Positions 1 to 64,000 of a stretch of DNA of 64,000 bases are shown one piece after another (the first letter of the stretch is position 1; the number at the start of each line of letters is the position of its first letter). The notes under the pieces were generated by a model. The model had not been told where the DNA came from. It saw only the letters and a list, made by a program, of their open reading frames with translations, and searched no databases. The position numbers and the translations under genes were made by a program. Source of the DNA: Christensenella sp. Its GTDB lineage: Bacteria > Bacillota > Clostridia > Christensenellales > CAG-138. The stretch covers positions 26,412 to 90,411 of the forward strand of contig JAYFPQ010000069.1 of the NCBI GenBank assembly GCA_034927595.1, read 5' to 3'.

Positions 1-970
1 CGACTATTCGGATGCCTCCGGTATGCTGCTGCTCGACGTCAAGAACCGCCGCTGGTCGCAGCCCATGCTGGACATCTGCGGCGTTTCCGAAAAGCAGATG
101 CCGAAATTGTTCGAGAGCTACGAGTCGGTCGGCTCGCTCAAACCAAACGCCGCAAAGGCGCTGGGTTTAAACGAAGCGGTCAAGGTCTGCGCGGGCGCGG
201 GGGACAACGCAGCGGCGGCGGTCGGCACCGGCACGGTCGGCGAGGGGAGATGCAACATTTCGATTGGCACCTCCGGCACGGTATTCATCAGCAACTGCGC
301 ATTCGGCGTGGACAGCCACAACGCGCTGCACTCCTTTGCGCATTCGGACGGGAACTACCACCTGATGGGCTGCATGCTCTCGGCGGGTTCCTGCAGCAAA
401 TGGTGGATGGAGGACATCCTCGACAGCAAGGACTATAAGGGCCTCGAAGCGCCGATTACGGACGACAAGCTCGGCACGAACCACGTGTACTTCCTGCCGT
501 ATCTTATGGGCGAGCGCTCACCGCACAACGACCCCGCCGCGCGCGGCACATTCATTGGCATGACGATGGACACCTCCCGCGCGGACATGACGCAGGCGGT
601 GCTCGAGGGCGTTGCGTTCGCGATTCGCGATTCCGTAGAGGTTGCCAAGTCGCTGGGCATCAAGATTGACCGCAGCAAGATCTGCGGCGGCGGCGCGAAG
701 AGCAAGCTCTGGAAAAAGATGTTCGCCAACATTCTGAACATGGAGATCGACACCATCACCTCCGAAGAAGGCCCCGGCCTCGGCGGAGCGATGCTCGCGG
801 CGGTTGCCTGCGGCGAGTATGCCTCGGTGGAGGAGATTGCCGAGAAGATGGTGCACGTAAACGCGACGGTCAAGCCGGACCCGGAGATTGCCGCGCGCTA
901 CGAGGCACAGTATCAGAAATTCGTGAAGATCTATCCGGCGGTGAAGGCGCTCTTCCCGCAGATCGGGTAA
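1..970 (+). CDS. xylB: Xylulokinase (FGGY kinase), 5'-truncated by window edge
   Basis: GAGDNAAAAVG, SIGTSG, LPYLMGERSP, GGGAKS motifs of FGGY/XylB; frame open to window start. Confidence 0.85.
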   Translation, partial: DYSDASGMLLLDVKNRRWSQPMLDICGVSEKQMPKLFESYESVGSLKPNAAKALGLNEAVKVCAGAGDNAAAAVGTGTVGEGRCNISIGTSGTVFISNCAFGVDSHNALHSFAHSDGNYHLMGCMLSAGSCSKWWMEDILDSKDYKGLEAPITDDKLGTNHVYFLPYLMGERSPHNDPAARGTFIGMTMDTSRADMTQAVLEGVAFAIRDSVEVAKSLGIKIDRSKICGGGAKSKLWKKMFANILNMEIDTITSEEGPGLGGAMLAAVACGEYASVEEIAEKMVHVNATVKPDPEIAARYEAQYQKFVKIYPAVKALFPQIG

Positions 971-983
971 ACGAACAGACCGT

Positions 984-1011
984 AAGCGCCGCCTGAAAGG
1001 GCGGCGCTTTT
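984..1011 (+). terminator. Intrinsic terminator after xylB
   Basis: AAGCGCCGCC-tgaaag-GGCGGCGCTT followed by TT. Confidence 0.8.
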
Positions 1012-1086
1012 GCGTACAGCGAGTTTTCTCGATATAATAGCAATATTCTTCAAGATTTCCAATTTGAGTTGAGGTATTCTTTGGCA

Positions 1087-1980
1087 ATGGGACAGTTGAA
1101 CGAGAAAACAGTCGAATTGCGGACGGCGCGTTACGACCCGGAGCTGATGGTGGAAGCCTACCAGTTTCAGGGCGTGATGCAGGCGTTTCCGAGTCATTTT
1201 CACGAGCACTATGTGGTCGGGTTCATTGAGCGCGGGCGGCGAAAGCTGACCTGCCGCGGCGAACAGACCATCACCGCACCGGGTGACCTACTGCTGTTTA
1301 ACCCCGGCGAGAACCACGCCTGCGAGGGCGCGGCGGATCAGCCGCTCGATTACCGCTGCCTCAACATTGCGCCGGACGTGATGGCGAAGGCCGCGCGCGA
1401 AATCTTTGGCGGGGAAGGTGCGCCCGTGTTTGCGCAGTCCGTGGTGTTTCACTGTGAGCTGATTCCCGATTTGCGCGAGCTGCACGCGATGATCCTCCGC
1501 GGGGAAACGGGCGTGCAGAAGGAGGAGCGCTTCTTCTTTCTGCTGGAGCAGCTGCTGCGCGACTATGCGCACGCCGGCTCGCCCTGCCCGCCGGAACGCC
1601 GCGCGGAGGTACAGGCCGTTTGCGACTACCTATTGGCGCATCTGGACGAGCCGGTGTTGCTCGACGCGCTCGCATCGGTTGCCAACCTGAGCAAGTATCA
1701 CCTGCTTCGCTCGTTTACGCGGGAGACGGGCATTACGCCGTATAGCTACCTCGAAACGCTGCGCATCGACCGCGCGAAGACGCTGCTCAAGGCGGGGGAA
1801 ACGCCCGCGAACGTTGCGCTCGCGACCGGATTCTGGGATCAGAGCCATTTTTCCAACACGTTTAAACGGCAGATCGGGCTGACGCCGGGGCAGTACCGCC
1901 GCGTGTTCTGGCAGGAACGGCTGGAGGACGAACCGGGACAACCGAACGACGATCCACCCACAAAAACAGGAGAACGATAA
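1087..1980 (+). CDS. AraC-family regulator (cupin ligand-binding domain + double HTH)
   Basis: FPSHFHEHY cupin motif; LSKYHLLRSF and GFWDQSHFSNTFKRQIGLTPGQY HTH; start ATG 1087 chosen over 1069. Confidence 0.9.
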   Translation: MGQLNEKTVELRTARYDPELMVEAYQFQGVMQAFPSHFHEHYVVGFIERGRRKLTCRGEQTITAPGDLLLFNPGENHACEGAADQPLDYRCLNIAPDVMAKAAREIFGGEGAPVFAQSVVFHCELIPDLRELHAMILRGETGVQKEERFFFLLEQLLRDYAHAGSPCPPERRAEVQAVCDYLLAHLDEPVLLDALASVANLSKYHLLRSFTRETGITPYSYLETLRIDRAKTLLKAGETPANVALATGFWDQSHFSNTFKRQIGLTPGQYRRVFWQERLEDEPGQPNDDPPTKTGER

Positions 1981-1986
1981 TTCAGC

Positions 1987-2412
1987 ATGGAACAACAGGA
2001 ACAAAAGTGCGTCATGGTCATCGACGCGTCGCTGCCGCTGGGGCTGATTGCGAACACCGCGGCAATCTTAGGCACAACGCTTGGTTCCGCCAAGCCGGAC
2101 GTGGTTGGCAGAAGCGTCACGGACGCCGCGGGCGGAACGCACCTTGGCATCAACACGGTGCCGACGACCGTGTTGCAGGCAAGCGAAGAGCGGCTCCGCG
2201 AGCTGCGGCTGCGGCTGTACGAGCCGGAGTTTGAGGATCTGGTTGTCGTGGATTTTTCCGACGTTGCGCAGCGAATCCAAATCTATGAGGACTATCTTTC
2301 CGAAGCGGAGCGGACGAGAACGGAGGAGTTCCGCTACTTTGGTCTCGCACTCTACGGAAACAAAAAATCGGTCAATCGCCTGACCGGCATGCTGCCGCTG
2401 CTGCGCGCGTAG
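1987..2412 (+). CDS. DUF2000 family protein
   Basis: CVMVIDASLPLGLIANTAAILG...LTGMLPLLR pattern; 6 nt after the AraC gene. Confidence 0.75.
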   Translation: MEQQEQKCVMVIDASLPLGLIANTAAILGTTLGSAKPDVVGRSVTDAAGGTHLGINTVPTTVLQASEERLRELRLRLYEPEFEDLVVVDFSDVAQRIQIYEDYLSEAERTRTEEFRYFGLALYGNKKSVNRLTGMLPLLRA

Positions 2413-2524
2413 GCAGGTTTGCCTACCCGTAAGGCGCGAATTGTGATACAATACCCTTTGGCAAGTTTCCGATTTTCAAACGGGCAGGCCGCGCTTGTCC
2501 GTTTTTTGTTTCTGAGGTGAAGGC

Positions 2525-3340
2525 ATGGATACAAGACCAATCGGCGTGTTCGACTCCGGCATGGGCGGGCTGACGGCGGTGCGCCAGATGATTCGCCTGC
2601 TGCCGGGCGAGGACATCGTTTACTTTGGCGACACGGGGCGCGTGCCATACGGCGGGCGCTCGGTGGAGACCATCGTGCGCTATGCGCGGCAGGACGTTGC
2701 GTTTTTGCGCAGCTTTGACCTGAAAGCAATCGTCATCGCCTGCGGTACGGTGTCCACCACGGCGCTTCACTTGCTCAAAAACGAAAACGCGATTCCGATC
2801 CTCGGCGTCGTACAGCCCGCGGCAAGCGCGGCAGTCAAAGCGACCAAGTCGGGCAACATCGGCATCATTGGTACCAAGGCGACCATTCGCAGCGGCGCGT
2901 ATGAGATGAGCATCCGCGCGTTGCTGCCGGAGGCAAAGCTGACCGCGAAGGCCTGCCCGCTGCTCGTGCCTCTCGTGGAGGACGGGCGCGTGCGTCGCGG
3001 CGATTTCGTGACCGAGCGCGTGGTGGAGGAGTATCTCTCTCCCGTCAAGGCGGCGGGCGTGGATACGCTCGTGCTCGGCTGCACGCATTATCCGCTCCTG
3101 GCCGACGTGATTTCGGACTATATGGGCGCGGGTGTTACGTTGATTGACACCGGCGAACAGGCGGCGCTTGCCGCCGCCGCGCTGCTCGGCGAGCAGGGCA
3201 GACTGAACGACGCGAACCGCGCGGGCGAACGGCGCTATTACGCCAGCGACAGCGCGGCGGACTTTGCCGCGACCGCATCGCTCTACCTCGGCGCGGATAT
3301 CTCCGGCCTGGTCGAGCGGGTCGCGATTGAGAACTATTGA
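2525..3340 (+). CDS. murI: Glutamate racemase
   Basis: GVFDSGMGGLT, GDTGRVPYG, IACGT, LGCTHYP catalytic motifs. Confidence 0.95.
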   Translation: MDTRPIGVFDSGMGGLTAVRQMIRLLPGEDIVYFGDTGRVPYGGRSVETIVRYARQDVAFLRSFDLKAIVIACGTVSTTALHLLKNENAIPILGVVQPAASAAVKATKSGNIGIIGTKATIRSGAYEMSIRALLPEAKLTAKACPLLVPLVEDGRVRRGDFVTERVVEEYLSPVKAAGVDTLVLGCTHYPLLADVISDYMGAGVTLIDTGEQAALAAAALLGEQGRLNDANRAGERRYYASDSAADFAATASLYLGADISGLVERVAIENY

Positions 3341-3368
3341 GCTTATCTTGAAATAGCAAAGAAACAGC

Positions 3369-3402
3369 AAACGCCATCCGGTACGTCCGAATGGCGTTTT
3401 TT
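3369..3402. terminator. Bidirectional palindromic terminator between convergent murI and GGDEF gene (copy 1 of AAACGCCATCC family)
   Basis: AAACGCCATCC...ATGGCGTTTT. Confidence 0.7.
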
Positions 3403-3425
3403 GCGTAAAAGCCGTCTCGCGTTCG

Positions 3426-4505
3426 TTACAACTCGGCGAACTCCACGCGATCCCGCCCGTTCTGTTTGGCGCGATAGAGGCAGGCATCCGCTAGGGTAAC
3501 GAGCTGCGCGGCGGTGCAGTGTTCGGTGGTTTTCGCGAGCGCCGCGCCAACGCTGACCGTAATATGAACGCAACAGGGTTCAATTGGGATGTCGCTCGAC
3601 TGAATGCTCGCGTGCAGCGCTTCGGCAACCGCTTTCGCGTCTTTGCAGGCCGGAATCAGCACGGCAAACTCCTCGCCGCCCCAACGGCAGACGTTCGCCT
3701 GCGCGCCCGCGCCTTCCTGTATCCTACGCGCAACGTCTTGCAGCACTAGATCGCCCTGCATGTGCCCATATTCGTCGTTGATTCGTTTGAAGAAGTCGAT
3801 GTCGAGAATGATCAGCGCGAGGTTTTCGCGGTGCTCCTGAAAATAGCGATCCATCAGCTCGTTGAACCCGTAGCGGTTGAATACGCCGGTCAGCGCGTCG
3901 TGCGCGTAGAGCGAGCGGTAGAGCGCCTGCGTTTCGAGCAGCTTGTTCTGCGTGAGTTCCCGCATGGTTTCCAGCAGCAGTGACGCAAAGTAAAACGCGA
4001 GGTACAGCATCGGAAACCGGATTTTGAACGTTGCGGAATACGCGTATTGCACCAGCGACTGCCCGAACGGGGTGTGCAGGAGAAACAGCAGCTCCAGCAG
4101 CATCCCAAGGCAGATCAGCGTGCCCGTTTTCCGCCCGAACGCCAATAGGCCGCAGGCGGGCAGCAGGCAGACCCAGAGAATGCTGAATCCGTCCGGATTG
4201 CCGGAGATGATGAAATACGTCAGCAGCAGATAGAAGCTCACGACAAATGCAATCAGCGAAACAAGAAGATCGATTCGGTGTTTCAGCAGCAGTAGAAAAA
4301 TCAGCGCACAAAAAACGGCATACACGGCGGTGGACACCGTCAGCATGCCCTTGTGGGAGAGGATGTTCATAACGGTCATGCCCGCGGCAATGAGGCTCAA
4401 CAACGCGTAGATGTTGAGGAACAAAAAATAACGCTGCTCGCGGCTGTCGAGCAGGGACGCCTGCAGTCGTTGTTGAAACCGAAGGAGGAATTTCTTCATA
4501 AACAC
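3426..4505 (-). CDS. Membrane-bound diguanylate cyclase (GGDEF)
   Basis: About 6 hydrophobic N-terminal segments; DALTGVFNR, LDIDFFKRINDEYGHMQGD, RWGGEEF motifs. Confidence 0.9.
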   Translation of the reverse strand: MFMKKFLLRFQQRLQASLLDSREQRYFLFLNIYALLSLIAAGMTVMNILSHKGMLTVSTAVYAVFCALIFLLLLKHRIDLLVSLIAFVVSFYLLLTYFIISGNPDGFSILWVCLLPACGLLAFGRKTGTLICLGMLLELLFLLHTPFGQSLVQYAYSATFKIRFPMLYLAFYFASLLLETMRELTQNKLLETQALYRSLYAHDALTGVFNRYGFNELMDRYFQEHRENLALIILDIDFFKRINDEYGHMQGDLVLQDVARRIQEGAGAQANVCRWGGEEFAVLIPACKDAKAVAEALHASIQSSDIPIEPCCVHITVSVGAALAKTTEHCTAAQLVTLADACLYRAKQNGRDRVEFAEL

Positions 4506-4610
4506 CAGACAGGATGAAATCTAACATTATTATAATCGGACAAACGCGAAATGCAACAGGCCAGGACGGTTCGAGAACCGAAAGGGATGAATAATTTCAT
4601 ATATGATATA

Positions 4611-4639
4611 TTGACACAAACATAGCTTTGTGTTAACAT
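4611..4639 (+). promoter_or_regulatory. SigA promoter with overlapping inverted-repeat operator candidate
   Basis: TTGACA(4611)-17 nt-TAACAT(4634); ACACAAA-N6-TTTGTGT at 4614-4633. Confidence 0.65.
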
Positions 4640-4726
4640 CGACGAAAATAGGCGAATCGCCTCATTTTTCGGCAGAAGTGCCAAAAAATGAGTTCCATGT
4701 TTCATAAAACAGGTCTTTGCGGCACG

Positions 4727-4767
4727 TCCTTGATGCCTCCTTTCGGTGGTTTCAAGGATATTTTTTT
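4727..4767 (+). terminator. Terminator-like hairpin inside the leader of the LeuA-like gene
   Basis: TCCTTGA...TCAAGGA stem followed by TATTTTTTT, 34 nt before the ATG. Confidence 0.55.
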
Positions 4768-4800
4768 AAACGCCGCAGAGAACCGGAAGGAGAACACGCC

Positions 4801-6222
4801 ATGGGAAACATACTCATTTCCGACGTAACCCTGCGTCAGGAACGCAAACGGACCGAAGCCGCGCTGAGCTTCCGTGAAAAACTGGAGATCGCGCGCGCTC
4901 TGGACCGACTGCGACTTAGCGGCGTTGAACTACCTTCCATTCAAAACGAAAAAGCGGATACGCTCCTCATCAAGTCCGTTGCCTCCGCGGTGAAGGACAG
5001 CCGCGTTGTCCTCGCCGCCGCGCTTTCGAGCGAGGGCGTCGAGCAGGCGTATGCCGCCATCAAGGAAGCGAACAAACCCTGCCTTCAGATTGCGGTGCCG
5101 ACCTCGACCGCGCAGATGGAATACATCTGCCATAAAAAGCCGGATCAGATTCTGTCGCTCATCGGCGAGCTCGTCAAGCAGGCGAAGTCCCTCTGCAAAG
5201 AGGTGGAGTTTGTCGCCGAGGACGCGACCCGCAGCGACGTGGAGTTTCTCTATCGCGCCATCGACACGGCAATTTCGGCGGGCGCGAGCATCGTGACGCT
5301 GGTGGACGGCTCGGAGGGGATGCTCCCCGCGCGCTTCGGCCAGTTCATTCGGGACGCGTATGCTCATGTACCGGCGCTGAGCAAGGTGTTGCTCGGCGTG
5401 CAGTGCGCGGACGGGCTGAGCCTTGCCGCGGCCGCGGCGCTGAGCGCCGTCGAAGCGGGCGCGGGACTGGTCAAGACCAGCACCGGCGGGGACGGCGTCT
5501 TGCCGCTCGAAACCATCGCGGGGATTCTGCGCGCGCGCGGGGTTGAACTCAACCTGAGCTCGAACATCGCGATGACCGAGCTGAGCCGCGCGGCGGGACA
5601 GGTGCGCTGGATGGTCAGCGCCAAGCGCGGAGCCGCTTCCGACTTTGAGGCGGGCGCGGCGCGCTCTATGGACGAAGCCGTCGTGTTGTCGAGCGAAAGC
5701 TCGCTTTCGGATATCTCCGCCGCCGTGCAGAAGCTCGGCTACGACCTCTCCGAAGAGGACAACGCAAAGGTATACGCCGCGTTTTTACGCATTGCGGATA
5801 AGAAAAACGTTGGCGAAAAGGAACTGGACGCAATCGTCGCGAGCGCGGCGCTGCAGGTTCCGCCGACCTATACGTTGGAAAGCTACGTCATCAACAGCGG
5901 AAACGTCATCACCGCGACCGCGCAGGTCAAGCTGCTCAAGCAGGGCAAGACGCTCTCCGGTTTTGCGGTTGGCGACGGCCCGATTGACGCGGCGTTTCTC
6001 GCCATTGAGCAGATCATTGGCCACCATTATGAGCTGGACGATTTCCAGATTCAGGCGGTTACGGAAGGGCGCGAGGCAATGGGCAGTGCGCTGGTGCGCC
6101 TCCGCGAGGACGGCAAGCTCTACTCCGGCAAGGGTATATCGACCGATATCATCGGCGCGAGCATCCACGCCTACCTCAACGCGCTCAACAAGATTGTCTA
6201 CGAGGAGGGCGCCCGTGCATGA
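4801..6222 (+). CDS. Degenerate 2-isopropylmalate synthase homologue with intact C-terminal leucine-binding regulatory domain
   Basis: LeuA-like fold (DVTLR, EFVAEDATR) but DGEQ->QERK and HxH->QCA; C-terminal GDGPIDA...STDIIGAS regulatory domain conserved. Confidence 0.8.
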   Translation: MGNILISDVTLRQERKRTEAALSFREKLEIARALDRLRLSGVELPSIQNEKADTLLIKSVASAVKDSRVVLAAALSSEGVEQAYAAIKEANKPCLQIAVPTSTAQMEYICHKKPDQILSLIGELVKQAKSLCKEVEFVAEDATRSDVEFLYRAIDTAISAGASIVTLVDGSEGMLPARFGQFIRDAYAHVPALSKVLLGVQCADGLSLAAAAALSAVEAGAGLVKTSTGGDGVLPLETIAGILRARGVELNLSSNIAMTELSRAAGQVRWMVSAKRGAASDFEAGAARSMDEAVVLSSESSLSDISAAVQKLGYDLSEEDNAKVYAAFLRIADKKNVGEKELDAIVASAALQVPPTYTLESYVINSGNVITATAQVKLLKQGKTLSGFAVGDGPIDAAFLAIEQIIGHHYELDDFQIQAVTEGREAMGSALVRLREDGKLYSGKGISTDIIGASIHAYLNALNKIVYEEGARA

Positions 6223-6291
6223 ACCGAACGATTGTAACAGGGGCAATTTGCCCTTCTGCGTCCCAGGCCGCGAAAAGGGGGAACGCGTAAG

Positions 6292-8793
6292 ATGAAACTG
6301 AGCTTTTCCACCCGAGGCTGGGGCGAATGCGGCTGGGAGGATTTCCTCGCCGCGGCAAAGGCGACCGGATACAGCGGCGTTGAGCTGCACGGGGTTGCGC
6401 ACTCCGCCTGGTCGCAGGACGGCGCGCCGTTTTCGCGCGCAAACGCAAGCCGGACGGTTCGGCGGTTGTTTGACGAGGGTCTCTGCATCAGCTGCGTGGA
6501 CTCCGTTTGCGACATTTCGTCCGCCGAGACGGACAAGGACGCGGAGCTGACCGAGACCATTCAACTGGCGCACGATTTTTCGATTCCCTATGTGCGACTT
6601 CGTGCGCTGGACGGCAGCGAAGCGGGCATTCAGGCGGCCTACGAGCGCATTTCGCGCGCGCTGCCGTTTGCCGAGGAGCGCGGCGTCATTCTGCTCGTGG
6701 AGACCGTAGCCGCCTTTGCGGACACGGCGAAGCTACAGAGCTTTTTAACCCGGTTTGCGAGCGACTCTCTCGCGGCGCTCTGGGATTTTCACCATCCCTA
6801 TTTTGACCACAGCGAATCGCCCGAAATGAGCATTAAGAACCTCGGCGCGTATGTCAAGCACGTTCACGTCAAGGACGCGGCGGACGGAGACTTCTGCCTG
6901 CCCGGCGAGGGCACGCTGCCGATGGCGGAGCTCATGTCTGCGCTGAGCTCGATCAACTACGACGGTTTCCTCTCGCTCGAGTGGGACCCCAAGTGGATGC
7001 CGGAGATGGACGATCTGGAGAGCGTGCTTGCGCACTTTTCCAACTATATGCAGCGCTTTGGCACCACCGCGCGGCAGAAACCGAAACGCTACCAGAACAA
7101 CGCCAAGACCGGCACGTTCGTCTGGCGGAAGGACATTCTGATCGATGCGACGTTTTCGCAGGTGCTCGACCGCATGGCGGAGGAGTATCCGGATCAGTAT
7201 GCGTTCAAGTATACGACGCTGGACTATACGCGGACCTATTCGGAATTCCGCGAGGACGTAGATCGCTGCTGCCGCGCGCTCGTGAGCATGGGCGTCGGCC
7301 CCGGCAGCCACGTCGCGGTCTGGATGACGAACCTGCCGCAGTGGTACATCGCCTTCTGGGCGGCACCCAAGATCGGCGCGGTGCTCGTCACCGTCAACAC
7401 AGCGTATAAGATTCACGAGGCGGAATATCTGCTCAAGCAGAGTGACACGCATACGCTGATTCTGGAGCAGGGGTATCGGGATTCGGACTATTCCGGCATT
7501 ATTGCCGAACTCTGCCCCGAACTGAAGACCACGCGCCCCGGCGAACACCTGCACGCAAGACGACTGCCGTTTTTACGAAACGTCGTCTCCGTCGGATACA
7601 AGCAGGAGGGCTGCCTGAACTGGGAAGAGATGATGGCGCGCTACAGCCGCACGCCCATCGAAGAGGTCAAGCGCCTTGCCGCTGCGGTCAACCCGCACGA
7701 CGTTTGCAACATGCAGTACACGAGCGGCACGACGGGTTTCCCCAAGGGCGTTATGTTGACGCACTACAACATCGTGAACAACGGCAAGTGCATCGGCGAC
7801 CGCATGGATCTCTCCACCGCGGATCGCATGATGATTCAGGTGCCGATGTTCCATTGCTTCGGCATGGTGCTGGCGATGACCGCCTGCGTGACGCACGGGT
7901 CGACCATGCTGCCGCTGCCGTACTTTTCGCCGAAACCCGCGCTGGCCTGCATCGATCAGGAGCACATTACCGCGTTCCATGGCGTACCGACGATGTTCAT
8001 CGCCATGCTGGAGCATCCGGACTTCCCGAAGACGGATTTCTCGTGCATGCGTACGGGCATTATGGCGGGCAGCCCCTGCCCGATCAAGGTCATGCAGGAC
8101 GTGCTCGAACAGATGCACATGGATCAGATCACGATCGTATTCGGTCAAACCGAAGCGTCGCCGGGCTGCACCATGAGCTCGACGGACGACCCCATCGAGG
8201 TGCGCGTTGGCACCGTCGGCCGCGCCCTGCCGGAGATCGAGTGCCGCATCGTCAGCCCGGAGACGGGCGAGGTGCTGCCGGTCGGCGAGATTGGCGAGTT
8301 TGTGGCGCGCGGTTACAACATCATGAAGGGCTACTACAAGATGCCCGGCGCGACGCGCAGCGCGATTGACGCCGAAGGCTGGCTGCACACGGGCGACCTC
8401 GCCTGCGAAACGCCGGAGGGGAACTACCGCATCACGGGCCGGCTCAAGGACATGATCATTCGCGGCGGCGAGAACATCTACCCCAAGGAGATTGAGGAGT
8501 TCCTCTACACGCACCCCAAGGTGAAGGATGTTCAGGTCATCGGCGTGCCGAGCGAGCAATATGGCGAGGAGATCATGGCCTGCGTCATCCTCAAAGAGGG
8601 CGAGTCCGCCACCGAACAGGAGATTCAGGACTACGTTCGCGCGAGCATGGCCAAGCACAAGGTGCCGAAGTATGTGGCGGTGGTGGACTCCTTCCCGATG
8701 AACGCGGCGGGCAAGATCATGAAGTACAAAATGCGCGAGGACGCGATCCAGAAACTCGGTCTGCAAAAGGCCGCGAGTGTGGTCACCGCATAA
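6292..8793 (+). CDS. Fusion: xylose-isomerase-like TIM barrel + AMP-dependent acyl-CoA synthetase
   Basis: N-term LVET/WDFHH/HVHVKD/SLEW metal motifs; C-term YTSGTTGFPKG, FGQTE, LHTGDL, IIRGGENIYP. Confidence 0.9.
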   Translation: MKLSFSTRGWGECGWEDFLAAAKATGYSGVELHGVAHSAWSQDGAPFSRANASRTVRRLFDEGLCISCVDSVCDISSAETDKDAELTETIQLAHDFSIPYVRLRALDGSEAGIQAAYERISRALPFAEERGVILLVETVAAFADTAKLQSFLTRFASDSLAALWDFHHPYFDHSESPEMSIKNLGAYVKHVHVKDAADGDFCLPGEGTLPMAELMSALSSINYDGFLSLEWDPKWMPEMDDLESVLAHFSNYMQRFGTTARQKPKRYQNNAKTGTFVWRKDILIDATFSQVLDRMAEEYPDQYAFKYTTLDYTRTYSEFREDVDRCCRALVSMGVGPGSHVAVWMTNLPQWYIAFWAAPKIGAVLVTVNTAYKIHEAEYLLKQSDTHTLILEQGYRDSDYSGIIAELCPELKTTRPGEHLHARRLPFLRNVVSVGYKQEGCLNWEEMMARYSRTPIEEVKRLAAAVNPHDVCNMQYTSGTTGFPKGVMLTHYNIVNNGKCIGDRMDLSTADRMMIQVPMFHCFGMVLAMTACVTHGSTMLPLPYFSPKPALACIDQEHITAFHGVPTMFIAMLEHPDFPKTDFSCMRTGIMAGSPCPIKVMQDVLEQMHMDQITIVFGQTEASPGCTMSSTDDPIEVRVGTVGRALPEIECRIVSPETGEVLPVGEIGEFVARGYNIMKGYYKMPGATRSAIDAEGWLHTGDLACETPEGNYRITGRLKDMIIRGGENIYPKEIEEFLYTHPKVKDVQVIGVPSEQYGEEIMACVILKEGESATEQEIQDYVRASMAKHKVPKYVAVVDSFPMNAAGKIMKYKMREDAIQKLGLQKAASVVTA

Positions 8794-8838
8794 CGCGCGA
8801 AATCGGGTCGTTTGAGCGCATAATTATGAAATTGGCGG

Positions 8839-8867
8839 TTGACAAACGGCGTGAATGCTGATAGGAT
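8839..8867 (+). promoter_or_regulatory. SigA promoter (extended -10) of T-box 1
   Basis: TTGACA-17-TAGGAT with TG at 8859-8860. Confidence 0.7.
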
Positions 8868-8892
8868 ACCAATAATTTCATACAGAACAAAA

Positions 8893-9159
8893 GGCTGTGA
8901 CGAAGACGGACGAACGCGCCGCACAAAGAGAGCCGGGGAGGGTGAAATCCCGGCGGCAGGCTACTTCACAATCCCATCCCTTCCGAGCCGAAAACTTGAA
9001 ACGGAGTTTCCGAAATAGGGTTTTCCGTATTTGCCGCGTAAAGGCAAAAGGCTTGTTGGAGCCTGACGAGTGGCGTTTTCACAAACGCAAGTTGAGTGGT
9101 ACCGCGGGACAAATCAAAATGATTGCCCGTCTCAAGAGAAATCTTGGGACGGGTTTTTT
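8893..9159 (+). promoter_or_regulatory. T-box riboswitch, predicted Ile specifier (AUC)
   Basis: GA motif GCTGTGA, AGAGAG/GGTGAAA stem I top, GTTGAGTGGTACCGCG T-box at 9091, terminator 9126-9159; AUC at 8976-8978. Confidence 0.85.
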
Positions 9160-9280
9160 CTATTTTTCTACTGCTGCGCAGTATTGCTTATTTAGAAACT
9201 GCTTCATGAGAAGCAAAGAAAAAGGAACTCCGGCTTGTGCCCGCAGGGCACACAAAAAATAATCCTATTCAGGAGGGACT

Positions 9281-11551
9281 ATGGAAACAGTCGAACTCAA
9301 CAGCCAATTGCTTGAAATCGCCTACCGCATTCGCGAGATGCGCGAAATTTCCGGGTTCACGCGGGACGAGATGGCAAAACGCACGGACGTCACCTTGCAG
9401 GAATACACCGACTACGAGGCGGGCAAGATGGACTTTCCGTTTACGTTTATCCATAAGTGCGCGGTTGCGTTCGGCATTGGCATTACCGACCTGCTCGAGG
9501 GCGACAGCGCCAAGCTTTCGTCCTACACGGTGACCCGCAAAGGTCAAGGGCAGATGGCGGCAAAAGAGGACGGAATCGAGATCAGCTCGCTGGCCCCGAT
9601 GTTCCGCAACAAGGTCGCCGAGCCATACTGGGTGCGCTATGCATACTCCGAGTCCCAGCAAAACCGCCCGATCCACCTGACGACGCACAACGGGCAGGAG
9701 TTTGACCTCGTGCTCCACGGTTCGCTCAAGGTGCAGGTCGGCGAGCACACCGAGATCCTGCGCGAGGGCGACAGCATCTACTACAACAGCGCAACGCCGC
9801 ACGGCATGATTGCCGTCGAGGGCAGCGAGTGCCTGTTTCTCGCGGTCGTGCTGCCGGGCGAGGGCGCGGCGAACACCGCCGAGCTGCACACGAGCATCGT
9901 GGAAGCGCGCAGAGCCGAGGATTACGTCTGCAACCGTTTTGTCAAAACGCAGGAAGACGAGCACGGCGCGCTCCAGCACGTGGACTTCGTGGACACCGAC
10001 AAATTCAACTTTGCGTTCGACATTGTGGACGCCATCGCGAAGAAAGCGCCAAACAAGCTCGCCATGCTGCACGTGGACATGGACGGCGTGGAGCGGAAGT
10101 TCTCGTTTGAGGACATGAGCAAGGCCAGCAACCGCACCGCGAACTACTTCCGTTCGCTCGGCATCAAGAAGGGCGACAAGGTCATGCTCGTGCTCAAGCG
10201 CCGCTACCAGTTCTGGTTTGCGATGCTGGCGTTGCATAAGATTGGCGCGGTCGCGATTCCCGCGACATATCAGCTCGTTGCGCACGACTTTACCTATCGC
10301 TTCCAGGCGGCGGGCGTCAGTGCGCTGGTCTGCACGGCGGACGGCGAAGCGGCGGCGCAGGCGGAGCTGGGGCAGGAGGGCTGCCCGGAGCTGACGACGA
10401 AGATTCTCGTCGGCGGAACGCGCGAGGGCTGGCACGACTTCGACAGTGAATATCAGCGCTTCAGCAGCCGTTTTGAGCGTCCGGACGACGCGATTGCGGG
10501 CGAGGACACGATGCTGATGTTCTTTACGAGTGGCACGACGGGTTATCCAAAGATCGCGTCGCATAGCTGCACCTACGCGCTGGGACACTTCGTCACCGCG
10601 AAATACTGGCATCAGGTGCACTCCGACGGGCTGCATTTAACCATTTCGGACACCGGCTGGGGCAAGGCGCTCTGGGGCAAGATCTACGGGCAGTGGCTCT
10701 GTGAAGCGGCGATCGCCACGTTTGAATTCGAGCGGTTCGACGCGAAGTACCTTATTCCGCTGTTTGCCAAGCACAAGGTGACGACGCTCTGCGCGCCGCC
10801 GACGATCTACCGCATGATGATTAAGGAAGACCTGAGCAAGTTTGACTTTTCGACCATTGTCCACGCGACGACGGCGGGCGAGGCGCTCAACCCCGAGGTG
10901 TTCTATCAGTTTGAACAGGCGACGGGGCTACGCATCATGGAAGGATTCGGACAGACGGAAACGACGCTGCTCGTGGCCTGCCTGACCGGAATGAACCCGA
11001 AACCCGGCTCGATGGGGCGTCCGGTGCCAACCTACGACGTCGACCTGCTCACGCCGGAGGGAAAGCCAGCCGAGCTCGGCGAACCCGGCGAAATCGTGAT
11101 CCACGTGGACAAAGGCCATCCCTGCGGACTGTTCCAGGGGTACTATCGGGACGAGGAACAGACCCGCGAGGCGGTCTGTGACGGAATCTACCACACGGGC
11201 GATCTCGCCTGGCGGGACGAGGACGGCTACTATTGGTACGTTGGCCGCCGGGACGACGTCATCAAGAGCTCCGGCTACCGCATCGGGCCGTTTGAGATTG
11301 AGAATGTCATCATGGAACTGCCATATGTGCTCGAGTGCGGCGTGTCTGCGGCGCCCGACGAGCTGCGTGGCCAGGTGATCAAGGCGAGCATCGTGCTCAC
11401 CGCCGGCACCGAGGGCACCGAGGAGCTCAAGAAAGAGATTCAGGAGTACGTAAAAACGCATACCGCGCCGTATAAATACCTGCGCAGTGTCGTCGTCCGC
11501 GACGAGCTGCCAAAGACGATCAGCGGCAAAATCATGCGCCGCCTGCTCTAA
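9281..11551 (+). CDS. XRE-HTH + cupin + medium-chain acyl-CoA synthetase fusion (paralogue 1)
   Basis: IAYRIREMREISG HTH, HNGQEFDLV cupin, FTSGTTGYPK, GFGQTET, YHTGDL, IKSSGYRIGPFEIE. Confidence 0.9.
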   Translation: METVELNSQLLEIAYRIREMREISGFTRDEMAKRTDVTLQEYTDYEAGKMDFPFTFIHKCAVAFGIGITDLLEGDSAKLSSYTVTRKGQGQMAAKEDGIEISSLAPMFRNKVAEPYWVRYAYSESQQNRPIHLTTHNGQEFDLVLHGSLKVQVGEHTEILREGDSIYYNSATPHGMIAVEGSECLFLAVVLPGEGAANTAELHTSIVEARRAEDYVCNRFVKTQEDEHGALQHVDFVDTDKFNFAFDIVDAIAKKAPNKLAMLHVDMDGVERKFSFEDMSKASNRTANYFRSLGIKKGDKVMLVLKRRYQFWFAMLALHKIGAVAIPATYQLVAHDFTYRFQAAGVSALVCTADGEAAAQAELGQEGCPELTTKILVGGTREGWHDFDSEYQRFSSRFERPDDAIAGEDTMLMFFTSGTTGYPKIASHSCTYALGHFVTAKYWHQVHSDGLHLTISDTGWGKALWGKIYGQWLCEAAIATFEFERFDAKYLIPLFAKHKVTTLCAPPTIYRMMIKEDLSKFDFSTIVHATTAGEALNPEVFYQFEQATGLRIMEGFGQTETTLLVACLTGMNPKPGSMGRPVPTYDVDLLTPEGKPAELGEPGEIVIHVDKGHPCGLFQGYYRDEEQTREAVCDGIYHTGDLAWRDEDGYYWYVGRRDDVIKSSGYRIGPFEIENVIMELPYVLECGVSAAPDELRGQVIKASIVLTAGTEGTEELKKEIQEYVKTHTAPYKYLRSVVVRDELPKTISGKIMRRLL

Positions 11552-11658
11552 AAAGGCTTGGTTCCGCCGCTTTGCGCCTTTGCGCGAAGCGGCGGACGAA
11601 CGAAATCAACACACGATGCAGATTGTGTAAAGCCTGCATAAAACTTCGGAAATACTCC

Positions 11659-11688
11659 TTGACAAGAAGAGAGGATTCGTGGTAGTCT
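11659..11688 (+). promoter_or_regulatory. SigA promoter of T-box 2
   Basis: TTGACA-18-TAGTCT. Confidence 0.55.
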
Positions 11689-11753
11689 GTACGAAATTAA
11701 ACGCCCGTTGCGTAACTTACGCGGCGGCAACGTTCCACACAAGGTCTAAAAAA

Positions 11754-12058
11754 GGCTGAGACGGAGAGGATCGCGTCCCGATTGCTTTTGCAGAGACCCG
11801 GCGGCTGGTGAAAGCCGGGATGGCATGGACGATGATTTGTAGCTCCCGAGCCGGAAGGAAGAACACCGAGCATACGGTTCGGCAAGTAGAACCTTCCCGT
11901 GCATGCGGCGTTACGGCATAGGGCTTATTGGAGCCTGAAGAGGGGTATCGGCGGCAACGTCGGTGCAATTTGAGTGGTACCGCGGGTAAAAGCTACGAGC
12001 TGCACTCGTCTCAAAGATGATCGGACTATTACGGGATCATCTTGGGGACGATTTTTTT
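11754..12058 (+). promoter_or_regulatory. T-box riboswitch, predicted Val specifier (GUA)
   Basis: GGCTGAGA GA motif, CAGAGA/GGTGAAA, TTTGAGTGGTACCGCG T-box at ~11969, terminator 12006-12058; GUA at 11839-11841. Confidence 0.85.
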
Positions 12059-12149
12059 GTACCTTTCGGTGATGTTCCAGAGCGTCCGAGCGCAACTGAG
12101 CAATCATGCCGGGGTGGTTTTCGCCGCCGGACGAAAGGGAGCAGGCAAT

Positions 12150-14441
12150 ATGAAGGGCAGCAACAGCGAACTCGATTTCCAGCTACAGGAGATGGCGGCT
12201 CGCATCCGCGAGCTAAGGCGCATCTCAAACCTGAGCACCGCCGAGATGGCAGAGCGCACCGGCGTCTCCGAGGCGGAATACACCTCTTGCGAAAGCGGAG
12301 GGCACGATCTCAGCTTCGCGTTCATCTACCGCTGCGCAATGGCATTTGGCGTGAACGTCACGGACATCATCGAGGGCACGAGCCCGACGCTGCGTGGCTA
12401 CGCGATTACCCGCGCGGGCGAGGGTGCGCGCATTGAGCAGGCGCACGGCATGGTCTACTATAACCTCGCCGCGCCGTTTCAGAACCGCATTTCCGAGCCG
12501 CTCTATGTCGAGGTTGGCTACAACCCCGAGGCGGAGCAGAAGGACATTGAACTCACCACGCACGAGGGTCAAGAGTGCGACCTCGTGATCAGCGGCACGC
12601 TCAAGCTCCAGATCGGTTCGCATACGGAGATTCTGCACAAGGGCGACTGCGCGTACTTCGATAGCTCGATTCCCCACGGCATGATCGCCGTCGGCGGCGA
12701 GGACTGCCGGTTTTACGCGATTGTCCTGAACCCCTCCGCCTACAAGGACGCGCACAGTACCGAGGCCATCCAAAATCCGGCCTGGGAACGGCCGGACGAG
12801 TCGGCGCAGCCGCGCATCTTCAACAAGTTTATCCATCCAACCATCGACGCGGACGGGAACCCCACCGCGTTGACTTTCGAGAATACGGACAAGTTCAACT
12901 TCGCGTTTGACATTGTGGACGGCCTCGCGGAGAAATATCCGGACAAGCTCGCGATGCTACATATTTCGAAGGACAAGACCGAGCGGCGCTTCACGTTTGG
13001 CGACTTCAAGCGCGCGAGCGCGCAGTGCGCAAACTACTTCGCCTCCCTCGGCATCCAGCGCGGGGACCGCGTGCTGCTCGTGCTCAAGCGGCATTACCAG
13101 TTCTGGTTTGCGCTCTTGGGGCTGCACAAGCTCGGCGCCATCGGCATTCCCGCGACGTATCTGCTGCAGGAGCACGACTACGCCTACCGCTTCGAGAAGG
13201 CGGGCATCAGCGCGATCATCTGCACGGCGGACGAGGACGCCGCGGAAACGGCCGACCGCGCAGCGGCGGGGTTTTCCGGCAAACTCACGAAGATTCTCGT
13301 CGGCGGCAAGCGCGACGGCTGGCACGATTTTGACAGCGAGTATTCGCGCTTCTCCGGCCGTTTTCCGCGCGAAGCGGACGCGCCCTGCGGCGACGATTTG
13401 ATGCTCATGTTCTTCACGAGCGGCACGACGGGGCAGCCAAAGCTCGCCGCGCATACCTATAAATACCCGCTGGGCCACCACATCACCGCCGACTACTGGC
13501 AGTGCGTAAATCCAAACGGCCTGCATCTAACGATTTCGGATACCGGCTGGGCAAAGGCAATGTGGGGCAAGCTCTACGGGCAGTGGCTCAGCGAGGCGGC
13601 GGTGTTTGTTTACGACTTTGACCGGTTTGACGCGGCGGATATTCTGCCGATGTTTGCGAAATACAACATCACGACCTTCTGCGCGCCGCCGACGATGTAC
13701 CGCATGCTGATTAAGGAGGATCTCTCCAAGTACGATCTGAGCTCCATCAAGCACGCAACCATTGCGGGCGAGGCGCTCAACCCGGAGGTCTTCCGCCAAA
13801 TGGAGAAGTCCACCGGATTGCAGCTCATGGAGGGATTCGGCCAGTCCGAAACCACGCTGGTGATCGGCAACCTCCGCGGCGGCACCCACAAGGTTGGCTC
13901 AATGGGCAAGCCCGTTGCGCTCTACGACGTGGATCTCGTCGACCCGGATGGAAATCCCGTGGAAACGGGAACGAACGGCGAAATCGTCATTCGCATCGAA
14001 AACGGCGATCCCTGCGGGTTGTTTAAGGAGTACTACCGGGACGACGAGGCGAACCGCGAGGCCAAGCGCGACGGACTGTACCATACCGGCGACCTCGCCT
14101 GGAAGGACGAGGACGGCTACTATTGGTACGTGGGCCGCGCGGACGATTTGATCAAATCCTCCGGCTACCGCATCGGGCCGTTCGAAATTGAGAGCGTCAT
14201 CATGGAACTGCCATACGTGCTCGAATGCGGCATCTCCGCCGAGCCGGACGATATCCGCGGGCAGATCATCAAGGCGAGCATCGTGCTCACCGCGGGCACC
14301 GAAGGTACGGAAGCGCTCAAGTCCGAGATTCAGGAGTACGTCAAGAGCCACACCGCGCCGTATAAATATCCGCGCATCGTGGTGTTCCGCGAGAGCCTGC
14401 CAAAGACGACGAGCGGAAAGATCATCCGAAGGCTGCTATAG
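12150..14441 (+). CDS. XRE-HTH + cupin + medium-chain acyl-CoA synthetase fusion (paralogue 2)
   Basis: Colinear with 9281-11551 (HEGQECDLV, FTSGTTGQPK, GFGQSET, YPRIVVF); ATG 12150 after AAAGGGAG. Confidence 0.9.
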   Translation: MKGSNSELDFQLQEMAARIRELRRISNLSTAEMAERTGVSEAEYTSCESGGHDLSFAFIYRCAMAFGVNVTDIIEGTSPTLRGYAITRAGEGARIEQAHGMVYYNLAAPFQNRISEPLYVEVGYNPEAEQKDIELTTHEGQECDLVISGTLKLQIGSHTEILHKGDCAYFDSSIPHGMIAVGGEDCRFYAIVLNPSAYKDAHSTEAIQNPAWERPDESAQPRIFNKFIHPTIDADGNPTALTFENTDKFNFAFDIVDGLAEKYPDKLAMLHISKDKTERRFTFGDFKRASAQCANYFASLGIQRGDRVLLVLKRHYQFWFALLGLHKLGAIGIPATYLLQEHDYAYRFEKAGISAIICTADEDAAETADRAAAGFSGKLTKILVGGKRDGWHDFDSEYSRFSGRFPREADAPCGDDLMLMFFTSGTTGQPKLAAHTYKYPLGHHITADYWQCVNPNGLHLTISDTGWAKAMWGKLYGQWLSEAAVFVYDFDRFDAADILPMFAKYNITTFCAPPTMYRMLIKEDLSKYDLSSIKHATIAGEALNPEVFRQMEKSTGLQLMEGFGQSETTLVIGNLRGGTHKVGSMGKPVALYDVDLVDPDGNPVETGTNGEIVIRIENGDPCGLFKEYYRDDEANREAKRDGLYHTGDLAWKDEDGYYWYVGRADDLIKSSGYRIGPFEIESVIMELPYVLECGISAEPDDIRGQIIKASIVLTAGTEGTEALKSEIQEYVKSHTAPYKYPRIVVFRESLPKTTSGKIIRRLL

Positions 14442-14509
14442 CTGTTATAATAGGGGAGTAGCGCGCGGGCGAAATCGCCAAAGCGCAGAGCGAGGAGAAG
14501 CAAACAACG

Positions 14510-15157
14510 TTGAATGCCAAGCGCGTGACCATTCTGACCGGACACTACGGCAGCGGAAAAACGAGCATCGCGGTGCAATACGCGCTGCGCCTGCGCGAAG
14601 CGGGCAACGCGGTCTCCATCTGCGACCTCGACATCGTGAATCCGTACTTCCGCTCGACGGATCACCGCGCGGAGTTGGAGGCGGCGGGCGTTTGCCTCGT
14701 AACCTCCCAGTTTGCGGGCAGCAACCTCGATATTCCCGCGCTGCCCAAGGAGCTCTACGCCGCCATTGCGGACAAGAGCGGCTATGCGGTGCTGGACGTC
14801 GGCGGCGACGACAGGGGCGCGGTTGCGCTGGGGCGCTATGTGCCGGACATCGTTGGCGAAGGCAATTACGAAATGCTCTTTGTCGCGAACTTCTACCGCC
14901 CGCTGACGAAGACGGCCGAGGACGCGTTGCAGGTTCTGCGCGAGGTGGAAGCCGCCTGCGGCATGCGTGTCACCGCGCTGGTCAACAACAGCAACCTTGG
15001 CTTGGAGACGAGCGCGGAGGATGTGCTGGGAACCGTTGATCGTATGGAGCGCTTCGCGCAGCTTGCCGAACTGCCAATCGCGTTTACGAGCGTGAGCAAT
15101 CGATTGAAAGAACAGTTAGATCATCAATTAGAGCATCCGTTTTGGATGAACTTTTAG
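14510..15157 (+). CDS. Uncharacterised P-loop ATPase (ParA/MinD-like) associated with the VOR operon
   Basis: GHYGSGKT Walker A, DLDIVNPYFRS, LDVGGD; TTG start after GAGGAG. Confidence 0.7.
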   Translation: MNAKRVTILTGHYGSGKTSIAVQYALRLREAGNAVSICDLDIVNPYFRSTDHRAELEAAGVCLVTSQFAGSNLDIPALPKELYAAIADKSGYAVLDVGGDDRGAVALGRYVPDIVGEGNYEMLFVANFYRPLTKTAEDALQVLREVEAACGMRVTALVNNSNLGLETSAEDVLGTVDRMERFAQLAELPIAFTSVSNRLKEQLDHQLEHPFWMNF

Positions 15158-15236
15158 ATAATAAGTCTCAGTAAATAGGGAATCCATTTTAGATGAATTT
15201 TTAGAAATCAAGCACAAAGACAGGAAAGGCGATACC

Positions 15237-15443
15237 ATGGCAAAAGTGACGTTTGAGACGAATCTTTGCAAAGGCTGCGGGCTCTGCGTAGACGCATGCC
15301 CCAAGAAGATCCTCAAGATCGATCGAGAGACGATCAACCAAAAGGGACACTCGCCCGCCGCAATGACGGACGAAGCACAGTGCATTGGCTGCGGCTTCTG
15401 CGCCACCATGTGCCCCGACTGCGTAATTACGGTGGAAAGGTAA
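15237..15443 (+). CDS. 2x[4Fe-4S] ferredoxin (oxidoreductase delta subunit)
   Basis: CKGCGLCVDACP and CIGCGFCATMCP. Confidence 0.9.
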   Translation: MAKVTFETNLCKGCGLCVDACPKKILKIDRETINQKGHSPAAMTDEAQCIGCGFCATMCPDCVITVER

Positions 15444-15454
15444 GGGCAAACAGC

Positions 15455-16519
15455 ATGGCGGACAAGGTTTTAATGAAGGGCAACGAGGCCATCGCCGAGG
15501 CGGCGATCCTCGCGGGCTGCCGACACTACTTCGGCTACCCGATCACCCCGCAGACGGAGATTGCGGCCTATATGGCAAAGCGGATGCCGAAGATCGGCGG
15601 CGTGTTTCTGCAGGCCGAGAGCGAAATTGCGGCGATCAACATGGTCTACGGCGTATCCGCCGCGGGCAAGCGCGTGATGACCAGCTCCTCGAGCCCCGGC
15701 ATTTCGCTCAAGGGCGAGGGTTTGAGCTATCTTGCGGGCAGCGACCTGCCGGCGTTTCTCGTGAACGTTCAGCGCGGCGGCCCGGGCCTCGGCGGCATTC
15801 AGCCCTCGCAGGCGGACTATTTTCAGGCGACGCGCGGCGGCGGCCACGGCGACTATCACATGATCGTGCTCGCGCCCGCCTCCGTTCAGGAGATGGCGGA
15901 TTTGACCGTCAAGGGCTTTGACCTCGCGGATAAATACCGCATGACGGCAATGATCCTCGCGGACGGCACCATCGGACAGATGATGGAGCCCGTCTCCCTC
16001 GATATCGGCGAGCAGAAGGTCTACGACAAGCCCTGGGCGCTCACCGGAACCAAGATGGAGCGTGAGCACAACATCGTGACCTCGCTGTTTCTCAAGCCGG
16101 AAGCGCTGGAGCAGCTCAACTTTGAGCGCTACGCGCGCTATCGCATTGTCGAAGAGAACGAGGTCATGTACGAGTCGTTCCAGATGGACGACGCGGAAAT
16201 CTGCGTCGTAGCTTACGGAATTACGGCGCGCGTTTCGAAAAACGCCGTGACCGCCGCGCGTGCCAAGGGCATCCGCGTCGGACTGATTCGCCCGATTACG
16301 CTCTGGCCGTTCCCGAAAGCGGTGCTGGCCGAGGCGGCAACGCGGGTCAAGTCTTTCCTCTCGGTGGAGATGTCCATGGGGCAGATGATCGAGGACATCG
16401 AACTCTCGATTCGCTGCGCAAAACCGGTGACCCTCGTCAACCGCGTCGGCGGCATGATCCCGACGCCGGAGCAGGTACTTTCCGCCATTGAACAGGCGGC
16501 AGGAGGTGACAAGAAATGA
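15455..16519 (+). CDS. vorB: 2-oxoisovalerate-type 2-oxoacid:ferredoxin oxidoreductase alpha subunit
   Basis: GNEAIAEAA, GYPITPQTE, ESEIAA, SSSPG, QRGGPGLG. Confidence 0.85.
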   Translation: MADKVLMKGNEAIAEAAILAGCRHYFGYPITPQTEIAAYMAKRMPKIGGVFLQAESEIAAINMVYGVSAAGKRVMTSSSSPGISLKGEGLSYLAGSDLPAFLVNVQRGGPGLGGIQPSQADYFQATRGGGHGDYHMIVLAPASVQEMADLTVKGFDLADKYRMTAMILADGTIGQMMEPVSLDIGEQKVYDKPWALTGTKMEREHNIVTSLFLKPEALEQLNFERYARYRIVEENEVMYESFQMDDAEICVVAYGITARVSKNAVTAARAKGIRVGLIRPITLWPFPKAVLAEAATRVKSFLSVEMSMGQMIEDIELSIRCAKPVTLVNRVGGMIPTPEQVLSAIEQAAGGDKK

Positions 16520-17262
16520 TTGTCGCAAAACGTCCGAATTCGCTGACCGCAACGCCCACGCATTATTGCCCGGGCTGCACGCACGGCATTATTCACCGCC
16601 TCGTCGCGGAGGCGATCGACACGCTGGGCATCGAGGGACGCACCATTGGCGTCGCGCCCGTCGGCTGTTCGGTGCTGGCGTATAACTATTTCACGGTCGA
16701 CATGATCGAAGCAGCGCATGGGCGCGCGCCCGCGGTTGCTACTGGAGTCAAGCGCGCGGAGCCGGGCAACATCGTCTTTACCTATCAGGGCGACGGCGAC
16801 CTCGCGAGCATCGGCATGGCGGAGACCGTCCACGCCGCGGCGCGGAACGAGAACATTACGATTATCTTCGTAAACAACGCGATCTACGGTATGACCGGCG
16901 GCCAGATGGCGCCGACCTCGCTGCCGGGGCAGGTCACCCAGACCTCGCCTTACGGACGCGACGTGACCCAGTGCGGCTACCCGATTCGCGTCTGCGAAAT
17001 GCTCTCCGAGCTCGAAGGGCCGGAGTACCTCGCCCGCGTTGCGGTCAACAGCGTGAAAAACGTCAATGCCGCGAAAAAGGCAATTGAGAAGGCGTTCCGC
17101 AATCAGATTGAGGGCAAGGGCTTCTCGCTGGTCGAGGTCGTCTCCGGCTGCCCGACGAACTGGGGCATGACGCCGCAGGCCGCGCTCAAATGGATTGACG
17201 ACGCGATGATTCCCTACTATCCGCTTGGGGTCTACAAGGACCGCAGCGCAAAGGAGGCGTAA
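16516..17262 (+). CDS. 2-oxoacid:ferredoxin oxidoreductase beta (TPP-binding) subunit
   Basis: YCPGCTHG, QGDGDLASIG, NNAIYGMTGGQ. Confidence 0.9.
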   Translation: MIVAKRPNSLTATPTHYCPGCTHGIIHRLVAEAIDTLGIEGRTIGVAPVGCSVLAYNYFTVDMIEAAHGRAPAVATGVKRAEPGNIVFTYQGDGDLASIGMAETVHAAARNENITIIFVNNAIYGMTGGQMAPTSLPGQVTQTSPYGRDVTQCGYPIRVCEMLSELEGPEYLARVAVNSVKNVNAAKKAIEKAFRNQIEGKGFSLVEVVSGCPTNWGMTPQAALKWIDDAMIPYYPLGVYKDRSAKEA

Positions 17263-17268
17263 CGCGCT

Positions 17269-17820
17269 ATGGCTAACAAGAGCAAGACTACGCGCATCCT
17301 CATTGCCGGATTTGGCGGACAGGGTGTACTGTTCATGGGAAAACTGCTTGCCTACGTCGGCATGGCGGAGGATCGTCAGGTCAGCTGGCTGCCCTCCTAC
17401 GGGCCGGAAATGCGCGGCGGCACGGCGAATTGCAGCGTGATTCTGAGCGACGACCCCATCGGTTCGCCCATCGTGGACGCGCCGGACGTGCTGATCGCCA
17501 TGAACCTGCCGTCGTTTCAGAAGTATCAGAACGCCGTCGTTCCCGGCGGCTCCATCGTGCTGGACTCCTCGCTGATTGGCGAAGCACCGGCGCGTAAGGA
17601 CATTTCCTACTACGCGCTGCCCGCGACGCAGCTGGCGACGGACGAGCATCTGGACGGGTTGAGCAACATGATTCTGCTCGGTAAGTTCCTCGAAGCCTGC
17701 CTGCCGACGAGCGGCGAGCTCACGAAAAAGGCGCTCTTGAAGGTGGTTCCCGCGAAAAAGGAACACCTGCTCGCGTCGAACGAACAGGCCATTGCGCTCG
17801 GACGGGCGTATCAGGGGTAA
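17269..17820 (+). CDS. 2-oxoacid:ferredoxin oxidoreductase gamma subunit
   Basis: [20 protein letters not shown]. Confidence 0.9.
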
Positions 17821-17826
17821 GAAACG

Positions 17827-18615
17827 ATGAAGATCGCCTGCGTGCAGATGGACGTGCTCCCGGGCAAGCCGGAGCAAAACTATGCCATCGCCGAGGCGCT
17901 GATTCGAAAGGCCGCGCGAAAACAGCCGGACGTCATCCTACTGCCGGAAACGTGGAACACGGGCTTTGCGCCACAGCACCTCGACCCCGCGCAGGCGGAC
18001 GAGGACGGCGCGCGAACGAAGCGCTTATGTTCCGCGCTGGCTAAGGAACTGGGGGTCAACCTGCTTGCGGGCAGCGTCACGACCCGCCGCGCGGACGGGC
18101 TCTACAACACCGCCTACGGGTTCAACCGCTCGGGCGAGCTCGTTTGCAGCTACGACAAGACGCATCTGTTCTCCCCGCTGGGGGAGGACAAGGCGTATCG
18201 AAAGGGCGGTTCCCTCGCGTGTTTTACGCTGGACGGAGTCAATTGCGCGCTGATCACCTGCTACGACCTGCGTTTTCCGGAGCTGGCGCGCACGCTGGCG
18301 CTGCCGGGGCTGGATGTGCTCTTTGTGGTCTCCCAGTGGCCGAAGCAGCGGATTTCGCATCTAGAGACGCTCGCAAGAGCGCGCGCAATTGAGAACCAAA
18401 CGTTCGTCGCGGTGTGCAACGCCTGCGGAAATGCGTATGGAACGAAGTTCGGCGGGCGCTCAATGGTGATCGATCCGCTGGGGAACATCCTCCGGCAGGC
18501 GGGATCACGCGAGAGCGTTCTACATGCAGAAATCTCGCTGGGCATGCTCGCGCAGGTGCGGCAGGCGATTCCGGTATTTCAGGATCGCAGGCCGGAACTC
18601 TATTCATTGGATTAA
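17827..18615 (+). CDS. Carbon-nitrogen hydrolase (nitrilase/omega-amidase family)
   Basis: LPETWN, YDKTHLF, TCYDLRFPE (E-K-C triad). Confidence 0.9.
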   Translation: MKIACVQMDVLPGKPEQNYAIAEALIRKAARKQPDVILLPETWNTGFAPQHLDPAQADEDGARTKRLCSALAKELGVNLLAGSVTTRRADGLYNTAYGFNRSGELVCSYDKTHLFSPLGEDKAYRKGGSLACFTLDGVNCALITCYDLRFPELARTLALPGLDVLFVVSQWPKQRISHLETLARARAIENQTFVAVCNACGNAYGTKFGGRSMVIDPLGNILRQAGSRESVLHAEISLGMLAQVRQAIPVFQDRRPELYSLD

Positions 18616-18662
18616 ACTGGTTTGGTCATATATTACAGATAAAGCAGAGGTGGAAAAAGAAC

Positions 18663-19742
18663 ATGAGCTACGAATTTTCAATCACGAAAAACCCGAATCC
18701 CAAGCCGAAGCCGGATCCCAATACGTTGGTCTTCGGTCAGGTGTTCACCGACCACATGTTCGTCATGGACTATGACGAAGGCAAGGGCTGGCACGACGGC
18801 CGCATTCTTCCCTACGGCGACATTCTGATCAGCCCGGCGAGCAGCGTGCTGCACTACGCGCAGATGATGTTTGAAGGCATGAAGGCGTACCGTACCGAGG
18901 ACGGTCATGTTCAGCTGTTCCGCCCGGAGATGAACGCGCGCCGCCTGAACCGGACGAACGAACGTATGTGCATGCCGCAGATGGACGAGGATCTCTTCGT
19001 CGCGGCGGTCAAGGCCGTGGTCAAGATGGACGCGGACTGGGTGCCGGATGCGCCGTTTACCTCGCTGTACGTGCGCCCGTTCATCATTGCGGACGATCCG
19101 GCGCTCGGCGTAAAATCCGCCAAGCACTTCCGCTTCATGATCATTCTCTGCCCGTCCGGCCCGTACTATGCGGCAAACCGCGGCAAGCTCTCGACGACGC
19201 GCATCTTCGTGGAAGACGAGTTCATCCGCGCGGCGCACGGCGGAACGGGCTACGCCAAGGTTGGCGGCAACTACGCGGGTTCGCTCCGCGCGTCCCAGAA
19301 GGCGCACGAGTGCGACTGCAACGACGTGCTCTGGCTGGATGCCATCGAGCACAAATACGTCGAAGAGGTTGGTTCCTCCAACGCGTTCTTCATGATTGGC
19401 GACGAGGTCATTACGGCTCCGCTGGCGGGTACGATTCTGCCGGGCATCACGCGGGATTCCGTGTTGACGCTGCTGCGTGAATGGGGCATCCGCGCGAGCG
19501 AGCGCAAGATTTCGATTGACGACATCATTGAAGCGGCGAAGAAGGGCGAGCTGAAGGAAGCCTTTGCCAGCGGCACCGCGGCGGTCATCTCACCGATGGG
19601 CCTGCTGCACTACCAGGACAAGGAATACACCATCGGCAACCGCGAGGTCGGCCCGATTTCGCAAAAGCTCTACGACACCATCACCGGCATCCAGACCGGC
19701 AAGATTGCGGATACGCACGGCTGGATTCAGCGTGTCGTCTGA
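18663..19742 (+). CDS. ilvE: Branched-chain amino acid aminotransferase
   Basis: LHYAQMMFEGMKAY, KVGGNYA, EEVGSSN, ILPGITR, GTAAVISP. Confidence 0.95.
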   Translation: MSYEFSITKNPNPKPKPDPNTLVFGQVFTDHMFVMDYDEGKGWHDGRILPYGDILISPASSVLHYAQMMFEGMKAYRTEDGHVQLFRPEMNARRLNRTNERMCMPQMDEDLFVAAVKAVVKMDADWVPDAPFTSLYVRPFIIADDPALGVKSAKHFRFMIILCPSGPYYAANRGKLSTTRIFVEDEFIRAAHGGTGYAKVGGNYAGSLRASQKAHECDCNDVLWLDAIEHKYVEEVGSSNAFFMIGDEVITAPLAGTILPGITRDSVLTLLREWGIRASERKISIDDIIEAAKKGELKEAFASGTAAVISPMGLLHYQDKEYTIGNREVGPISQKLYDTITGIQTGKIADTHGWIQRVV

Positions 19743-19823
19743 AAAAACGGCTATATGAAAAAGTAGATACCCGTATCTAAAAAAATAGCTTGCTTTTTTG
19801 TACGGGAAGGCTATAATACAATC

Positions 19824-19896
19824 TTGTTCCGGCACGTTGCCTCGCAGTTTGGTGTGAAAATCACGAACGCGCGGTGAGCGTGCCGGAACGTTTTTT
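19824..19896 (+). ncRNA. Long hairpin + U tract preceded by a TATAAT promoter: small RNA candidate or ilvE terminator
   Basis: GTTCCGGCACG(19826)...CGTGCCGGAAC(19889) G TTTTTT; TTGCTT(19790)-16-TATAAT(19812). Confidence 0.4.
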
Positions 19897-19922
19897 GGTC
19901 GATAAAGATATATCATATACTA

Positions 19923-19951
19923 TTGACAACATCTTTCCGCCGTGCTACAGT
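19923..19951 (+). promoter_or_regulatory. SigA promoter (extended -10) of T-box 3
   Basis: TTGACA-17-TACAGT with TG at 19943-19944. Confidence 0.7.
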
Positions 19952-19970
19952 GAACGCAATTGAATTTCTA

Positions 19971-20246
19971 ACGCGATGACGGAAACCAGTACCCGTTCAA
20001 GAAGCTTTTTTCAGAGAGCCGCCAATTGGTGCGAAGCGGCAGAAGCGGGAGCGGCGAATTCCTTCCCGAGCGGCTTGCTGAAGCGAAGGTGGTAGGCAAA
20101 GACGGGCGCGCCCGATACAGCGCCGGGGGTATGACAGCGTATCCCAACGAGGCCTTTTCGCGCAAGCGAGCGGCAAATAGAGGTGGTACCACGGGAATCA
20201 GCCCGTCCTCTGCGGAAACAACATCCGCGGAGGGCGGCTTTTTTAT
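19971..20246 (+). promoter_or_regulatory. T-box riboswitch, predicted Phe specifier (UUC)
   Basis: CGCGATGA GA motif, CAGTA, CAGAGAG/GGTGCGAA, GAA-UUC at 20056-20061, AAATAGAGGTGGTACCACG T-box, terminator ~20201-20246. Confidence 0.9.
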
Positions 20247-20329
20247 TTGCCGGAATTCGCGAAGAATAAAAAAGTAAAAAACGGCATTGCAAATTGCTTG
20301 CCTGCCGGAGTATAAAGGAGAAGAGAACC

Positions 20330-21637
20330 ATGGAGCACTATTATCAGCGGGAGATCGAGACCGCTCCGCGCGAGCAGATCCGCAAACTGCAAAACGAGCG
20401 GCTGCTTGCCACCGTGCGCCGCGTGTATGAGCGCGTTGAGCTCTACCGCGAGCGGATGCAGGCGGCGGGCGTGTCGCCGGACGATATCCAGAGCATCGAC
20501 GACCTCAAGAAACTGCCGTTCACCTACAAGCAGGATCTGCGGGACACCTACCCCTACGGCATGTTCGCCGTACCGCTCAAGGACGTCGTGCGCCTGCACG
20601 CGTCGAGCGGCACGACCGGCAAGCAGATTGTCGTCGGCTACACGGCAAACGACATGGAGGTTTGGGCGGACTGCTGTGCGCGCTCCATCGTGGCCGCGGG
20701 TGGCAGCGAGGAGGACATTGTCCACGTTTCGTATGGCTACGGACTGTTCACGGGCGGGCTCGGCATGGACGCGGCGAGCAAGAAGGTCGGCGCGACGACG
20801 ATTCCCGTTTCCAGCGGCAACACGCAGCGGCAACTTACGATTCTTAAGGATTTCGGCTCCACGATCCTTTGCAGCACGCCCTCCTACGCGCTGCACCTCG
20901 CGGAGGCGCTCCGCGAAAGCGGCGCAACGAAGGCGGACATCTCGCTCAAAGCGGGCATCTTCGGCGCGGAACCCTGGACCAACGAGATGCGCCGCGAGCT
21001 GGAGGAACAGCTCGGCCTCAAAGCCTTCGACATCTACGGGTTGACGGAGATCATTGGCCCGGGCGTCGCGTTCGAATGCGGCGAGCAGACGGGCATGCAC
21101 GTCAACGAGGATCACTTCCTGATCGAAATCATCGACCCGGACACGGGCGAGGTGCTGCCGGAGGACACGCAGGGCGAAATCGTCTTCTCGTGCATCACGA
21201 AGGAGGCGTTCCCGATTCTGCGCTACCGCACGCGGGACATCGGCCTCATCACGCGCAAACCCTGCCCTTGCGGGCGCACGCTGGTCAAGATGACCAAGCC
21301 GCGCGGGCGCACGGACGATATGCTCATCATCCGCGGGGTCAACGTGTTCCCCAGCCAGATTGAGACCGTGCTGCTCGAACAGGGCTACACCGCGAACTAC
21401 CGGATCATCGTCGACCGCTCGCAGAATCTGGACAGCGTGGACGTAGAGGTCGAGATTGGCAGCGAACTGCCCTCCGATACCGTCAAGGGGCTCGACCGGC
21501 AGGAGAAGGCGCTCGAAGAGGCGCTGCGCTCGCTGCTCGGCATCTCGGCGAAGGTAAAGCTGCTCGAGCCGAACACGATTGAACGCTCCCAAGGCAAGGC
21601 CGTCCGCGTTATCGACAAGCGCAAACTGCTCGACTAG
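20330..21637 (+). CDS. paaK: Phenylacetate-CoA ligase family protein
   Basis: HASSGTTG, YGYGLFTGG, DIYGLTE, RYRTRD, GRTDDMLIIRGVNVFPSQIE. Confidence 0.9.
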   Translation: MEHYYQREIETAPREQIRKLQNERLLATVRRVYERVELYRERMQAAGVSPDDIQSIDDLKKLPFTYKQDLRDTYPYGMFAVPLKDVVRLHASSGTTGKQIVVGYTANDMEVWADCCARSIVAAGGSEEDIVHVSYGYGLFTGGLGMDAASKKVGATTIPVSSGNTQRQLTILKDFGSTILCSTPSYALHLAEALRESGATKADISLKAGIFGAEPWTNEMRRELEEQLGLKAFDIYGLTEIIGPGVAFECGEQTGMHVNEDHFLIEIIDPDTGEVLPEDTQGEIVFSCITKEAFPILRYRTRDIGLITRKPCPCGRTLVKMTKPRGRTDDMLIIRGVNVFPSQIETVLLEQGYTANYRIIVDRSQNLDSVDVEVEIGSELPSDTVKGLDRQEKALEEALRSLLGISAKVKLLEPNTIERSQGKAVRVIDKRKLLD

Positions 21638-21664
21638 CCGAAACAGAACAGAGGAGGAAGCAGC

Positions 21665-22093
21665 ATGATACAGCAACTCTCGGTCTTTCTGCAGAACGAA
21701 CCCGGCAAGCTCGCCGCCATCACGACCGCGCTCGCCGAGGGCGGACTCGACCTGCGCGCGCTCTCCATTGCGGACACCACGGACTTTGGCATTCTGCGCA
21801 TGCTCGTCAGCGACGCGGCCAAGGCGCGGGCCATCCTCGAACAGAAGCGCTACTCCGCGAGCGTCACCGCCGTGACCATCGTCGCCGTGCCGGACGTGCC
21901 GGGCGGGCTCGCGGGCGTGCTGACTATGCTCGCAAATGAGGGCGTGGACATTGAATACATGTATTCGCTGATCGGCCGCGGGGAGGACAAGGCGTATATG
22001 GTCTTCCGCGCGACGGACGGGGCAAAGCTTCTCGCGGCGCTTGCGCAGCACGGCATCGCCACCATCTCCAACGAGGAGCTCGGCATTCGCTAA
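21665..22093 (+). CDS. Tandem ACT-domain amino acid-binding protein
   Basis: QLSVFLQNEPG...DVPGGL...IEYMY; typical paaK neighbour. Confidence 0.85.
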   Translation: MIQQLSVFLQNEPGKLAAITTALAEGGLDLRALSIADTTDFGILRMLVSDAAKARAILEQKRYSASVTAVTIVAVPDVPGGLAGVLTMLANEGVDIEYMYSLIGRGEDKAYMVFRATDGAKLLAALAQHGIATISNEELGIR

Positions 22094-22110
22094 AGCAAAA
22101 TAGACGCACG

Positions 22111-22138
22111 AAACGCCATCCAAATGGGTGGCGTTTTT
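22111..22138 (+). terminator. Terminator, copy 2 of AAACGCCATCC family
   Basis: AAACGCCATCC-aaat-GGGTGGCGTTTTT. Confidence 0.7.
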
Positions 22139-22404
22139 CGCGCGAGATAAACAGACGGCAGTTGCGCAACGCTTTTTGAAAATTCTGTTAAACTACGGAA
22201 TTTTAATCGAAACGCCAGTATCGAATACGCGTGGTTTTGCTTGACAGCCGCCCGCTTCCGGCGCGATACTGAACACGACGGGCGGATTGTGTTCTTGCGG
22301 GCGAATCCGGCCGTTCTGCCGCGCGTTTTCCACCTTTGGCGCGGCATGCGCGTTCATTACGGTTTCGCCGCACCGGCAAGCGGCGAGTTTGGGAAAGGGA
22401 GAAT

Positions 22405-23388
22405 ATGTTTCAGTTTCAGGAAGGCGTCTCCGCGCTTGCGGTTTGGGGCGTCTGGCTCGCGGTGTTTGCCGCGCTGTTTCTCTTTAACGAGTTTGCGCGC
22501 CGTTGGAAATGGGCGGGGTTCTTCAGCTTCGTGATCCTTCCGGTCGGGCTCTCCGTGCTCTGGTTTACGGTGCTCAAGGAGAAGACCTATACGGACTGGT
22601 TCCACCTGATGAAGGTCTATTCCGCAACCATCGGCAGCCTCGGTTTCTGGTGCATCCGGCACATCCAGAAGAAGGACAAGCTCACGGGCGAGGTCACCTG
22701 GCGGCTCGCGGACGTGAAGTGGGCGCTGATTTTCCCGCCGCTGATCCTCGCGATCAACATTCTCGAAGCCTGCGTGCGCGACTTCCAGGTTGGCGCAACG
22801 TATTGGATGATGAACTCCGGCGCGATTGAAGGCGAAGTCACCGGCGTGCTCGGCGGACCGTGGAACATCATGAACGGCATCGCGGGCCTGCTCAACATCA
22901 TCACGATCACCGGCTGGTTCGGCATTGTGCTCCGCAAAAAGACCAAGCTCGACGGCAGCCGCGACATGCTCTGGCCGGATATGCTCTGGTTCTGGATCAT
23001 CGCGTATGACCTCTGGAACTTTACGTATACCTACAACTGCATTCCGACGCACGCGTTTTATGCGGGTCTTGCGCTGCTGGCGGCGCCGACGCTCTGCGCC
23101 TTTACGCTCGGCAAGGGCGCCTGGCTCCAGCCCCGCGCGCAGACGCTGGCGATCGGGTGCATGTTTGCGCAGACGTTTGCCATGTTCCAGGACAGCGGCA
23201 TGCAGATGGTGCGCTCGACCTATAACCCCGTGATCTACACGATCTTTGGCGCGGTTGCGCTCGCAGCGAACGTCGGCGTGCTCGTGTACATGATCTACAA
23301 GGTGGTCAAGACGAAGCGGAATCCGTACAAGGCGGAGCTTTATACCGACCTGAAGGAGTACGCGGCGATCAAGGCGCTGGCGGAGTAA
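22405..23388 (+). CDS. DUF5692-like integral membrane protein
   Basis: WFHLMKVYS, PPLILAINILEA, DMLWFWIIAYDLWNF; multiple TM helices. Confidence 0.7.
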   Translation: MFQFQEGVSALAVWGVWLAVFAALFLFNEFARRWKWAGFFSFVILPVGLSVLWFTVLKEKTYTDWFHLMKVYSATIGSLGFWCIRHIQKKDKLTGEVTWRLADVKWALIFPPLILAINILEACVRDFQVGATYWMMNSGAIEGEVTGVLGGPWNIMNGIAGLLNIITITGWFGIVLRKKTKLDGSRDMLWPDMLWFWIIAYDLWNFTYTYNCIPTHAFYAGLALLAAPTLCAFTLGKGAWLQPRAQTLAIGCMFAQTFAMFQDSGMQMVRSTYNPVIYTIFGAVALAANVGVLVYMIYKVVKTKRNPYKAELYTDLKEYAAIKALAE

Positions 23389-23423
23389 GGGAACAAGGGA
23401 AAAAACCAAGTTATTGGGCGAAA

Positions 23424-23459
23424 AAACAGCCTCTTCCGAGAGATCGGGGGAGGCTGTTT
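23424..23459. terminator. Bidirectional terminator at left edge of the AT-rich island
   Basis: AAACAGCCTC...GAGGCTGTTT. Confidence 0.75.
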
Positions 23460-23505
23460 GATATTAAACAAGAGTAATTACATACTAGTTCGATTTCTCC
23501 CTAGA

Positions 23506-25965
23506 TCACTCCTTAACAAATTCTCGAATCTTGCTAAATATATAACCAAGGTTCTTGTAGGAATCAACAGAAACAAGCGATTTATCTGCGATACAGACTT
23601 CAATAAATTTTTTAATAAAGTTTTCGCGCGAATTAACAATTTCTCGTAAGTATTCATCTTTATTATGAGGAGATTGCAGAGCAAGGAAAGTCTTATACAC
23701 TGCTGTATTGTTAAGATTAATATCTGAGTAATTCTGACGAAAACACATATAACACGCAATAATAGCTTGTGTAAACCTAACATGAGCTAATGAGATTAGA
23801 ATTTTATCATTACGATAATCATGATATCTCTTTTCAAATACTTGCTCTGCAACGTTTGTATCTCTGAATGCTTTTTGCAAGTAAAGGTTTTTATCACTGG
23901 AGTCACTTTCAAAAAGAGCGGAACGTATATAGCACTTCGCTCGTTGATGCATATATTGAGGATCAGATGACAACAAGTCATTCAAATCTTCATATAGCTC
24001 TCTAATTAGTATCAGTCCACCTCGGCCGTGCCTGTAGAAAATATCGTTTATATTATCGAATAGTATATAGTCTTTGTAGTCAGAATCCACTTTCTTGTTT
24101 AGATTAAGCTTGCCTTCAAGCGCAAAAATCCGAGTAAATATATAACGATAAGCGCTAATGATCTTTGTACGATTGGCAGGGGCATCTGAGAATCTGCCGA
24201 GTTGATTATATAACCAGTAATCAGCGTTAAGCACCCATTTTTCTGGCGAGTTATCTGCTGCGTTAATTTCAAAAGACCAAGAAATCTCGTTTTCGATAAG
24301 TGGGGCCGTTCTCTTAGTTTGTTTGTAGAGTTCTTCGAGTAAACCGAAGTCAATTGCTTGCTTCGAGTAAATCTTTTTCTTTATAGCCAGTATGATTAAT
24401 GTGGCTATAGCTTGGTCAGTGGAGAAATCGGGTTTAATATTCTGATACTTAGCTGTTTCAGACAGTTTATAACTAATTTGTAGTAAGTTGTCGATTATAC
24501 TTGATCCACTGAATGCAAAAATGCCTGCCCCTATCGCTGCAAGAAGCGGATTGATACTATCTAGTTCATTCTTGCTCAATTTGTTTGATAACATAAACTG
24601 AGGGATATCGCCAGTTTGAAGAATCCCTTTATACTCTAGCAAACTCATTAACGACCTAACGTCTCGATTGCTTTTATGACAGAAGAGAACAAATGAAGTA
24701 TTATTCTCTTTAAATTTATCACGTGATCTTAATATAGTTTCGATTTGATCATTTCTAAACGACCTGTCATCAGCCAATATTACAGAGTTTTTCCGTTCTA
24801 TTAGTACTTTGAAACCTTCTGCGTTTAACCGGTTCTTCGACTCGAAAACGTACACATCTTTAGACCGAATTCTGCGAGCGAGGTCAATAAGCAGATAAGT
24901 CTTGCCGCTACAACTACTTCCGACTATTAATTGAACTGGATTTGTCGGGATGTTTTCTAGTATTTGCTTCGATGGTTCGCGAGAAATGAAGAAGTAAGGT
25001 ATTGTTAAGGAACGATTTTTTTGTACAAGGCTTTTACCATGTAGTAGATATGATTTATTTTCTTCAAACGTACTATTGAGGCTTTCGACACTCTTTGTTA
25101 TAAACTCATGTAATTCGTCTTCATTAATACATTTTGATTCCTGCCAAGCCTCGTATAACTCGCGGTATATATCGGAGTAAGAATCAAAGACTAGAGCATG
25201 TGTAATACCATAGCGAGAATACTGTATAGATTCTAGCTTGGTTGGTTCATTAACGCAACAAATATAACGTGCAGATATACTTTTTGATTCCTTATTTAAG
25301 TTAAAAGCAGAGAGAAGATCTATTTCATCCTGTAAACCACAACCAATGATAATCAAATTTATGAAGATAGAGTCGTGGTTTAATTTCGAAAGCAGGGGTA
25401 GGTTAGAGTGTAAGCTGAAGACATATTGCTCTTGAGAAAATATCTGACTTTGGGAGTCAGAGAAAGTGATCATCTCATTAACATCACCGTGCAATTTTAC
25501 GACACATAAGTCTTCGTTAAAAACTTCGGGCTCAAATCTTCTGTTTGCGTATATAACATGGTTATATTTACTGTTGTTTTCAATAGCATCGTCGATGTTC
25601 AGGGTGTAAATGTACTGCCAATCTATAGATAAAAACGCCTCTTTGTCATCATCACATATTTTTACTGATGAGAAATTATTCCTTAAATAATTCTTAACAG
25701 AGGATTTGGGGATAATATTTTGATAGTAAGATGCAACATCTGAAAATGATCTATTTTTTAGATAGTCCTGCTCCTCGGCGGTTAGCTCCTCGGCGCGAAA
25801 AATTTCTTTCAGCATATACTCTTTATACTCTGTTCCACTTGGCACACAGCCTGTTTTACTCCGGCAACCTTTTGAAAAGCCAGAGCCAATAATGGGAATA
25901 AGTCTATTCTGTTTGAAATTATTAACTACCTCAGTCCGTACATCACAGAATTTTGTTATTATCAT
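23506..25965 (-). CDS. SIR2-like NADase + P-loop (STAND-like) NTPase + helical C-terminus; candidate anti-phage protein
   Basis: IGSGFS, TLNID, KLHG, IIGCGLQD SIR2 motifs; GSSCSGKT Walker A, VILADD Walker B; markedly AT-rich (one 60-nt line counted at 35% GC). Confidence 0.75.
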   Translation of the reverse strand: MIITKFCDVRTEVVNNFKQNRLIPIIGSGFSKGCRSKTGCVPSGTEYKEYMLKEIFRAEELTAEEQDYLKNRSFSDVASYYQNIIPKSSVKNYLRNNFSSVKICDDDKEAFLSIDWQYIYTLNIDDAIENNSKYNHVIYANRRFEPEVFNEDLCVVKLHGDVNEMITFSDSQSQIFSQEQYVFSLHSNLPLLSKLNHDSIFINLIIIGCGLQDEIDLLSAFNLNKESKSISARYICCVNEPTKLESIQYSRYGITHALVFDSYSDIYRELYEAWQESKCINEDELHEFITKSVESLNSTFEENKSYLLHGKSLVQKNRSLTIPYFFISREPSKQILENIPTNPVQLIVGSSCSGKTYLLIDLARRIRSKDVYVFESKNRLNAEGFKVLIERKNSVILADDRSFRNDQIETILRSRDKFKENNTSFVLFCHKSNRDVRSLMSLLEYKGILQTGDIPQFMLSNKLSKNELDSINPLLAAIGAGIFAFSGSSIIDNLLQISYKLSETAKYQNIKPDFSTDQAIATLIILAIKKKIYSKQAIDFGLLEELYKQTKRTAPLIENEISWSFEINAADNSPEKWVLNADYWLYNQLGRFSDAPANRTKIISAYRYIFTRIFALEGKLNLNKKVDSDYKDYILFDNINDIFYRHGRGGLILIRELYEDLNDLLSSDPQYMHQRAKCYIRSALFESDSSDKNLYLQKAFRDTNVAEQVFEKRYHDYRNDKILISLAHVRFTQAIIACYMCFRQNYSDINLNNTAVYKTFLALQSPHNKDEYLREIVNSRENFIKKFIEVCIADKSLVSVDSYKNLGYIFSKIREFVKE

Positions 25966-26061
25966 ACACTATCTCCAAAAACAATGATTAAGTATAATGT
26001 ACAACAGTAACACGATAAACGCTATATATAATTAGAAATTAGTTGCCTTACATCATTTTGC

Positions 26062-26661
26062 TCAATACCCCAACTCTTCTCCCACCAACACAACCTCCGT
26101 CACCCCAACGCCCCCCATGGGCTTGAGCAGCGTCACCACGCCGTTGCAAATTCGATCCTTGCTATCGCAATCGTAGCACTTCATCACCTTGCCCACCGCG
26201 CAGGGCGTGTTCCTTTTCAGCCGCCGCGCGTTGAGCGGAGCGGCAACGTTCCGCGCGCGAAACAGCGCGCTCTCGGCATCCGGCGCGAGCTTATTAACCC
26301 CCGCGACGAACACCACCCGCTCGTGGTTGTAGAGCGTGGCGGCGACGCGGTTGCCGCTGCCGTCGATGTTGATGACTTCGCCCGTCTCGGCGATGGCGTT
26401 GGCCGAGGTGAGGTAAACCTGCGTGCTCGCGGCGGAAACGCGGGTAGCGAGGTCGTCCGTCTTCCAGTGCCAGAACACGGTATTATTCTTCGTCAGCCGG
26501 TCGTAAAGCCCCAGCTGCTCAATCGTCATGCTCCCGCCGATGCCGACGGTCTTGCCGGAAATACTCCCGGCGAGATAGTCCGCCGCTTCCTTCGCCGTCT
26601 CAAAATAGTGAACGGCAAACCCCTTGTGCGTGAGCGCCGCAATGGCCCGTTGAACGTCCAT
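26062..26661 (-). CDS. LUD-domain (LutC/YkgG-like) protein
   Basis: YLTSANAIAETGEVINIDGSGNRVAA, GVNKL; C-terminal Cys cluster; ATG 26661. Confidence 0.8.
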   Translation of the reverse strand: MDVQRAIAALTHKGFAVHYFETAKEAADYLAGSISGKTVGIGGSMTIEQLGLYDRLTKNNTVFWHWKTDDLATRVSAASTQVYLTSANAIAETGEVINIDGSGNRVAATLYNHERVVFVAGVNKLAPDAESALFRARNVAAPLNARRLKRNTPCAVGKVMKCYDCDSKDRICNGVVTLLKPMGGVGVTEVVLVGEELGY

Positions 26662-26834
26662 AAAATCATATGCTCCTTTGGTCAATGGTATTGCTGGTAT
26701 TATACCACGATCCGGTGAAACGGAACCCGCGCCGCAAAACTTCCGTTTCGAAACGGCGACAATGGGTTGCCGATAGCGATGGTTCTCCGGTATAATAACG
26801 GTAGAGAGTGAATTGCGAAAGGAGAGTGCGAAAG

Positions 26835-27206
26835 ATGAAAACGATTCATACCGACAACGCCCCTGCGGCAATCGGCCCGTATTCGCAGGCTATCGTCAGC
26901 AACGGTCTGGTGTTTGTCTCTGGTCAGATTCCTTTGGACCCCGCGACCGGCGAAATCGTCGCATCGGACATTATTCTGCAAACCGAACAGGTGATGAAGA
27001 ACCTCGGCGCGGTATTGGAGGCAGCGGGCAGCGGTTTTGACCGCGCGGTGAAAGCGACCTGCTACCTGGCGAACATGGACGACTTCGACTCGTTTAACGT
27101 CGTATACAGCAGGTATATGCATAGCAGACCGGCGCGCGCCTGCGTCGGCGTCAAGCAGCTGCCGAAGCATGTGCTTTGCGAAGTGGACGTCATCGCGGAG
27201 GTCTGA
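26835..27206 (+). CDS. ridA: RidA family enamine/imine deaminase
   Basis: APAAIGPYSQA, VSGQIP, PARACV, EVDVIA. Confidence 0.92.
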   Translation: MKTIHTDNAPAAIGPYSQAIVSNGLVFVSGQIPLDPATGEIVASDIILQTEQVMKNLGAVLEAAGSGFDRAVKATCYLANMDDFDSFNVVYSRYMHSRPARACVGVKQLPKHVLCEVDVIAEV

Positions 27207-27248
27207 TTCGCTGCGTCGTTTGGACGCGAAATCGAGAAATAACCAGTC

Positions 27249-27275
27249 AAGCCCGGCTTCGGCCGGGTTTTTGTT
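27249..27275 (+). terminator. Terminator after ridA
   Basis: AAGCCCGGC-TTCG-GCCGGGTTTTT. Confidence 0.85.
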
Positions 27276-27310
27276 TTGCGAAAAAGTACGGAAATTCGAA
27301 AATAATTCTG

Positions 27311-27343
27311 TACTTTAGCACACAGAAGTGATAAAATGCTAAA
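27311..27343 (+). promoter_or_regulatory. Candidate YerC/HisR operator overlapping -10 of the his operon
   Basis: TACTTTAGCACACAGAAGTG; TTTAGCA/TGCTAAA inverted repeat; TAAAAT at 27332. Confidence 0.45.
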
Positions 27344-27439
27344 AATCATCCAATTGCGCGAGACACCAGTCCGCGCAGGCGGGAAACCGGCGCGGGGGCA
27401 AAAAGCACCCGAACACGCCGCAAAAGAAGGAAAACATCG

Positions 27440-27745
27440 ATGGGACTGCCAAAGAACAAGCAGACGGACGAACTCTTCGCCTCGATTCTGCAACTCAATA
27501 GCATAGACGAGTGCTACCGCTACTTCGAGGACATCTGCACGAGTCAGGAGGTGCGCGATCTTGGGCTGCGGCTGGAGATTGCCAAGGCGCTGGACGGCGG
27601 GGACTCCTATCAGTCGACGATTGAGAAAACCGGCGTCAGCACGGCGACCATCGGGCGCGTGAAACGCTGCCTGCTCTACGGCGCGGGGGGCTATCGTCTG
27701 GTGCTCGACCGGCTGCGCGCACAGCGCACGGAGGAAACACGATGA
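27440..27745 (+). CDS. yerC: TrpR-like repressor YerC/YecD (probable his regulator)
   Basis: ECYRYFEDICT, GVSTATIGRVKRCLLYGAGGY. Confidence 0.85.
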   Translation: MGLPKNKQTDELFASILQLNSIDECYRYFEDICTSQEVRDLGLRLEIAKALDGGDSYQSTIEKTGVSTATIGRVKRCLLYGAGGYRLVLDRLRAQRTEETR

Positions 27746-28839
27746 AACGGGACACGCTGAACACGCAGGAGCGCCTGACGCTGGGGCTGCGGGAGCTGTA
27801 TCAGGCATATGGCTACAGCCAATATAAGGTCGGCACGTTTGAGGAATACGACCTCTACGCGCGGAACAAGAAATTTTTAGAGAGCGAGCGCGTGCTCACA
27901 TTCAGCGACCAGAACGGAACCCTGCTCGCGCTCAAGCCGGACGTGACGCTCTCCATCGTGAAGAACGCGCCAAACGACGGGCGCACGAGCAAGGTCTGCT
28001 ACACGGAGACGGTCTACCGCGTGCCGAAGAACGCAACCGGTTTTCGCGAGATCCTGCAAACCGGGCTGGAGTGCATTGGCCGCGTGGACGCGTTTGCCCG
28101 CGCGGAGGTGCTCGCACTCGCGGAGAAGAGCCTCGCGATGATTGGCGAGCGCTACGTGCTGGACGTTTCGGACATCGGCGTGCTTTCCGGCGTGCTCGCG
28201 GAGGAGCCGATTGGTGACGCGGACTGCGCGCGGCTGATTGCCGCCGTGGGCGAAAAGAACCTGCACGGGCTGAGCGCGCTTTGCGAGTCACTTTCCGTTT
28301 CGCCGGAGACGCAGAGCTTGCTGCAATCGCTCGTTTCGATTCGAGGGCCGTTGCTGGAAACGCTGGCGCGGGTGGAGCAGCTTCCCCTGCCGGAGGGCAG
28401 CCGGAGCGCGCTGCAGGAGCTCAAAACGATTGGCACCATGCTGGCGCAATACGGCGCAAAGCAGGTGCAGCTCGATTTTTCGGTGGTCAACGACATGGAT
28501 TATTACAACGGCCTCGTCTTTCGCGGCTTTGTGGAAGGAATTCCAAACGGCGTGCTCGCGGGCGGGCGATACGACAATCTGCTCGCGCGCATGGGCAAGA
28601 GCGGCGAGGCGATTGGCTTTGCGGTATATGTGGATCAGCTCTCGCGCCTCTTTGACCAGCGGGCGGAGACGGACACCGACACGCTGATTCTCTACGATGA
28701 CGGGAGCGACTATGCCGCGCTGATTCGTAAGGCGGAGTCGCTGCGCAAGAAGGGCGTCCACGTGCGCGTGCAGCGCGAGGCGGAGTCCGATTGGACCAGC
28801 CGCGAGGTGATTCGAATGGATCGGGGGGCACGCGCATGA
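27742..28839 (+). CDS. hisZ: ATP phosphoribosyltransferase regulatory subunit
   Basis: LALKPDVTLSI, MDYYNGLVF, AGGRYDNL; precedes short hisG. Confidence 0.9.
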   Translation: MKRDTLNTQERLTLGLRELYQAYGYSQYKVGTFEEYDLYARNKKFLESERVLTFSDQNGTLLALKPDVTLSIVKNAPNDGRTSKVCYTETVYRVPKNATGFREILQTGLECIGRVDAFARAEVLALAEKSLAMIGERYVLDVSDIGVLSGVLAEEPIGDADCARLIAAVGEKNLHGLSALCESLSVSPETQSLLQSLVSIRGPLLETLARVEQLPLPEGSRSALQELKTIGTMLAQYGAKQVQLDFSVVNDMDYYNGLVFRGFVEGIPNGVLAGGRYDNLLARMGKSGEAIGFAVYVDQLSRLFDQRAETDTDTLILYDDGSDYAALIRKAESLRKKGVHVRVQREAESDWTSREVIRMDRGARA

Positions 28840-29468
28840 AGACAATGCTGAACGTAGCCCTGCCGAAAGGGCGGTTGGGGGACAAGGCCTACGGGCTGTT
28901 TGAGCGCGCGGGTTACGACTGCCCGGAGCTGCGCGAGGAGAACCGCAAGCTCACGTTTGAAAACGAGGAAAAGGGCGTTCGCTACTTCTGGGTCAAGCCG
29001 TCGGACGTGGCCATCTACGTCGAGCGCGGCGCGGCGGACGTTGGCGTCGCCGGGCGGGACATCCTGCTCGAGTACGCGCCGGATGTTTACGAGCTTCTCG
29101 ACCTCGGCATCGGCAAGTGCCGCATGTGCGTTGCGGGCCACCGCGACCAGCGGGACGACCACGCGAGCGTGCTGCGCGTGGCAACGAAGTTTCCGAACAT
29201 TGCGCGCCGGTTTTACACGAGCCGCAGCCGCGAGATCGACGTGATCCACCTCAACGGTTCCATCGAGCTCGCGCCGATTCTGGGGCTTTCGGACGTGATT
29301 GTCGATATCGTCGAAACGGGCAAAACGCTCGCGGAGAACGGACTTTTCGTGCTGGAGGAGATTGAACCCATCAGCGCACGGCTGATTGCGAACAAGGCGC
29401 ATTATAAATTCAAAGGCGAGGAGATCGACCGGCTGGTGCGAGGCCTGGAGGAGGTGATTGGCAAGTGA
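28836..29468 (+). CDS. hisG: ATP phosphoribosyltransferase (short form)
   Basis: VALPKGRL, KPSDVAIYVE, VDIVETG. Confidence 0.95.
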   Translation: MKTMLNVALPKGRLGDKAYGLFERAGYDCPELREENRKLTFENEEKGVRYFWVKPSDVAIYVERGAADVGVAGRDILLEYAPDVYELLDLGIGKCRMCVAGHRDQRDDHASVLRVATKFPNIARRFYTSRSREIDVIHLNGSIELAPILGLSDVIVDIVETGKTLAENGLFVLEEIEPISARLIANKAHYKFKGEEIDRLVRGLEEVIGK

Positions 29469-30745
29469 AGATTCTTTCCTATAATGAGATGGACAAACAA
29501 TCCCTCTTCTTTCGAACGCTGGAAAGCAGCGGCGTTGGGGATACGGTGCGCGAGATCATCGAGACGGTTTCGCAAGAAGGCGACCGCGCGCTCGTCGAAT
29601 ACGCGCGTCGGTTTGACCGCGCGGAGCTGACCGCGCTGGAGGTTACGCCAGCCGAACTGGACGCGGCGCTCGCCTCGATTCCGGCGGATCTGCTGCTTGC
29701 CATGCAAACCGCGGCGGAGAACATCCGCGCGTTCCACAGCATGCAGCTGCGCGAAGGCTTTCGGCTCGAACGCCCGAACGGCGTCTACCTCGGTCAAAAG
29801 GTCACACCCATCGAAAAGGTGGGGCTGTATATTCCCGGCGGCACAGCGAGCTACCCTTCCACGGTGTTTATGAACGCGATTCCCGCGAAACTCGCGGGCT
29901 GCCCGCTGATCGTAATGGTGTCCCCGCCGAACGCAAACGGAGTGATTGCCGCGCCGATTCTCGCGGCGGCAAAGCTCGCGGGCGTGGATCGCGTGTTCAA
30001 GGCGGGCGGGGCGCAGGCCGTCGCCGCGCTGGCCTACGGAACGGAGACGATCCCGAAGGTGGACAAGATCGTCGGTCCCGGCAACGCCTATGTCGCCGAG
30101 GCGAAACGGCAGGTATTCGGGCGCGTTGCGATCGACATGATCGCGGGGCCGAGCGAAATCCTCGTCGTCGCGGACGAAACGGCAAACGTGCGATACATTG
30201 CGGCGGATCTGTTGAGCCAGGCGGAGCACGACAAGTTGGCGACCGCCGTGCTGATTACCAACAGCAGCGATCTTGCCCAGCAGGTCAGCGCGGAGGTTGA
30301 GCGGCAGCTCAAAACGCTCCCGCGCGAGGAGATTGCCCGCGCGTCAATTGAGCAGAATGGCAAAATCATCGTTACGAACGATTTGCTTTGCGCGTTTGAC
30401 CTCGTCAACGAGCTCGCGCCGGAGCACCTCGAACTCTGTGTTTCCGAGCCGGAGCGGTGTCTGGCGTATGTGAAGAACGCGGGCTCCGTCTTTCTTGGCA
30501 ACGACTGTCCGGAGGCGCTGGGGGACTATCTTGCGGGGCCGAATCATACGCTGCCGACGAGCGGCACCGCGCGGTTTTCGAGTCCGCTTGGCGTGGACGA
30601 TTTTGTAAAGCGGACGCAGTATTCCTACTTCCCGAAAGAGGCGCTCGCGGAACTGAGCGCATCCATCGCGGTGTTTGCCCGCGCGGAAGGGCTGGAGGCG
30701 CACGCGCGCGCGGCGCTGATCCGCGGCGAGGGGGAAGGCATATGA
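29465..30745 (+). CDS. hisD: Histidinol dehydrogenase
   Basis: GLYIPGG, IDMIAGPSE, SQAEHD, APEHLEL, GPNHTLPT. Confidence 0.95.
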   Translation: MKILSYNEMDKQSLFFRTLESSGVGDTVREIIETVSQEGDRALVEYARRFDRAELTALEVTPAELDAALASIPADLLLAMQTAAENIRAFHSMQLREGFRLERPNGVYLGQKVTPIEKVGLYIPGGTASYPSTVFMNAIPAKLAGCPLIVMVSPPNANGVIAAPILAAAKLAGVDRVFKAGGAQAVAALAYGTETIPKVDKIVGPGNAYVAEAKRQVFGRVAIDMIAGPSEILVVADETANVRYIAADLLSQAEHDKLATAVLITNSSDLAQQVSAEVERQLKTLPREEIARASIEQNGKIIVTNDLLCAFDLVNELAPEHLELCVSEPERCLAYVKNAGSVFLGNDCPEALGDYLAGPNHTLPTSGTARFSSPLGVDDFVKRTQYSYFPKEALAELSASIAVFARAEGLEAHARAALIRGEGEGI

Positions 30746-31812
30746 GCCGGTTTTTGAGCGAAAAGTACGCCTCGCTGGTTCCCTACGTGCCCGGCGAACA
30801 GCCGCGGGACACGCAGTATGTGAAACTCAACACGAACGAATCCCCGTTTCCGCCCTCGCCCAAGGTACTCTCGGCGGTCGAGCGCGAGGCGAAGCGGCTG
30901 AATCTCTACAGCGATCCGGAATGCACGGAACTGAAGGCGGCGGCGGCAAAGCTCTACGGCGTGCGGCCGGAGCAGGTGCTGCCCGTCAACGGGTCGGACG
31001 AGATTCTCTACTTTGCGTTTCTCGCGTTTGGGGACGAGGCGCATCCGTTTGCGTTTCCGGACGTGAGCTACGGGTTTTACCCGGTCTATGCGTCATTTTG
31101 CAACGTGCCGAAGATCGAGGTTCCGCTGGCGGACGATCTCTCGGTCGATTACCGGGACTATCTGGATCTGGACGCGAGCATCCTGCTGGCCAATCCGAAC
31201 GCGCCGACGGGCACCTGCCTTCCGTTGGAGGAGATTGAGCAGATCGTTTCCGCAAACCCGAACCGGCTCGTGATGATCGACGAGGCATACGTTGACTTTG
31301 GCGGCGAGAGCTGCGTTCCGCTAATTGCGAAGTACGACAACCTGCTCGTGTTTCAAACGTTCTCCAAGAGCCGCTCGCTCGCGGGGGCGCGGCTGGGGTT
31401 CGGCATCGGCAGTCCTGCGGTGATTCGCGACCTCAACACGGTGAAGTATTCGATCAATCCATATAACGTCAACCGCATGACGCAGGCGGCGGGCGTCGCG
31501 GCCATTGAAGACGACGCGTACTACAAAGCCAACGCGCAGACGATTATCAAAACACGTGAGGCGACGGCGCGGCGGCTGACAGAACTTGGCTTTACGGTGC
31601 TGCCGTCCAAGGCGAACTTTCTGTTCGCGGGCAACGGCGCAATCGGCGGCGAGGCGCTCTATCGGGAGCTGAAGACGCGCGGGGTGCTGGTGCGCCACTT
31701 CACGAAGGAGCGCATTCAGAATTTCTGCCGCATTACGGTTGGAACCGGCGAGCAGATGGAGATTCTGCTGACCCACATCGAAGCGATTTTAAATACGAAA
31801 GGATGCGAATAA
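30742..31812 (+). CDS. hisC: Histidinol-phosphate aminotransferase
   Basis: KLNTNESP, NPNAPTG, DEAY, TFSKSRSLAGARLG. Confidence 0.95.
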   Translation: MSRFLSEKYASLVPYVPGEQPRDTQYVKLNTNESPFPPSPKVLSAVEREAKRLNLYSDPECTELKAAAAKLYGVRPEQVLPVNGSDEILYFAFLAFGDEAHPFAFPDVSYGFYPVYASFCNVPKIEVPLADDLSVDYRDYLDLDASILLANPNAPTGTCLPLEEIEQIVSANPNRLVMIDEAYVDFGGESCVPLIAKYDNLLVFQTFSKSRSLAGARLGFGIGSPAVIRDLNTVKYSINPYNVNRMTQAAGVAAIEDDAYYKANAQTIIKTREATARRLTELGFTVLPSKANFLFAGNGAIGGEALYRELKTRGVLVRHFTKERIQNFCRITVGTGEQMEILLTHIEAILNTKGCE

Positions 31813-31814
31813 CG

Positions 31815-32402
31815 ATGCGAACCGCAACCATTCAACGAACCACCGCCGAAACGGACATTTCGCTCTCGCTCAACCTCGACGGCAGCGGCAAGGGCGAAAT
31901 CAATACCGGCATCGGCTTTCTCGACCACATGCTGTCGCTCTTTGCGCGGCACGGGCGGTTTGACCTGTTGGTCTCCTGCAAAGGCGACACCGGGGTGGAC
32001 GACCACCACAGCGCGGAGGACATCGGCATTGCGCTGGGCGAGGCGCTGAAGGCGGCGCTCGGCGACACGCGCGGCATCCGGCGCTATGGCAGCCTGCTGC
32101 TGCCGATGGACGAGGCGCTCGTGCTCTGCGCGCTCGACCTTTCTGGGCGCGCAACACTGCGCTACCGCGCGAGCATCCCTTCGCAAAAAATCGGCACGTT
32201 TGACACCGAACTGATTCAGGAATTCTTTCTCGCGCTGAGCCGCACGGCGGGCATCACGCTGCACATCCAGCAGCTCGACGGCGAGAACTCGCACCACATC
32301 GCGGAGGCCATGTTTAAGGCGTTTGGCCGCGCGCTGAAGGAAGCGGTGTCGATTGACCCGGACGCGGCGGACGAAATTCCTTCGACAAAGGGCGTGCTAT
32401 GA
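31815..32402 (+). CDS. hisB: Imidazoleglycerol-phosphate dehydratase
   Basis: TGIGFLDHML, DDHHSAED, NSHHIAEA. Confidence 0.95.
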   Translation: MRTATIQRTTAETDISLSLNLDGSGKGEINTGIGFLDHMLSLFARHGRFDLLVSCKGDTGVDDHHSAEDIGIALGEALKAALGDTRGIRRYGSLLLPMDEALVLCALDLSGRATLRYRASIPSQKIGTFDTELIQEFFLALSRTAGITLHIQQLDGENSHHIAEAMFKAFGRALKEAVSIDPDAADEIPSTKGVL

Positions 32403-32403
32403 T

Positions 32404-33015
32404 ATGATTGCCATTGTGGACTACGGCGTGGGCAACCTCTTTTCGCTCAAGAGTTCGTTGAGCATGATTGGTGCAAAAGCGCTTGTTACCCGCGACGCGG
32501 AGGCGCTCCGCGCGGCGGATAAGATTATCCTCCCCGGCGTCGGCGCGTTTGAGGACGCGGCAAAGAAACTCCGCGCGACGGGGTTGGACGCGGTGGTCGT
32601 GGAGCAGGCAAGGGCGGGAAAGCCGCTGTTGGGCATTTGCCTCGGCATGCAGCTGCTGTTTGAGCGCAGCTTTGAGTACGGCGAGCACAAGGGACTTGGC
32701 TTGCTCAAAGGCGACGTGGTGGACATGCGCCCCCGCATTCCCGCCGAGCTCAAGGTGCCGCAGATCGGCTGGAACGCGCTGATCTTCAAACAGTCGGAGC
32801 ATCCGCTATTTCGCTATACAAGCGAGGGCGACTGCGTGTATTTCGTGCATAGCTACTACGCCTCCAACTGCGAGGAAAGCACGCTCGCAACCACGGAATA
32901 TGGCGCGGAGCTGACCGCGGCGGTCGGCAGCGGGAATATCCTCGGCTGCCAGTTCCACCCCGAAAAGAGCGGGCGCGTTGGGTTAAACATCCTGAAAGCA
33001 TTTTGCGAGATATAG
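32404..33015 (+). CDS. hisH: Imidazole glycerol phosphate synthase glutaminase subunit
   Basis: DYGVGNL, GICLGMQ, QFHPEKS. Confidence 0.95.
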   Translation: MIAIVDYGVGNLFSLKSSLSMIGAKALVTRDAEALRAADKIILPGVGAFEDAAKKLRATGLDAVVVEQARAGKPLLGICLGMQLLFERSFEYGEHKGLGLLKGDVVDMRPRIPAELKVPQIGWNALIFKQSEHPLFRYTSEGDCVYFVHSYYASNCEESTLATTEYGAELTAAVGSGNILGCQFHPEKSGRVGLNILKAFCEI

Positions 33016-33023
33016 GAAATAAG

Positions 33024-33740
33024 ATGATACTGTTACCGGCAATTGATCTCTACGAACAACAGGCGGTGCGCCTGCACCAGGGCGACTACGCCAAGATGAC
33101 CGTCTACAGCGACGACCCGGCCGCGCTGACCCGCGCGTTTTGCGACGCGGGCGCGGAATACCTGCATCTGGTCGATCTGGAGGGCGCGCGCTGCGGCGGG
33201 ACGCCGCACTTCGACCTCGTGAGCAGAATCGTTCGAACGAGCGGCATGCAGGTGGAAATCGGCGGCGGAATTCGCAACGAGGAAACGATTCTGCGCTACC
33301 TCGACGCGGGCGTACTACGCGTGATCCTCGGCACGGCGGCGGCAAACAACCTCGCGTTTGTGCGCGAGATGGTGGAGAAGTACGGTTCCGCCATCGCGGT
33401 TGGTGTTGATCTGCGAGACGGCATGGTCGCCGTCAAAGGCTGGACGGAGACGAGCGTACTTTCCGGCATGGAGTTCTGCAAGAGCCTGCAGGAGATCGGA
33501 GTTGCGACCGTCATCTGCACGGACATTGCGCGGGACGGGGCAATGGCGGGCACAAACCGCACGCTCTACCGCGAGTTGATGGGGGCGTTCAACATGAACT
33601 TCATCGCGTCCGGCGGGGTCAGCACAATCGACGACATCCGCGCGCTCAAGGAGCTGGGACTCTACGGTGCGATTGTCGGCAAGGCGTATTACACCGGCGC
33701 GATCAATCTCACCGAAGCGGTGCTGGAGGCAAACACATGA
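33024..33740 (+). CDS. hisA: ProFAR isomerase
   Basis: PAIDL, HLVDLEGA, GGGIR, TDIARDG. Confidence 0.95.
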   Translation: MILLPAIDLYEQQAVRLHQGDYAKMTVYSDDPAALTRAFCDAGAEYLHLVDLEGARCGGTPHFDLVSRIVRTSGMQVEIGGGIRNEETILRYLDAGVLRVILGTAAANNLAFVREMVEKYGSAIAVGVDLRDGMVAVKGWTETSVLSGMEFCKSLQEIGVATVICTDIARDGAMAGTNRTLYRELMGAFNMNFIASGGVSTIDDIRALKELGLYGAIVGKAYYTGAINLTEAVLEANT

Positions 33741-34495
33741 TTACAAAGCGCATCATTCCGTGCCTGGACGTCAAGGACGGGCGCGTGGTCAAGGGCGTGA
33801 ACTTTCTGGGGCTTAACGACGTGTCCGACCCCGTGAAGCTCGCGCAGTACTACAGCGAAAACGGCGCGGACGAGCTCGTGTTTTACGACATCACCGCCAG
33901 CGCGGAGGAACGCGCGCTGTTTACGGACATCCTCACGCGCGTGGCGGAGACAATCTTCATTCCGCTCACGGTTGGCGGCGGCATCAACACGCTCGACGAC
34001 TTCGACCGCGTGCTCAAGTGCGGCGCGGACAAGGTGAGCGTCAACTCCGGCGCGATTCGAAATCCCGCGCTGATCGGCGAGGCGGCGAAACGCTACGGCG
34101 ATCAATGCGTGGTGCTCTCCGTCGACGTCAAGCGCGTGGACGGCGCGTTCCACGTGTTTGCCAAGGGCGGGCGCGAGGACACCGGACTGGACGCGCTGGA
34201 CTGGATCAAACGCGGCGTGGACGCGGGCGCGGGCGAGATCGTGCTCAACTCCATCGATACGGACGGCGTGAAGCAGGGATTTGATCTAGAGATGTTGCGC
34301 GCGGTCTGCGAAATCGTCGGCGTGCCGGTGATCGCTTCCGGCGGCGCGGGCGGTGTAAAGGATTTTGTGACGCTGTTTCGCGAGCTGCCGAAGGTGGACG
34401 CGGGGCTCGCCGCCTCGATCTTCCACTTTGGCGAAGTGCGCATTCCAGACTTAAAACAGGCCCTGTTTGAAGCGGGCATTACGGTGCGGAGGTAA
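33737..34495 (+). CDS. hisF: Imidazole glycerol phosphate synthase cyclase subunit
   Basis: RIIPCLDV, DELVFYDI, SIDTDG, ASGGAG. Confidence 0.95.
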   Translation: MITKRIIPCLDVKDGRVVKGVNFLGLNDVSDPVKLAQYYSENGADELVFYDITASAEERALFTDILTRVAETIFIPLTVGGGINTLDDFDRVLKCGADKVSVNSGAIRNPALIGEAAKRYGDQCVVLSVDVKRVDGAFHVFAKGGREDTGLDALDWIKRGVDAGAGEIVLNSIDTDGVKQGFDLEMLRAVCEIVGVPVIASGGAGGVKDFVTLFRELPKVDAGLAASIFHFGEVRIPDLKQALFEAGITVRR

Positions 34496-34498
34496 CCC

Positions 34499-35149
34499 AT
34501 GCTGGACATTAAAACACTCAAATTCAACGAACAGGGGCTGATCCCTGCGATCGTGATCGATACCGAAACAAAGGACGTGCTCATGCTCGCGTACATGAAC
34601 GAGGAGAGCCTACGCGTGTCCATGGTGGAGGGCAGAACGTGCTTCTGGTCCCGCTCGCGGCAGGAACTCTGGCGCAAAGGCGAAACGAGCGGAAACGTGC
34701 AGCGAATCGTATCCATCACGGCGGACTGCGACGCGGACACGCTGCTCGTTGAGGTCAAAAAGGCGGGTCCCGCCTGCCACACCGGCGCACAGAGCTGCTT
34801 CTTTCAGCCGGTGTTCGAGGGCGAGGAACCGCCCGCGTTTCAGTACAGCGACCTCTTCGAGATGCTGCGTGGGCGTAAGGCGGAGCCGAAGGAAGGCAGC
34901 TACACGACGTATCTGTTTGAAAAGGGGATCGACAAGATTCTCAAGAAGGTCGGCGAGGAGACCACCGAGGTGATTCTCGCCGCGAAGGATCGCGATCACG
35001 CGAATACCATTTATGAAATTGGCGATTTGATGTATCATGTAATGGTGCTGATGATTGAGGCGGGCATTTCGCTCGACGAGATCAAGCGCGAGATGGCCTC
35101 CCGACACGTGATCGACCGCAAGGTAAAGCAGGAGAAGATGGTCGAGTAA
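34499..35149 (+). CDS. hisIE: Bifunctional PR-AMP cyclohydrolase / PR-ATP pyrophosphohydrolase
   Basis: [20 protein letters not shown]; KKVGEE. Confidence 0.95.
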
Positions 35150-35185
35150 CGCGCGGGATTTCGCAGCAAGGAGTACCACAGGAAC

Positions 35186-36010
35186 ATGATTCGGCAGAAC
35201 CTGCATACGCATAGTGAATGGGACGACGGAGCAAACACGCTCGAAGAGATGGCGCAGGCGGCGATTTCCGCGGGGCTGACCTCGCTGGGGTTCAGCGTGC
35301 ATTCGTATATGCCGTTTCCCTCCTTCTGGACGATTGAGGAAGCGCGCATTCCGGACTATACGCGCGCGGTGCATCGTCTTCGGGACGAATTTGCGGGTAC
35401 CCTCGCGATCTATCACGGCGCGGAGTGGGACACGCTCTCCAAGATGCCGCTGGACGGGTACGATTACGTGATCGGTTCGATTCACCATATTCAGGCGCGC
35501 GGACAAGGCAGCTGCGTGGACAACACGCCCGAGATGACGAAGCAATACATCGCTGAGCTCTTTGACGGCAGCGCGGACGCGGCGGCGGAGGCGTATTTTG
35601 CGCAGTACGAATCGCTCGCGAAGGTCGAGAAGGTCGGCATTGTCGGCCACTTTGACCTGTTGACCAAGTTCGACGAGATGGATCATTTTTACGACGCGGA
35701 TTCCCCGCGGTTTCGCGCGGCGGCCATCCGCGCAATGGACGCGCTCGTCGCGGCGAATAAGGTATTCGAGATCAACACCGGCGCGATTTCGCGGGGCTAT
35801 CGCACAATGCCGTATCCCTCGCGGACGCTATTAGCGGAACTCGGTCGCCGGAAGGCGAGAATCACCGTCAGTGCGGATGCGCACGCGGCAAGCGACGTTG
35901 CCTTCGGCTTTGCCGAAGCGGAAGCGCTCGCCATCGACTGCGGCTTTACGGAAGTCTGGCAGTTCGACGGGCGCGGCTTTGTACCAGTTTCAATTGGAGG
36001 CGGCGGATGA
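35186..36010 (+). CDS. hisK: PHP-family histidinol phosphatase
   Basis: HTHS, GSIH, GHFDL, EINTG, SADAH; position in his operon. Confidence 0.8.
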   Translation: MIRQNLHTHSEWDDGANTLEEMAQAAISAGLTSLGFSVHSYMPFPSFWTIEEARIPDYTRAVHRLRDEFAGTLAIYHGAEWDTLSKMPLDGYDYVIGSIHHIQARGQGSCVDNTPEMTKQYIAELFDGSADAAAEAYFAQYESLAKVEKVGIVGHFDLLTKFDEMDHFYDADSPRFRAAAIRAMDALVAANKVFEINTGAISRGYRTMPYPSRTLLAELGRRKARITVSADAHAASDVAFGFAEAEALAIDCGFTEVWQFDGRGFVPVSIGGGG

Positions 36011-36699
36011 ACACGATCTCTTCCCTGTTAAAGGGAAACCCATACCCCGGGCGGGGCATTCTGGTTGGCACGATCCGCGAGCGCGCGGTGATTGCCTATT
36101 TTCTCATGGGACGCAGCGAGAACAGCCGAAACCGCGTGTTTCGCGAGGAGGGGGATACGCTCCGTATCGACCTGTGCGACGACGGCAAGGCGACGTCCAC
36201 CAAGCTGATTCTCTACACGCCCGTGCGCGTCTGCAACGGCAGCATCATCGTGACCAACGGGGATCAGACGGAGACGATCTGCGAGAGCCTGCTCGGCGGG
36301 CATTCGTTTCAGTATGCGCTGAGCACCCGCGGCTATGAGCCGGACGCGCCGAACTATACCCCGCGCATCAGCGCCATGGTGCTGCCGACGGGGCGGTATA
36401 CGATTGGCATGCTGCGAAAATCCTCCCGCTCGGTGGACTGCGTGCGCAAGTACTGGAGTTACGACGCGCAGGAGGGGATCGGGCGCCTGATTCATACCTA
36501 CGAGAGCGACGGAAACCCGCTGCCGACGTTCGTCGGCGAGCCGCGCGAGCTGGCGCTCAGCGGCGAGCCGGAGGAGCTGGCGAGCGAGCTCTGGAGCGCG
36601 CTGGACGCGGACAACCGCATTTCGCTCTACGTTCGTTATACCGACCTCGCGAACGGGCGCTTCGAAAGCGCGATGCGCAACAAGCAGTTCGGGGACTGA
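36007..36699 (+). CDS. purO: Archaeal-type IMP cyclohydrolase (PurO-like)
   Basis: YPGRGI, YFLMGRSENSRNR, VTNGDQT, YEPDAPNYTPRIS, HTY. Confidence 0.75.
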   Translation: MNTISSLLKGNPYPGRGILVGTIRERAVIAYFLMGRSENSRNRVFREEGDTLRIDLCDDGKATSTKLILYTPVRVCNGSIIVTNGDQTETICESLLGGHSFQYALSTRGYEPDAPNYTPRISAMVLPTGRYTIGMLRKSSRSVDCVRKYWSYDAQEGIGRLIHTYESDGNPLPTFVGEPRELALSGEPEELASELWSALDADNRISLYVRYTDLANGRFESAMRNKQFGD

Positions 36700-36772
36700 G
36701 CGAGCGCGCGGGTTCGGCGAACTTTTCGACCTTACCAATCAAACCGAACGCGGGGAGTTTTCCCGCGCGAAA

Positions 36773-36798
36773 AAACGCCATCCGAAGATGGCGTTTTT
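36773..36798. terminator. Bidirectional terminator, copy 3 of AAACGCCATCC family
   Basis: AAACGCCATC-cgaa-GATGGCGTTTTT. Confidence 0.75.
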
Positions 36799-36814
36799 GT
36801 TTGCGCGTTTGTAG

Positions 36815-37180
36815 TTATTTCTTCTTCTTTTCGAGGTTCTGCGCCTTGCGAAACGCGGTGATGCGCTTCACGAGTTCCAGCGGCAGGGGCTGGTCGAGCG
36901 GAAACTGCACCGCGCCCTTGCTGAATTTGTAGCCTCCGAATTCCGACGCGAAGTGCTCAATTCCGTCCGAGCCGGGGTAAAAACCGATGTGGTGCGGATA
37001 CGCGGCGAAGTGGACGACGTTGCCGTTGAGGTAAAACGTCGGCATGCCGTAGGAAATCTTCTCCGTGGCTTCGGGGAGGATTTCGAGGATTGCGTCGCGC
37101 ATTTGGTTCAGTTTGGGCTGCACCTCGGGTGGGGAGGTGAGGATGTAGTCGGTGATGGGGGTGGACACTGGAGAACTCAC
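36815..37180 (-). CDS. DUF1801 (YdhG-like) protein
   Basis: EKISYGMPTF, HIGFYP, KGAVQFPLDQPLP. Confidence 0.85.
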   Translation of the reverse strand: MSSPVSTPITDYILTSPPEVQPKLNQMRDAILEILPEATEKISYGMPTFYLNGNVVHFAAYPHHIGFYPGSDGIEHFASEFGGYKFSKGAVQFPLDQPLPLELVKRITAFRKAQNLEKKKK

Positions 37181-37545
37181 CTGCTTTCTGTAAATTCCTC
37201 TGAATTCATCATACAGGATTCGACGTTTTGAGTAAATCTTGAGTTTTCAATTCAAATTATGATAAAAGGGATGGATGGAACAAGTTTCTTGACGAAATGA
37301 TTGGCTAATACTAGAATACACTTATAAAAAGTAAATATCGGAAAACGACAGTGAGAAAACGAATTATTCCAGACAATTCCTGAGATGAAGCACCAATAAT
37401 GAGAGTGAGGAGACGGATAAGGAAGCAATTAGAACAGAGCGTCATTTGCGCTTATGGAGCATACGGCGGGGAAGCTGACCAAGAATCAGCGATACGGATG
37501 GTAACACTTTGCACGACCTTAATAGGAAGAAAGGAAGTAAGTACC

Positions 37546-38781
37546 ATGTTATTGCTTTTTACATCTGGAACTTATCCCCGATATAAAAGAGATGTATTGG
37601 ATGTTGTGAATCTACCGGAGAACGCGCTGATTAAGCTGCAGTATTCCTTCATTAAAGATGATGAAGAAACTTCATCTGCCAAAGGTAAAGAGAAGAGCAA
37701 AGATATAGGCAAAGACAATGAAAACAAAGACAAGGATAAGGGCGAAGAAAAACCTTATTCATATGTTGAGAAAGACTCATTTCCGAAGAACTGCAAAGCT
37801 AATGAAGAGGTAATCTTCTTTTTTATCAATCGCGATGATCCAGAGAATTTTAAGTACATACCGATTCGAAAAGGACGATTCATTAGCGGATACGAAAGTG
37901 CGAATGTTGCTTACTATACTATTGAACTGGGGATAGTATGTGCTGCAAGTGATCCAAATAATTTTCAGAAGTCCCTGAATAAAAAGGTAGGCAGGCTGCT
38001 ATACGAGAAACATGATGGAGAGAACAGGAGCGGCTACTATGCATTCAGAACGGAAAGTGACCTTTCGAAACTTATTGACATCTCTCCGAAGCATTGGAAG
38101 ACAACAACAGAATTAATTGCTGAATGCAAATGCTTCAAAGATGTATTTGCGGTATTCACTCGCTTCAATCTATATCAGGGGGACCAAGACAAACCTGTAC
38201 TCATGAGTAGCGGAAAAAACGAACACTGTTTTTATGTACACTATGGGTCTTACTACACAGCAAAAATAGATTACATTGCTCCAGGTGTACGGAGAGACTC
38301 GAAAATGTCTTCTACCGCGAAAATTTCAATAATGCCAGAATGTTTTGAAGGCACATCTCCAATAATGAAGTTTGATGCAGGACTAGGCATGGTTGAATAC
38401 AGGTTTCGCGTGACGGGCGTTAGTAAAAATCTAGAGTTGAGCTACACGGATCTAACGGAGAAAGACTCAAACGGAGAATCATACATCGCAGATAATCCAA
38501 TCCCTATGCGAGCAGTTCGCACCAAGTGGCGTTGGGTTCTCATACTTGGGGTTCTTGGACTCATGCTCCTTTGTGACGTTTTAAATCAATTTCCCATAGA
38601 AGACACGATCACTAGACTAAATGCAGAATTACCTGGGAATCTGAGCTTGATACAACACTGGCAGTTATCGCTCGCATATCTGCTTCGAGCAACCGAAGCT
38701 TTATATCCGGCATTAATCAGCTCGATCAAATCTTGGTTGACACTGTTAATGGTCTTGCTGTACGGTAAGAAAGAGCTATAG
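37546..38781 (+). CDS. AT-rich orphan protein with two C-terminal hydrophobic segments
   Basis: 411-aa ORF after AAGGAAG; WRWVLILGVLGLMLL and C-terminal hydrophobic helix; no recognised family. Confidence 0.65.
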   Translation: MLLLFTSGTYPRYKRDVLDVVNLPENALIKLQYSFIKDDEETSSAKGKEKSKDIGKDNENKDKDKGEEKPYSYVEKDSFPKNCKANEEVIFFFINRDDPENFKYIPIRKGRFISGYESANVAYYTIELGIVCAASDPNNFQKSLNKKVGRLLYEKHDGENRSGYYAFRTESDLSKLIDISPKHWKTTTELIAECKCFKDVFAVFTRFNLYQGDQDKPVLMSSGKNEHCFYVHYGSYYTAKIDYIAPGVRRDSKMSSTAKISIMPECFEGTSPIMKFDAGLGMVEYRFRVTGVSKNLELSYTDLTEKDSNGESYIADNPIPMRAVRTKWRWVLILGVLGLMLLCDVLNQFPIEDTITRLNAELPGNLSLIQHWQLSLAYLLRATEALYPALISSIKSWLTLLMVLLYGKKEL

Positions 38782-38915
38782 TACGCAAGAACCTTTCTTA
38801 CCCAACTGAACCGTCGTTGGATGGCTTTCTTCGCACCCCCTCCCGTAACAAAGTCACCGACTATCGATCCTAGAATATCGTATGCTTGTTCCATCCAAGT
38901 GAGGTAGCAAATCGT

Positions 38916-39161
38916 ATGGAACAGGACAGGAAACAACCCAAACCGAACAGCAAAAAATGGAAGCGGTATCTGCCGATGATGATTCTCGCCCTTGTTGGCG
39001 CGCTCGGCGGCTATTTGTATTACCGCTTGGTCGGCTGCGCAAGCGGCGCATGTCCTATTACGTCCAATCCATACATTTCCACCATATACGGCGGCGTGAT
39101 CGGCACGCTGCTGGGTTATGTCGTTACCCCCGGAAAGAAAAAGGAGGAACAGGGCGCATGA
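38916..39161 (+). CDS. DUF6132-like small membrane protein
   Basis: GGYLYYRLVGCASGACPITSNP...YGG. Confidence 0.75.
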   Translation: MEQDRKQPKPNSKKWKRYLPMMILALVGALGGYLYYRLVGCASGACPITSNPYISTIYGGVIGTLLGYVVTPGKKKEEQGA

Positions 39162-41623
39162 AGAAAGTTGTAATTATTGGCGGCGTAGCGGGTGGAGCCA
39201 GCTGCGCGGCGCGTTTGCGTCGACTCGACGAAACGGCACAAATCGTATTGTTGGAGCGCGGGGAGTACATTTCCTACGCGAACTGCGGCTTACCCTATCA
39301 CGTTGGCGACGTCATCAAGACGCGCGCGGCACTGCTGTTGCAAACGCCGGAAGCGATGCGGAAGAAGTTCGACGTGGACGTTCGCGTTCAGAACGAAGTG
39401 CTCTCCATCGACCGGGACAAGAAGACCGTGCTGGTCAAGCGCGTTGAAACCGGCGAAACCTATACGGAGAGCTACGACACGCTGGTGATCTCCACCGGTT
39501 CGTCCCCGCTCAAGCCCCCGATCCCCGGCATCGACTCCTCCCGCGTGCAGACGCTCTGGACGGTTCCGGACACGGATCGCATCCGCGCGCTCGTGCGTGA
39601 GCAGGGCGTGAAGTCGGCCGCGGTCATCGGCGGCGGGTTCATCGGCCTCGAGATGGCGGAGAACCTGAAGCATGCCGGCCTGGACGTCAGCCTCATCGAA
39701 GCGCTTGACCAGGTCATGTCGCCCATCGATTACGAGATGGCGCAGCTGCTGCACGAAACGCTCGTTCAGAACGGCGTGGAACTCCACCTCGGCGACGCGG
39801 TGGAATCGTTCAACGACGTAACCGGCGGCGTGGAGATCCAGCTCAAGAGCGGTAAAAAGGTTTCCGCCGAGCTCGTAATTCTGTCCATCGGCGTGCGCCC
39901 GAACGGCCAGCTCGCCAAGGACGCGGGGCTGAACATGAACCCGCGCGGCGGCATCGTGGTCAACGACCATATGCTTACCTCCGATCCTTCGATCTACGCC
40001 GTTGGCGACGTGATCGAGGTCGAGAACTACATCAGCAAGGAACAGACGATGATTCCGCTCGCGGGACCTGCGAACAAGCAGGGGCGCATCGCGGCGGACA
40101 ACATCGCCGGTCTCGACGCGAGCTATACAGGCACGCAGGGTTCGTCGATTGCCAAGGTGTTTGACCTTACGGTTGCGAACACCGGCGAGAACGAGAAAAC
40201 CCTCGTCAAGCGCGGCCTCGTAAAGGGCAAGGACTTTGAGACCGTCACGATCACGCAAAACAACCACGCGAGCTACTACCCCGGCGCGGTGCCGATGACG
40301 CTCAAGCTGCTCTTTACGAAGGACGGCAAGAAAATTCTCGGCGCGCAGATCGTCGGCAAGGACGGCGTGGACAAGCGCATCGACGTCATTGGCGTGGCAA
40401 CGCGTCTTGGTGCGAGTGTAAAAGACCTCAAGGAACTTGAGTTTGCCTATGCGCCGCCGTATTCCTCGGCGAAAGACCCGGTCAATATGCTCGGCTTTGT
40501 GGCAGAGAATGTGCTGAACGGGCTCGTCAAGATCGCGCCGTGGAACATTGCGGATACCAATAAGGACGTGGTGCTGCTGGACGTCCGCGAGGACGCGGAA
40601 CTGCTCGCGTATACGATTCCTGGCGCGGTGCACATTCCGCTTGGTCAGGTGCGAGCCCGCCTTGGCGAGCTCGACAAGAGCAAGGAGATCGTCGTTTTCT
40701 GCGCCATCGGCGTTCGCGCCTACAACGCCGCGCGCATCCTGAGCCAGCACGGCTTTGGCAACGTCTCGGTCTATCCGGGCGGCGCGCGCTTCTATCAATC
40801 CACACATTATGAGGAGGTCAACCCCATGCCGTATACGAAGAACGAACCGGTCCACGACAGCGGCCATGCGGAGACCGCCAACATCCCCGTTGCGGCAATG
40901 CGCATCGACTGCAGCGGAATGCAGTGCCCGGGCCCGATCATGAAGGTCTTTGAGACCATGAAGGAAATGAAAGACGGCCAGGTCATGGAAGTGTCCGCCA
41001 GCGATCCCGGCTTTGCGCGGGACATCGTCGCCTGGGCGCGCAGAACCAACAACACGCTCTTGAGCAACGAGCGCCGCGGCAACGACTACGTCGCGCTGGT
41101 CAAGAAGGGCACGGGCGCTGTGGTCACGCAACAGATTCCGCAAAGCCCTGCGGGCGATGGCAAGACGATTATCGTGTTCAGCGGCGACTTGGATCGCGTG
41201 CTCGCGAGCTTCATCATTGCCAACGGCGCGGCGGCGATGGGACGTCCGGTGACGATGTTCTTCACCTTCTGGGGGCTGAACGTGCTGCGCCGGGGCAACA
41301 AGGTTAAGGTCAAGAAGAGCTTTATCGAAGCGATGTTCGGCGGCATGATGCCGCGCGGCACCGGCAAGCTCACGCTGAGCAAGCTGAACATGGCCGGCAT
41401 GGGCACCGCGATGATGAAGATGGTCATGAAGAAGAAGAACGTGGACTCCCTCGAAACCCTGATCCAGAAGGCCATGAAGGCGGGCGTCAAAATCGTTGCC
41501 TGCACGATGAGCATGGACATCATGGGCATCAAGGAAGAGGAGCTCATCGACGGAGTCGAACTCGGCGGCGTCGGCGCCTATCTGGGTGACGCGGAAGAGA
41601 GCAACGTCAACCTGTTTATCTAA
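39158..41623 (+). CDS. CoA-disulfide/persulfide reductase fused to rhodanese, TusA/SirA and DsrE/F-like domains
   Basis: GGVAGGAS, SYANCGLPY, YAPPYS; FCAIGVR rhodanese loop; CPGP TusA motif; FFTFWGL and ACTMSM DsrE motifs. Confidence 0.88.
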   Translation: MKKVVIIGGVAGGASCAARLRRLDETAQIVLLERGEYISYANCGLPYHVGDVIKTRAALLLQTPEAMRKKFDVDVRVQNEVLSIDRDKKTVLVKRVETGETYTESYDTLVISTGSSPLKPPIPGIDSSRVQTLWTVPDTDRIRALVREQGVKSAAVIGGGFIGLEMAENLKHAGLDVSLIEALDQVMSPIDYEMAQLLHETLVQNGVELHLGDAVESFNDVTGGVEIQLKSGKKVSAELVILSIGVRPNGQLAKDAGLNMNPRGGIVVNDHMLTSDPSIYAVGDVIEVENYISKEQTMIPLAGPANKQGRIAADNIAGLDASYTGTQGSSIAKVFDLTVANTGENEKTLVKRGLVKGKDFETVTITQNNHASYYPGAVPMTLKLLFTKDGKKILGAQIVGKDGVDKRIDVIGVATRLGASVKDLKELEFAYAPPYSSAKDPVNMLGFVAENVLNGLVKIAPWNIADTNKDVVLLDVREDAELLAYTIPGAVHIPLGQVRARLGELDKSKEIVVFCAIGVRAYNAARILSQHGFGNVSVYPGGARFYQSTHYEEVNPMPYTKNEPVHDSGHAETANIPVAAMRIDCSGMQCPGPIMKVFETMKEMKDGQVMEVSASDPGFARDIVAWARRTNNTLLSNERRGNDYVALVKKGTGAVVTQQIPQSPAGDGKTIIVFSGDLDRVLASFIIANGAAAMGRPVTMFFTFWGLNVLRRGNKVKVKKSFIEAMFGGMMPRGTGKLTLSKLNMAGMGTAMMKMVMKKKNVDSLETLIQKAMKAGVKIVACTMSMDIMGIKEEELIDGVELGGVGAYLGDAEESNVNLFI

Positions 41624-41780
41624 GCGAATACAACGCACCAAGGGCGCGCCGGAAACGGCGCGCTCTTATCTTTCGTTTGGCGGTATCGAACTGCCCAATC
41701 AAACGGAAAAAATTGAATTTTGCAGAACGAAACAGTATAATAAATCAAAGAATCGCAGAAAAACGGGGAGGAAATCGCGC

Positions 41781-42206
41781 ATGAAACAGGAGTTGCTACA
41801 GGAAATCGAGTCCCAGCTCACCGCAATCGGCGTAAAACCCGTGCGCAGCGACAAAACCGACCTCAGCGTAGACGAAGAACTGCTCGACGCGAGCTTTTCC
41901 ACCGGAAAGAAGAAACTCCATTACGAAGCAATGATTCTGCTGGACGAGGCGGACAAGATCATCAAGATGTACGAAAAGACCACCGAAATCAGCGCGGGCG
42001 TTTCCTTTGGCATGAGCGGCGAATCGTCGTTTCAAAGCGGAAGTACGCTGTTTCGCAAGGTAAAGAGCGTTCAGTACGGGCCGGAGGGTAAGGTGTTTGA
42101 ATACAACTTTGATCTCGGCGCAATTCCAAAGGCGGTCAAGACCGCGGCGCAGGCGGCGGGCTGGAAGTTTAAGACCGTGATCATTAAAAAGAACGCGATG
42201 CGCTAA
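41781..42206 (+). CDS. Hypothetical protein
   Basis: 141-aa ORF with GGGGAGG RBS and host-like codon usage. Confidence 0.65.
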   Translation: MKQELLQEIESQLTAIGVKPVRSDKTDLSVDEELLDASFSTGKKKLHYEAMILLDEADKIIKMYEKTTEISAGVSFGMSGESSFQSGSTLFRKVKSVQYGPEGKVFEYNFDLGAIPKAVKTAAQAAGWKFKTVIIKKNAMR

Positions 42207-42279
42207 ACGGGCAGATTGCCCTGTTACGGCGCGACAAGTCGTGTTATAATCTCTACAATACATTTACGGAGGACGCAAT

Positions 42280-42657
42280 ATGGCAGACGTCGTTTGGAAA
42301 GATCGCAAACGCATTATCTTTGGCTTGCCCTGGACGTTTACGCGCTACTCGCTGACGCAGGAAAAGCTGGTCATCGATACAGGATTCATCAGCCGCAAGG
42401 AGGACGAAATTCGCCTGTACCGCATTCTGGACATTACGCTCCAGCGCCCGTTGAGCCAGCGCATCTGGGGCCTCGGCACCATCCGCCTGAACACGGCGGA
42501 CAAATCCTCTCCGGAGATCGAGATCAAGCGCATCAAGAACGCGAAGCAGGTCAAGGAGATGCTCTCGGACATGGTCGAGCGTGAGCGCGACGAGAAGCGG
42601 ATTGCTGCGCGCGAATTCATGGGCGGCATGGACGAAGACGTGGATCACATCAACTAA
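42280..42657 (+). CDS. Bacterial PH-domain protein
   Basis: TRYSLT...DEIRLYRILDITL...GLGTI. Confidence 0.75.
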   Translation: MADVVWKDRKRIIFGLPWTFTRYSLTQEKLVIDTGFISRKEDEIRLYRILDITLQRPLSQRIWGLGTIRLNTADKSSPEIEIKRIKNAKQVKEMLSDMVERERDEKRIAAREFMGGMDEDVDHIN

Positions 42658-42863
42658 ACGATTGGCACAACACAACGGGTGAACGCAACGGGCGTTTGCC
42701 CGTTTTTTATGTGGAGCGAACCAATGCAGTAAAAGAAAAAATGTGCAACAACTGTCTAGATTTGAACAGATTACTATTTAACAATTGATTTGCGGACGTC
42801 CTCTGCTATAATGGAATAAATATACACTTAGAATGTATTTGCAGGATGAAAGGGAGAATCGGG

Positions 42864-43598
42864 ATGGAATTTAACGCAAACAGTGGATTCATGTACGTAA
42901 TCGTAGCAATCGTGATTACGTACGTCGTATTGCAGTCCGTTGTGTTTCTGGCAAAAGCCTGGAAGCGCGGAAAGCAGCTCGGCATGGACAAGCAGGTGCT
43001 CAGAAAGGCGGTCGGTTCGTCGGCCATCTTTTCGATTGCGCCCGCCGTTGCCATTTTGCTCGGCGTTATTGCGCTGAGCAAGGCGCTCGGCTTTCCGCTG
43101 CCCTGGTTGCGACTCACCGTTATCGGCTCGCTGACCTACGAAACGACCGCCGCCGCGGCCGCCGCGAGCGCGGTTGGCGCAACGTTGTCCCAGCCGATTA
43201 CGGACCCAAAGATTTTTACGACCATCGCCTGGGTCATGACGCTGGGCATTGTGCCGGGGCTCGTGCTCGTGCCCGTGCTCGGCAAGCGCATTGAAAACGG
43301 CGTCAGCAAGATTCAGTCGAAGGATTCCAGATGGGGCGAAATCTTTCTTTCCGGACTGTTTCTCGGCATGATCTCCGCGTTTCTCGGCGTCGTGTTCGCG
43401 CATGTGCGCGAGGGGCTGACGGGTTGGATTCCGGTCTTCGTGATGCTTTCGAGCGCGCTGTTGATGCTGATTTGCGGACTGATTCGCAAGCTTTTCAAAG
43501 CGAAATGGATCGAGGAGTACGCGCTGCCGATCAGCCTATTAGGCGGTATGGCGCTATCAATTCCGATTACGACGCTCGTGCAGTCCATTGTAGGGTAA
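42864..43598 (+). CDS. DUF5058-like membrane protein
   Basis: PWLRLTVIGSLTYE motif; about 6-7 TM segments. Confidence 0.7.
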   Translation: MEFNANSGFMYVIVAIVITYVVLQSVVFLAKAWKRGKQLGMDKQVLRKAVGSSAIFSIAPAVAILLGVIALSKALGFPLPWLRLTVIGSLTYETTAAAAAASAVGATLSQPITDPKIFTTIAWVMTLGIVPGLVLVPVLGKRIENGVSKIQSKDSRWGEIFLSGLFLGMISAFLGVVFAHVREGLTGWIPVFVMLSSALLMLICGLIRKLFKAKWIEEYALPISLLGGMALSIPITTLVQSIVG

Positions 43599-43613
43599 GG
43601 GAGGGAAACGCAT

Positions 43614-44276
43614 ATGAAACAAGAACGCAGTTATCGCGACAGCGTACACTTTATGGGGCGGTTTTGGATTCTCGGCGCGCTGGCCATGCTCGTCGCCGTT
43701 CCGGTCGCCATCTGCATCTATTACAGCGCGTGGCCGCCGATTGGCGGCGTGCTGAAGGGCTTTTTGAGCGTTGCGCCGATCTTCTGGACGGTTGGCGTCA
43801 TCGAGGTATTCACCTATGTGCCTATGCTTGGCACGGGCGGATCGTACCTCGGCTTCGTGACGGGCAACCTCTCGAACCTGAAGGTGCCCTGCGCGCTCAA
43901 CGCCATGGATCGCGCGAACGTGAAGGCCTGCACAGATGAGGGCGAAGTGATTTCGACCATCGCGATTGCGACAAGCTCGCTGGTGACCACCGTGATCATT
44001 GCCGCGGGCGTGCTGCTGCTCTCACAGATCGAGCCGTTTCTGGAAAGCCCGGTCATGCAGCCCGCGTTTGACAACATTCTGCCCGCGCTCTTCGGCGCGC
44101 TCGGCGTGGTGTTTGTCTCCAAGAACTGGAAAATCGCGATTACACCGCTGCTCTTTATGATCGTGCTGTTCCTGTTCGTTCCGTCGCTGGCGGGTAGCGT
44201 TGGCATTCTGGTGCCGGTCGGCGCGCTGATTGCCATTGGCGTTGCCAGAATACTTTACAAAAAGAACGTTCTGTAA
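43614..44276 (+). CDS. Membrane protein, probable partner of DUF5058
   Basis: YVPMLGTGGSYLGFVTGNLSNLKVPCA; 15 nt downstream of previous gene. Confidence 0.7.
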   Translation: MKQERSYRDSVHFMGRFWILGALAMLVAVPVAICIYYSAWPPIGGVLKGFLSVAPIFWTVGVIEVFTYVPMLGTGGSYLGFVTGNLSNLKVPCALNAMDRANVKACTDEGEVISTIAIATSSLVTTVIIAAGVLLLSQIEPFLESPVMQPAFDNILPALFGALGVVFVSKNWKIAITPLLFMIVLFLFVPSLAGSVGILVPVGALIAIGVARILYKKNVL

Positions 44277-44384
44277 CCCTGTTTCGCCGAAGACGATTCT
44301 TCGGCAAAGCACGGGCGTAGTATACTAATTAAGAAATAATACAATTGCTTCCCGATTTCGGAAGCGGAGATGGGAGGAAAGTAT

Positions 44385-45824
44385 ATGACCTACTTCTGGC
44401 TGGGGCTTCTGGCGCTGGTCGTCGCGTTTCTCGCGGTGATTCTGATTCGCGCGCTGCGGTTCAAGCCCCGCGCGACACAGGCCGTCGCCGTCGAAGAGGC
44501 GGCGGTGGACGGGCAAAAGGCGATTGACAATCTCGCCGAGATGATCCGCTGCAAAACGGTATCGTACTACGACGACGAGAAAATTGACAAAGCGGAGTTC
44601 CAAAAATTCCGCGCGCTGCTCAAGAAACTCTACCCAACGGTGTTCCGCAAAGCCTCGTACGAAGAGATTGGCCCAAGCGGCATTCTCTTTACGCTCAAGG
44701 GTAAGAGCGCGGAGCAGCCCGCCGTGTTCATGGCGCATTACGATGTGGTACCCGTCAACGAAGAGGGCTGGTCGAAGCCCGCGTTTGAGGGAATCATTGA
44801 GGACGGCGTCCTCTGGGGACGCGGTACGCTGGACACGAAATGCACGCTGCTCGGCGTACTGGAGGCGGCGGAGCATCTGCTGCAAAAGGGCTTTGTTCCA
44901 GAGAATGACATGTACTTCGCGTTTGCGGGGGACGAGGAGGTTGCGGGCAAATCCCAGCCGGTCATTGTGGAAACCCTGCGCGTGCGCGGCGTCGTTCCGG
45001 CCATCGTGGTGGACGAGGGCGGCGCGGTCGTAGACGGCATCTTCCCCGGCGTTTCGCAGTCCTGCGCGCTGATCGGCATTGCGGAAAAAGGACTCATGGA
45101 CGCGCAGTTCGTGATCGAAGGAGCGGGCGGGCACGCCTCCGCACCGCCGCCGCATACGGGACTCGGCCGCCTCGCGCGCGCCGTCACCCAAATTGAAAAC
45201 AAGCCCTTCCCGCGGAAGCTGACCAAGCCCGTCGCCGAAATGTTCGATACACTGGGCCGGCGCTCGAGCTTTCTGTATCGCGTGATCTTTTCGAACCTCT
45301 GGTGCTTCCTGCCGCTGTTGGACGCGCTCTGCAAAAAGACCGGCGGCGAGCTCAACGCCATGATGCGCACCACCTGCGCGTTTACGATGGCCGAGGGCAG
45401 CAAGGCGAGCAACGTGCTCCCGCCGCGCGCGCGCATGGTTGCCAACCTCCGCGTGATCAACGGCAGCACCTGCGAGGAGACGCTCACGGCGCTCAAGGAT
45501 CGGCTGGACGACAAGGGCATTCAGGCGAGCATTGTGCAGGGCATGGACCCGAGTCGCGTTTCCGAAACGAAGGGCTACGGCTGGGACAAGCTCACCAGCG
45601 CGATTGCGCAGACCTGGCCGGAGGCGTTGATCTCGCCTTACCTGATGGTCGCCTGCTCGGACTCGCGCCACTACTGCGCGATTTCGGACTATGTCTACCG
45701 CTTCTCGGCGATGGAGCTGACCAAGCAGGAGCGCGGCTGCATCCACGGGCACGACGAGCGCATTCCGCTGGACAAGATCGTCACTACGGTGCAGTTCTAC
45801 GTGCGCCTGATGCGGAGTCTATAA
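44385..45824 (+). CDS. M20 family peptidase/amidohydrolase with N-terminal anchor
   Basis: AHYDVVP, GRGTLDTK, DEE, DEGG, HGHDERI. Confidence 0.88.
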   Translation: MTYFWLGLLALVVAFLAVILIRALRFKPRATQAVAVEEAAVDGQKAIDNLAEMIRCKTVSYYDDEKIDKAEFQKFRALLKKLYPTVFRKASYEEIGPSGILFTLKGKSAEQPAVFMAHYDVVPVNEEGWSKPAFEGIIEDGVLWGRGTLDTKCTLLGVLEAAEHLLQKGFVPENDMYFAFAGDEEVAGKSQPVIVETLRVRGVVPAIVVDEGGAVVDGIFPGVSQSCALIGIAEKGLMDAQFVIEGAGGHASAPPPHTGLGRLARAVTQIENKPFPRKLTKPVAEMFDTLGRRSSFLYRVIFSNLWCFLPLLDALCKKTGGELNAMMRTTCAFTMAEGSKASNVLPPRARMVANLRVINGSTCEETLTALKDRLDDKGIQASIVQGMDPSRVSETKGYGWDKLTSAIAQTWPEALISPYLMVACSDSRHYCAISDYVYRFSAMELTKQERGCIHGHDERIPLDKIVTTVQFYVRLMRSL

Positions 45825-45985
45825 GAACAAACGAGCCAAAAGGGGCGGAACGCGACAGCGTCCGCTCCTTTTTTATAATACGGAGGAGGCCATATAGAAA
45901 GGACTGTAATTTACAGGAGAGAAGTGCTTGACAAACACTAGTAAAGTGCTAGTATATAAGCAATCACTTATATAAAGGAGCGCTT

Positions 45986-46369
45986 ATGGAAGAGATGGTG
46001 ATTGCCCCACTCTGTTGCGAGAACCATATCGACCCGCAACATGAAGCAAAAGCGCGTGCGCGTTTGCCAAGCGAGGCGGAGGCGGCGGATGTTGCAGCGG
46101 TCTTTGCGCATCTTTCGGACAGCACGCGGGTAAAGCTCTTGTCCATGCTGGCTGCGAGCGACCTCTGCGTCTGCGAAATGGCGGACCTGCTGGGCATGAG
46201 CCAGCCGGCGGTTTCGCACCATCTGCGCATTCTGCGGCAGTGCGACGTGGTCGGCTTCCGTAAAACGGGGCAGCGCGCCGTATACTATTTGAATGAAAAT
46301 GAAATTGGCGATACGATCCGCCGACTGTTGCAGGTCGTCATCCAGAGAGAGGAACCGAACCATGCGTAG
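45986..46369 (+). CDS. ArsR/SmtB metalloregulator
   Basis: FAHLSDSTRVKLL, LCVCEMA, SQPAVSHHLRIL. Confidence 0.9.
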   Translation: MEEMVIAPLCCENHIDPQHEAKARARLPSEAEAADVAAVFAHLSDSTRVKLLSMLAASDLCVCEMADLLGMSQPAVSHHLRILRQCDVVGFRKTGQRAVYYLNENEIGDTIRRLLQVVIQREEPNHA

Positions 46370-48419
46370 AACCATCCTTGGCCCAAGCGAAAAATGCAAG
46401 TATTGCGGGTTGGACGCGGAGCATTGCGTCTGCGGCAAAAATCCCGCGCGTACCATTCAAACCGCGAAACCCGAACCCGACCCGGACTCCTGCGCGGAGG
46501 GGAGCGTCTGCTCCGTGGCGAACCGAATTGAGCGGCACGAAGCTGCTACCTGCGAGCATTGCAGTCACGACGGCGACCACGACGAGGAGCACGAAGGCGG
46601 CGCGGAGGAAGCGGGCAAGTTCATCGCTATCGGCGTTGCTGCCGCGCTGCTGATTGGCAGTCTCTTTCTCACCGGCTGGGTGCAGATTGCGTTGCGCATT
46701 GCGGCATACCTGCTTTCCGGGTACGAAGTGCTGCTCCGCGCGGGGACGGGGCTACTCAAGAAGCGGTTCTTTGACGAGAACGTACTCATGAGCGTCGCGA
46801 CCATCGGTGCGATTGTGCTGGGGGACTATGCGGAGGCCGCCGCGGTCATGATCTTCTACGGCGTTGGCGAAACCTTGCAGGAAGCGGCGGTGCGCAGCAG
46901 CCGCAAGCGCATTGCGGACGCGGTGGAGCTCCATCCCGATCAGGCGCGCCGCGTTTCGGGCGACGAACAGGAACTGGTCAAGCCGGAGGAGATTGCCGTC
47001 GGGGAGACGATTCTCGTGAAGGTTGGCGAACGGATTCCGCTGGACGGAACGGTCGAAATTGGTGAGAGCCTGCTGGATGTTTCAATGCTGACCGGCGAGC
47101 CGAAACCGCTGCTGGCGAAGGCTGGCGTAGAGGTGTCCGCCGGTGCGGTGAACACGAGTGGGCCGTTGACGATTCGCGTGAGCAGAATTGCGGCAGAGTC
47201 CTCGACGAGCCGCCTGCTACGCGCGGTGGAAGACGCAACGAAGAACAAGCCCGCGATCGAGCGCTTCATTTCGCGCTTCTCACGCTTCTATACGCCTTCC
47301 GTCATCGCCGCGGCGGTGCTGGTCGCCGTGCTGCCGCCGCTCTTTGGCGCGGGTGAGTGGAGCGAATGGATTCGCCGCGCGCTGATCTTTCTCGTGATTT
47401 CCTGCCCCTGCGCGCTGGTGCTCAGCATTCCGCTGACGTTCTTTGCCGGGCTTGGGATTACCTCCCGCGCGGGCGTGCTGCTGAAGGGCGCGGACTCGCT
47501 GGAGCGCCTGCCGCGCGTAAAGGCGGTTGTGCTGGACAAGACCGGCACACTGACCGAGGGCGTGTTTGAGGTGCAGCGCGTGGAAAGCGCGGGATTGCCG
47601 ATCGAGGAATTGCTTGCGCTGGCTTCCGCTGCGGAGCAGCAAAGCCTGCATCCCGTCGCCTCGGCAATTGCTCGGGCACAGACGCGCGGATACACCGCAG
47701 CAAACGTGCAGGAGCTCGCGGGCAAGGGTGTCGTCGCAGAGGTCGACGGGCGGCGCGTTGCGGTTGGCAATCTTGCTTTGATGGAAGAGGAAGGCGCCGC
47801 AACCGATTCCGACGCGAGCGTGCTCGTTGCCGTGGACGGCGCGTATGCAGGCGCAGTCTTCGTTGGAGACCGTGTGCGCGAGAGTGCCAAAGCGGCGATT
47901 GCCGCGTTGGATCGCAGCGTCGGCTACACGGCGATTCTAACCGGGGACGCGGAAGCGGCGGCGCGGGCCGTTGGCAAGCAGGTTGGCGTCTCGGAGGTGT
48001 TTGCCTCGCTCCAGCCCGCGGACAAGCTCCGCGTGATGCGTGAAATTCGGCAAAAGCACGGCAGCACGCTCTTTGTTGGCGACGGAATCAACGACGCGCC
48101 GGTGCTCGCGGGCGCGGACATCGGCATTGCCGTTGGCCTTGGCGGAACCGAGATGGCGGCGGAGGCGGCGGACGCGCTGCTGTTGACGCACGATCTGACG
48201 AGCCTGCCGTTTGCAATTCGCGCGTCGAAACGCACGGTTGCCAAGGCGCGCGAGAACATTGCCATTGCGCTGGGCATCAAGACGATTGCGCTCGTGCTGG
48301 GCGCGCTGGGCATCGCGGGGATGTGGATTGCGATTCTGGCGGACGTCGGCGCCGCGCTCATCTGCGTGGTCAATACGCTGACACTGTTTTGGATCACCCA
48401 TCAGAAACACGCAAGCTGA
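46362..48419 (+). CDS. Heavy-metal P1B-type ATPase (CadA/ZntA-like)
   Basis: TGE, SCPCAL, DKTGTLT, HP, GDGINDAP. Confidence 0.92.
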   Translation: MRRTILGPSEKCKYCGLDAEHCVCGKNPARTIQTAKPEPDPDSCAEGSVCSVANRIERHEAATCEHCSHDGDHDEEHEGGAEEAGKFIAIGVAAALLIGSLFLTGWVQIALRIAAYLLSGYEVLLRAGTGLLKKRFFDENVLMSVATIGAIVLGDYAEAAAVMIFYGVGETLQEAAVRSSRKRIADAVELHPDQARRVSGDEQELVKPEEIAVGETILVKVGERIPLDGTVEIGESLLDVSMLTGEPKPLLAKAGVEVSAGAVNTSGPLTIRVSRIAAESSTSRLLRAVEDATKNKPAIERFISRFSRFYTPSVIAAAVLVAVLPPLFGAGEWSEWIRRALIFLVISCPCALVLSIPLTFFAGLGITSRAGVLLKGADSLERLPRVKAVVLDKTGTLTEGVFEVQRVESAGLPIEELLALASAAEQQSLHPVASAIARAQTRGYTAANVQELAGKGVVAEVDGRRVAVGNLALMEEEGAATDSDASVLVAVDGAYAGAVFVGDRVRESAKAAIAALDRSVGYTAILTGDAEAAARAVGKQVGVSEVFASLQPADKLRVMREIRQKHGSTLFVGDGINDAPVLAGADIGIAVGLGGTEMAAEAADALLLTHDLTSLPFAIRASKRTVAKARENIAIALGIKTIALVLGALGIAGMWIAILADVGAALICVVNTLTLFWITHQKHAS

Positions 48420-48515
48420 ACAACGCATACCTTATATAGAAGAAACACATAAACCCGTTCGTCGAATACCATACGGCGAGCGGGTTCTCATTTGTATTGT
48501 TCCTCGAAATTTACC

Positions 48516-48544
48516 TTGATATTCGAAAACCGCTGTGGTACACT
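48516..48544 (+). promoter_or_regulatory. S10 operon promoter P1
   Basis: TTGATA-17-TACACT with TG extension. Confidence 0.55.
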
Positions 48545-48686
48545 ACGAAAGCGCCAAATTCAGCGAAAAACGAAGGATTTTGGCGAAACGGAAGCAAAAA
48601 ACACTTTATTCGAGTCTGTTGCCGAAATACGGCGGTTCCATCGATCTGGTTCGAAGAAAAAACACGCCAAATTCTGAAAATTCTTC

Positions 48687-48715
48687 TTGCAATCCTGTAA
48701 TCGAGCATGTAAAAT
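48687..48715 (+). promoter_or_regulatory. S10 operon promoter P2
   Basis: TTGCAA-17-TAAAAT. Confidence 0.65.
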
Positions 48716-48964
48716 AAGACTGTTCGCGCCGTAAGCGCAGGTTTTCGCGCGCGGACAGGGATGAACGGGAGGTTGCCGGTTCTTGCCATCCGGGTAATTT
48801 CCGCTCAGACCCAGCGTCCAAAATCAGGACGAGGGCGTCAAACGCGAGGCAATTCGTGCAGTCCCGAACAAGCAAACGCACAGCCGGAAGGCTGCGCATG
48901 TCTTATGAAGAAGGAAACACACGGCCTTGTGTACCGCCGATCAAGTAAGGAGGAATTCAATCAT

Positions 48965-49270
48965 ATGGCAAACAGAATTCGCATCAAGCTCAAGGCGTAT
49001 GAAAGCTCTCTGATTGACCAGAGCGCGGAGAAGATCGTTGAAACCGCCAAGAGAACCGGAGCACAGATCAGCGGACCGATTCCGCTCCCCACGGAGAAGG
49101 AAATCGTTACCATTCTGCGCGCAACCCATAAGTATAAGGATTCCCGCGAACAATTCGAGATGCGTACCCACAAGCGTCTGATCGACATTCTCCAGCCGTC
49201 TTCCAAGACCGTTGACGCGCTGATGAAGCTTGATCTCCCCGCCGGTGTCGACATCGAGATCAAACTGTAA
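48965..49270 (+). CDS. rpsJ: 30S ribosomal protein S10
   Basis: [25 protein letters not shown]. Confidence 0.98.
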
Positions 49271-49285
49271 CCATCGGAGGTAAAC

Positions 49286-49912
49286 ATGAAGAAAGCCATT
49301 TTGGGCAAAAAGATCGGTATGACGCAGATGTTCCGCACTGACGGTACCATGATCCCAGTGACAGTCATCGAAGCCGGTCCCTGCCCCGTAGTTCAGAAGA
49401 AGACCGTCGGGACCGACGGGTATGAAGCCGTTCAGGTTGGCTTTGGCGAACTTCGCGAGAAGCTCTCCAACAAACCCAGAACGGGTCACTTTGCCAAAGC
49501 GGGCGTGAAACCCCTCCGTTATATGAGAGAGTTCAAGCTCGAAGACGCAGCCAGCTACGAAGTTGGTCAGGTCATCAAAGCGGACGTCTTCGCCGAAGGC
49601 GATAAGATCGACGTTCGTGGCATCAGCAAGGGCAAGGGCTTTCAGGGCGTCGTGAAGCGTTGGAATCAGGCCCGCGGCAAGATGACGCATGGTTCGCACT
49701 TCCATCGTGCCCCCGGTTCGATGAGCGCGAACTCGAGCCCGTCGCGCGTGTTCAAGCACAAGAACCTTCCGGGTCACATGGGCAACGTTACCGTTACCGT
49801 GCAGAACCTCGAAGTCGTGCGCGTCGACGCGGAGCGCAATCTGCTGCTCGTCAAAGGCGCGGTTCCCGGCCCGAAGGGCGGCCTCGTCGCTCTAACGAGC
49901 ACCGTGAAGTAA
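49286..49912 (+). CDS. rplC: 50S ribosomal protein L3
   Basis: [17 protein letters not shown]. Confidence 0.98.
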
Positions 49913-49926
49913 GGAGGAGCAAGAGA

Positions 49927-50547
49927 ATGCCAACAGTAGCAATGGTCGACATCACCGGCAAAAAGGTCGGTGAGTATGAGCTCTCCGAAGCCACGTTCGG
50001 ACAGCCCGTCAATCAATATGTATTACATGAGGTCGTCAAAGCGCATCTGGCCAACTGCCGTCAGGGCACGCAGAGCGCGCTGACCCGCTCGGAAGTCTCC
50101 GGCGGCGGCATCAAGCCCTGGCGTCAAAAGGGCACCGGCCGTGCCCGTCAGGGTTCCACCCGTTCGCCCCAGTGGCGTCACGGCGGCGTGGTGTTCGCAC
50201 CGAAGCCCCGCGACTACACGATCCGCGTGAACAAGAAGGTCAAGCGTCTCGCGATGAAGTCCGCGCTCTCCGGCAAGGTGCTGGAGAACGACCTGATCCT
50301 CTTCAACGAGATCAACCTCAAAGCGGCCAAGACCAAAGAGATGGTCAAGGCGCTCGAAGCGATCAAGGTCAACAAGGCGCTCATCGTTCTGCCGGAACCG
50401 AACGAAGTGGTGGAACGCGCCGCGCGCAACATCCCCGGCGTCAAGACGACGCTCGTCGGCACCCTGAACGCGTACGAGATTCTCAAGTATAAAACGCTGA
50501 TCCTCACCGAGGCGTCGGCAAAGAAGATCGAGGAGGTGTACGCCTGA
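49927..50547 (+). CDS. rplD: 50S ribosomal protein L4
   Basis: KPWRQKGTGRAR. Confidence 0.98.
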   Translation: MPTVAMVDITGKKVGEYELSEATFGQPVNQYVLHEVVKAHLANCRQGTQSALTRSEVSGGGIKPWRQKGTGRARQGSTRSPQWRHGGVVFAPKPRDYTIRVNKKVKRLAMKSALSGKVLENDLILFNEINLKAAKTKEMVKALEAIKVNKALIVLPEPNEVVERAARNIPGVKTTLVGTLNAYEILKYKTLILTEASAKKIEEVYA

Positions 50548-50843
50548 TGAAGAGCGCATATGACATCATCAAAAAGCCGGTGCTGACGGAAAAAACCTAC
50601 GATCAGTTCCCCGGCCGGACCTACACGTTCGAAGTGGCCAAGACCGCCAACAAGATCGAAATCAAGAAGGCAGTCGAAGAGATCTTTGGCGTTGCGGTTG
50701 CAAGCGTGCACACGGTCAACAGCGACGGCAAGATGCGCCGCCAGGGCAACAGCCAGGGCCGCACCCCGTCCAGCAAAAAGGCCTACGTGAAGCTGAAGGA
50801 GGACTCCAAGGGTATTGAGTTCTTCGACAGCATCTCGCAGTAA
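50547..50843 (+). CDS. rplW: 50S ribosomal protein L23
   Basis: PVLTEK, ANKIEIK, KKAYV. Confidence 0.97.
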   Translation: MKSAYDIIKKPVLTEKTYDQFPGRTYTFEVAKTANKIEIKKAVEEIFGVAVASVHTVNSDGKMRRQGNSQGRTPSSKKAYVKLKEDSKGIEFFDSISQ

Positions 50844-50855
50844 GGAGGACGAACC

Positions 50856-51689
50856 ATGGGTATCCGTAAGATTAACCCGATTACGCCGTGCCAGCGCTTC
50901 ATGACGGTATCCTCGTTTGAGGAGATTACAAGGACAACGCCGGAACGCTCGCTGCTCGAAGATAAGAAGAAGAATGCCGGCCGCAACAACACCGGCAAGA
51001 TCACGATTCGCCACCAGGGCGGTGGCGCGCGCCAGAAGTACCGCATCATCGACTTCAAGCGCAACAAGGACAACGTCCCCGCGAAGGTCTTCTCGATTGA
51101 GTACGACCCGAACCGCTCGGCCAACATTGCCCTTCTGCACTATGCAGACGGCGAAAAGCGCTACATCATCGCTCCGCTCGGCCTGACGGTCGGCGAAACG
51201 ATCATCTCCGGCGAAACCGCGGACATCAAGGTTGGAAACGCTCTGCCGATCGCCAACATCCCGGTTGGCACGATGATCCACTGCATCGAGCTCAAGCCCG
51301 GCAAGGGCGCGCAGCTGGTCCGCTCTGCGGGCAACGCCGCGCAGCTCATGGCAAAGGAAGGCGCCTATGCGCAGGTTCGCCTGCCCAGCGGCGAAGTCCG
51401 CCTGATCCCGATGAACGCTAAGGCCACGATCGGCCAAGTCGGCAACATCGACCACGCGAACATCCAGATCGGCAAAGCCGGCCGCAAGCGCCACATGGGC
51501 GTCCGCCCGACGGTTCGCGGCAGCGTCATGAACCCCTGCGACCACCCGCACGGCGGCGGCGAAGGCAAGAGCCCGATCGGCAAACCCGGCCCGGTCACCC
51601 CGTGGGGCAAGCCCGCGCTTGGTTACAAGACGCGCAAGCATAAGAACCCGACGAACAAGTACATCTTACGCCGTGGCAGCGGTAAGTAA
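50856..51689 (+). CDS. rplB: 50S ribosomal protein L2
   Basis: [20 protein letters not shown]. Confidence 0.98.
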
Positions 51690-51712
51690 TGGGAAGGGGA
51701 AGGAGATAAACA

Positions 51713-51994
51713 ATGAGCAGATCGGTTAAAAAAGGCCCGTTTATCAGCGAACGCCTCCTGGGGCGCATTCAGGCGATGAACGCGAGCGGAAAAAAGACCG
51801 TCGTCAAGACATGGTCTCGCGCCTCTACCATTTATCCCGAGATGGTTGGACATACCATCGCGGTACATGACGGAAAGAAGCACGTGCCCGTGTATGTAAC
51901 CGAGGAAATGGTCGGCCATAAACTGGGCGAATTCGCGCCCACGCGCACGTTCAGAGGACACAGGGGCTCCGAGAAGTCCTCGTCCGCGAAGTAA
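51713..51994 (+). CDS. rpsS: 30S ribosomal protein S19
   Basis: [13 protein letters not shown]. Confidence 0.98.
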
Positions 51995-52010
51995 GGAGGA
52001 ACGAAGCAAA

Positions 52011-52397
52011 ATGGCAACCAGAATGAGAGAAAAGTCGGCCAAGCGTTCGGCCAACGCCGACAAGCGCCCGCACGCGACCGCAAAATATATCCGCATCTCT
52101 TCGCGCAAGGTGAAGGCCGTGATCGACCTGATCCGCGGCAAGAGCGTCAAGTAAGCCGAAGCCATTCTGACCTACACGCCGAAAGCGGCGACCGAACCGG
52201 TGGCGAAGCTCCTCAAGAGCGCAATTGCGAACGCGGAAAACAACCTGGACATGAGCCGCGAAGAGCTCTACGTCGCTGAGATCTACGCCAATCAGGGCCC
52301 GACCCTGAAGCGGTTCCGGCCGAGAGCACATGGCCGCGCGAGTGCAATCCACAAGCGCACGAGCCACATCACGGTCGTTCTGGATCAGGCGAAGTAA
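52011..52397 (+). pseudogene. rplV: 50S ribosomal protein L22 interrupted by in-frame TAA at 52152-52154 (probably a sequence error)
   Basis: One frame reads ...IRISSRKV...IRGKSVK*AEAIL...SAIANAENN...KRTSHITV. Confidence 0.9.
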
Positions 52398-52411
52398 GGA
52401 GGAAATGAGTA

Positions 52412-53083
52412 ATGGGTCAAAAAGTTAATCCGAACGGCTTCCGCGTCGGTGTCATCAAAGATTGGAACACCCGTTGGTACGCCTCCAAGAAGGACTTCGC
52501 CGATTTCCTCGTCGAGGATCGCAAGATTCGCGACTTCGTGAAGAAGAAGTACTACCTGGCCAGCATTTCGCGCATCGAGATCGATCGCGCGGCGGGCAAG
52601 ATCACGGTGAGCATCTTCACCGCGCGCCCCGGCCTTCTCATCGGCAAGGGCGGCACGGGAATCGAGACGATCAAGGAAGACATCAAGAAGGTGATCGGCA
52701 AGGACGTGAACGTCAACATCATGGAAATCCGTGATGCGGACGCAGACGCGCAGCTGGTTGCGGAAAACATCGCGTCCCAGCTCGAGAAGCGCATCAGCTT
52801 CCGCCGCGCCTTGAAGCAGGCGATGGGTCGCGCCATGCAGAAGAACAGCGTCAAGGGAATTAAGCTCATGGTCTCCGGCCGTCTGGGCGGCGCGGAAATC
52901 GCGCGCAGCGAAGGCTACCACGACGGTTCCATCCCGCTGCAGACCATGCGCGCGGACATCCAGTATGGTTTCGCGGAAGCGAAGACCACCTACGGCCGCA
53001 TCGGCTGCAAGGTCTGGATTTACAAGGGCGAGCTGCTCGGCAAGCGCAAGGCTTCCGAAAAGCGTGAGGAAGGGGGCAAATAA
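52412..53083 (+). CDS. rpsC: 30S ribosomal protein S3
   Basis: [21 protein letters not shown]. Confidence 0.98.
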
Positions 53084-53085
53084 CC

Positions 53086-53526
53086 ATGTTGATGCCAAAG
53101 AGAGTAAAACGCCGCAAGGTTTTCCGCGGCCGCATGAAGGGCAAAGCAACCCGCGGCAACACGATTACCTACGGTGAATATGGCTTAGTGGCGATGGAGC
53201 CCTGCTGGGTGACCAGCCAACAGATCGAGGCGGCGCGTGTCGCGATGACGCGTTACATCAAGCGTGGCGGCCAGGTCTGGATCAAGATTTTCCCGGACAA
53301 GCCGGTTACCGAAAAGCCAGCCGAAACCCGCATGGGCAGCGGCAAGGGCTCCCCGGAATACTGGGTTGCTGTAGTCAAGCCGGGTCGTGTTCTCTTTGAG
53401 ATCGCCGGCGTGGAACAGGAGGAAGCAAGCGAGGCGCTCCGTCTTGCGATGCATAAACTCCCGCTGAAATGCAAAGTGATCAAGAAGGAAACCGAAAAGG
53501 GTGGTGAAACCGATGAAGGCAAATAA
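53086..53526 (+). CDS. rplP: 50S ribosomal protein L16
   Basis: RMGSGKG. Confidence 0.98.
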
Positions 53527-53716
53527 GTTTCGCGATATGACAAACGACGCCCTTACCGCTCAGGAAAAAGAGCTTAAGAGCGAACTGTTCAATCTTCGCT
53601 TTCAGTCGGCTACCGGCGGTCTGACCAACCCGAACCGCATCAGCGAGTGCAAGAAGGACATTGCCAGAGTGAAAACGATTCTCCGCGAGCGCGAGCTTGC
53701 GAAGGTCGCCGAGTGA
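53513..53716 (+). CDS. rpmC: 50S ribosomal protein L29
   Basis: [17 protein letters not shown]. Confidence 0.95.
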
Positions 53717-53736
53717 CGGGAAGGAGGACAGTGAAG

Positions 53737-53994
53737 ATGGAACAAAGAGGATACAGAAAGACCCGTATCGGCGTGGTCGTCAGCGATAAAATGGATAAGA
53801 CGGCTGTCGTCGCCATCAAGACAAAGGTTCGCCACCCGTTGTATGGAAAAATGGTCAACCGCACCCGGAAGTTTAAGGTTCACGACGAAGAGAACCAGTG
53901 CGGCATTGGCGATACCGTCAAGATCATGGAAACGCGCCCCATCAGCAAGGACAAGCGGTGGCGCCTCGTCGAGATCGTCGAAAAGGCGAAGTAA
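53737..53994 (+). CDS. rpsQ: 30S ribosomal protein S17
   Basis: [18 protein letters not shown]. Confidence 0.97.
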
Positions 53995-54014
53995 CGATTG
54001 GAGGAACTGGAAAG

Positions 54015-54383
54015 ATGATTCAACCGCAAACCAGATTAAAGGTCGCGGACAACAGCGGCGCGAAGGAAATCATGTGCATTCGCGTGCTGGGCGGTTCCTA
54101 CCGTAAGTCCGCCAATATCGGCGACGTGATCGTGGCCAGCGTCAAGTCCGCTTCGCCGGGCGGCGCTGTGAAAAAGAAGGACGTCGTTCGCGCGGTCGTC
54201 GTGCGCACGGTGTTTGGCATTCAGCGTCCGGACGGAAGCTATATCCGCTTCGACGACAATGCCGCCGTCATTATCAACGACCAGAAGCAGCCCCGCGGCA
54301 CCCGTATCTTTGGGCCCGTGGCGCGTGAACTCCGTGAGAAGGACTATATGAAGATCGTGTCCCTCGCACCGGAAGTACTGTAA
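54015..54383 (+). CDS. rplN: 50S ribosomal protein L14
   Basis: [16 protein letters not shown]. Confidence 0.98.
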
Positions 54384-54397
54384 AGGAGGAGCATGAC

Positions 54398-54739
54398 ATG
54401 AGCAGTTTGAACGTCAAAAAAGGCGATACCGTCGTTGTCATCTCCGGCAAAGACAAGGGCAAAAAGGGTAAAATCCTGGTTGCGCATCCCGATGACGAGC
54501 GCGTGGTCGTTCAGAACGCCGCGATGGTTACCCGTCACGTGAAGCCCCGCAAGCAGGGACAGCCCGGCGGCCGCATCGAGCAGGAAAGCGCGATTCACGC
54601 TTCCAACGTGATGCTCGTTTGCCCGAAGTGCGACAAGCCCACCCGCGTCGCTCACAAGACCAAGGAAGTCGAGATCTCGGGCGAGAAGAAGCAAAAGAGC
54701 GTCCGCGTTTGCAAAAAATGCGGCAAGGTAATGGATTAA
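54398..54739 (+). CDS. rplX: 50S ribosomal protein L24
   Basis: VKKGDTVVVISGKDKGK. Confidence 0.97.
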   Translation: MSSLNVKKGDTVVVISGKDKGKKGKILVAHPDDERVVVQNAAMVTRHVKPRKQGQPGGRIEQESAIHASNVMLVCPKCDKPTRVAHKTKEVEISGEKKQKSVRVCKKCGKVMD

Positions 54740-54760
54740 GGCGGAAGGAGGAACTGACAA

Positions 54761-55708
54761 GTGGCAACAAAAAAGGACATTGAAACCGTCGTCGACGCCG
54801 TGGAAGCAGCAGCCGAAACGGTTACCAAAGAAGTAAAGAAAGCCGCGAAGAAGGCAGCTCCGAAGGCCGCCGAAGCAGCAGAAGCGGTTGAAAAGACCGT
54901 GAAGAAGGCCGTTAAGGAAACCGCGGAAGCGGCTGCCGAAACCGCCGAAAAAGCGGAAAAGGCCGTCAAGAAGACCGCCAAAGCCGCCGCCGAAACCGCC
55001 GAAAAAGCGGTGGAAGCCGTGAGCGAAGCCGCCGCGGAAACCGTAGCCAAAGCTGCGGGCGCCGTGAAGGAAGCCGCCGCGAAGGTCGAGAAGAAGGCAG
55101 ACGCCTCCAAGCCCGCCGCGAAGAAGGCAAAGGGCCCGCAGGCGGACATGAAGAAACTCGAAGGCATGCCGCGCATGAAGAGACGCTACCTCGATGAGGT
55201 TGCACCGTCGATGCGCGAGAAGTTCAATTACAAGAACGTCATGCAGATTCCGGGTCTCGAAAAGGTAATCATCAACATGGGTCTCGGTTCCGACAAGGAA
55301 AACCCCAAGGGAATCGAAGCCGCAATCAAGGAACTCGGCACGATCGCCGGCCAGAAAGCCGTCGTCACCCGCGCTAAGAAGAGCGTTGCGAACTTTAAGG
55401 TTCGCGAAGGCATGACCATCGGCGCGAAGGTTACGCTCCGTGGCGACCGGATGTACTACTTTGTCGATAAGCTCTTCAACATCGTCCTGCCCCGCGTGCG
55501 CGACTTCCACGGCGTGTCCGACAAAGCGTTTGACGGCCGCGGCAACTACGCCCTCGGTCTCAAGGAACAGCTGATCTTCCCCGAGATCAACTACGATGAC
55601 ATCGATAAGACACGCGGCATGAACATCGTGTTCGTGACCAGCGCCAAGACGGACGAAGAATGCAAAGAGCTGCTCACCCAGCTCGGCATGCCGTTTGTAC
55701 AGGGCTGA
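54761..55708 (+). CDS. rplE: 50S ribosomal protein L5 with ~135-aa Ala/Lys/Glu-rich N-terminal extension
   Basis: L5 core starts at MPRMK (55166); upstream in-frame GTG at 54761 has a GGAAGGAGG RBS. Confidence 0.9.
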
Positions 55709-55725
55709 AAAGGGAGGATAGCGAT

Positions 55726-55911
55726 ATGGCAAAGTTAAGCATGAAGTTAAAACAGGCGCGCGAACCGAAGTTCAGCACCCGTGGCTACACCCGCTGCCGC
55801 ATCTGCGGCAGGCCCCACTCGGTTTTGCGCAAGTATGGCGTCTGCCGCATTTGCTTCCGCGAACTCGCGTATAAGGGCGAAATTCCCGGCGTACGCAAGG
55901 CAAGCTGGTAA
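55726..55911 (+). CDS. rpsZ: 30S ribosomal protein S14 type Z (zinc-binding)
   Basis: RCRICGR...CRICFR. Confidence 0.97.
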
Positions 55912-55925
55912 AGGAGGAAACGAAC

Positions 55926-56318
55926 ATGACAGATACCATTGCCGATATGCTCACCCGTATCCGCAACGCTTTGATCGCAAAGCACGACTCCGTCGAGATC
56001 CCCGCCTCCACGATGAAGAAGGCCATCGCGCAGATTCTCGTTGACGAGGGATACATCAAGAGCTTTGAGGTCATTGCCGACGGCGAGAAGAAGACGATTC
56101 GAATTCAACTCAAGTACGGCCAGAACAAGCAGCGCGTCATCGTTGGCATCAAGCGCATCTCCCGCCCCGGTCTTCGCGTTTACGCGCGTAAGGACGAAAT
56201 GCCTAAAGTGCTCGGCGGCCTGGGAATCGCGATTGTTTCCACCTCGCGCGGCGTTATGACCGACCGCGAAGCGCGCAAACAGGGCGTTGGCGGCGAAGTG
56301 CTGGCTTACGTTTGGTAA
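55926..56318 (+). CDS. rpsH: 30S ribosomal protein S8
   Basis: [16 protein letters not shown]. Confidence 0.98.
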
Positions 56319-56418
56319 GAATCAGGAGCGGATGCCTCGTTTTGATCCGAAACCGCTGGTTTTTAGGAACAAAACGGACGTCCGCGCCCGCATGAAATAC
56401 GAAAAGGAGTAAACTACA

Positions 56419-56958
56419 ATGTCTCGTATCGGAAAACTTCCGGTCAGCATTCCTGCCGGAGTGACAATCACGGTCGCAGACGACAACGTCGTCACCGTGA
56501 AAGGTCCGAAGGGCACGCTCAGCGAGAAGGTCTCTTCGGAAATGCTGCTCGAGCAGGACGCCGGTGTTCTCACCGTGAAACGTCCCAGTGACGACAAGCG
56601 CCACCGTTCGCTGCACGGCCTTAGCCGCACGCTCATCAACAACATGGTTGTTGGCACGACGACCGGCTTCGAAAAGAAGCTCGAAATCGTTGGCGTCGGT
56701 TACAAGGCTCAGATGCAGGGCACGATGCTGGTCATCAACGTCGGTTACTCGCATCCCGTCAACGTTCCGGCGCCCGAAGGCATCAGCTTCGAAGTGCCCG
56801 CGCCGACGAAGATCACGGTAAAAGGCATCAACAAGCAGAAGGTTGGCCAGACGGCAGCCGATATCCGCGCGGTGCGTCCGCCCGAACCCTACAAGGGCAC
56901 AGGCATTCGCTCTGAGAACGAGGTCGTTCGCCGCACGGAAGGCAAGACCGGGAAGTAA
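56419..56958 (+). CDS. rplF: 50S ribosomal protein L6
   Basis: [19 protein letters not shown]. Confidence 0.98.
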
Positions 56959-56979
56959 AGCAGGAAGGAGTGACAAAAG

Positions 56980-57348
56980 ATGTTTAAAATGATCGATAAA
57001 AACGCGATTCGCGTCGCTCGTCATTATCGCCAGCGCAAGAACATCGTGGGTACGCCGGAGCGTCCGCGTTTGAACGTTTACCGCAGCACGACCCACATCT
57101 ACGCGCAGGTGATCGACGATACCGTTGGAAACACCTTGGTCGCAGCTTCCACGCTGGACGCCGAAATCAAGGGCAAGCTCGAGGGCAAGAACAAGGTGGA
57201 GCAGGCCACGATCGTGGGGGAACTCGTCGGATCGCGCGCCAAAGCCAAGGGGGTTACCAAGGTTGTGTTCGACCGCGGAGGTTACCTCTACACCGGGCGT
57301 GTGGCTGCTCTTGCGGACGGCGCTCGCAAATCCGGGCTGGACTTCTAA
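56980..57348 (+). CDS. rplR: 50S ribosomal protein L18
   Basis: [16 protein letters not shown]. Confidence 0.98.
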
Positions 57349-57360
57349 GGAGGACCGAAC

Positions 57361-57870
57361 ATGCAAAATAACAGAAGATTCGATAAAGAGCCCTCGGAGT
57401 TCAAGGAACGCCTCGTGTCCATCAACCGCGTTGCCAAGGTCGTTAAGGGTGGTAAGAACTTCCGGTTCACCGCGCTGATGGTCGTCGGAAACGAAAAAGG
57501 CAAGGTTGGCGTTGGTCTTGGCAAAGCCGCGGAAATTCCGGAAGCGGTTCGCAAGGGCGTCGAAGACGCAAAGCGTCATATGATCGAGGTTCCGATCGTC
57601 GGCACGTCGATTCCGCACGCCGTGGAAGGCCGTTTCGGCAAGGGCCATGTTCGCATGCTGCCCGCCGAAGAGGGCGCCGGCGTTATCGCGGGCGGTCCCG
57701 CGCGCGCTGTGCTCGAAATGGTCGGCATTCGCGACATCCGCACGAAGTCCTATGGCTCGAACAACCCCAGCAACTGCGTGAAAGCGACGATTGACGGGTT
57801 GAGCCAGCTTCGCACGGCGGAACAGATCGCCAAAGCCCGCGGCAAGTCCGTGGAAGAAATCCTGGGTTAA
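57361..57870 (+). CDS. rpsE: 30S ribosomal protein S5
   Basis: [11 protein letters not shown]. Confidence 0.98.
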
Positions 57871-57883
57871 GGAGGACGGCACA

Positions 57884-58087
57884 ATGGCAAAAGCAAAAGT
57901 GGCGGAGGCCAAAAAGCTCAAGATCACGCTTGTGAAAAGCACGATTGGCTGTCTGAAAGACCAGCAGGACACGGTTGTCGCGCTGGGTCTTCACAAGCTG
58001 AACAGCTCCGCTATCCAGCCGGATAACGCCTGCACTCGCGGTAAGATCTTTAAAGTCAAACACCTCGTAACGGTGGAAGAAGTTTAA
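57884..58087 (+). CDS. rpmD: 50S ribosomal protein L30
   Basis: [16 protein letters not shown]. Confidence 0.95.
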
Positions 58088-58108
58088 GGCAGGAGGACGT
58101 GCATCATC

Positions 58109-58552
58109 ATGAAACTGCATGAATTATCGCCCGCCCCAGGTTCGGTCAAAGCCCCGAAGCGCGTTGGTCGCGGTACCGGTAGCGGTATGGGCAAGACCTC
58201 AACAATGGGTCACAAGGGCCAGAAGGCGCGCAGCGGGAGCAAGAAGAACGGTTTTGAAGGCGGCCAGATGCCGCTGCCACGCCGTCTGCCGAAGCGGGGC
58301 TTTACCAACATCTTTGGAAAAGAATACACGATTATCAACGTTTCCGACCTCAACGGTCTGGAGAACGGTACCGTAGTGACGGCTGAACTGCTCACGAAAT
58401 CGGGCATCATCAGCAAGATTGAAAAGGACGGCCTTAAGGTTTTGGGCGGCGGCGAGCTGACGAAGAAACTGGACGTTAAAGCGGCGAAGTTCTCTCAATC
58501 CGCTCAGACCGCGATCAAGACCGCAGGTGGAAGTGTTGAGGTGATCGGCTAA
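58109..58552 (+). CDS. rplO: 50S ribosomal protein L15
   Basis: [16 protein letters not shown]. Confidence 0.98.
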
Positions 58553-59808
58553 TGTTCCAGACATTCATCAACGCGTTCAAGATCAAGGAGATTCGTAAGA
58601 AGATCATCATCACGCTTGCGTTGATCGTGGTCTACCGGCTCGGTTGCTTTATTCCGATTCCGGGTGTGAACACCGAACTCCTCAAAGGCGCCGTCGCCAA
58701 CTACGACATCCTTGGCTTCCTCGATCTGCTCACGGGTAGTTCGTTCAGCCAGTTCACGATCTTCGCGATGGGCATTTCGCCCTACATCAACGCGTCGATC
58801 ATCCTGCAACTGCTCACCATCGCGATTCCCGCGCTGGAACGCATGAGCAAGGAAGAGGACGGCAAGGTCAAGATCGAGAAGATAACCCGTTACACGGGCA
58901 TCGTGCTGGCAATGGTTCAGTCGATTGGTATCTTCATCGGCCTCGGCTCCCAGTACCTGGTGGACACGAGCATTCTGACGTATGCGACCATCGGTATCTG
59001 CGCAACGGCGGGCACCGCGTTCCTGATGTGGCTCGGCGAGCGCATCACGGAGGACGGCATTGGCAACGGCGTTTCGATGCTGATCTTTGCCTCCATCGTC
59101 TCGCGCGTACCCAAGACGTTCATCAGCCTAGGTCAGCAGCTCTTCGTGCAAGTTCTGCCGTGGTGGGAACTGATCATTCTGGCGGTCGTCGTCGTTGGGC
59201 TCATCACGCTGGTTACCCACGTGGATCAGGCGCAGCGCCGCATCCCCGTTCAGTATGCCAAGCGCGTGGTCGGCCGCAAGATGTTTGGCGGCCAGAGCAC
59301 CTACCTGCCGATCAAAGCGAATTCCAACGGCGTTCTGCCGCTGATCTTCGCTATGACGTTACTCCAGTTCCCGGGCATGATCGCCCAGTTCTGGCCGAAC
59401 GGCGCGTTCTACACGTTCTATAAGACGTATCTCGGCACCTCGAGCGCGGTTTACTACATCATCTACGCGCTCCTGATCGTCGCATTTGGCTTCTTCTACT
59501 CGAGCGTGACGTTCAATCCGATCGAGATGTCGAAGAACCTGCAGCAGAACGGCGGTTTCATCACGGGCATTCGTCCCGGCAAGCCGACGAGCGACTACCT
59601 TGGCAAGATCTCCGGACGCCTGACGCTGTTCGGATCGCTCTTCCTCGCGGTGGTTGCGATCCTGCCGCAGCTGTTGATGCGCGGCATGGCCGAGTCCAGC
59701 GCGTTTGGCGCGACGAGCGTGCTGATTATGGTCAGCGTTGCGCTCGAAACGACCTCGCAGCTCGAGAGCCACATGCTCATGCGGCACTACAAGGGCTTCC
59801 TGAACTAA
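58552..59808 (+). CDS. secY: Preprotein translocase SecY
   Basis: GISPYINASI, GIGNGVS, IRPGKPT. Confidence 0.98.
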   Translation: MFQTFINAFKIKEIRKKIIITLALIVVYRLGCFIPIPGVNTELLKGAVANYDILGFLDLLTGSSFSQFTIFAMGISPYINASIILQLLTIAIPALERMSKEEDGKVKIEKITRYTGIVLAMVQSIGIFIGLGSQYLVDTSILTYATIGICATAGTAFLMWLGERITEDGIGNGVSMLIFASIVSRVPKTFISLGQQLFVQVLPWWELIILAVVVVGLITLVTHVDQAQRRIPVQYAKRVVGRKMFGGQSTYLPIKANSNGVLPLIFAMTLLQFPGMIAQFWPNGAFYTFYKTYLGTSSAVYYIIYALLIVAFGFFYSSVTFNPIEMSKNLQQNGGFITGIRPGKPTSDYLGKISGRLTLFGSLFLAVVAILPQLLMRGMAESSAFGATSVLIMVSVALETTSQLESHMLMRHYKGFLN

Positions 59809-59980
59809 CTGGCAACAGCGTTCGGGGCTCCGTCACGAAAAACGATTTGCGGAAATCAGGCGTGCCGGTCTTCTGCCGGCGCGCCGGTTCCGCGGTTATC
59901 GCGGCAAAGCTCGTTTACAGCGACACCGAGCAGGATTTCATCCTCGGATGAAGTCGTTGCTCCGTCCGGGAGGATTCGCT

Positions 59981-60598
59981 ATGAAACTGATCTTTTTAGG
60001 CCCGCCAGGCGCCGGAAAAGGCACACAGGCGGTCAAGATCGCATCCCGGTTCGGGATTGCGCATATCTCCACTGGGGATATGCTCCGCGCGGAAATGCGC
60101 GAGGGAACCGAACTTGGGCTGGCGGCCAAGAGCCTCATCGACCGGGGCGAACTCGTTCCGGACGACGTGATTCTCGGCATGGTGAAGAACCGCATTCAGC
60201 GCGACGATTGCAAAAACGGATTCCTCTTTGATGGATTCCCGCGCACAATTGCGCAGGCGGAGGCGCTGGAAGGAATCAGCGCGATCGACCACGTCATCAA
60301 CCTCGACGTTCCCGTAGAGCGGCTCATCAGCCGAATCAGCGGGCGGCGGATGTGCCCCGATTGCGGGGCCGCGTACCACGTTTCCACGCGGGAAAGCGGC
60401 GTCTGCGACTGCGGCGCAACCCTGTACCAGCGGGACGACGACAAGGAAGAGACGGTTCGCAATCGTCTGGTCGTATACGAGCGCTCCACGAAACCCCTGA
60501 TCGACTACTACACGGCCAAAGGCCTGCTGCATACGATTAACGGGGACGCGGACATCGACACCGTAGACGCCAGAATTCGAGAAGTGATTTCGAAATGA
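59981..60598 (+). CDS. adk: Adenylate kinase
   Basis: GPPGAGKGTQ, ISTGDMLR, DGFPR, Zn lid CPDC...CDC. Confidence 0.97.
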   Translation: MKLIFLGPPGAGKGTQAVKIASRFGIAHISTGDMLRAEMREGTELGLAAKSLIDRGELVPDDVILGMVKNRIQRDDCKNGFLFDGFPRTIAQAEALEGISAIDHVINLDVPVERLISRISGRRMCPDCGAAYHVSTRESGVCDCGATLYQRDDDKEETVRNRLVVYERSTKPLIDYYTAKGLLHTINGDADIDTVDARIREVISK

Positions 60599-61374
60599 GC
60601 GAGCAAAAGGGGATTACGATCAAGTCCGCGGCGGACATTGAGAAGATGGACGTTGCGGGGCGCATCGTAGAGGACACACTGAACCTGCTCGCGCAGTCTG
60701 CCGAAATCGGCATGACCACGGCGGAGCTGGACGACATCGCGGTTGCGTTTATCAAAAGCCGCGGCGCGGAAGCTTCCTTCCTGAACTACAACGGTTATCC
60801 GAGGAGCATCTGCACCTCGGTGAACGAACAGGTGGTTCACGGAATTCCCGGCAAGTACCGCCTCAAGGACGGCGACATTCTGTCGCTGGACGTCGGCGCG
60901 TACAAGGACGGGTTCCATGGGGATGCGGCGCGAACGGTGCTCATCGGCACCGTGCCGGAGGACGTGCAGACGCTCGTCCGCGTGACAAAGGAGTGCTTCT
61001 TCGAAGGAATTCGCTTTGCGAAACCGGGTTATCGCATTTCCGACGTCGCAAAGGCAGTTCAGCAGCACGCGGAACGCCACGGTTACGGGGTTGTCCGCGA
61101 GTTGGTTGGCCACGGAATCGGCCGAAGGATGCACGAAGATCCCGAAGTTCCCAACTATTGGGACGATTCGCGGTTCGGACGCGGTGTTCGGCTCGAAGCG
61201 GGCATGACCATTGCGGTGGAACCGATGATCAACATGGGTACCGCACGTGTGTATCAGCTCGACGACGGTTGGACGGTGATCACGGCGGACGGGAAACCCT
61301 CCGCGCACTACGAGAACACCGTGCTGATTACGGATGGGGAGCCCCGGCTCCTGACGCTGCACGAGGGGGGCTGA
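60595..61374 (+). CDS. map: Methionine aminopeptidase type I
   Basis: HGIP, GHGIG, EPM, HYENT. Confidence 0.97.
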   Translation: MSEQKGITIKSAADIEKMDVAGRIVEDTLNLLAQSAEIGMTTAELDDIAVAFIKSRGAEASFLNYNGYPRSICTSVNEQVVHGIPGKYRLKDGDILSLDVGAYKDGFHGDAARTVLIGTVPEDVQTLVRVTKECFFEGIRFAKPGYRISDVAKAVQQHAERHGYGVVRELVGHGIGRRMHEDPEVPNYWDDSRFGRGVRLEAGMTIAVEPMINMGTARVYQLDDGWTVITADGKPSAHYENTVLITDGEPRLLTLHEGG

Positions 61375-61377
61375 CGC

Positions 61378-61662
61378 ATGAACGAACCGGTGATTGGCGT
61401 CGTATGCACCTCACGCGCAGGACACGACAAAGGGCGCGCCTTCGTCATTATCGGCGTATGCGACGACAACCATGTGCTGCTCTGCGACGGGGAAACCCGA
61501 AAGCTTGAGCGGCCGAAGAAAAAGAAACTGATGCACCTGCACATCGAACCGCAGACCGCGGATGAGATTGCCAAGCGGGTGGCCGAGGGAGCAACACTGC
61601 TCGACGCGGATGTGCGAAAAGCGCTGAAGCGGCTCGGTTACAACGTGGACTCAGACAAATAG
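61378..61662 (+). CDS. KOW-domain RNA-binding protein (L14e-like)
   Basis: [21 protein letters not shown]. Confidence 0.85.
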
Positions 61663-61672
61663 GAGGGATAGT

Positions 61673-61894
61673 TTGTCGAAACAGGACGTTATAGAAGTTG
61701 AAGGTGTCGTTTCGGATTCCTTCCCGAACGCAATGTTCGAGGTAAAGCTCCAGAACGGTCACAAGATACTCGCAACGATATCGGGGAAACTGCGGATGAA
61801 TTTCATTCGCATCCTGCCGGGTGATAAGGTCACCGTGGAGCTGTCCCCGTATGATTTGTCCCGCGGGCGTATTACCTGGCGCGGCAAAAGCTGA
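61673..61894 (+). CDS. infA: Translation initiation factor IF-1
   Basis: [16 protein letters not shown]; TTG start. Confidence 0.97.
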
Positions 61895-61957
61895 AGTTAA
61901 AGGGAAAATCCCCTTTTTCGAACGAGATTTTGAACAGGAATCGAAAGGAGAACCACC

Positions 61958-62071
61958 ATGAAAGTAAGACCGAGTGTGAAACCTATTTGCGAGAAGTGCA
62001 AGATCATCAAGCGCAAAGGCCGCATCATGGTTATCTGCGAGAACCCGAAGCATAAGCAGAAGCAGGGTTAA
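61958..62071 (+). CDS. rpmJ: 50S ribosomal protein L36 (not in the ORF track)
   Basis: Manual translation [37 protein letters not shown]. Confidence 0.97.
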
Positions 62072-62186
62072 GAAGAAAACAAAACCGTCGGAGCGGCTGC
62101 GCAAACGGGTAACCCTGCTTGCGTTTCCGGCGGATGGAATATAGATCAATACCATTCATGACTATTTACGGAGGTAAAGGAACGAT

Positions 62187-62555
62187 ATGGCACGTATTTC
62201 TGGCGTAGACCTTCCCAGGGACAAACGAGTTGAAATCGGTTTGACCTACATATTTGGGATCGGCCGCAAAACCGCTACGGAAATATTGGCCGCAACCGGC
62301 GTCGACCCCGACGTCCGCGTGCGCGACCTGTCCGAGAGCGATGTTTCCAAACTCAGAGACTACATCGACCACAATCTCAAGGTGGAAGGCGATCTTCGCC
62401 GTGAAACTTCCATGAACATCAAGCGGCTGATTGAAATCGGCTGCTACCGCGGCGTTCGGCATCGCAAAGGCCTGCCGGTTCGCGGACAGAGCACCAAACA
62501 GAACGCCCGCACGCGCAAAGGACCGAAGCGCTCGCAGGGCGGCAAGAAGAGATAA
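62187..62555 (+). CDS. rpsM: 30S ribosomal protein S13
   Basis: [17 protein letters not shown]. Confidence 0.98.
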
Positions 62556-62570
62556 GGAGGATATGCGAAC

Positions 62571-62978
62571 ATGGCAGCAGCTAAGCAAGTAAAGAAGACC
62601 GCTACTACGCGGAAACGTCGCGAGCGCAAGAACATTGAGCGTGGCGCGGCGCACATTCGCTCCTCCTTCAACAACACCCTTGTGACCATCACCGACCTGC
62701 AGGGCAACGCCCTGAGCTGGTCGAGCGCAGGTTCGCTCGGGTTCCGCGGCTCCAAGAAGTCCACCCCGTTTGCGGCGCAGATGGCGGCGGAAACCGCCGC
62801 GCGCGGCGCGATGGAGCACGGGCTCAAGACCGTTGAAGTCTACATCAAGGGACCGGGTTCCGGCCGTGAGTCGGCTATCCGCGCCCTGCAGACCGCCGGT
62901 CTCGACGTCAACATGATTAAGGACGTGACGCCCATTCCGCACAACGGGTGCCGCCCGCCGAAGCGTAGAAGGGTTTAA
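62571..62978 (+). CDS. rpsK: 30S ribosomal protein S11
   Basis: [22 protein letters not shown]. Confidence 0.98.
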
Positions 62979-62992
62979 GGAGGGAAAGCGTA

Positions 62993-63619
62993 ATGGCTAG
63001 ATATACAGGTTCCGTCTGCCGGCAGTGCCGCAGAGAAGGCGTGAAGCTTTTCCTGAAGGGCGACCGTTGCTATGGCGAAAAATGCGCCATCAACAAGCGC
63101 CACACCCCGCCGGGCATGCATGGCCAGGGCAGGAAAAAGCAGAGCGAGTACGGCATTCAGCTTCGCGAGAAGCAGAAGGTTCGCAGAGCCTACGGCGTGC
63201 TCGAATCTCAGTTTGCGAAATACTACGAAATGGCTTCCAACATGCGCGGCATCACCGGTGAAAACATGCTCTCGCTGCTCGAACGCCGTCTCGACAACGT
63301 TTGCTATCGCCTCAACTTTGGCGAATCCCGCCCCATGGCGCGCCAGATGGTCACGCACGGCCATATCCGCGTCAACGGCAAGAAGGTTGACATCTGCTCC
63401 TACCTCGTGAAGGAAGGCGATGTGATCTCCGTCCGCGAAAAGAGCACAGACGTGGAATTCTTCAAAACCCTCAAAGAGCAGGGTGCAGCCAGAACGATCC
63501 CGAAATGGCTCGAACTGGACGCCGAAAAGCTCACCGGTAAGGTCGTCGCTCTCCCGGCACGCGGCGATATCGACTTGACGATTGAAGAGCACCTCATCGT
63601 TGAGTACTACTCCAGGTAA
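62993..63619 (+). CDS. rpsD: 30S ribosomal protein S4
   Basis: [23 protein letters not shown]. Confidence 0.98.
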
Positions 63620-63669
63620 GCCATGCAAACTTGGCGGACCGCAACATACAAACCGAAGGAGGGTATGCC

Positions 63670-64000
63670 ATGTTAGAGATCGAAAAGCCCAAACTCGAAT
63701 GTGTTGAACTGACGGAGAACTATGGCAAATTCGTTGTAGAGCCGTTGGAGCGCGGATTCGGCACCACGCGTGGCAATTCCATGCGTCGCGTGCTGCTCTC
63801 GAGCCTGCCCGGTGTGGCGGTTACGAGCGTACGCATCGACGGAGTGCTCCACGAGTTTTCGATTATCGAAGGCGTGAAAGAAGACGTAACCGAGATCGTG
63901 CTCAACCTCAAAGAGCTGTGCTGCAAGCTTTACAGCGACGGCCCCAAGAAGTTGATCATTGACGCGGCGGGCGAGGGTGAAGTGCTGGCGAAGGATTTCC
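63670..64000 (+). CDS. rpoA: RNA polymerase alpha subunit, 3'-truncated by window edge
   Basis: Manual translation MLEIEKP...[11 protein letters not shown]...[12 protein letters not shown]. Confidence 0.95.

Follow-up and report, generated by a model that had tools for sequence, protein, structure and literature searches.

Reductive carboxylation of branched acids and phenylacetate has belonged to the known physiology of rumen bacteria and methanogens since the 1960s, with VOR and IOR as the enzymes involved. By this route, some anaerobes form Val, Ile, Leu and Phe from isobutyrate, 2-methylbutyrate, isovalerate and phenylacetate, respectively, via acyl-CoA, ferredoxin-dependent carboxylation and transamination. 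For leucine, PMC7356843 cites formation in the rumen through carboxylation of isovalerate followed by amination. These systems are described mostly by labelling and nutrition data, whereas the cluster analyzed here is a concrete gene set, from which the same succession of steps (formation of the acyl-CoA from the acid, its conversion to the 2-oxo acid through a ferredoxin oxidoreductase, and transfer of an amino group to the latter by a transaminase, giving the amino acid) is proposed. It provides gene candidates, namely dedicated ligases, regulatory RNAs and accessory proteins, for a rumen and gut nutritional habit known from that early physiology.

T-boxes turn genes on when the cognate amino acid is scarce. 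The T-boxes of the cluster share with the supply operons of Bacillota (RF00230; for instance B. subtilis ilv-leu and the aaRS leaders) a stem I specifier, a UGGN bulge and a terminator/antiterminator switch, as well as the logic by which uncharged tRNA switches on the supply of the matching amino acid. However, known T-box operons encode acetolactate or isopropylmalate pathways, transporters or synthetases, none of which stands behind the T-boxes of the cluster. What they govern instead are ligases for acid activation and a 2-oxoacid oxidoreductase that depends on ferredoxin, and one pathway is split by entry enzyme through separate Ile, Val and Leu specifiers.

The closest described ligases are Macs and MbcS. 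Macs of M. acetivorans (PDB 3ETC) favours 2-methylbutyrate, but adenylates many different acids (PMC10455477). MbcS shows selectivity for 2-methylbutyrate and isobutyrate, isovalerate being a poor substrate, and the demonstrated role of the Staphylococcus aureus enzyme is the supply of primers for FabH (PMC10026030). In this study, the cluster is interpreted as most probably a starvation-induced salvage system that converts environmental short branched and aromatic acids to amino acids by reductive carboxylation.

Organization of the locus

The window, the whole stretch of 64 000 nucleotides that was analyzed, comes from an uncultured anaerobic Clostridia bacterium and holds four units, each with its own CoA ligase.

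Unit 1, + strand: catalytically dead LeuA, then a TIM-barrel-ligase fusion
Unit 2, + strand: Ile (AUC) T-box, then ligase 1, with no further gene in the unit
Unit 3, + strand: Val (GUA) T-box, ligase 2, P-loop NTPase, VorDABG, Nit2-like hydrolase and IlvE
Unit 4, + strand: Phe (UUC) T-box, PaaK and an ACT protein

This layout had been proposed in a preliminary description, and every part named there was found, on the + strand at the coordinates given below. The accompanying interpretation held for the biosynthetic direction and for one ligase per branch, but not for a shared core serving phenylalanine or for a protein replacing RNA, and the check suggested there for missing de novo genes was negative.

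T-box leaders

8839..8867, + strand: promoter-like site of the Ile unit
8888..9164, + strand: Ile T-box leader (Rfam); specifier AUC at 8976-8978, UGGU bulge at 9097-9100, terminator at 9125-9154 with a U-run
11660..11690, + strand: promoter-like site of the Val unit (TTGACA-N17-TAGTCT, found by eye)
11749..12061, + strand: Val T-box leader (Rfam); specifier GUA at 11839-11841, terminator hairpin at 12006-12051 with U7
19923..19951, + strand: promoter-like site of the Phe unit
19967..20247, + strand: Phe T-box leader (Rfam); specifier UUC at 20059-20061, terminator at 20203-20237 with a U-run

The T-boxes were scored against Rfam (RF00230, gathering score 93). The Phe T-box (19967-20213) reached 102 bits, over the gathering score, and the Val (11749-12016; 73.7 bits, E = 1e-14) and Ile (8888-9137; 72.1 bits, E = 3e-14) T-boxes are full length though under it. 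Specifiers were read in the register codon-N-4nt-N-GAGC, which returns the correct codon for the valS, ileS, pheS, metS and trpB leaders of the same genome, and each leader is closed by a stable hairpin and a U-run. The three leaders read tRNA-Ile, tRNA-Val and tRNA-Phe, each with an intrinsic terminator. Near the promoter-like site of the Val unit, an ACACA-N10-TGTGT palindrome occupies 11609-11628.

Ligases of the Ile and Val units

9281..11551, + strand: ligase 1, 756 aa; XRE HTH, cupin and Macs/MbcS-like acyl-CoA synthetase (Pfam, NCBIfam)
12150..14441, + strand: ligase 2, 763 aa; the same domain order (Pfam, NCBIfam)

Ligase 2 is 60% identical to ligase 1, and the ligase domains are ~58% identical to Macs over their whole length. 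The top NCBIfam model for both is MbcS (428 and 420 bits, under the equivalog cut-off of 850). Ligase 1 is proposed as a candidate 2-methylbutyrate-CoA ligase and ligase 2 as a candidate isobutyrate-CoA ligase. As a further likeness to Macs/MbcS, both have Gly at the position of Acs Trp414, so that the pocket is open beyond acetate (PMC10455477). A single catalytic-domain residue, aligned with Acs Val310, separates the Ile-type ligases (Gly, as in Macs) from the Val-type ligases (Ala), and this pocket difference goes the way predicted for branched acids of five and four carbons (C5 and C4), respectively.

The cluster ligases differ from Macs and MbcS in standing behind T-boxes, in their proposed role in amino-acid rather than lipid synthesis, and in an N-terminal module of ~230 residues, consisting of an XRE-type HTH and a cupin, that Macs and MbcS lack. 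The roles of this module, of the ACT protein of Unit 4 and of the TIM barrel and dead LeuA of Unit 1 were inferred solely from context. The HTH-cupin modules of the two ligases had not been mentioned in the preliminary description.

The comparison set consisted of 80 related loci from Clostridia MAGs. Every readable leader before paralog 1 carries AUC (48/48), and those before paralog 2 carry GUA, GUC or GUG in 72 of 74 cases; the match of paralog to specifier spans about 120 leaders. A protein tree divides the paralogs by specifier (106/107), with weak support for the node between the Ile and Val clades. Gene families, gene order and the match itself are kept across dozens of species. The earlier claim of an amino-acid-specific ligase for each branch is thus upheld for paralog 1 with Ile (AUC) and paralog 2 with Val T-boxes, and the claimed biosynthetic direction is well supported by the same match, by the Leu T-box before the dead-LeuA/TIM-ligase pair in relatives and by the lack of ilvD and leuB in most carriers.

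These data bear on the view that the T-boxes serve general amino-acid supply, mainly through IlvE, while the ligases take acetate, propionate or butyrate, which would make the match of acid to amino acid only apparent. The de novo pathway present in the same genome also needs IlvE, the ligases score under equivalog cut-offs and Macs is broad in the acids that it adenylates (PMC10455477). Such a view is nevertheless very unlikely, given that ligase 1 stands alone in its unit behind its own Ile T-box, that paralog and specifier match in so many leaders, that the Gly at the Trp414 position opens both pockets past acetate (PMC10455477) and that the sole discriminating pocket residue differs as expected for the two branched acids. 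Under the salvage interpretation, uncharged tRNA-Ile would lead to synthesis of ligase 1, which would convert 2-methylbutyrate to its CoA ester.

De novo pathways in the carrier genomes

The genome itself encodes a complete de novo ilv/leu operon with a T-box leader, plus pheA; the check for a lack of ilvBNCD, leuBCD and pheA, suggested in the preliminary description, was negative, with ilvB, ilvN, ilvC, ilvD, leuABCD and pheA all present. Salvage is therefore not essential here, and would be a second, cheaper supply because de novo synthesis is also present. Among 31 carrier genomes, true leuB was found in six and ilvD in about six, with MAG completeness checked only indirectly through prephenate dehydratase (PDT); ilvD was present in 14 of 14 control genomes. 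Since ilvD and leuB are missing from most carriers, these must obtain branched-chain amino acids in another way. Read from ilvD in 6/31 against PDT in 29/31, the cluster would therefore be the sole route to them for most carriers.

This need argues against the possibility that the ligases chiefly make acyl-CoA primers for branched-chain fatty acids of the membrane, as S. aureus MbcS does, with amino-acid synthesis secondary or absent. MbcS is the top NCBIfam match and primer supply for FabH is its shown role (PMC10026030), and branched acyl-CoAs could serve both fates alike. However, the ligases are co-transcribed or closely linked with VOR and IlvE, and the charging of the matching tRNA would be an odd signal for lipid supply; a primarily lipid role is considered unlikely.

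The Val operon core

14510..15157, + strand: SIMIBI-class P-loop NTPase, 215 aa
15237..15443, + strand: VOR delta subunit, 68 aa, 2x[4Fe-4S]
15458..16519, + strand: VOR alpha subunit (NCBIfam VorB family; 545.5 bits, passing the cut-off of 399)
16516..17262, + strand: VOR beta subunit, TPP-binding (Pfam, NCBIfam)
17269..17820, + strand: VOR gamma subunit (Pfam, NCBIfam)
17827..18615, + strand: Nit2/YafV-like carbon-nitrogen hydrolase (CN_hydrolase)
18666..19742, + strand: IlvE, branched-chain aminotransferase type II (481 bits, passing the cut-off of 307)

Uncharged tRNA-Val would cause ligase 2, acting on isobutyrate, to be made together with the VOR complex, the P-loop partner, the Nit2-like amidase and IlvE. 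With reduced ferredoxin and CO2, VOR would then carboxylate branched acyl-CoAs to 2-oxo acids, which IlvE would aminate. The P-loop NTPase gene lies invariably immediately upstream of vorD, and its product is proposed from this context as an accessory or maturation factor of VOR. The hydrolase is likewise proposed as a candidate omega-amidase, which may hydrolyse 2-oxoglutaramate and so render glutamine-driven amination irreversible. Because this IlvE is the only type II BCAT of the genome, a Val T-box on its operon is also sensible for de novo synthesis.

AMP-forming ligases push toward acid activation and away from acid release. VOR and IOR are reversible, and work oxidatively in amino-acid-fermenting anaerobes and archaea, so that IlvE and VOR might instead break branched-chain amino acids down to acyl-CoAs, with the ligases present for another purpose. 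PMC3942289 describes ADP-forming acyl-CoA synthetases as completing the oxidative VOR/IOR route. Catabolic routes use these synthetases or Ptb/Buk, whereas the AMP-forming ligases of the cluster conserve no energy toward the acid. Moreover, T-box induction upon scarcity of an amino acid is the wrong signal for its breakdown, ligase paralogs follow specifiers across species and most carriers lack ilvD; a catabolic cluster is thus extremely improbable.

The phenylalanine branch

20330..21637, + strand: PaaK-like phenylacetate-CoA ligase (553 bits, under the equivalog cut-off of 646)
21665..22093, + strand: ACT-pair protein, always adjoining paaK in relatives

In the salvage system, phenylacetate would be activated by PaaK, which is encoded in a single copy in the genome, and IorAB and an aminotransferase encoded elsewhere would complete phenylalanine. 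The earlier assignment of this branch to the shared VOR/IlvE core does not fit the location of iorA-iorB and a class I aminotransferase gene on another contig, nor the usual iorA-iorB-paaK-ACT arrangement of relatives. The PaaK-ACT pair is kept in 25 of 25 relatives checked, usually beside iorAB, and the order iorAB-paaK-ACT occurs in 13 of 20. Unlike in those clusters, paaK-ACT here lies away from iorAB and behind a Phe T-box, which a minority of relatives (about 4/20) possess.

The leucine branch

4611..4639, + strand: promoter-like site of the dead-LeuA operon, with an ACACA-N10-TGTGT palindrome (4614-4633) within the spacer
4705..4768, + strand: non-T-box leader with a conserved block (ATAAAACAGGTCTTTnCGGCAyGTCC), followed by a terminator-like hairpin with U7 immediately ahead of the ribosome-binding site
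4798..6222, + strand: dead LeuA (pseudo-isopropylmalate synthase), HMGL-like and LeuA_dimer domains (300 bits against a cut-off of 532)
6292..8793, + strand: TIM-barrel-ligase fusion, 833 aa (Pfam, NCBIfam)

Dead LeuA has the HMGL-like fold and LeuA_dimer domain of true LeuA, but the catalytic motifs LRDGEQ, HxH, GERAGN and HQDG are gone in 27 of 27 orthologs, and it therefore cannot be an isopropylmalate synthase. Of the positions common to both true LeuAs, it keeps 52% in the well conserved regulatory domain and 18% in the catalytic part, and the residue that corresponds to E. coli G462 is an invariant Gly. Another difference from true LeuA is its constant pairing with the TIM-barrel ligase, in which a xylose-isomerase-like TIM barrel (residues 1-270) is joined to a FadD/PRK12583-type AMP-binding acyl-CoA ligase. 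The fusion is proposed as a candidate isovalerate-CoA ligase that would activate isovalerate toward leucine; a different ligase family would be used because Macs/MbcS-type enzymes handle isovalerate poorly. Dead LeuA, in which only the leucine-binding regulatory domain is still constrained, probably exerts feedback control over this ligase.

T-boxes ahead of the dead-LeuA/TIM-ligase pair carry CUC or CUG (Leu) in 13 of 17 cases, and among the relatives with a T-box at this place, most have a Leu T-box upstream of the pair. Dead LeuA and a Leu T-box thus co-occur, and the earlier statement that a protein sensor acts instead of RNA does not hold in general; only in the present lineage has the Leu T-box been replaced by another terminator-bearing leader. 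Conservation of the palindrome at 4614-4633 was not found beyond the same species, and an Rfam search with the leader returned no match at E<=1. The hairpin of this leader has a folding energy of -18.3 kcal/mol (z -4.95), and compensatory changes are seen in two loci of relatives (L005 and L006).

Organization of the gene cluster

The window (contig C27, 26412-90411) belongs to a 3.2-Mb genome assembled into 165 contigs at 91.8% completeness. Between 4.6 and 22.1 kb the four units named in the preliminary description were identified, with every gene on the + strand. The units are interpreted here as a tRNA-gated salvage system in which branched and aromatic acids would be converted to Ile, Val, Leu and Phe via acyl-CoA, a 2-oxoacid:ferredoxin oxidoreductase (VOR or IOR) and a transaminase.

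Features of the four gene units, in window coordinates
4611-4639 (+), unit 1, promoter-like site
4798-6222 (+), unit 1, LeuA-like protein
6292-8793 (+), unit 1, TIM-barrel/AMP-forming ligase fusion, 833 aa
8839-8867 (+), unit 2, promoter-like site
8888-9137 (+), unit 2, T-box leader; specifier AUC (Ile) at 8976-8978
9281-11551 (+), unit 2, 756-aa ligase (ligase 1)
11749-12016 (+), unit 3, T-box leader; specifier GUA (Val) at 11839-11841
12150-14441 (+), unit 3, 763-aa ligase (ligase 2)
Following ligase 2 (+), unit 3, 215-aa P-loop protein, four 2-oxoacid:ferredoxin oxidoreductase subunits, carbon-nitrogen hydrolase and type II IlvE
19923-19951 (+), unit 4, promoter-like site
19967-20213 (+), unit 4, T-box leader; specifier UUC (Phe) at 20059-20061
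Following the Phe leader (+), unit 4, PaaK-like ligase and ACT-pair protein

Proposed assignment of ligases to amino acids by T-box leaders

Leaders were evaluated as full-length covariance-model matches to RF00230, for which the gathering score is 93 bits. The Phe leader lies above this score (102.3 bits); the Val (73.7 bits) and Ile (72.1 bits) leaders lie below it, yet both match the full length of the model (positions 1-219) with E values of about 1e-14. The T-box sequence with the UGGN bulge, GUGGUACC, was found in all three leaders, and a U-run follows each of the terminal hairpins (-23.0, -22.3 and -28.6 kcal/mol, with z-scores of -3.7 to -5.4). The specifier register, codon-N-4nt-N-GAGC, was calibrated on the genome's own valS, ileS, pheS, metS and trpB leaders, which read GUC, AUC, UUC, AUG and UGG, respectively. 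On these sequence features the three T-boxes of the window are real, their specifiers are reliable and a response to tRNA is predicted. A search of RNA-seq runs turned up metatranscriptome contigs alone, with 6-11% of the sampled words, a kind of data uninformative on dependence on amino acids.

The same partition was examined across relatives. With one genome scanned per species, relatives of ligase 2 were identified in at least 591 species, and the best 80 of the loci, all from Clostridia MAGs of gut, rumen or digester origin, were compared. Most of the 80 loci keep the arrangement ligase 1, ligase 2, P-loop gene, vorDABG, sometimes the hydrolase, and ilvE. A T-box HMM built from the 15 leaders of the window's genome recovered all 15 there and 143 leaders in the loci; where the K-turn of a leader departs from GAGC, the specifier was read again by eye. 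Among the 80 loci, leaders preceding the ligase 1 clade (paralog 1) read AUC in 48 of 48 readable cases (44 automatically, four by eye), and those preceding the ligase 2 clade (paralog 2) read GUA, GUC or GUG in 72 of 74 cases (62 automatically, ten by eye), the exceptions being one CUG leader heading an operon with Leu-branch genes and one truncated leader. A protein tree splits the paralogs by specifier for 106 of 107 sequences, with weak support for the separating node. This match supports the proposal of one ligase per amino acid. The alternative that the ligases act on unrelated acid substrates is unlikely, given that the paralog-to-specifier match holds over about 120 leaders.

Ligases of the Ile and Val units

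Ligases 1 and 2 are paralogs with 60% identity across their full length. They contain the Pfam domains AMP-binding and AMP-binding_C, as expected of the ANL fold, preceded by about 230 residues comprising an XRE-type helix-turn-helix (HTH) and a cupin domain, which were absent from the preliminary description. Of 400 genomes sampled from the class, 237 encode a close ligase homologue, and well over 100 of these have full-length HTH-cupin fusions. The catalytic parts match PDB entry 3ETC with E values of 1e-181 to 1e-184 and about 58% identity; this entry is Macs from Methanosarcina acetivorans, which prefers 2-methylbutyrate (PMC10455477). The best NCBIfam model for both is MbcS of Staphylococcus aureus, at 428 and 420 bits versus an equivalog cut-off of 850, and the two proteins are accordingly classed as MbcS relatives, not equivalogs. 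As a purified enzyme, MbcS shows selectivity for 2-methylbutyrate and isobutyrate, with poor activity on isovalerate and butyrate (PMC10026030). Furthermore, replacement of Trp414 by Gly in Acs enlarges the acyl pocket (PMC10455477), and in line with this the aligned position is Gly in ligase 1, ligase 2 and Macs. The selectivity of Macs and MbcS gives a simple reason for the layout of the cluster, which separates alpha-branched acids (Ile, Val) from the beta-branched acid (Leu): the former would be served by Macs/MbcS-type enzymes, while the latter would need another ligase family.

Twelve residues discriminate between the two paralog clades, 11 of which lie within the HTH-cupin part. The sole discriminator in the catalytic domain, Gly461 in the Ile type versus Ala468 in the Val type, aligns with Val310 of E. 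coli Acs, which is reported by Ingram-Smith et al. (2006) to be a residue of the acyl pocket; Macs has Gly there. The direction of the difference is as expected, with the smaller residue in the enzyme for the putative C5 acid and the larger in that for the putative C4 acid. The HTH-cupin modules resemble PuuR-type regulators in architecture, and a PDB sequence search with the module gave no match. Because the clade-specific residues cluster in these modules, putative recognition of something specific to each branch is suggested.

Leucine branch

Four catalytic motifs of LeuA were sought in the LeuA-like protein: LRDGEQ, with the metal-binding Asp; HxH, with the metal-binding His; GERAGN; and HQDG. 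LRDGEQ has become LRQERK and HxHDD has become QCADG, with no counterpart of GERAGN or HQDG; none of the four survives in any of the 27 orthologs (41-81% identical), whereas the true LeuA encoded on contig C148 of the same genome retains all four. The score against the LeuA family model is 300 bits versus a cut-off of 532. With its catalytic motifs lost, this protein (dead LeuA) cannot, on sequence grounds, be an isopropylmalate synthase. It nevertheless retains a C-terminal LeuA_dimer domain (PF08502, E = 9e-32). Positions at which the two true LeuAs are identical were counted as retained if kept by at least 80% of the orthologs; the retained fraction is 52% in the regulatory domain versus 18% in the catalytic part. 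The Gly matching G462 of E. coli LeuA, where G462D is a feedback-resistance mutation, is invariant in the orthologs. Constraint on dead LeuA has shifted to its putative leucine-binding regulatory domain.

The TIM-barrel ligase follows dead LeuA in all 27 loci where both are visible, and the pair may lie upstream of, downstream of or divergent from the VOR cluster. A T-box precedes the pair in 17 relatives; 13 of these leaders carry a CUC or CUG (Leu) specifier and the remaining four gave no safe reading, which supports the proposed assignment of the pair to leucine. However, the further proposal that this branch is run by a protein sensor instead of RNA is unsupported, since dead LeuA and a Leu T-box occur together in these relatives. 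In one relative (L076, 9662-20532) one CUG (Leu) T-box heads a single operon of ligase 2, the P-loop gene, VOR, ilvE, dead LeuA and the TIM-barrel ligase, and the Ile-type ligase is missing from the locus.

In the TIM-barrel fusion, the ligase half matches NCBIfam PRK12583, a subfamily different from that of ligases 1 and 2. The solved structures closest to this half are those of fatty-acyl-CoA, feruloyl-CoA and malonyl-CoA synthetases. The xylose-isomerase-like barrel (6292-7110) evolves faster, with a mean identity among orthologs of 44% versus 73.5% for the ligase half. Candidate metal ligands of the E-D-H-E, AP_endonuc_2 type (E137, D165, H192 and E230), placed by motif resemblance rather than by structural alignment, are all found in the window protein and are kept in 16, 14, 19 and 12 of 23 orthologs, respectively. 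Their loss in a third to half of the orthologs makes a conserved catalytic role unlikely, and as an enzyme the barrel appears to be in decay.

In the window and in its closest relatives (L004-L006) no T-box was found ahead of dead LeuA, and a leader of about 190 nt (4640-4797 in the window) stands in its place. This leader contains a conserved 26-nt block, ATAAAACAGGTCTTTnCGGCAyGTCC, and a terminator-like hairpin, the pairing of which is kept by compensatory changes in L005 and L006, followed by a U7 tract immediately 5' of the ribosome-binding site. It was considered as a degenerate T-box and rejected: no Rfam match was obtained at E ≤ 1 and no nhmmer match at E ≤ 10 (--max). A leader peptide is also unlikely, because conservation of the block is seen in its nucleotides and L005 lacks the upstream ATG. 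The leader may be an undescribed attenuator.

Phenylalanine branch

The best family for the PaaK-like protein is TIGR02155, which it matches over its full length at 552.7 bits; the equivalog cut-off is 646, and the protein is therefore described as PaaK-like, with phenylacetate as its putative substrate. It is single-copy in the genome. The Phe branch had been expected to feed a shared VOR/IlvE core. However, iorA, iorB and a class I aminotransferase gene lie together, without a T-box, on contig C144 of the window's genome, and the order iorA-iorB-paaK-ACT occurs in 13 of the 20 relatives examined with wider flanks; the paaK-ACT pair itself is kept in 25 of 25 relatives checked. From this association with iorAB, the Phe branch is a separate IOR-based module that does not feed VOR and IlvE. 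A Phe (UUC) T-box was found in four relatives, once upstream of iorA, and T-box control of this branch is a recurrent but minority feature.

Predicted carboxylation and transamination core

The VOR alpha subunit scores 545.5 bits against the VorB subfamily model, for which the cut-off is 399. The adjacent genes encode Fer4 (delta, 2x[4Fe-4S]), TPP_enzyme_C (beta, TPP-binding) and POR (gamma) domains, each of these three subunits scoring below its own NCBIfam equivalog cut-off. Together the genes match a four-subunit 2-ketoisovalerate:ferredoxin oxidoreductase, the activity of which is predicted. IlvE is of type II (NF009897, 481 bits versus 307; TIGR01123, 400 bits versus 250). It is the only type II BCAT of the genome and serves both the salvage and the de novo routes.

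The P-loop gene is always immediately upstream of vorD in the 80 loci, including those where ilvE has moved. Sequence searches with its product gave weak N-terminal matches only. The model (pLDDT 90) has a SIMIBI-class NTPase fold, with SRP GTPase domains, ATPase-type HypB and MipZ as the best structural matches (TM 0.5-0.63); Walker A is invariant and there is no invariant cysteine. The fold search gives the SIMIBI class only, from which no specific function follows, and it is the fixed position beside vorD that suggests a VOR assembly or maturation factor.

The hydrolase, the gene for which is present in some relatives only, matches Pfam CN_hydrolase (E = 1.5e-49) and PDB entries 2w1v (Nit2, E = 2e-36) and 1f89 (Nit3, E = 1e-28). 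It is closest to the Nit2/Nit3 omega-amidases and YafV, and falls below the NCBIfam cut-offs for YafV and deaminated glutathione amidase. Beside the transaminase it could remove 2-oxoglutaramate and so pull glutamine-dependent amination; a similar pull has been proposed for MtnE/MtnU in methionine salvage.

Direction of the pathway and relation to de novo synthesis

Synthesis is indicated both by the T-boxes, which turn genes on in response to uncharged cognate tRNA, and by the AMP-forming ligases, which drive the activation of acids. A catabolic direction of the cluster is contradicted on both counts. As the strongest genomic test, gene content was surveyed in 30 cluster-bearing relatives and the window's genome (31 carriers), with 14 genomes as controls. 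Among the carriers, ilvD was found in six (one below the cut-off) and true leuB in six, while ilvD was present in 14 of 14 controls. Prephenate dehydratase was found in 29 of the 31 carriers, which indicates that the assemblies are complete enough to reveal such a gene. The rarity of ilvD and leuB implies that most carriers are without a de novo route to Val, Ile and Leu; they still keep IlvE within the cluster. The biosynthetic direction put forward in the preliminary description is supported by T-box logic, by the AMP-forming ligases and by the few carriers with ilvD or leuB. Since pheA is kept in nearly all carriers, the Phe branch is auxiliary. Supply of primers for branched-chain lipids may be a side role, but as a reading of the whole cluster it leaves VOR and IlvE, the tRNA signals and the loss of ilvD in carriers unexplained.

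The window's genome itself had been suggested for a check of whether ilv, leu and pheA are lacking, and they are not. A T-box-led operon on C148 contains, in order, cimA-like, ilvB, ilvD, leuA, leuC, leuD, leuB, ilvN and ilvC genes, and prephenate dehydratase is encoded on contig C164. With the full de novo pathway present, salvage is a second supply in this genome. The T-box heading the de novo cimA-ilvBD-leuACDB-ilvNC operon (C148, 9844-10111) reads AUC (Ile); the Bacillus subtilis counterpart has a Leu specifier.

Possible ligand sensing, novelty and significance

A broader proposal, which we hold only tentatively and consider less likely than not, is that all entry ligases recruited their own non-catalytic ligand-sensing module, adding rapid feedback above the T-box, and that the Leu T-box was replaced by a new leader in the lineage of the window. 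The Ile ligase would have a PuuR-like HTH-cupin, the Val ligase a second, distinct HTH-cupin, the Leu ligase dead LeuA (with only the leucine-binding domain kept) plus the decaying TIM barrel, and the Phe ligase the ACT-pair protein. Control of the new terminator-bearing leader might then lie with dead LeuA or with a different protein of the system.

Many fibre-degrading Clostridia of the rumen and gut require branched short-chain acids, which are fed to ruminants in practice. The chemistry of the pathway, T-boxes, VOR, IOR, Macs and MbcS are already known, and carboxylation of isovalerate followed by amination is cited as a leucine route in PMC7356843. In the searchable literature, which covers few subscription journals and is weak evidence of novelty, no paper was found joining T-boxes with VOR, PaaK, IOR, branched acids or acyl-CoA synthetase. 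Nor did it yield genes assigned to the pathway or to the need for branched acids, the partition by three T-box specifiers, the dead-LeuA/TIM-ligase pair or the HTH-cupin ligase fusions. The features specific to the window are the Phe T-box on paaK-ACT, the exchange of the Leu T-box for another leader and the full de novo pathway alongside.

The three ligases, VOR with its P-loop partner and IlvE are offered as a candidate gene set, in which the T-box specifier is a built-in annotation key naming the amino acid served by each ligase. As a genomic marker, the cluster predicts that carriers without ilvD rely on either branched acids or the import of amino acids, and metabolic models of cross-feeding on protein-fermentation products would improve. 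In addition, dead LeuA and the decaying TIM barrel are clear cases of pseudoenzymes retained as partners of an active enzyme.

Other leaders and neighbouring genes

Two further T-boxes of the genome were noted. One, on contig C8 (3453-3759), has the specifier UAC (Tyr) and lies upstream of a 482-aa tryptophanase/tyrosine phenol-lyase-like gene, which hints at starvation-induced formation of tyrosine from phenol. The other, a Trp (UGG) T-box on contig C159 (31326-31578, - strand), lies upstream of a gene for a lipoprotein or substrate-binding protein.

A perfect ACACA-N10-TGTGT palindrome occurs at 4614-4633, in the dead-LeuA promoter, and at 11609-11628, upstream of the ligase 2 promoter, and with one mismatch at 22273-22292, ahead of a DUF5692 gene; 0.64 matches at ≤1 mismatch are expected by chance. 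It was dropped as a conserved operator because none was found in the loci of other species. The DUF5692 gene (22336-23388) has its own promoter-like site and adjoins paaK-ACT directly downstream. Beyond it, a protein of 819 aa that combines a SIR2-like domain with a STAND NTPase is encoded at 23506-25965 (- strand) in an island of 36% GC within a genome of about 60% GC, and is probably a transferred defence gene.

Follow-up and report, generated by a model that had tools for sequence, protein, structure and literature searches.

The gene at 4801-6222 of the window, a stretch of 64,000 nt from Christensenella sp., encodes a protein which resembles LeuA and has lost the catalytic motifs of LeuA, and it is followed by a gene for an acyl-CoA ligase. 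What does such a protein do beside such a ligase? The reading that we prefer, with a probability of about 0.5, is that the product descends from bacterial short-form LeuA, has lost its catalytic activity and serves as a non-catalytic, leucine-sensing subunit of the neighbouring protein, a TIM barrel fused to an acyl-CoA ligase. The two genes comprise the following features.

4801-6222, plus strand: LeuA-like gene, 473 aa, translation free of stops
4801..5595, plus strand: N-terminal HMGL-like TIM barrel, residues 1-265, fold retained, metal ligands gone
5596..5808, plus strand: linker subdomains, residues 266-336, without the SGIHQDG segment
5809..6222, plus strand: LeuA allosteric/dimerisation domain, residues 337-473, and stop codon
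6292..7101, plus strand: partner gene, N-terminal xylose-isomerase-like (AP_endonuc_2) TIM barrel (Pfam)
7162..8793, plus strand: partner gene, AMP-forming acyl-CoA ligase domain (Pfam), with all ANL core motifs

The ATG at 4801 lies 8 nt past GGAAGGAG and the relatives of the LeuA-like protein are 467-477 aa long; for these two reasons it was favoured over the TTG at 4717 as the start codon. Pfam placed the HMGL-like domain (PF00682) at residues 4-264 with 136 bits and LeuA_dimer (PF08502) at residues 337-465 with 110 bits, the latter covering 129 of the 131 model positions. The protein is thus colinear with short-form LeuA (EC 2.3.3.13; TIGR00973 / PRK00915; 3RMJ, 3EWB; E. coli b0074), with the same order of DRE-TIM/HMGL-like barrel, linker and LeuA_dimer, and its alignment with E. 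coli LeuA over the full length gave 28% identity. The comparison with LeuA models that the preliminary description had proposed put the protein below every LeuA equivalog cutoff: the best model, NF002086, has a cutoff of 532 bits and gave 300, and TIGR00973, with a cutoff of 599 bits, gave 278.

The replacements in the catalytic site were read from alignments to the LeuA structures 3ewb and 3rmj and to E. coli LeuA. The results showed that DTTLRDGEQ of LeuA is SDVTLRQERK in the LeuA-like protein, H-T/C-H-DDLG is QCADGLS, GIGERAGN is GG----DGV with a deletion of four residues, and AHSSGIHQDG is GAASDFEAG; the SGIHQDG segment of LeuA provides a catalytic His across the dimer. The metal-ligand positions are therefore occupied by Q13, Q201 and A203 (Asp to Gln, HxH to QxA). 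These alignments agree with the preliminary description, which had read LRDGEQ as LRQERK and HxH as QCA and had found GERAGN and SGIHQDG gone. It had also held that the changes are no base-call errors, and since they are kept across the family, sequencing errors do not account for them. Among 199 non-identical relatives, the Asp position is mostly Gln (91), Glu (53) or Leu (15), the first His position Gln (101), Glu (25) or Ser (20), and the second His position Ser (109), Thr (28) or Ala (23). Asp at 13 and His at 201 or 203 were not found among the six commonest residues of these positions, which cover 178-182 of the 199 relatives. The substrate Arg, likewise unconserved, is Arg in only 93 of the relatives and Lys in 80. 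The former active-site positions vary across the family and have not been fixed again to a new motif. With these residues, the LeuA-like protein cannot act as a metal-dependent isopropylmalate synthase.

The barrel keeps its fold. In the AF2 model its pLDDT is about 90, while that of linker residues 275-292 is below 50, and Foldseek superposed the modelled barrel on 3rmj, 3ewb and 3eeg with an rmsd of 1.7-1.9 A. The LeuA pocket residues D8, T10, S102, D141, R144 and D169 survive in it and are invariant; since several pocket residues are left, the barrel may retain some ligand binding or activity. The loss of all catalytic motifs is also what a functionless, decaying pseudogene or an annotation artefact would show. 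This explanation is hardly credible and is effectively refuted by the confident barrel model, the near-invariant C-terminal domain, the conserved operon structure and the intact, full-length ORFs of 467-477 aa in the species genomes with the module, at least 575 in number.

The preliminary description had called the C-terminal allosteric domain well preserved, and all three motifs that it named were found, GDGPIDAAF at residues 391-399, QAVTEGREAMG at 418-428 and STDIIGAS at 447-454. The regulatory loops of LeuA (GxGPxDA, DALG/EAMG, TD) are kept, and the 199 relatives show GDGPxDA, EAMG and STD with an invariance of at least 98%. The regulatory domain has a mean column entropy of 0.64 with 60% of its columns at least 90% conserved, against 1.53 and 22% for the barrel, which evolves faster than any other part of the protein. 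The regulatory domain is under far stronger constraint than the barrel; a catalytic enzyme would show the opposite.

G428 of the LeuA-like protein aligns with G462 of E. coli LeuA, where the change G462D serves to remove the feedback by leucine (PMC6345581). Citramalate synthase, which binds Ile, has the conserved loops too (GDGPxDA and others), so that the loops alone do not specify leucine. The conservation of the domain exceeds by a wide margin what a ligand pocket needs, and it could reflect a protein interface only. This brings in a second explanation, which we consider plausible though rather unlikely: the ligase would need the LeuA-like protein in order to fold, oligomerise or be active, as an obligate subunit with a structural or activating role comparable to that of a dimerisation scaffold or of the MbtH-like proteins that accompany adenylation domains, and the LeuA-like protein would sense no leucine or would bind another ligand, e.g. 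2-oxoisocaproate or isovaleryl-CoA. The regulatory domain doubles as the dimerisation domain of LeuA, as its Pfam name says, and both its extreme conservation and a divergence that tracks the ligase domain suit a protein-protein interface. Against this stands the invariance of the ligand-binding loops and of the equivalent of G462, a site of feedback resistance.

The divergence was compared by rank correlation of pairwise divergences over 67 loci; the regulatory domain gave 0.38 with the ligase domain, 0.33 with itself when split in halves and 0.13 with its own barrel, and the LeuA-like barrel gave 0.35 with the TIM domain of the ligase, values which hint at a partnership of domains but are suggestive only, because rate classes confound them, fast pairing with fast and slow with slow.

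The pairing of the two genes is invariant. The TIM::ligase gene is the next gene downstream in all 83 loci for which downstream sequence was available. The preliminary description had named homologues not conserved beside the ligase as a finding that would speak against its proposal, and the loci show the contrary. The ligase gene starts 0-176 nt past the stop of the LeuA-like gene, and overlap or abutment is frequent; such translational coupling and the invariant pairing would also fit a structural subunit. The pair spans Clostridia, Coriobacteriia and Synergistaceae, is found also in the cultured Neobittarella massiliensis, and is carried by hundreds of gut and rumen bacteria. In the loci examined the LeuA-like gene was always paired with the ligase and never lay in a leuABCD context, and no true leuA paralogue was found in the window or the fetched loci. 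Among the best 120 homologues of the ligase there were no triple fusions of LeuA-like protein, TIM barrel and ligase.

Oxidoreductases that act on 2-oxoacids with ferredoxin and branched-chain aminotransferases are frequent near the pair. Neighbours were counted in the 51 loci whose downstream sequence reached 6.5 kb or more, for which flanks of up to about 8 kb on either side had been fetched. A 2-oxoacid:ferredoxin oxidoreductase (OFOR) lies near 28 of the 51 loci, in 19 of these 28 downstream on the same strand, a class IV aminotransferase near 15 and an MbcS-like ligase near 27. In 21 of the 51 loci the gene right after the ligase belongs to Amidohydro_2, a family with decarboxylases and hydratases among its members; no such gene was found in the 64-kb window.

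In the window, the partner gene begins at 6292, 69 nt after the LeuA-like stop. The acyl-CoA synthetase and the 69-nt gap were as first described; the AP_endonuc_2 TIM barrel that makes up about the first 270 residues of the partner (Pfam) had been overlooked. The ligase domain is intact, with the motifs TSGTTGFPKG, F/YGQTE, GRLKD and PxxAAGK (A3, A5, A8, A10) present and invariant, an identity of 66-89% across loci, and a score of 702 bits with PRK12583, below the cutoff of 832. Its most likely substrate is predicted to be isovalerate, which would give isovaleryl-CoA.

Conservation within the module is lowest in the TIM barrel of the partner. Alignment to D-tagatose 3-epimerase showed that E137, D165, H192 and E230 are retained in the window, and the full E/D/H/E quartet was found in only 30 of 71 orthologues, the replacements being E to K, D to N and E to V. 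A supply of metal in trans by this barrel was considered and rejected, since the quartet is intact in so few orthologues. The retained quartet in the window speaks for a third explanation, namely that the LeuA-like protein is an enzyme with new chemistry, whose remodelled barrel, by itself or jointly with the TIM barrel of the ligase and Amidohydro_2, carries out an unrecognised step towards a leucine precursor, so that the ligase acts on something other than plain isovalerate. The invariant ancestral pocket residues of the LeuA-like barrel and the position of Amidohydro_2 right behind the ligase in 21 loci agree with it. We regard it as unlikely, because the positions of the former active site are variable and hold no newly fixed motif, the barrel evolves faster than the rest of the protein, the metal quartet, intact in so few orthologues, cannot provide an essential catalytic metal in trans, and Amidohydro_2 is missing from the window and from over half of the loci. 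The best PDB match of the partner's TIM domain was Art22, on which a literature search found nothing relevant.

To return to leucine sensing by the LeuA-like protein, its link to leucine comes also from the leaders of the operon. Upstream of the start codon in the window are two features, named here with reference to the two closest relatives of the locus, L001 and L007.

4611..4639, plus strand: promoter-like TTGACA-17 nt-TAACAT of the operon, TG-extended, 10/12 matches, kept in L001 and L007
4726-4759, plus strand: leader hairpin GTCCTTGA...TCAAGGAT, with a T7 tract at 4761-4767, nested in an outer helix

The hairpin with its T tract (4726..4767) looks like a terminator. Folding of the leader gave z = -5.0, and six pairs of the leader show compensatory changes among the window, L001 and L007. 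A palindrome at the promoter is conserved in neither L001 nor L007. No Rfam family was found in the leader upstream of 4801 at E <= 1, hence the leader is without a T-box. In 57 of the 83 loci, a T-box core lies within 500 nt upstream, and the specifier is a Leu codon in all of 55 non-redundant leaders (CUC in 42, CUG in 13), so that the operon answers to leucine supply in these relatives. Specifiers were read from a MAFFT alignment in which the Phe, Val and Ile T-boxes of the window served as register controls; a regex heuristic for specifier loops had failed on two of these three controls and was dropped. The specifier CUC of locus L004 was confirmed by the Rfam covariance model. In L026 the model places a 1-nt insertion which leaves the register ambiguous (UCU or CUG), and the structural register (codon, 1 nt, 4-bp helix and K-turn) gives CUG.

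The LeuA-like protein had at first been thought to do the job that T-boxes do in the Ile and Val branches. This part of the proposal did not hold, as in about two-thirds of the orthologous operons a Leu T-box accompanies the LeuA-like gene, and because most relatives carry both, the two are complementary layers and not alternatives. For a structural subunit it may be said that the T-box already provides leucine control in most relatives; on the other side, transcriptional together with allosteric control of one step is the norm in amino-acid pathways. In the window, the T-box has been replaced by a different structured leader with a terminator-like hairpin. The motif of this leader is unique to the window, L001 and L007, and the idea that leaders without a T-box form one new riboswitch class was rejected, the 26 such loci being heterogeneous upstream and the window motif occurring in these three close relatives only.

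Taken with the pathway neighbours, the link to leucine and the partnership with the ligase are well supported, and the following mechanism is proposed. The ligase would commit isovalerate to leucine synthesis by activating it to isovaleryl-CoA. Reductive carboxylation of this ester with CO2 and reduced ferredoxin would then yield 2-oxoisocaproate, and transamination would convert this to Leu. Transcription of the pair would follow leucine supply, through a tRNA-Leu T-box in most relatives and the terminator-containing leader here, and the regulatory domain inherited from LeuA would bind leucine in a complex with the ligase and add fast end-product feedback, probably inhibition. The isovalerate-to-leucine route accounts for the need that Clostridia of the rumen and gut have for branched short-chain fatty acids. 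It is established that rumen microbes carboxylate isovalerate to leucine (PMC7356843).

The same logic is seen in HisZ, a dead paralogue of histidyl-tRNA synthetase that acts as the histidine-sensing regulatory subunit of HisG, the short-form ATP phosphoribosyltransferase, and for which complex formation and feedback have been demonstrated. In both cases, an amino-acid-recognising paralogue loses catalysis and becomes an allosteric subunit of a committing enzyme, complex and feedback being what we infer for the LeuA-like protein; fold and ancestry are unrelated, and the partner in the present case, an ANL ligase, belongs to a salvage route. As for a subunit of the HisZ type, catalytic residues are lost family-wide while the protein is under purifying selection, and genomic coupling to the partner is obligate (83/83 loci).

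A literature search for a LeuA pseudoenzyme or an isovalerate ligase with a T-box found no description. If the proposed role is true, this would be the first LeuA-derived pseudoenzyme, a case in which an allosteric domain outlived its catalytic domain and took on the control of an unrelated enzyme. The proposed role would also give gene names to the long-known, genetically uncharacterised route from isovalerate to leucine in rumen and gut Clostridia, and thereby improve metabolic models and predictions of auxotrophy for many uncultured gut bacteria, given the number of species genomes with the module.

Further downstream the window holds parallel units for other amino acids, with an operon for an OFOR and a branched-chain aminotransferase among them.

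8888-9137, plus strand: Ile T-box, specifier AUC
9281-11551, plus strand: HTH-cupin-acyl-CoA ligase, MbcS-like, after the Ile T-box
11749-12016, plus strand: Val T-box, specifier GUA
11749..19742, plus strand: Val unit with HTH-cupin-ligase, P-loop NTPase, ferredoxin, 2-oxoacid:ferredoxin oxidoreductase alpha/beta/gamma, CN-hydrolase and class IV aminotransferase
19967-20213, plus strand: Phe T-box, specifier UUC
20294-21637, plus strand: PaaK-like ligase, after the Phe T-box
21665-22093, plus strand: ACT-pair protein of the Phe unit (19967..22093)

Each of these sister ligases has a putative ligand-binding module of its own: in the Ile and Val units an HTH-cupin is fused to the ligase, and in the Phe unit an ACT pair lies next to it. 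That the parallel ligases carry small-molecule-binding cupin or ACT modules suggests sensing as a feature of the design, which speaks against a purely structural role of the LeuA-like protein. The ACT partners, such as the AHAS small subunit IlvN/IlvH and the ACT pair by PaaK-type ligases, are comparable in that a separate small-molecule-binding protein stands beside the first enzyme of a branch, with regulation presumed; in the present case the binding domain is not ACT but the regulatory domain of LeuA on a dead TIM barrel.

We tentatively extend the leucine-sensing reading to a regulon, possible though still short of an even chance, in which isovalerate, 2-methylbutyrate, isobutyrate and phenylacetate would be converted to Leu, Ile, Val and Phe, each branch having its own ligase under double control by a T-box or attenuator and a sensor module. 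The Leu sensor would be the LeuA pseudoenzyme, its dead barrel docked on the largely degenerate TIM barrel of the ligase and its regulatory dimer gating the adenylating domain by leucine.

The physiological frame for these ligases is given by the reductive carboxylation of the rumen and by MbcS, the methylbutyryl-CoA synthetase of Staphylococcus aureus (NF047394), through which branched short-chain acids become CoA esters; we know of no accessory pseudoenzyme for MbcS. The ligases behind the Ile and Val T-boxes are closest to MbcS, with 420-428 bits, whereas the partner of the LeuA-like protein belongs to another, PRK12583-like subgroup of ANL ligases and carries the N-terminal TIM barrel.

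The LeuA-like gene (positions 4801-6222, forward strand) encodes a protein of 473 aa. The start codon ATG at 4801 was favoured over the upstream TTG at 4717, because GGAAGGAG lies 5' of this ATG and because the resulting length agrees with that of the relatives, all of which are 467-477 aa long. Two domains were recognised by Pfam:

Residues 4-264: HMGL-like barrel, 136 bits
Residues 337-465: LeuA allosteric/dimerisation domain, 110 bits

The LeuA equivalog models of NCBIfam matched the protein in two pieces with at most 300 bits, against cutoffs of 532-748. The protein was aligned residue by residue with the solved LeuA catalytic domains 3ewb, 3rmj and 6e1j and with E. coli LeuA, to which it is colinear with 28% identity. 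The motif changes and retentions named in the preliminary description, which had taken the protein for a catalytically dead LeuA with a preserved leucine-binding domain, were all recovered in these alignments.

Motifs of LeuA and their counterparts in the LeuA-like protein
DTTLRDGEQ: SDVTLRQERK
HxHDDLG: QCADGLS
GIGERAGN: GG----DGV
SGIHQDG: ASDFEAG
GNGPVDA: GDGPIDA
DALG: EAMG
ATDI: STDI

G428 of the LeuA-like protein aligns with G462 of E. coli LeuA, where the substitution G462D has been used to remove leucine feedback (PMC6345581). The AlphaFold2 model contains a confident eight-stranded barrel (pLDDT about 90), which superimposes on the LeuA barrels of N. meningitidis, Listeria and Cytophaga at 1.7-1.9 Å over about 278 residues. 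Residues 411-447, a part of the regulatory domain, were poorly modelled in the monomer, which is no surprise in a domain that functions as a dimer. The LeuA-like protein is very likely not an isopropylmalate synthase.

The protein is no accident but a family, whose members form more than 120 clusters with 53-99% identity and were found in at least 575 carriers in a scan that represented each species by one genome. Among the matches listed, the carriers are mainly gut and rumen Clostridia (Acutalibacteraceae, Oscillospiraceae, Lachnospiraceae, Ruminococcus), together with Coriobacteriaceae/Eggerthellaceae and Synergistaceae; Neobittarella massiliensis is a cultured carrier. The relatives are named in NCBI only as 'alpha-isopropylmalate synthase regulatory domain-containing protein' or 'hypothetical protein', and full-text literature searches turned up neither a LeuA pseudoenzyme nor the module that it forms with its neighbour. 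In 199 non-identical members, the position of the metal-binding Asp is mostly occupied by Q, E, L, R, C or F, the first His of HxH by Q, E, S, R, K or A, and the second by S, T, A, I, D or K, while at the substrate-binding Arg 93 members have R and 80 have K. These varied residues indicate that the old active site has been lost, is free to vary and has not settled on a new motif. GDGPxDA, EAMG and STD are at least 98% invariant in the same members. Column entropy is 0.64 in the regulatory domain, with at least 90% conservation in 60% of the columns, and 1.53 in the barrel, with such conservation in 22%. Six ancestral pocket residues of the barrel (D8, T10, S102, D141, R144 and D169) are nevertheless invariant, which may reflect fold stability or residual ligand binding, the only explanations that we can offer.

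The partner gene (6292-8793) encodes a fusion of two parts, a TIM barrel of the AP_endonuc_2 (xylose-isomerase-like) kind and an AMP-binding acyl-CoA ligase. The ligase part is nearest to PRK12583 (702 bits, cutoff 832), and its core motifs TSGTTGFPKG, YGQTE, GRLKD and PxxAAGK are all present and invariant. Adjacency to the ligase is conserved at every locus with enough downstream sequence: in 83 of 83, a TIM domain starts 0-176 nt past the LeuA-like stop codon and is followed by the ligase domain. In annotated contigs the two genes abut or overlap. The TIM barrel and ligase are split into two genes in one contig (L005), and no triple fusion including the LeuA-like protein was seen among the best 120 ligase homologues. 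In N. massiliensis, viewed from the ligase, the same gene pair stands amid unrelated neighbours, and therefore the pair is the minimal unit. In function, the LeuA-like protein and the ligase are very likely partners.

The TIM domain of the partner (6292-7101), aligned to D-tagatose 3-epimerase, keeps the metal quartet E137, D165, H192 and E230. The complete quartet occurs in only 30 of 71 full-length orthologues, other patterns including KDHE (14), ENHV (7) and ENHE (6); we therefore regard this domain as a second, largely degenerate barrel. Within the module, conservation is also lowest here (entropy 1.79 versus 0.675 for the ligase domain). The module thus combines two barrels that evolve fast with two slow domains, the LeuA regulatory domain and the ligase. 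A metal-dependent reaction common to both barrels would suit the quartet kept in the window, but the rapid evolution of both barrels and the frequent loss of the quartet argue against it.

To leucine the module is linked by T-boxes. Three were found in the window by Rfam:

8888-9137: T-box, specifier AUC (Ile), before an HTH-cupin-ligase gene
11749-12016: T-box, specifier GUA (Val), before an HTH-cupin-ligase operon
19967-20213: T-box, specifier UUC (Phe), before a PaaK-like ligase gene

The Ile and Val T-boxes scored 72-74 bits, under the Rfam gathering threshold of 93. No T-box was detected 5' of 4801 in the window, even at E <= 1. However, at 57 of 83 loci a T-box core precedes the LeuA-like gene by no more than 500 nt. 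The three T-boxes of the window were included to control the register when 55 non-redundant leaders were aligned, and the specifier came out as CUC in 42 leaders and CUG in 13, that is, Leu in all 55. The Rfam covariance model confirmed CUC at the related locus L004; at L026 it adds one base, which makes CUG/UCU formally ambiguous, and the register set by the helix and the K-turn is that of CUG. The specifier of N. massiliensis is also CUG; there the T-box core GGTGGTACCGCG occurs twice ahead of the LeuA-like gene, at a distance of 123 nt (L088, 8350-8590), which may be a tandem antiterminator arrangement. These specifiers imply that uncharged tRNA-Leu turns the operon on in most carriers, and the operon very likely serves leucine supply. 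The proposal that the LeuA-like protein does the job of a T-box did not hold, since most orthologous operons have both.

The count of neighbours covered 51 loci whose downstream sequence reaches 6.5 kb or more, with flanks of up to about 8 kb on each side. A 2-oxoacid:ferredoxin oxidoreductase (OFOR; VOR-type or 1165-aa PFOR-type) was present at 28 loci, of which 19 have it downstream on the same strand, an MbcS-like HTH-cupin-ligase at 27 and a class IV aminotransferase at 15. Amidohydro_2 (PF04909), a family that takes in reversible decarboxylases and hydratases, was found at 22 loci, in 21 directly 3' of the ligase (for example L004, 11923-12762), and is absent from the window. The Val T-box operon of the window encodes a ligase, a ferredoxin, OFOR alpha/beta/gamma, a CN-hydrolase (nitrilase superfamily, 17827-18615) and a class IV aminotransferase; a small P-loop NTPase with a weak ParA/CbiA-like match (14510-15157) also lies inside it. 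Going from acid through acyl-CoA and 2-oxoacid to amino acid requires exactly the steps of an AMP-forming ligase, an OFOR and a branched-chain aminotransferase, and the route from isovalerate to leucine by carboxylation and amination is established in rumen microbes (PMC7356843). The pair of LeuA-like protein and ligase was assigned to the leucine branch by elimination and on the strength of the Leu T-boxes, with isovalerate the rather likely substrate of the ligase.

The ligases behind the Ile and Val T-boxes (9281-11551 and 12042-14441) are nearest to MbcS and carry an N-terminal XRE-type HTH and a cupin. Fusion of such a domain to a ligase is unusual, and the HTH-cupin module may be a sensor or autoregulator. 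The Phe T-box unit (19967-22093) encodes a phenylacetate-CoA ligase similar to PaaK together with an ACT-pair protein, and the same ligase and ACT pair occur near the module in the Synergistaceae contig L006. Each sister ligase in the window thus comes with a putative ligand-binding accessory of its own, either a cupin in the same chain or an ACT pair encoded next to it, and we take this design logic to favour a sensor role for the LeuA-like protein. This protein would be a non-catalytic subunit that brings the leucine-binding regulatory-domain dimer of LeuA to the ligase and, when leucine is sufficient, throttles the committing, ATP-consuming ligase step. We put such putative leucine-dependent control at about even odds (roughly 0.5). 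HisZ, a paralogue of HisRS that is dead as an enzyme, is the histidine sensor of HisG; HisZ/HisG is the closest analogue in logic, the sensing of leucine here being putative. Pairwise divergences at 67 loci gave the following rank correlations:

Regulatory domain and ligase domain: 0.38
Regulatory domain, split-half control: 0.33
LeuA-like barrel and ligase TIM barrel: 0.35
LeuA-like barrel and its own regulatory domain: 0.13

These values fit docking of barrel to barrel and contact of the regulatory domain with the ligase; we give them little weight, because they are confounded by the fast and slow rate classes.

Transcription of the module would be under separate control. In the window and its two closest relatives, L001 and L007, the T-box is replaced by another leader, which in the window comprises:

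4611-4639: strong promoter-like site
4726-4767: hairpin GTCCTTGA...TCAAGGAT (4726-4759) and then T7; an outer helix encloses this terminator-like element

The upper stem of the hairpin shows compensatory changes among the three loci, to which this leader is confined; the upstream regions of the other 24 loci without a T-box are heterogeneous. The leader looks like an attenuator, which may replace the Leu T-box of other lineages. A MASE6-GGDEF diguanylate cyclase gene lies divergently upstream (3426-4505, reverse strand), and since L001 has the same neighbour, this arrangement is conserved in the lineage.

Follow-up and report, generated by a model that had tools for sequence, protein, structure and literature searches.

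A widespread Clostridial fusion of a xylose-isomerase-like TIM barrel with an acyl-CoA ligase, probably acting in leucine synthesis from isovalerate

Background

Isovalerate, isobutyrate, and 2-methylbutyrate are required by, or beneficial to, anaerobes of the rumen and gut, which use them as precursors of leucine, valine, and isoleucine, and to our knowledge the enzymes that activate these acids in such organisms have not yet been pinned to genes. In a 64,000-nucleotide stretch of a Christensenella sp. genome (contig JAYFPQ010000069.1; hereafter the window), one gene joins a barrel of the sugar-epimerase type to an acyl-CoA ligase, which raises the questions of which acid the ligase might activate and what an epimerase-like barrel does beside it. 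The original prediction, made from the nucleotide letters and their translation, offered channelled isomerisation, epimerisation, or dehydration of an acid or its CoA ester, with 2-methylbutyryl-CoA among the suggested substrates, or a docking domain for a LeuA-like protein encoded upstream, and called the function unknown to its author. Our literature search agreed on that last point, finding no characterised TIM-barrel-ligase fusion, no named bacterial isovalerate-CoA ligase, and no description of Art22, an isomerase that resembles the barrel in structure. Here, we examine the gene, its relatives, its control, and its neighbours, and weigh what the barrel may contribute.

Results

The fusion is one uninterrupted frame that recurs in three phyla

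The gene occupies a single open frame without interruption across 6292..8793 (+), by both the ORF list and its translation, with a GGGGGA ribosome-binding site 9 nt ahead of its ATG. Its parts, in window positions, are as follows.

6292..8793, + strand: whole fusion gene, TIM barrel plus linker plus ANL acyl-CoA ligase, 833 aa plus stop (ORF list, translation, Pfam)
6292..7056, + strand: xylose-isomerase-like TIM barrel domain, aa 1-255 (PF01261, AF2, Foldseek)
6700..6702, + strand: E137 codon (LVET), position of the first metal ligand and of a catalytic Glu in the epimerase family
6784..6786, + strand: D165 codon (WDFHH), metal ligand position
6865..6867, + strand: H192 codon (HVHVKD), metal ligand position
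6979..6981, + strand: E230 codon (SLEW), position of a metal ligand and of the second catalytic Glu
7057..7146, + strand: linker, aa 256-285, with the conserved motif NNAxTGxxVWxKDxLID (alignments)
7147..8790, + strand: ANL-family acyl-CoA ligase, aa 286-833, PRK12583/FACL type (PF00501, PF13193, NF009233)

Pfam searches of the 833-aa protein placed PF01261 (AP_endonuc_2) at aa 19-240 (95.8 bits, cut-off 31.1, E 4e-27), PF00501 (AMP-binding) at aa 293-682 (303.9 bits, cut-off 29.9), and PF13193 at aa 733-808 (70.8 bits, cut-off 24.5), which, with the complete ligase motifs given below, bears out the predicted fusion of a barrel in one frame to a full ANL ligase. The domain-architecture search that had been proposed as a check found the equivalent three-domain frame, at 820-900 aa, in >120 protein clusters, in 233 species genomes from three phyla, and in most of 204 positive Clostridia genomes; carriers include gut Lentisphaerota and Planctomycetota and the complete chromosomes of Petroclostridium sp. 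X23, Formimonas warabiya, and Dehalobacter. The barrel itself was found in roughly half of a sample of 399 Clostridia. The N-terminus is near-invariant in alignments of relatives (M1, K2, F5, S6, T7). Because the identical frame recurs across clusters, species genomes, and Clostridia, the junction is no assembly artefact. That the gene might be an artefact of assembly or gene calling, or a decaying remnant without a function of its own, is refuted by this recurrence, which takes in complete chromosomes and hundreds of independent assemblies, and by purifying selection on both halves (see below); nothing positive was found for such a reading beyond the fragmented state of the window's genome (165 contigs), and we hold its probability to be negligible.

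The barrel has an intact metal site and is joined to a complete ligase

AlphaFold2 modelled aa 1-285 as a confident (beta/alpha)8 barrel (pLDDT 88, pTM 0.84), a fold that, together with the PF01261 match above its cut-off, places the domain among the xylose-isomerase-like TIM barrels. Foldseek returned many xylose-isomerase-like members at a probability of 1.00, with Art22 isomerase, ketose 3-epimerases, UlaE, and AsbF at TM 0.70-0.75 and 13-24% identity, and an ESM Atlas look-up gave generic "sugar phosphate isomerase/epimerase" clusters only, at 0.88. The predicted motifs LVET, WDFHH, HVHVKD, and SLEW, with their intact E/D/H/E ligands, are all present as E137, D165, H192, and E230, and a phmmer alignment sets these four against the Glu/Asp/His/Glu metal-ligand region of D-tagatose 3-epimerase (2ou4), where we take the ligands to be E152/D185/H211/E246. 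The window protein carries the Glu/Asp/His/Glu site with two catalytic Glu of a ketose 3-epimerase. The sugar-binding residues of the epimerases are presumably a Glu six positions after the first ligand, a His three after the Asp, and an Arg six after the His. In sequence alignments D144 lies near the Glu position and H168 at the His position (H in 59/80, Y in 19/80), and by our own reading of these alignments no conserved Arg follows H192, in a region that is variable and carries insertions. Across relatives the barrel is 36-48% identical versus 72-78% for the ligase part, the latter range spanning three phyla; the barrel's rate of evolution is 2-3 times that of the ligase.

In the linker, the residues N269, T273, G274, W278, and L283 never vary and K280 and I284 hardly vary (26-sequence alignments), and pLDDT is <50 in both AF2 models. 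The ligase, with both Pfam domains above their gathering cut-offs, belongs to the ANL superfamily, and its core motifs are invariant in 26 relatives: A3 YTSGTTGFPKG (476-486), A5 GQTE (618-621), A7 GWLHTGD (696-702), the A8 hinge GRLKD (716-720), and the A10 catalytic Lys, K808. Against NF009233 it scores 702-703 bits over model positions 14-557 of 558, short of the curated cut-off of 832. A full-length AlphaFold2 model built from a 26-row alignment (pTM 0.43; ligase core aa 470-565 and linker poor) showed no confident barrel-ligase interface.

The barrel-ligase association extends beyond the fusion

Three arrangements were observed: the two parts fused, the ligase followed by the barrel in one Leu T-box operon, and the two unlinked. 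A stand-alone barrel orthologue was found in 21/22 genomes with an unfused ligase versus ~4/96 without the ligase (genomes G001-G200, by our own reading of the rows), counts that include related genomes and so are not independent samples. Unlinked barrels have mixed contexts (a sugar kinase with ABC permeases, an amidohydrolase, an aminotransferase IV, another ANL gene), some stand-alone barrel genes sit in sugar-type operons, and neither a T-box nor a riboswitch was found before the unlinked genes. At two loci (L100, L106) an Amidohydro_2 hydrolase/decarboxylase-type gene comes after the barrel gene, and an acyl-ACP-thioesterase-like gene comes after the unfused ligase at two others (L107, L114) and adjoins it in L112.

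A LeuA-like partner, leucine T-boxes, and gene context

Around the fusion, the window contains the following features.

4611..4800, + strand: promoter TTGACA-17-TAACAT and ~160-nt leader with a hairpin and T-run terminator (promoter scan, sequence)
4801..6222, + strand: LeuA-like partner gene (HMGL-like plus LeuA_dimer), same operon (Pfam, NCBIfam; far below LeuA cut-offs)
9281-11551 and 12042-14441: two XRE-HTH-cupin-ANL fusions

The LeuA-like protein, putatively a catalytically dead LeuA and so named hereafter, is encoded upstream of the fusion across a 70-nt gap without a terminator. Such a gene lies directly upstream of the fusion at ~49/80 loci and at 10/10 loci of a further, large gut clade (L116-L125). 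T-box leaders stand directly upstream of the solo fusion or of the dead-LeuA-plus-fusion operon at 38/80 loci, before 12/16 unfused ligase orthologues (11 readable), and at 9/10 loci of the further gut clade. Read by a stem-pairing rule that was checked by eye and against cmscan alignments, 58/58 readable specifiers are for leucine (CUC 55, CUG 3), and the same rule applied to leaders of the adjacent HTH-cupin ligases gives AUC or GUA. T-boxes respond to uncharged tRNA and typically regulate genes that supply amino acids, and in the relatives that bear them the fusion is predicted to be switched on by leucine shortage. Because every T-box found before the ligase family reads leucine, not isoleucine, 2-methylbutyryl-CoA is disfavoured as the substrate. 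The window operon itself lacks a T-box, a counterpoint to the case for leucine control: its own leader has none and no Rfam match at E<=0.01, and relatives of the operon carry a leucine T-box at the equivalent place.

In the window and at Ruminococcus-type loci, the fusion clusters with MbcS-like ligases, three 2-oxoacid:ferredoxin oxidoreductase subunits, and a class IV aminotransferase. In five solo-form genomes, a closely similar alpha subunit of the oxidoreductase is encoded elsewhere (48-62% identity), and the 31 solo loci have no conserved neighbour. The window's genome also holds canonical leuA, leuCD-type, and leuB genes on contig C148, which rules out, for this genome, a route that substitutes for a missing leucine pathway; with that set present, the fusion route is not essential.

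Metal ligands were lost repeatedly while the barrel stayed under selection

E137 is retained in 80/80 fused proteins, even where other ligands are lost. At position 165, D is found in 68/80, H in 12 Ruminococcus-type proteins, and N in gut clade L116-L125; position 192 is H in 78/80 and R in L029, L039, and the gut clade; and position 230 is E in 67/80, I in 12, and D in 1, with A in the gut clade. These replacements represent at least three independent losses (D165H+E230I; H192R; D165N+H192R+E230A), each removing between one and three of the four ligands. In the ligase tree, whose topology is unaffected by a few labelling errors (the window sequence is entered twice, once mislabelled, and L075 is a solo locus), the three ligand-loss lineages stand apart, each beside intact sisters, and all fall within one dead-LeuA clade (SH-aLRT 95). 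The 31 solo fusions and 15 stand-alone barrels all kept their ligands.

The barrel nonetheless evolves under purifying selection in the ligand-loss clades (dN/dS 0.08-0.11), as does the ligase (0.03-0.04 in three clades, 0.12 in the window's own five-member clade), all of these values being rough because synonymous sites are near saturation. A search of the ligand-loss genomes for another copy of the barrel found none at E<=1e-20. Several clades can dispense with the metal site, and these losses under retained selection suggest that a non-catalytic role would suffice for the barrel. With at least three lineages having lost ligands from a domain still under purifying selection, the proposed channelled isomerisation or epimerisation is unsupported as its conserved role. 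Docking to the dead LeuA, the other role put forward at the outset, fits better because every ligand loss falls in the single clade linked to that protein, and it is not the whole story because barrel and ligase pair in many genomes without a dead LeuA at the locus. As a counterpoint to a non-catalytic barrel, both catalytic-type Glu and the whole metal site are kept in the window, solo, and stand-alone forms, as in a working enzyme.

Discussion

A widespread barrel-ligase pair under leucine T-box control suggests that the fusion is probably a ligase feeding isovalerate into leucine synthesis, and the barrel resembles a regulatory or adaptor part more than it does an enzyme. The full proposal, a leucine-branch isovalerate-CoA ligase with the barrel as an accessory regulatory or adaptor module, stands in our judgement at about even chances. 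The gene would belong to a salvage system that converts fatty acids to amino acids and would encode its short branched-chain acyl-CoA ligase for the leucine branch, the C-terminal ANL module converting isovalerate (3-methylbutanoate), ATP, and CoA to isovaleryl-CoA; the two grounds for naming isovalerate are the leucine T-box control and the gene context. The neighbouring 2-oxoacid:ferredoxin oxidoreductase may then turn isovaleryl-CoA into 2-oxoisocaproate by reductive carboxylation, and the class IV aminotransferase may turn 2-oxoisocaproate into leucine. The barrel would be an old, nearly obligatory partner of the ligase family, whether fused to it, encoded immediately behind it, or located elsewhere in the genome. 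In the window's clade, the ligase gene appears to have acquired a partner, a LeuA that is catalytically dead but retains its leucine-binding domain, and there the barrel would most likely be non-catalytic, coupling this sensor to the ligase or holding the complex together, with its metal site a ligand-binding site that became dispensable once the dead LeuA was present.

The retained metal site could also mean that the window barrel is a working metal-dependent enzyme (an isomerase, epimerase, dehydratase, or proofreading hydrolase) acting on the substrate or product of the ligase, with the ligand-loss clades as secondary pseudoenzymes, which we regard as possible but rather doubtful. All four ligands are present in the window, in 31/31 solo fusions, and in 15/15 stand-alone orthologues; stand-alone barrels are in some cases encoded at a distance from the ligase, as is seen more often with pathway enzymes than with docking domains; and the Amidohydro_2-type and thioesterase-like neighbours at loci L100, L106, L107, and L114 hint at acyl-group chemistry. 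However, isovalerate can become leucine without any isomerisation, isovaleryl-CoA lacks a stereocentre, the sugar-binding Arg of ketose 3-epimerases lacks a conserved counterpart in our reading of the alignment, the barrel evolves faster than the ligase, and three ligand losses left the domain under selection with no replacement copy. A different use of the ligase, mainly supplying isovaleryl-CoA as primer for iso-branched membrane fatty acids when leucine, from which this primer usually derives, is scarce, with leucine synthesis secondary, seems unlikely to us: T-boxes are generally known as controls of amino-acid supply genes, the oxidoreductase and aminotransferase needed to reach an amino acid cluster with the fusion in the window and at Ruminococcus-type loci, and the partner derives from LeuA and has a leucine-regulatory domain. 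This use has a precedent in MbcS of Staphylococcus aureus, which scavenges branched short acids for lipid primers (PMC10026030, PMC11167679), and the thioesterase-like genes at the unfused ligase (L107, L112, L114) are consistent with it; the leucine-synthesis and lipid-primer uses are not mutually exclusive.

More tentatively, and with a probability well short of even, the barrel may represent a new kind of acyl-CoA-ligase partner. It could be a metal enzyme with chemistry new to its superfamily, for example clearing misactivated straight-chain acyl products that would otherwise yield norvaline or norleucine, or converting an unrecognised leucine precursor, or it could be a small-molecule sensor gating the ligase through the metal site; the leucine sensor of the dead LeuA would then have taken over in several gut lineages, leaving a pseudoenzyme barrel. 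The family also offers a natural experiment on the passage from enzyme fold to pseudoenzyme, since the barrel is found intact, fused, split, or with its metal site destroyed three separate times, and always after a second pseudoenzyme, the dead LeuA, had joined the operon. The fusion is also a concrete and very widespread candidate for the leucine-branch activating enzyme, and the leucine T-box is a built-in label that makes this assignment directly testable.

Comparison with known systems

Aligned with the model of the PRK12583/NF009233 "fatty acid CoA ligase family protein" group, the ligase half matches from end to end and shows the full set of ANL core motifs, but it is not a member by NCBI's rule because its score falls below 832. 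We know of no member of that group with an N-terminal TIM barrel or a Leu T-box; Bacillus subtilis YngI, from a leucine-degradation-type operon, may belong to it, we presume. In ketose 3-epimerases, the two metal-site Glu act as bases. These enzymes (2ou4, 2hk0, 3vni) and Art22 (8z1i) resemble the barrel in fold (TM 0.70-0.74) and in the four metal-site positions, but are only 13-24% identical to it, and the barrel differs in lacking a conserved sugar-binding Arg, in having an acyl-CoA ligase as partner, in standing under leucine rather than sugar control, and in the dispensability of its metal site in several clades. MbcS (NF047394; PMC10026030) is alike in its proposed job, activating a branched C4-C5 acid from the surroundings, but belongs to a different ANL subfamily and has no TIM barrel; the two neighbouring HTH-cupin ligases have NF047394 as their top match (420-428 bits), and that model lies outside the top 25 matches of the fusion protein. 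Those XRE-HTH-cupin-ANL neighbours, like the fusion, couple a ligase to an extra, possibly ligand-sensing module, although the extra modules are unrelated in fold.

A widespread fusion of a TIM barrel and an acyl-CoA ligase

The fusion gene occupies one open frame of 833 codons, with the ribosome-binding site GGGGGA 9 nt 5' of its ATG, and Pfam places three domains along the protein:

6292-8793 (+), fusion gene
aa 19-240, xylose-isomerase-like TIM barrel (PF01261), 95.8 bits
aa 293-682, AMP-binding domain, 303.9 bits
aa 733-808, C-terminal domain of the AMP-binding unit

The original prediction, an epimerase-like barrel with an intact metal site joined in frame to a full ANL ligase, held up: all four quoted metal-site motifs exist in the translated frame, an alignment to D-tagatose 3-epimerase puts E137, D165, H192, and E230 in its metal-ligand region, and the ligase half of the same frame contains all ANL core motifs. 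AlphaFold2 modeled residues 1-285 as a confident eight-stranded barrel (pLDDT 88, pTM 0.84). The fusion is real: the same three domains occur in >120 protein clusters (830-843 aa; 66-96% identity) that carry solely the generic names "AMP-binding protein" or "fatty-acyl-CoA synthase".

Scanning one genome per species revealed the fusion in 233 species. Carriers range from complete chromosomes (Petroclostridium, Formimonas, Dehalobacter) and cultured species (Pseudobacteroides cellulosolvens, Desulforamulus aeronauticus) to numerous MAGs from gut or rumen, assigned to Bacillota, Lentisphaerota, and Planctomycetota. The barrel occurred in 204 of 399 sampled genomes of the window's class, mostly within open frames of 820-900 aa. 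The halves differ in evolutionary rate, with identities across fusion relatives of 72-78% for the ligase vs 36-48% for the barrel. One fusion (G102:C1:446975-449569, -) lies in a 968-aa open frame, ~120 aa above the usual length, and the excess may reflect an additional N-terminal extension or a mere upstream in-frame stretch.

Leucine T-box control and gene context

Rfam T-box leaders lay immediately 5' of the fusion gene in its solo form (i.e., lacking the LeuA-like neighbor) in Petroclostridium and Pseudobacteroides, and of the operon of LeuA-like gene ("dead LeuA") and fusion in a Ruminococcus MAG; cmscan alignments gave the specifier CUC in all three. An nhmmer profile built from these three leaders was used to find more, and detected a leader at the same place in 38 of 80 fusion loci, 5' of 12 of 16 unfused ligase orthologues (11 readable), and in nine of ten loci of a further gut clade. 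Taking as specifier the codon that precedes one base plus the basal-stem 3' strand, upstream of a GAGC-type anchor, all 58 readable leaders gave CUC (55) or CUG (3), while as a control the same rule gave AUC or GUA on leaders of the neighboring HTH-cupin ligases in relatives and the window.

Regulatory features in the window were as follows:

4611-4800, sigma-70-type promoter (4611-4639; spacer containing an inverted repeat), followed by a 160-nt leader comprising a hairpin plus T-run terminator, where relatives have the Leu T-box
8888-9137, T-box leader before another cluster ligase, specifier AUC (Ile), register ambiguous
11749-12016, T-box leader before another cluster ligase, specifier GUA (Val)
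19967-20213, T-box leader before another cluster ligase, specifier UUC (Phe)

Two of these three T-box leaders fell below the Rfam gathering cut-off. Unlike its relatives, the window's own operon has no T-box in its leader, which, because no Rfam family matches it, may be an unrecognised attenuator.

The LeuA-like gene (4801-6222, +), scoring far under LeuA cut-offs, precedes the fusion in the window; 3' of the fusion lie two MbcS-like ligases with XRE-HTH-cupin heads (9281-11551 and 12042-14441) and a P-loop gene, and further 3' three 2-oxoacid:ferredoxin oxidoreductase subunits, a CN-hydrolase, and a class IV aminotransferase. A 2-kb segment (24001-26000) has 36% G+C, with the rest of the window at 51-63%. 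Elsewhere, a LeuA-like gene was immediately 5' of the fusion in ~49 of 80 loci, and Ruminococcus-type loci place the oxidoreductase and aminotransferase immediately 5' of that gene. The fusion stood alone behind the T-box in 31 loci of environmental Bacillota, and no conserved neighbor was found there; a close oxidoreductase alpha subunit was encoded elsewhere in five genomes with the solo fusion.

Together, leucine T-box control and gene context indicate that the fusion protein is probably the leucine-branch ligase of the system, from which we infer isovalerate as substrate. The window's genome has canonical leuA, leuCD-type, and leuB genes, so the fusion's route would supplement the standard one rather than replace it. 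Isovaleryl-CoA may also serve as a lipid primer, given that a thioesterase-like gene comes after the unfused ligase at three loci and that Staphylococcus aureus MbcS offers a precedent (PMC10026030).

In the large gut clade with a destroyed metal site (L116-L125, e.g., L116:2374-4549), the tblastn match to dead LeuA stops ~8 nt before the fusion start, vs 70 nt between the two genes in the window, which suggests that the two genes are translationally coupled in that clade.

Barrel and ligase are partners outside the fusion

Searching 200 genomes with the ligase half recovered unfused orthologues (50-68% identity; open frames of 555-630 aa). By our reading of the result rows, a stand-alone barrel of 270-300 aa occurred in 21 of 22 genomes with an unfused ligase and in only four of ~96 ligase-free genomes, where two additional hits were fusions cut by contig ends. 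In three genomes (G022, G009, G151), the barrel gene lies directly 3' of the ligase gene, the opposite of the fusion order, and in G022 and G151 both share one Leu T-box. All four ligands were kept in 15 of 15 stand-alone orthologues, which share the motifs GIEIRG, WDxHHPYR, and EWxKRW with the solo fused form. Barrel genes unlinked to a ligase had mixed contexts, and no T-box or riboswitch was found 5' of them. Barrel and ligase are thus partners beyond the fusion as well.

Other genes were seen near these unfused forms:

L100:8884-9705 (+), and equivalent position in L106, Amidohydro_2 (PF04909) gene 3' of the unfused ligase, following the stand-alone barrel
L107:4394-5200 (-) and L114:244-1062 (-), acyl-ACP-thioesterase-like gene 3' of the unfused ligase orthologue
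L093:5528-10243 (+), amidohydrolase, class IV aminotransferase, stand-alone barrel, and a different AMP-binding ligase, in that order

The Amidohydro_2 and thioesterase-like genes may also belong to the leucine T-box operon. The L093 ligase is 26% identical to the window's fused ligase, and this locus is a second, independent barrel-ligase neighborhood.

Repeated loss of the metal site under purifying selection

E137 was invariant among 80 fused proteins, and the remaining three ligands varied.

Metal-ligand substitutions in fused barrels
12 Ruminococcus-type proteins: D165H + E230I
L029, L039: H192R
L016: E230D
Large gut clade (10 of 10 fetched loci): D165N + H192R + E230A, leaving E137 as sole ligand

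Judged by ligase identity, ~23 of 103 ligase-positive genomes belong to the large gut clade (counted from result rows). The barrel is still under purifying selection in the ligand-loss clades: dN/dS values, which are rough because synonymous sites are near saturation, were 0.08 (barrel) and 0.035 (ligase) in the Ruminococcus-type clade and 0.11 and 0.036 in the large gut clade, where amino-acid identity was 76% and 92%, respectively. No second barrel copy was seen in ligand-loss genomes at E<=1e-20.

In a maximum-likelihood tree built on the ligase half (quick IQ-TREE search, distant outgroup), unfused, solo-fused, and dead-LeuA-linked sequences formed one clade each (SH-aLRT 95 for the dead-LeuA clade). 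Three ligand-loss lineages were placed apart within the dead-LeuA clade, each beside intact sisters (L044; L016, L017), and no ligand loss was seen among solo or stand-alone barrel forms. Lentisphaerota and Planctomycetota loci nest inside the Bacillota dead-LeuA clade, adjoining the window's own clade (support 97-100), which suggests that the dead-LeuA-fusion operon was transferred across phyla among gut bacteria. The nested loci (L018-L041, L046-L049, L056, L082) come from gut Lentisphaerota and Thermoguttaceae, with ligase identity of 74-76%.

Role of the barrel and comparison with known systems

The four-ligand site is always kept where dead LeuA is absent, and the barrel's conserved task does not need that canonical site once dead LeuA is present. 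The simplest model makes the barrel an auxiliary module that serves the ligase by binding a ligand or as an adaptor; within the dead-LeuA clade, a leucine-binding LeuA remnant would have assumed sensing, with the barrel retained as a structural link after this takeover. That intact barrels, including the window's, are catalytic seems less likely to us, as an isomerase is needed at no step from isovalerate to leucine; nor did the analysis yield a confident barrel-ligase interface or a substrate.

Our literature search found no description of the barrel-ligase architecture, of a bacterial isovalerate-CoA ligase under that name, or of Art22. We regard the fusion as an ANL ligase whose TIM-barrel partner is unprecedented and evolutionarily labile. 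Among known systems, the ligase half is closest to NCBIfam PRK12583 (702 bits, below the 832 cut-off), and in structure the barrel best resembles Art22 isomerase, ketose 3-epimerases, UlaE, and AsbF (TM 0.70-0.75; 13-24% identity).
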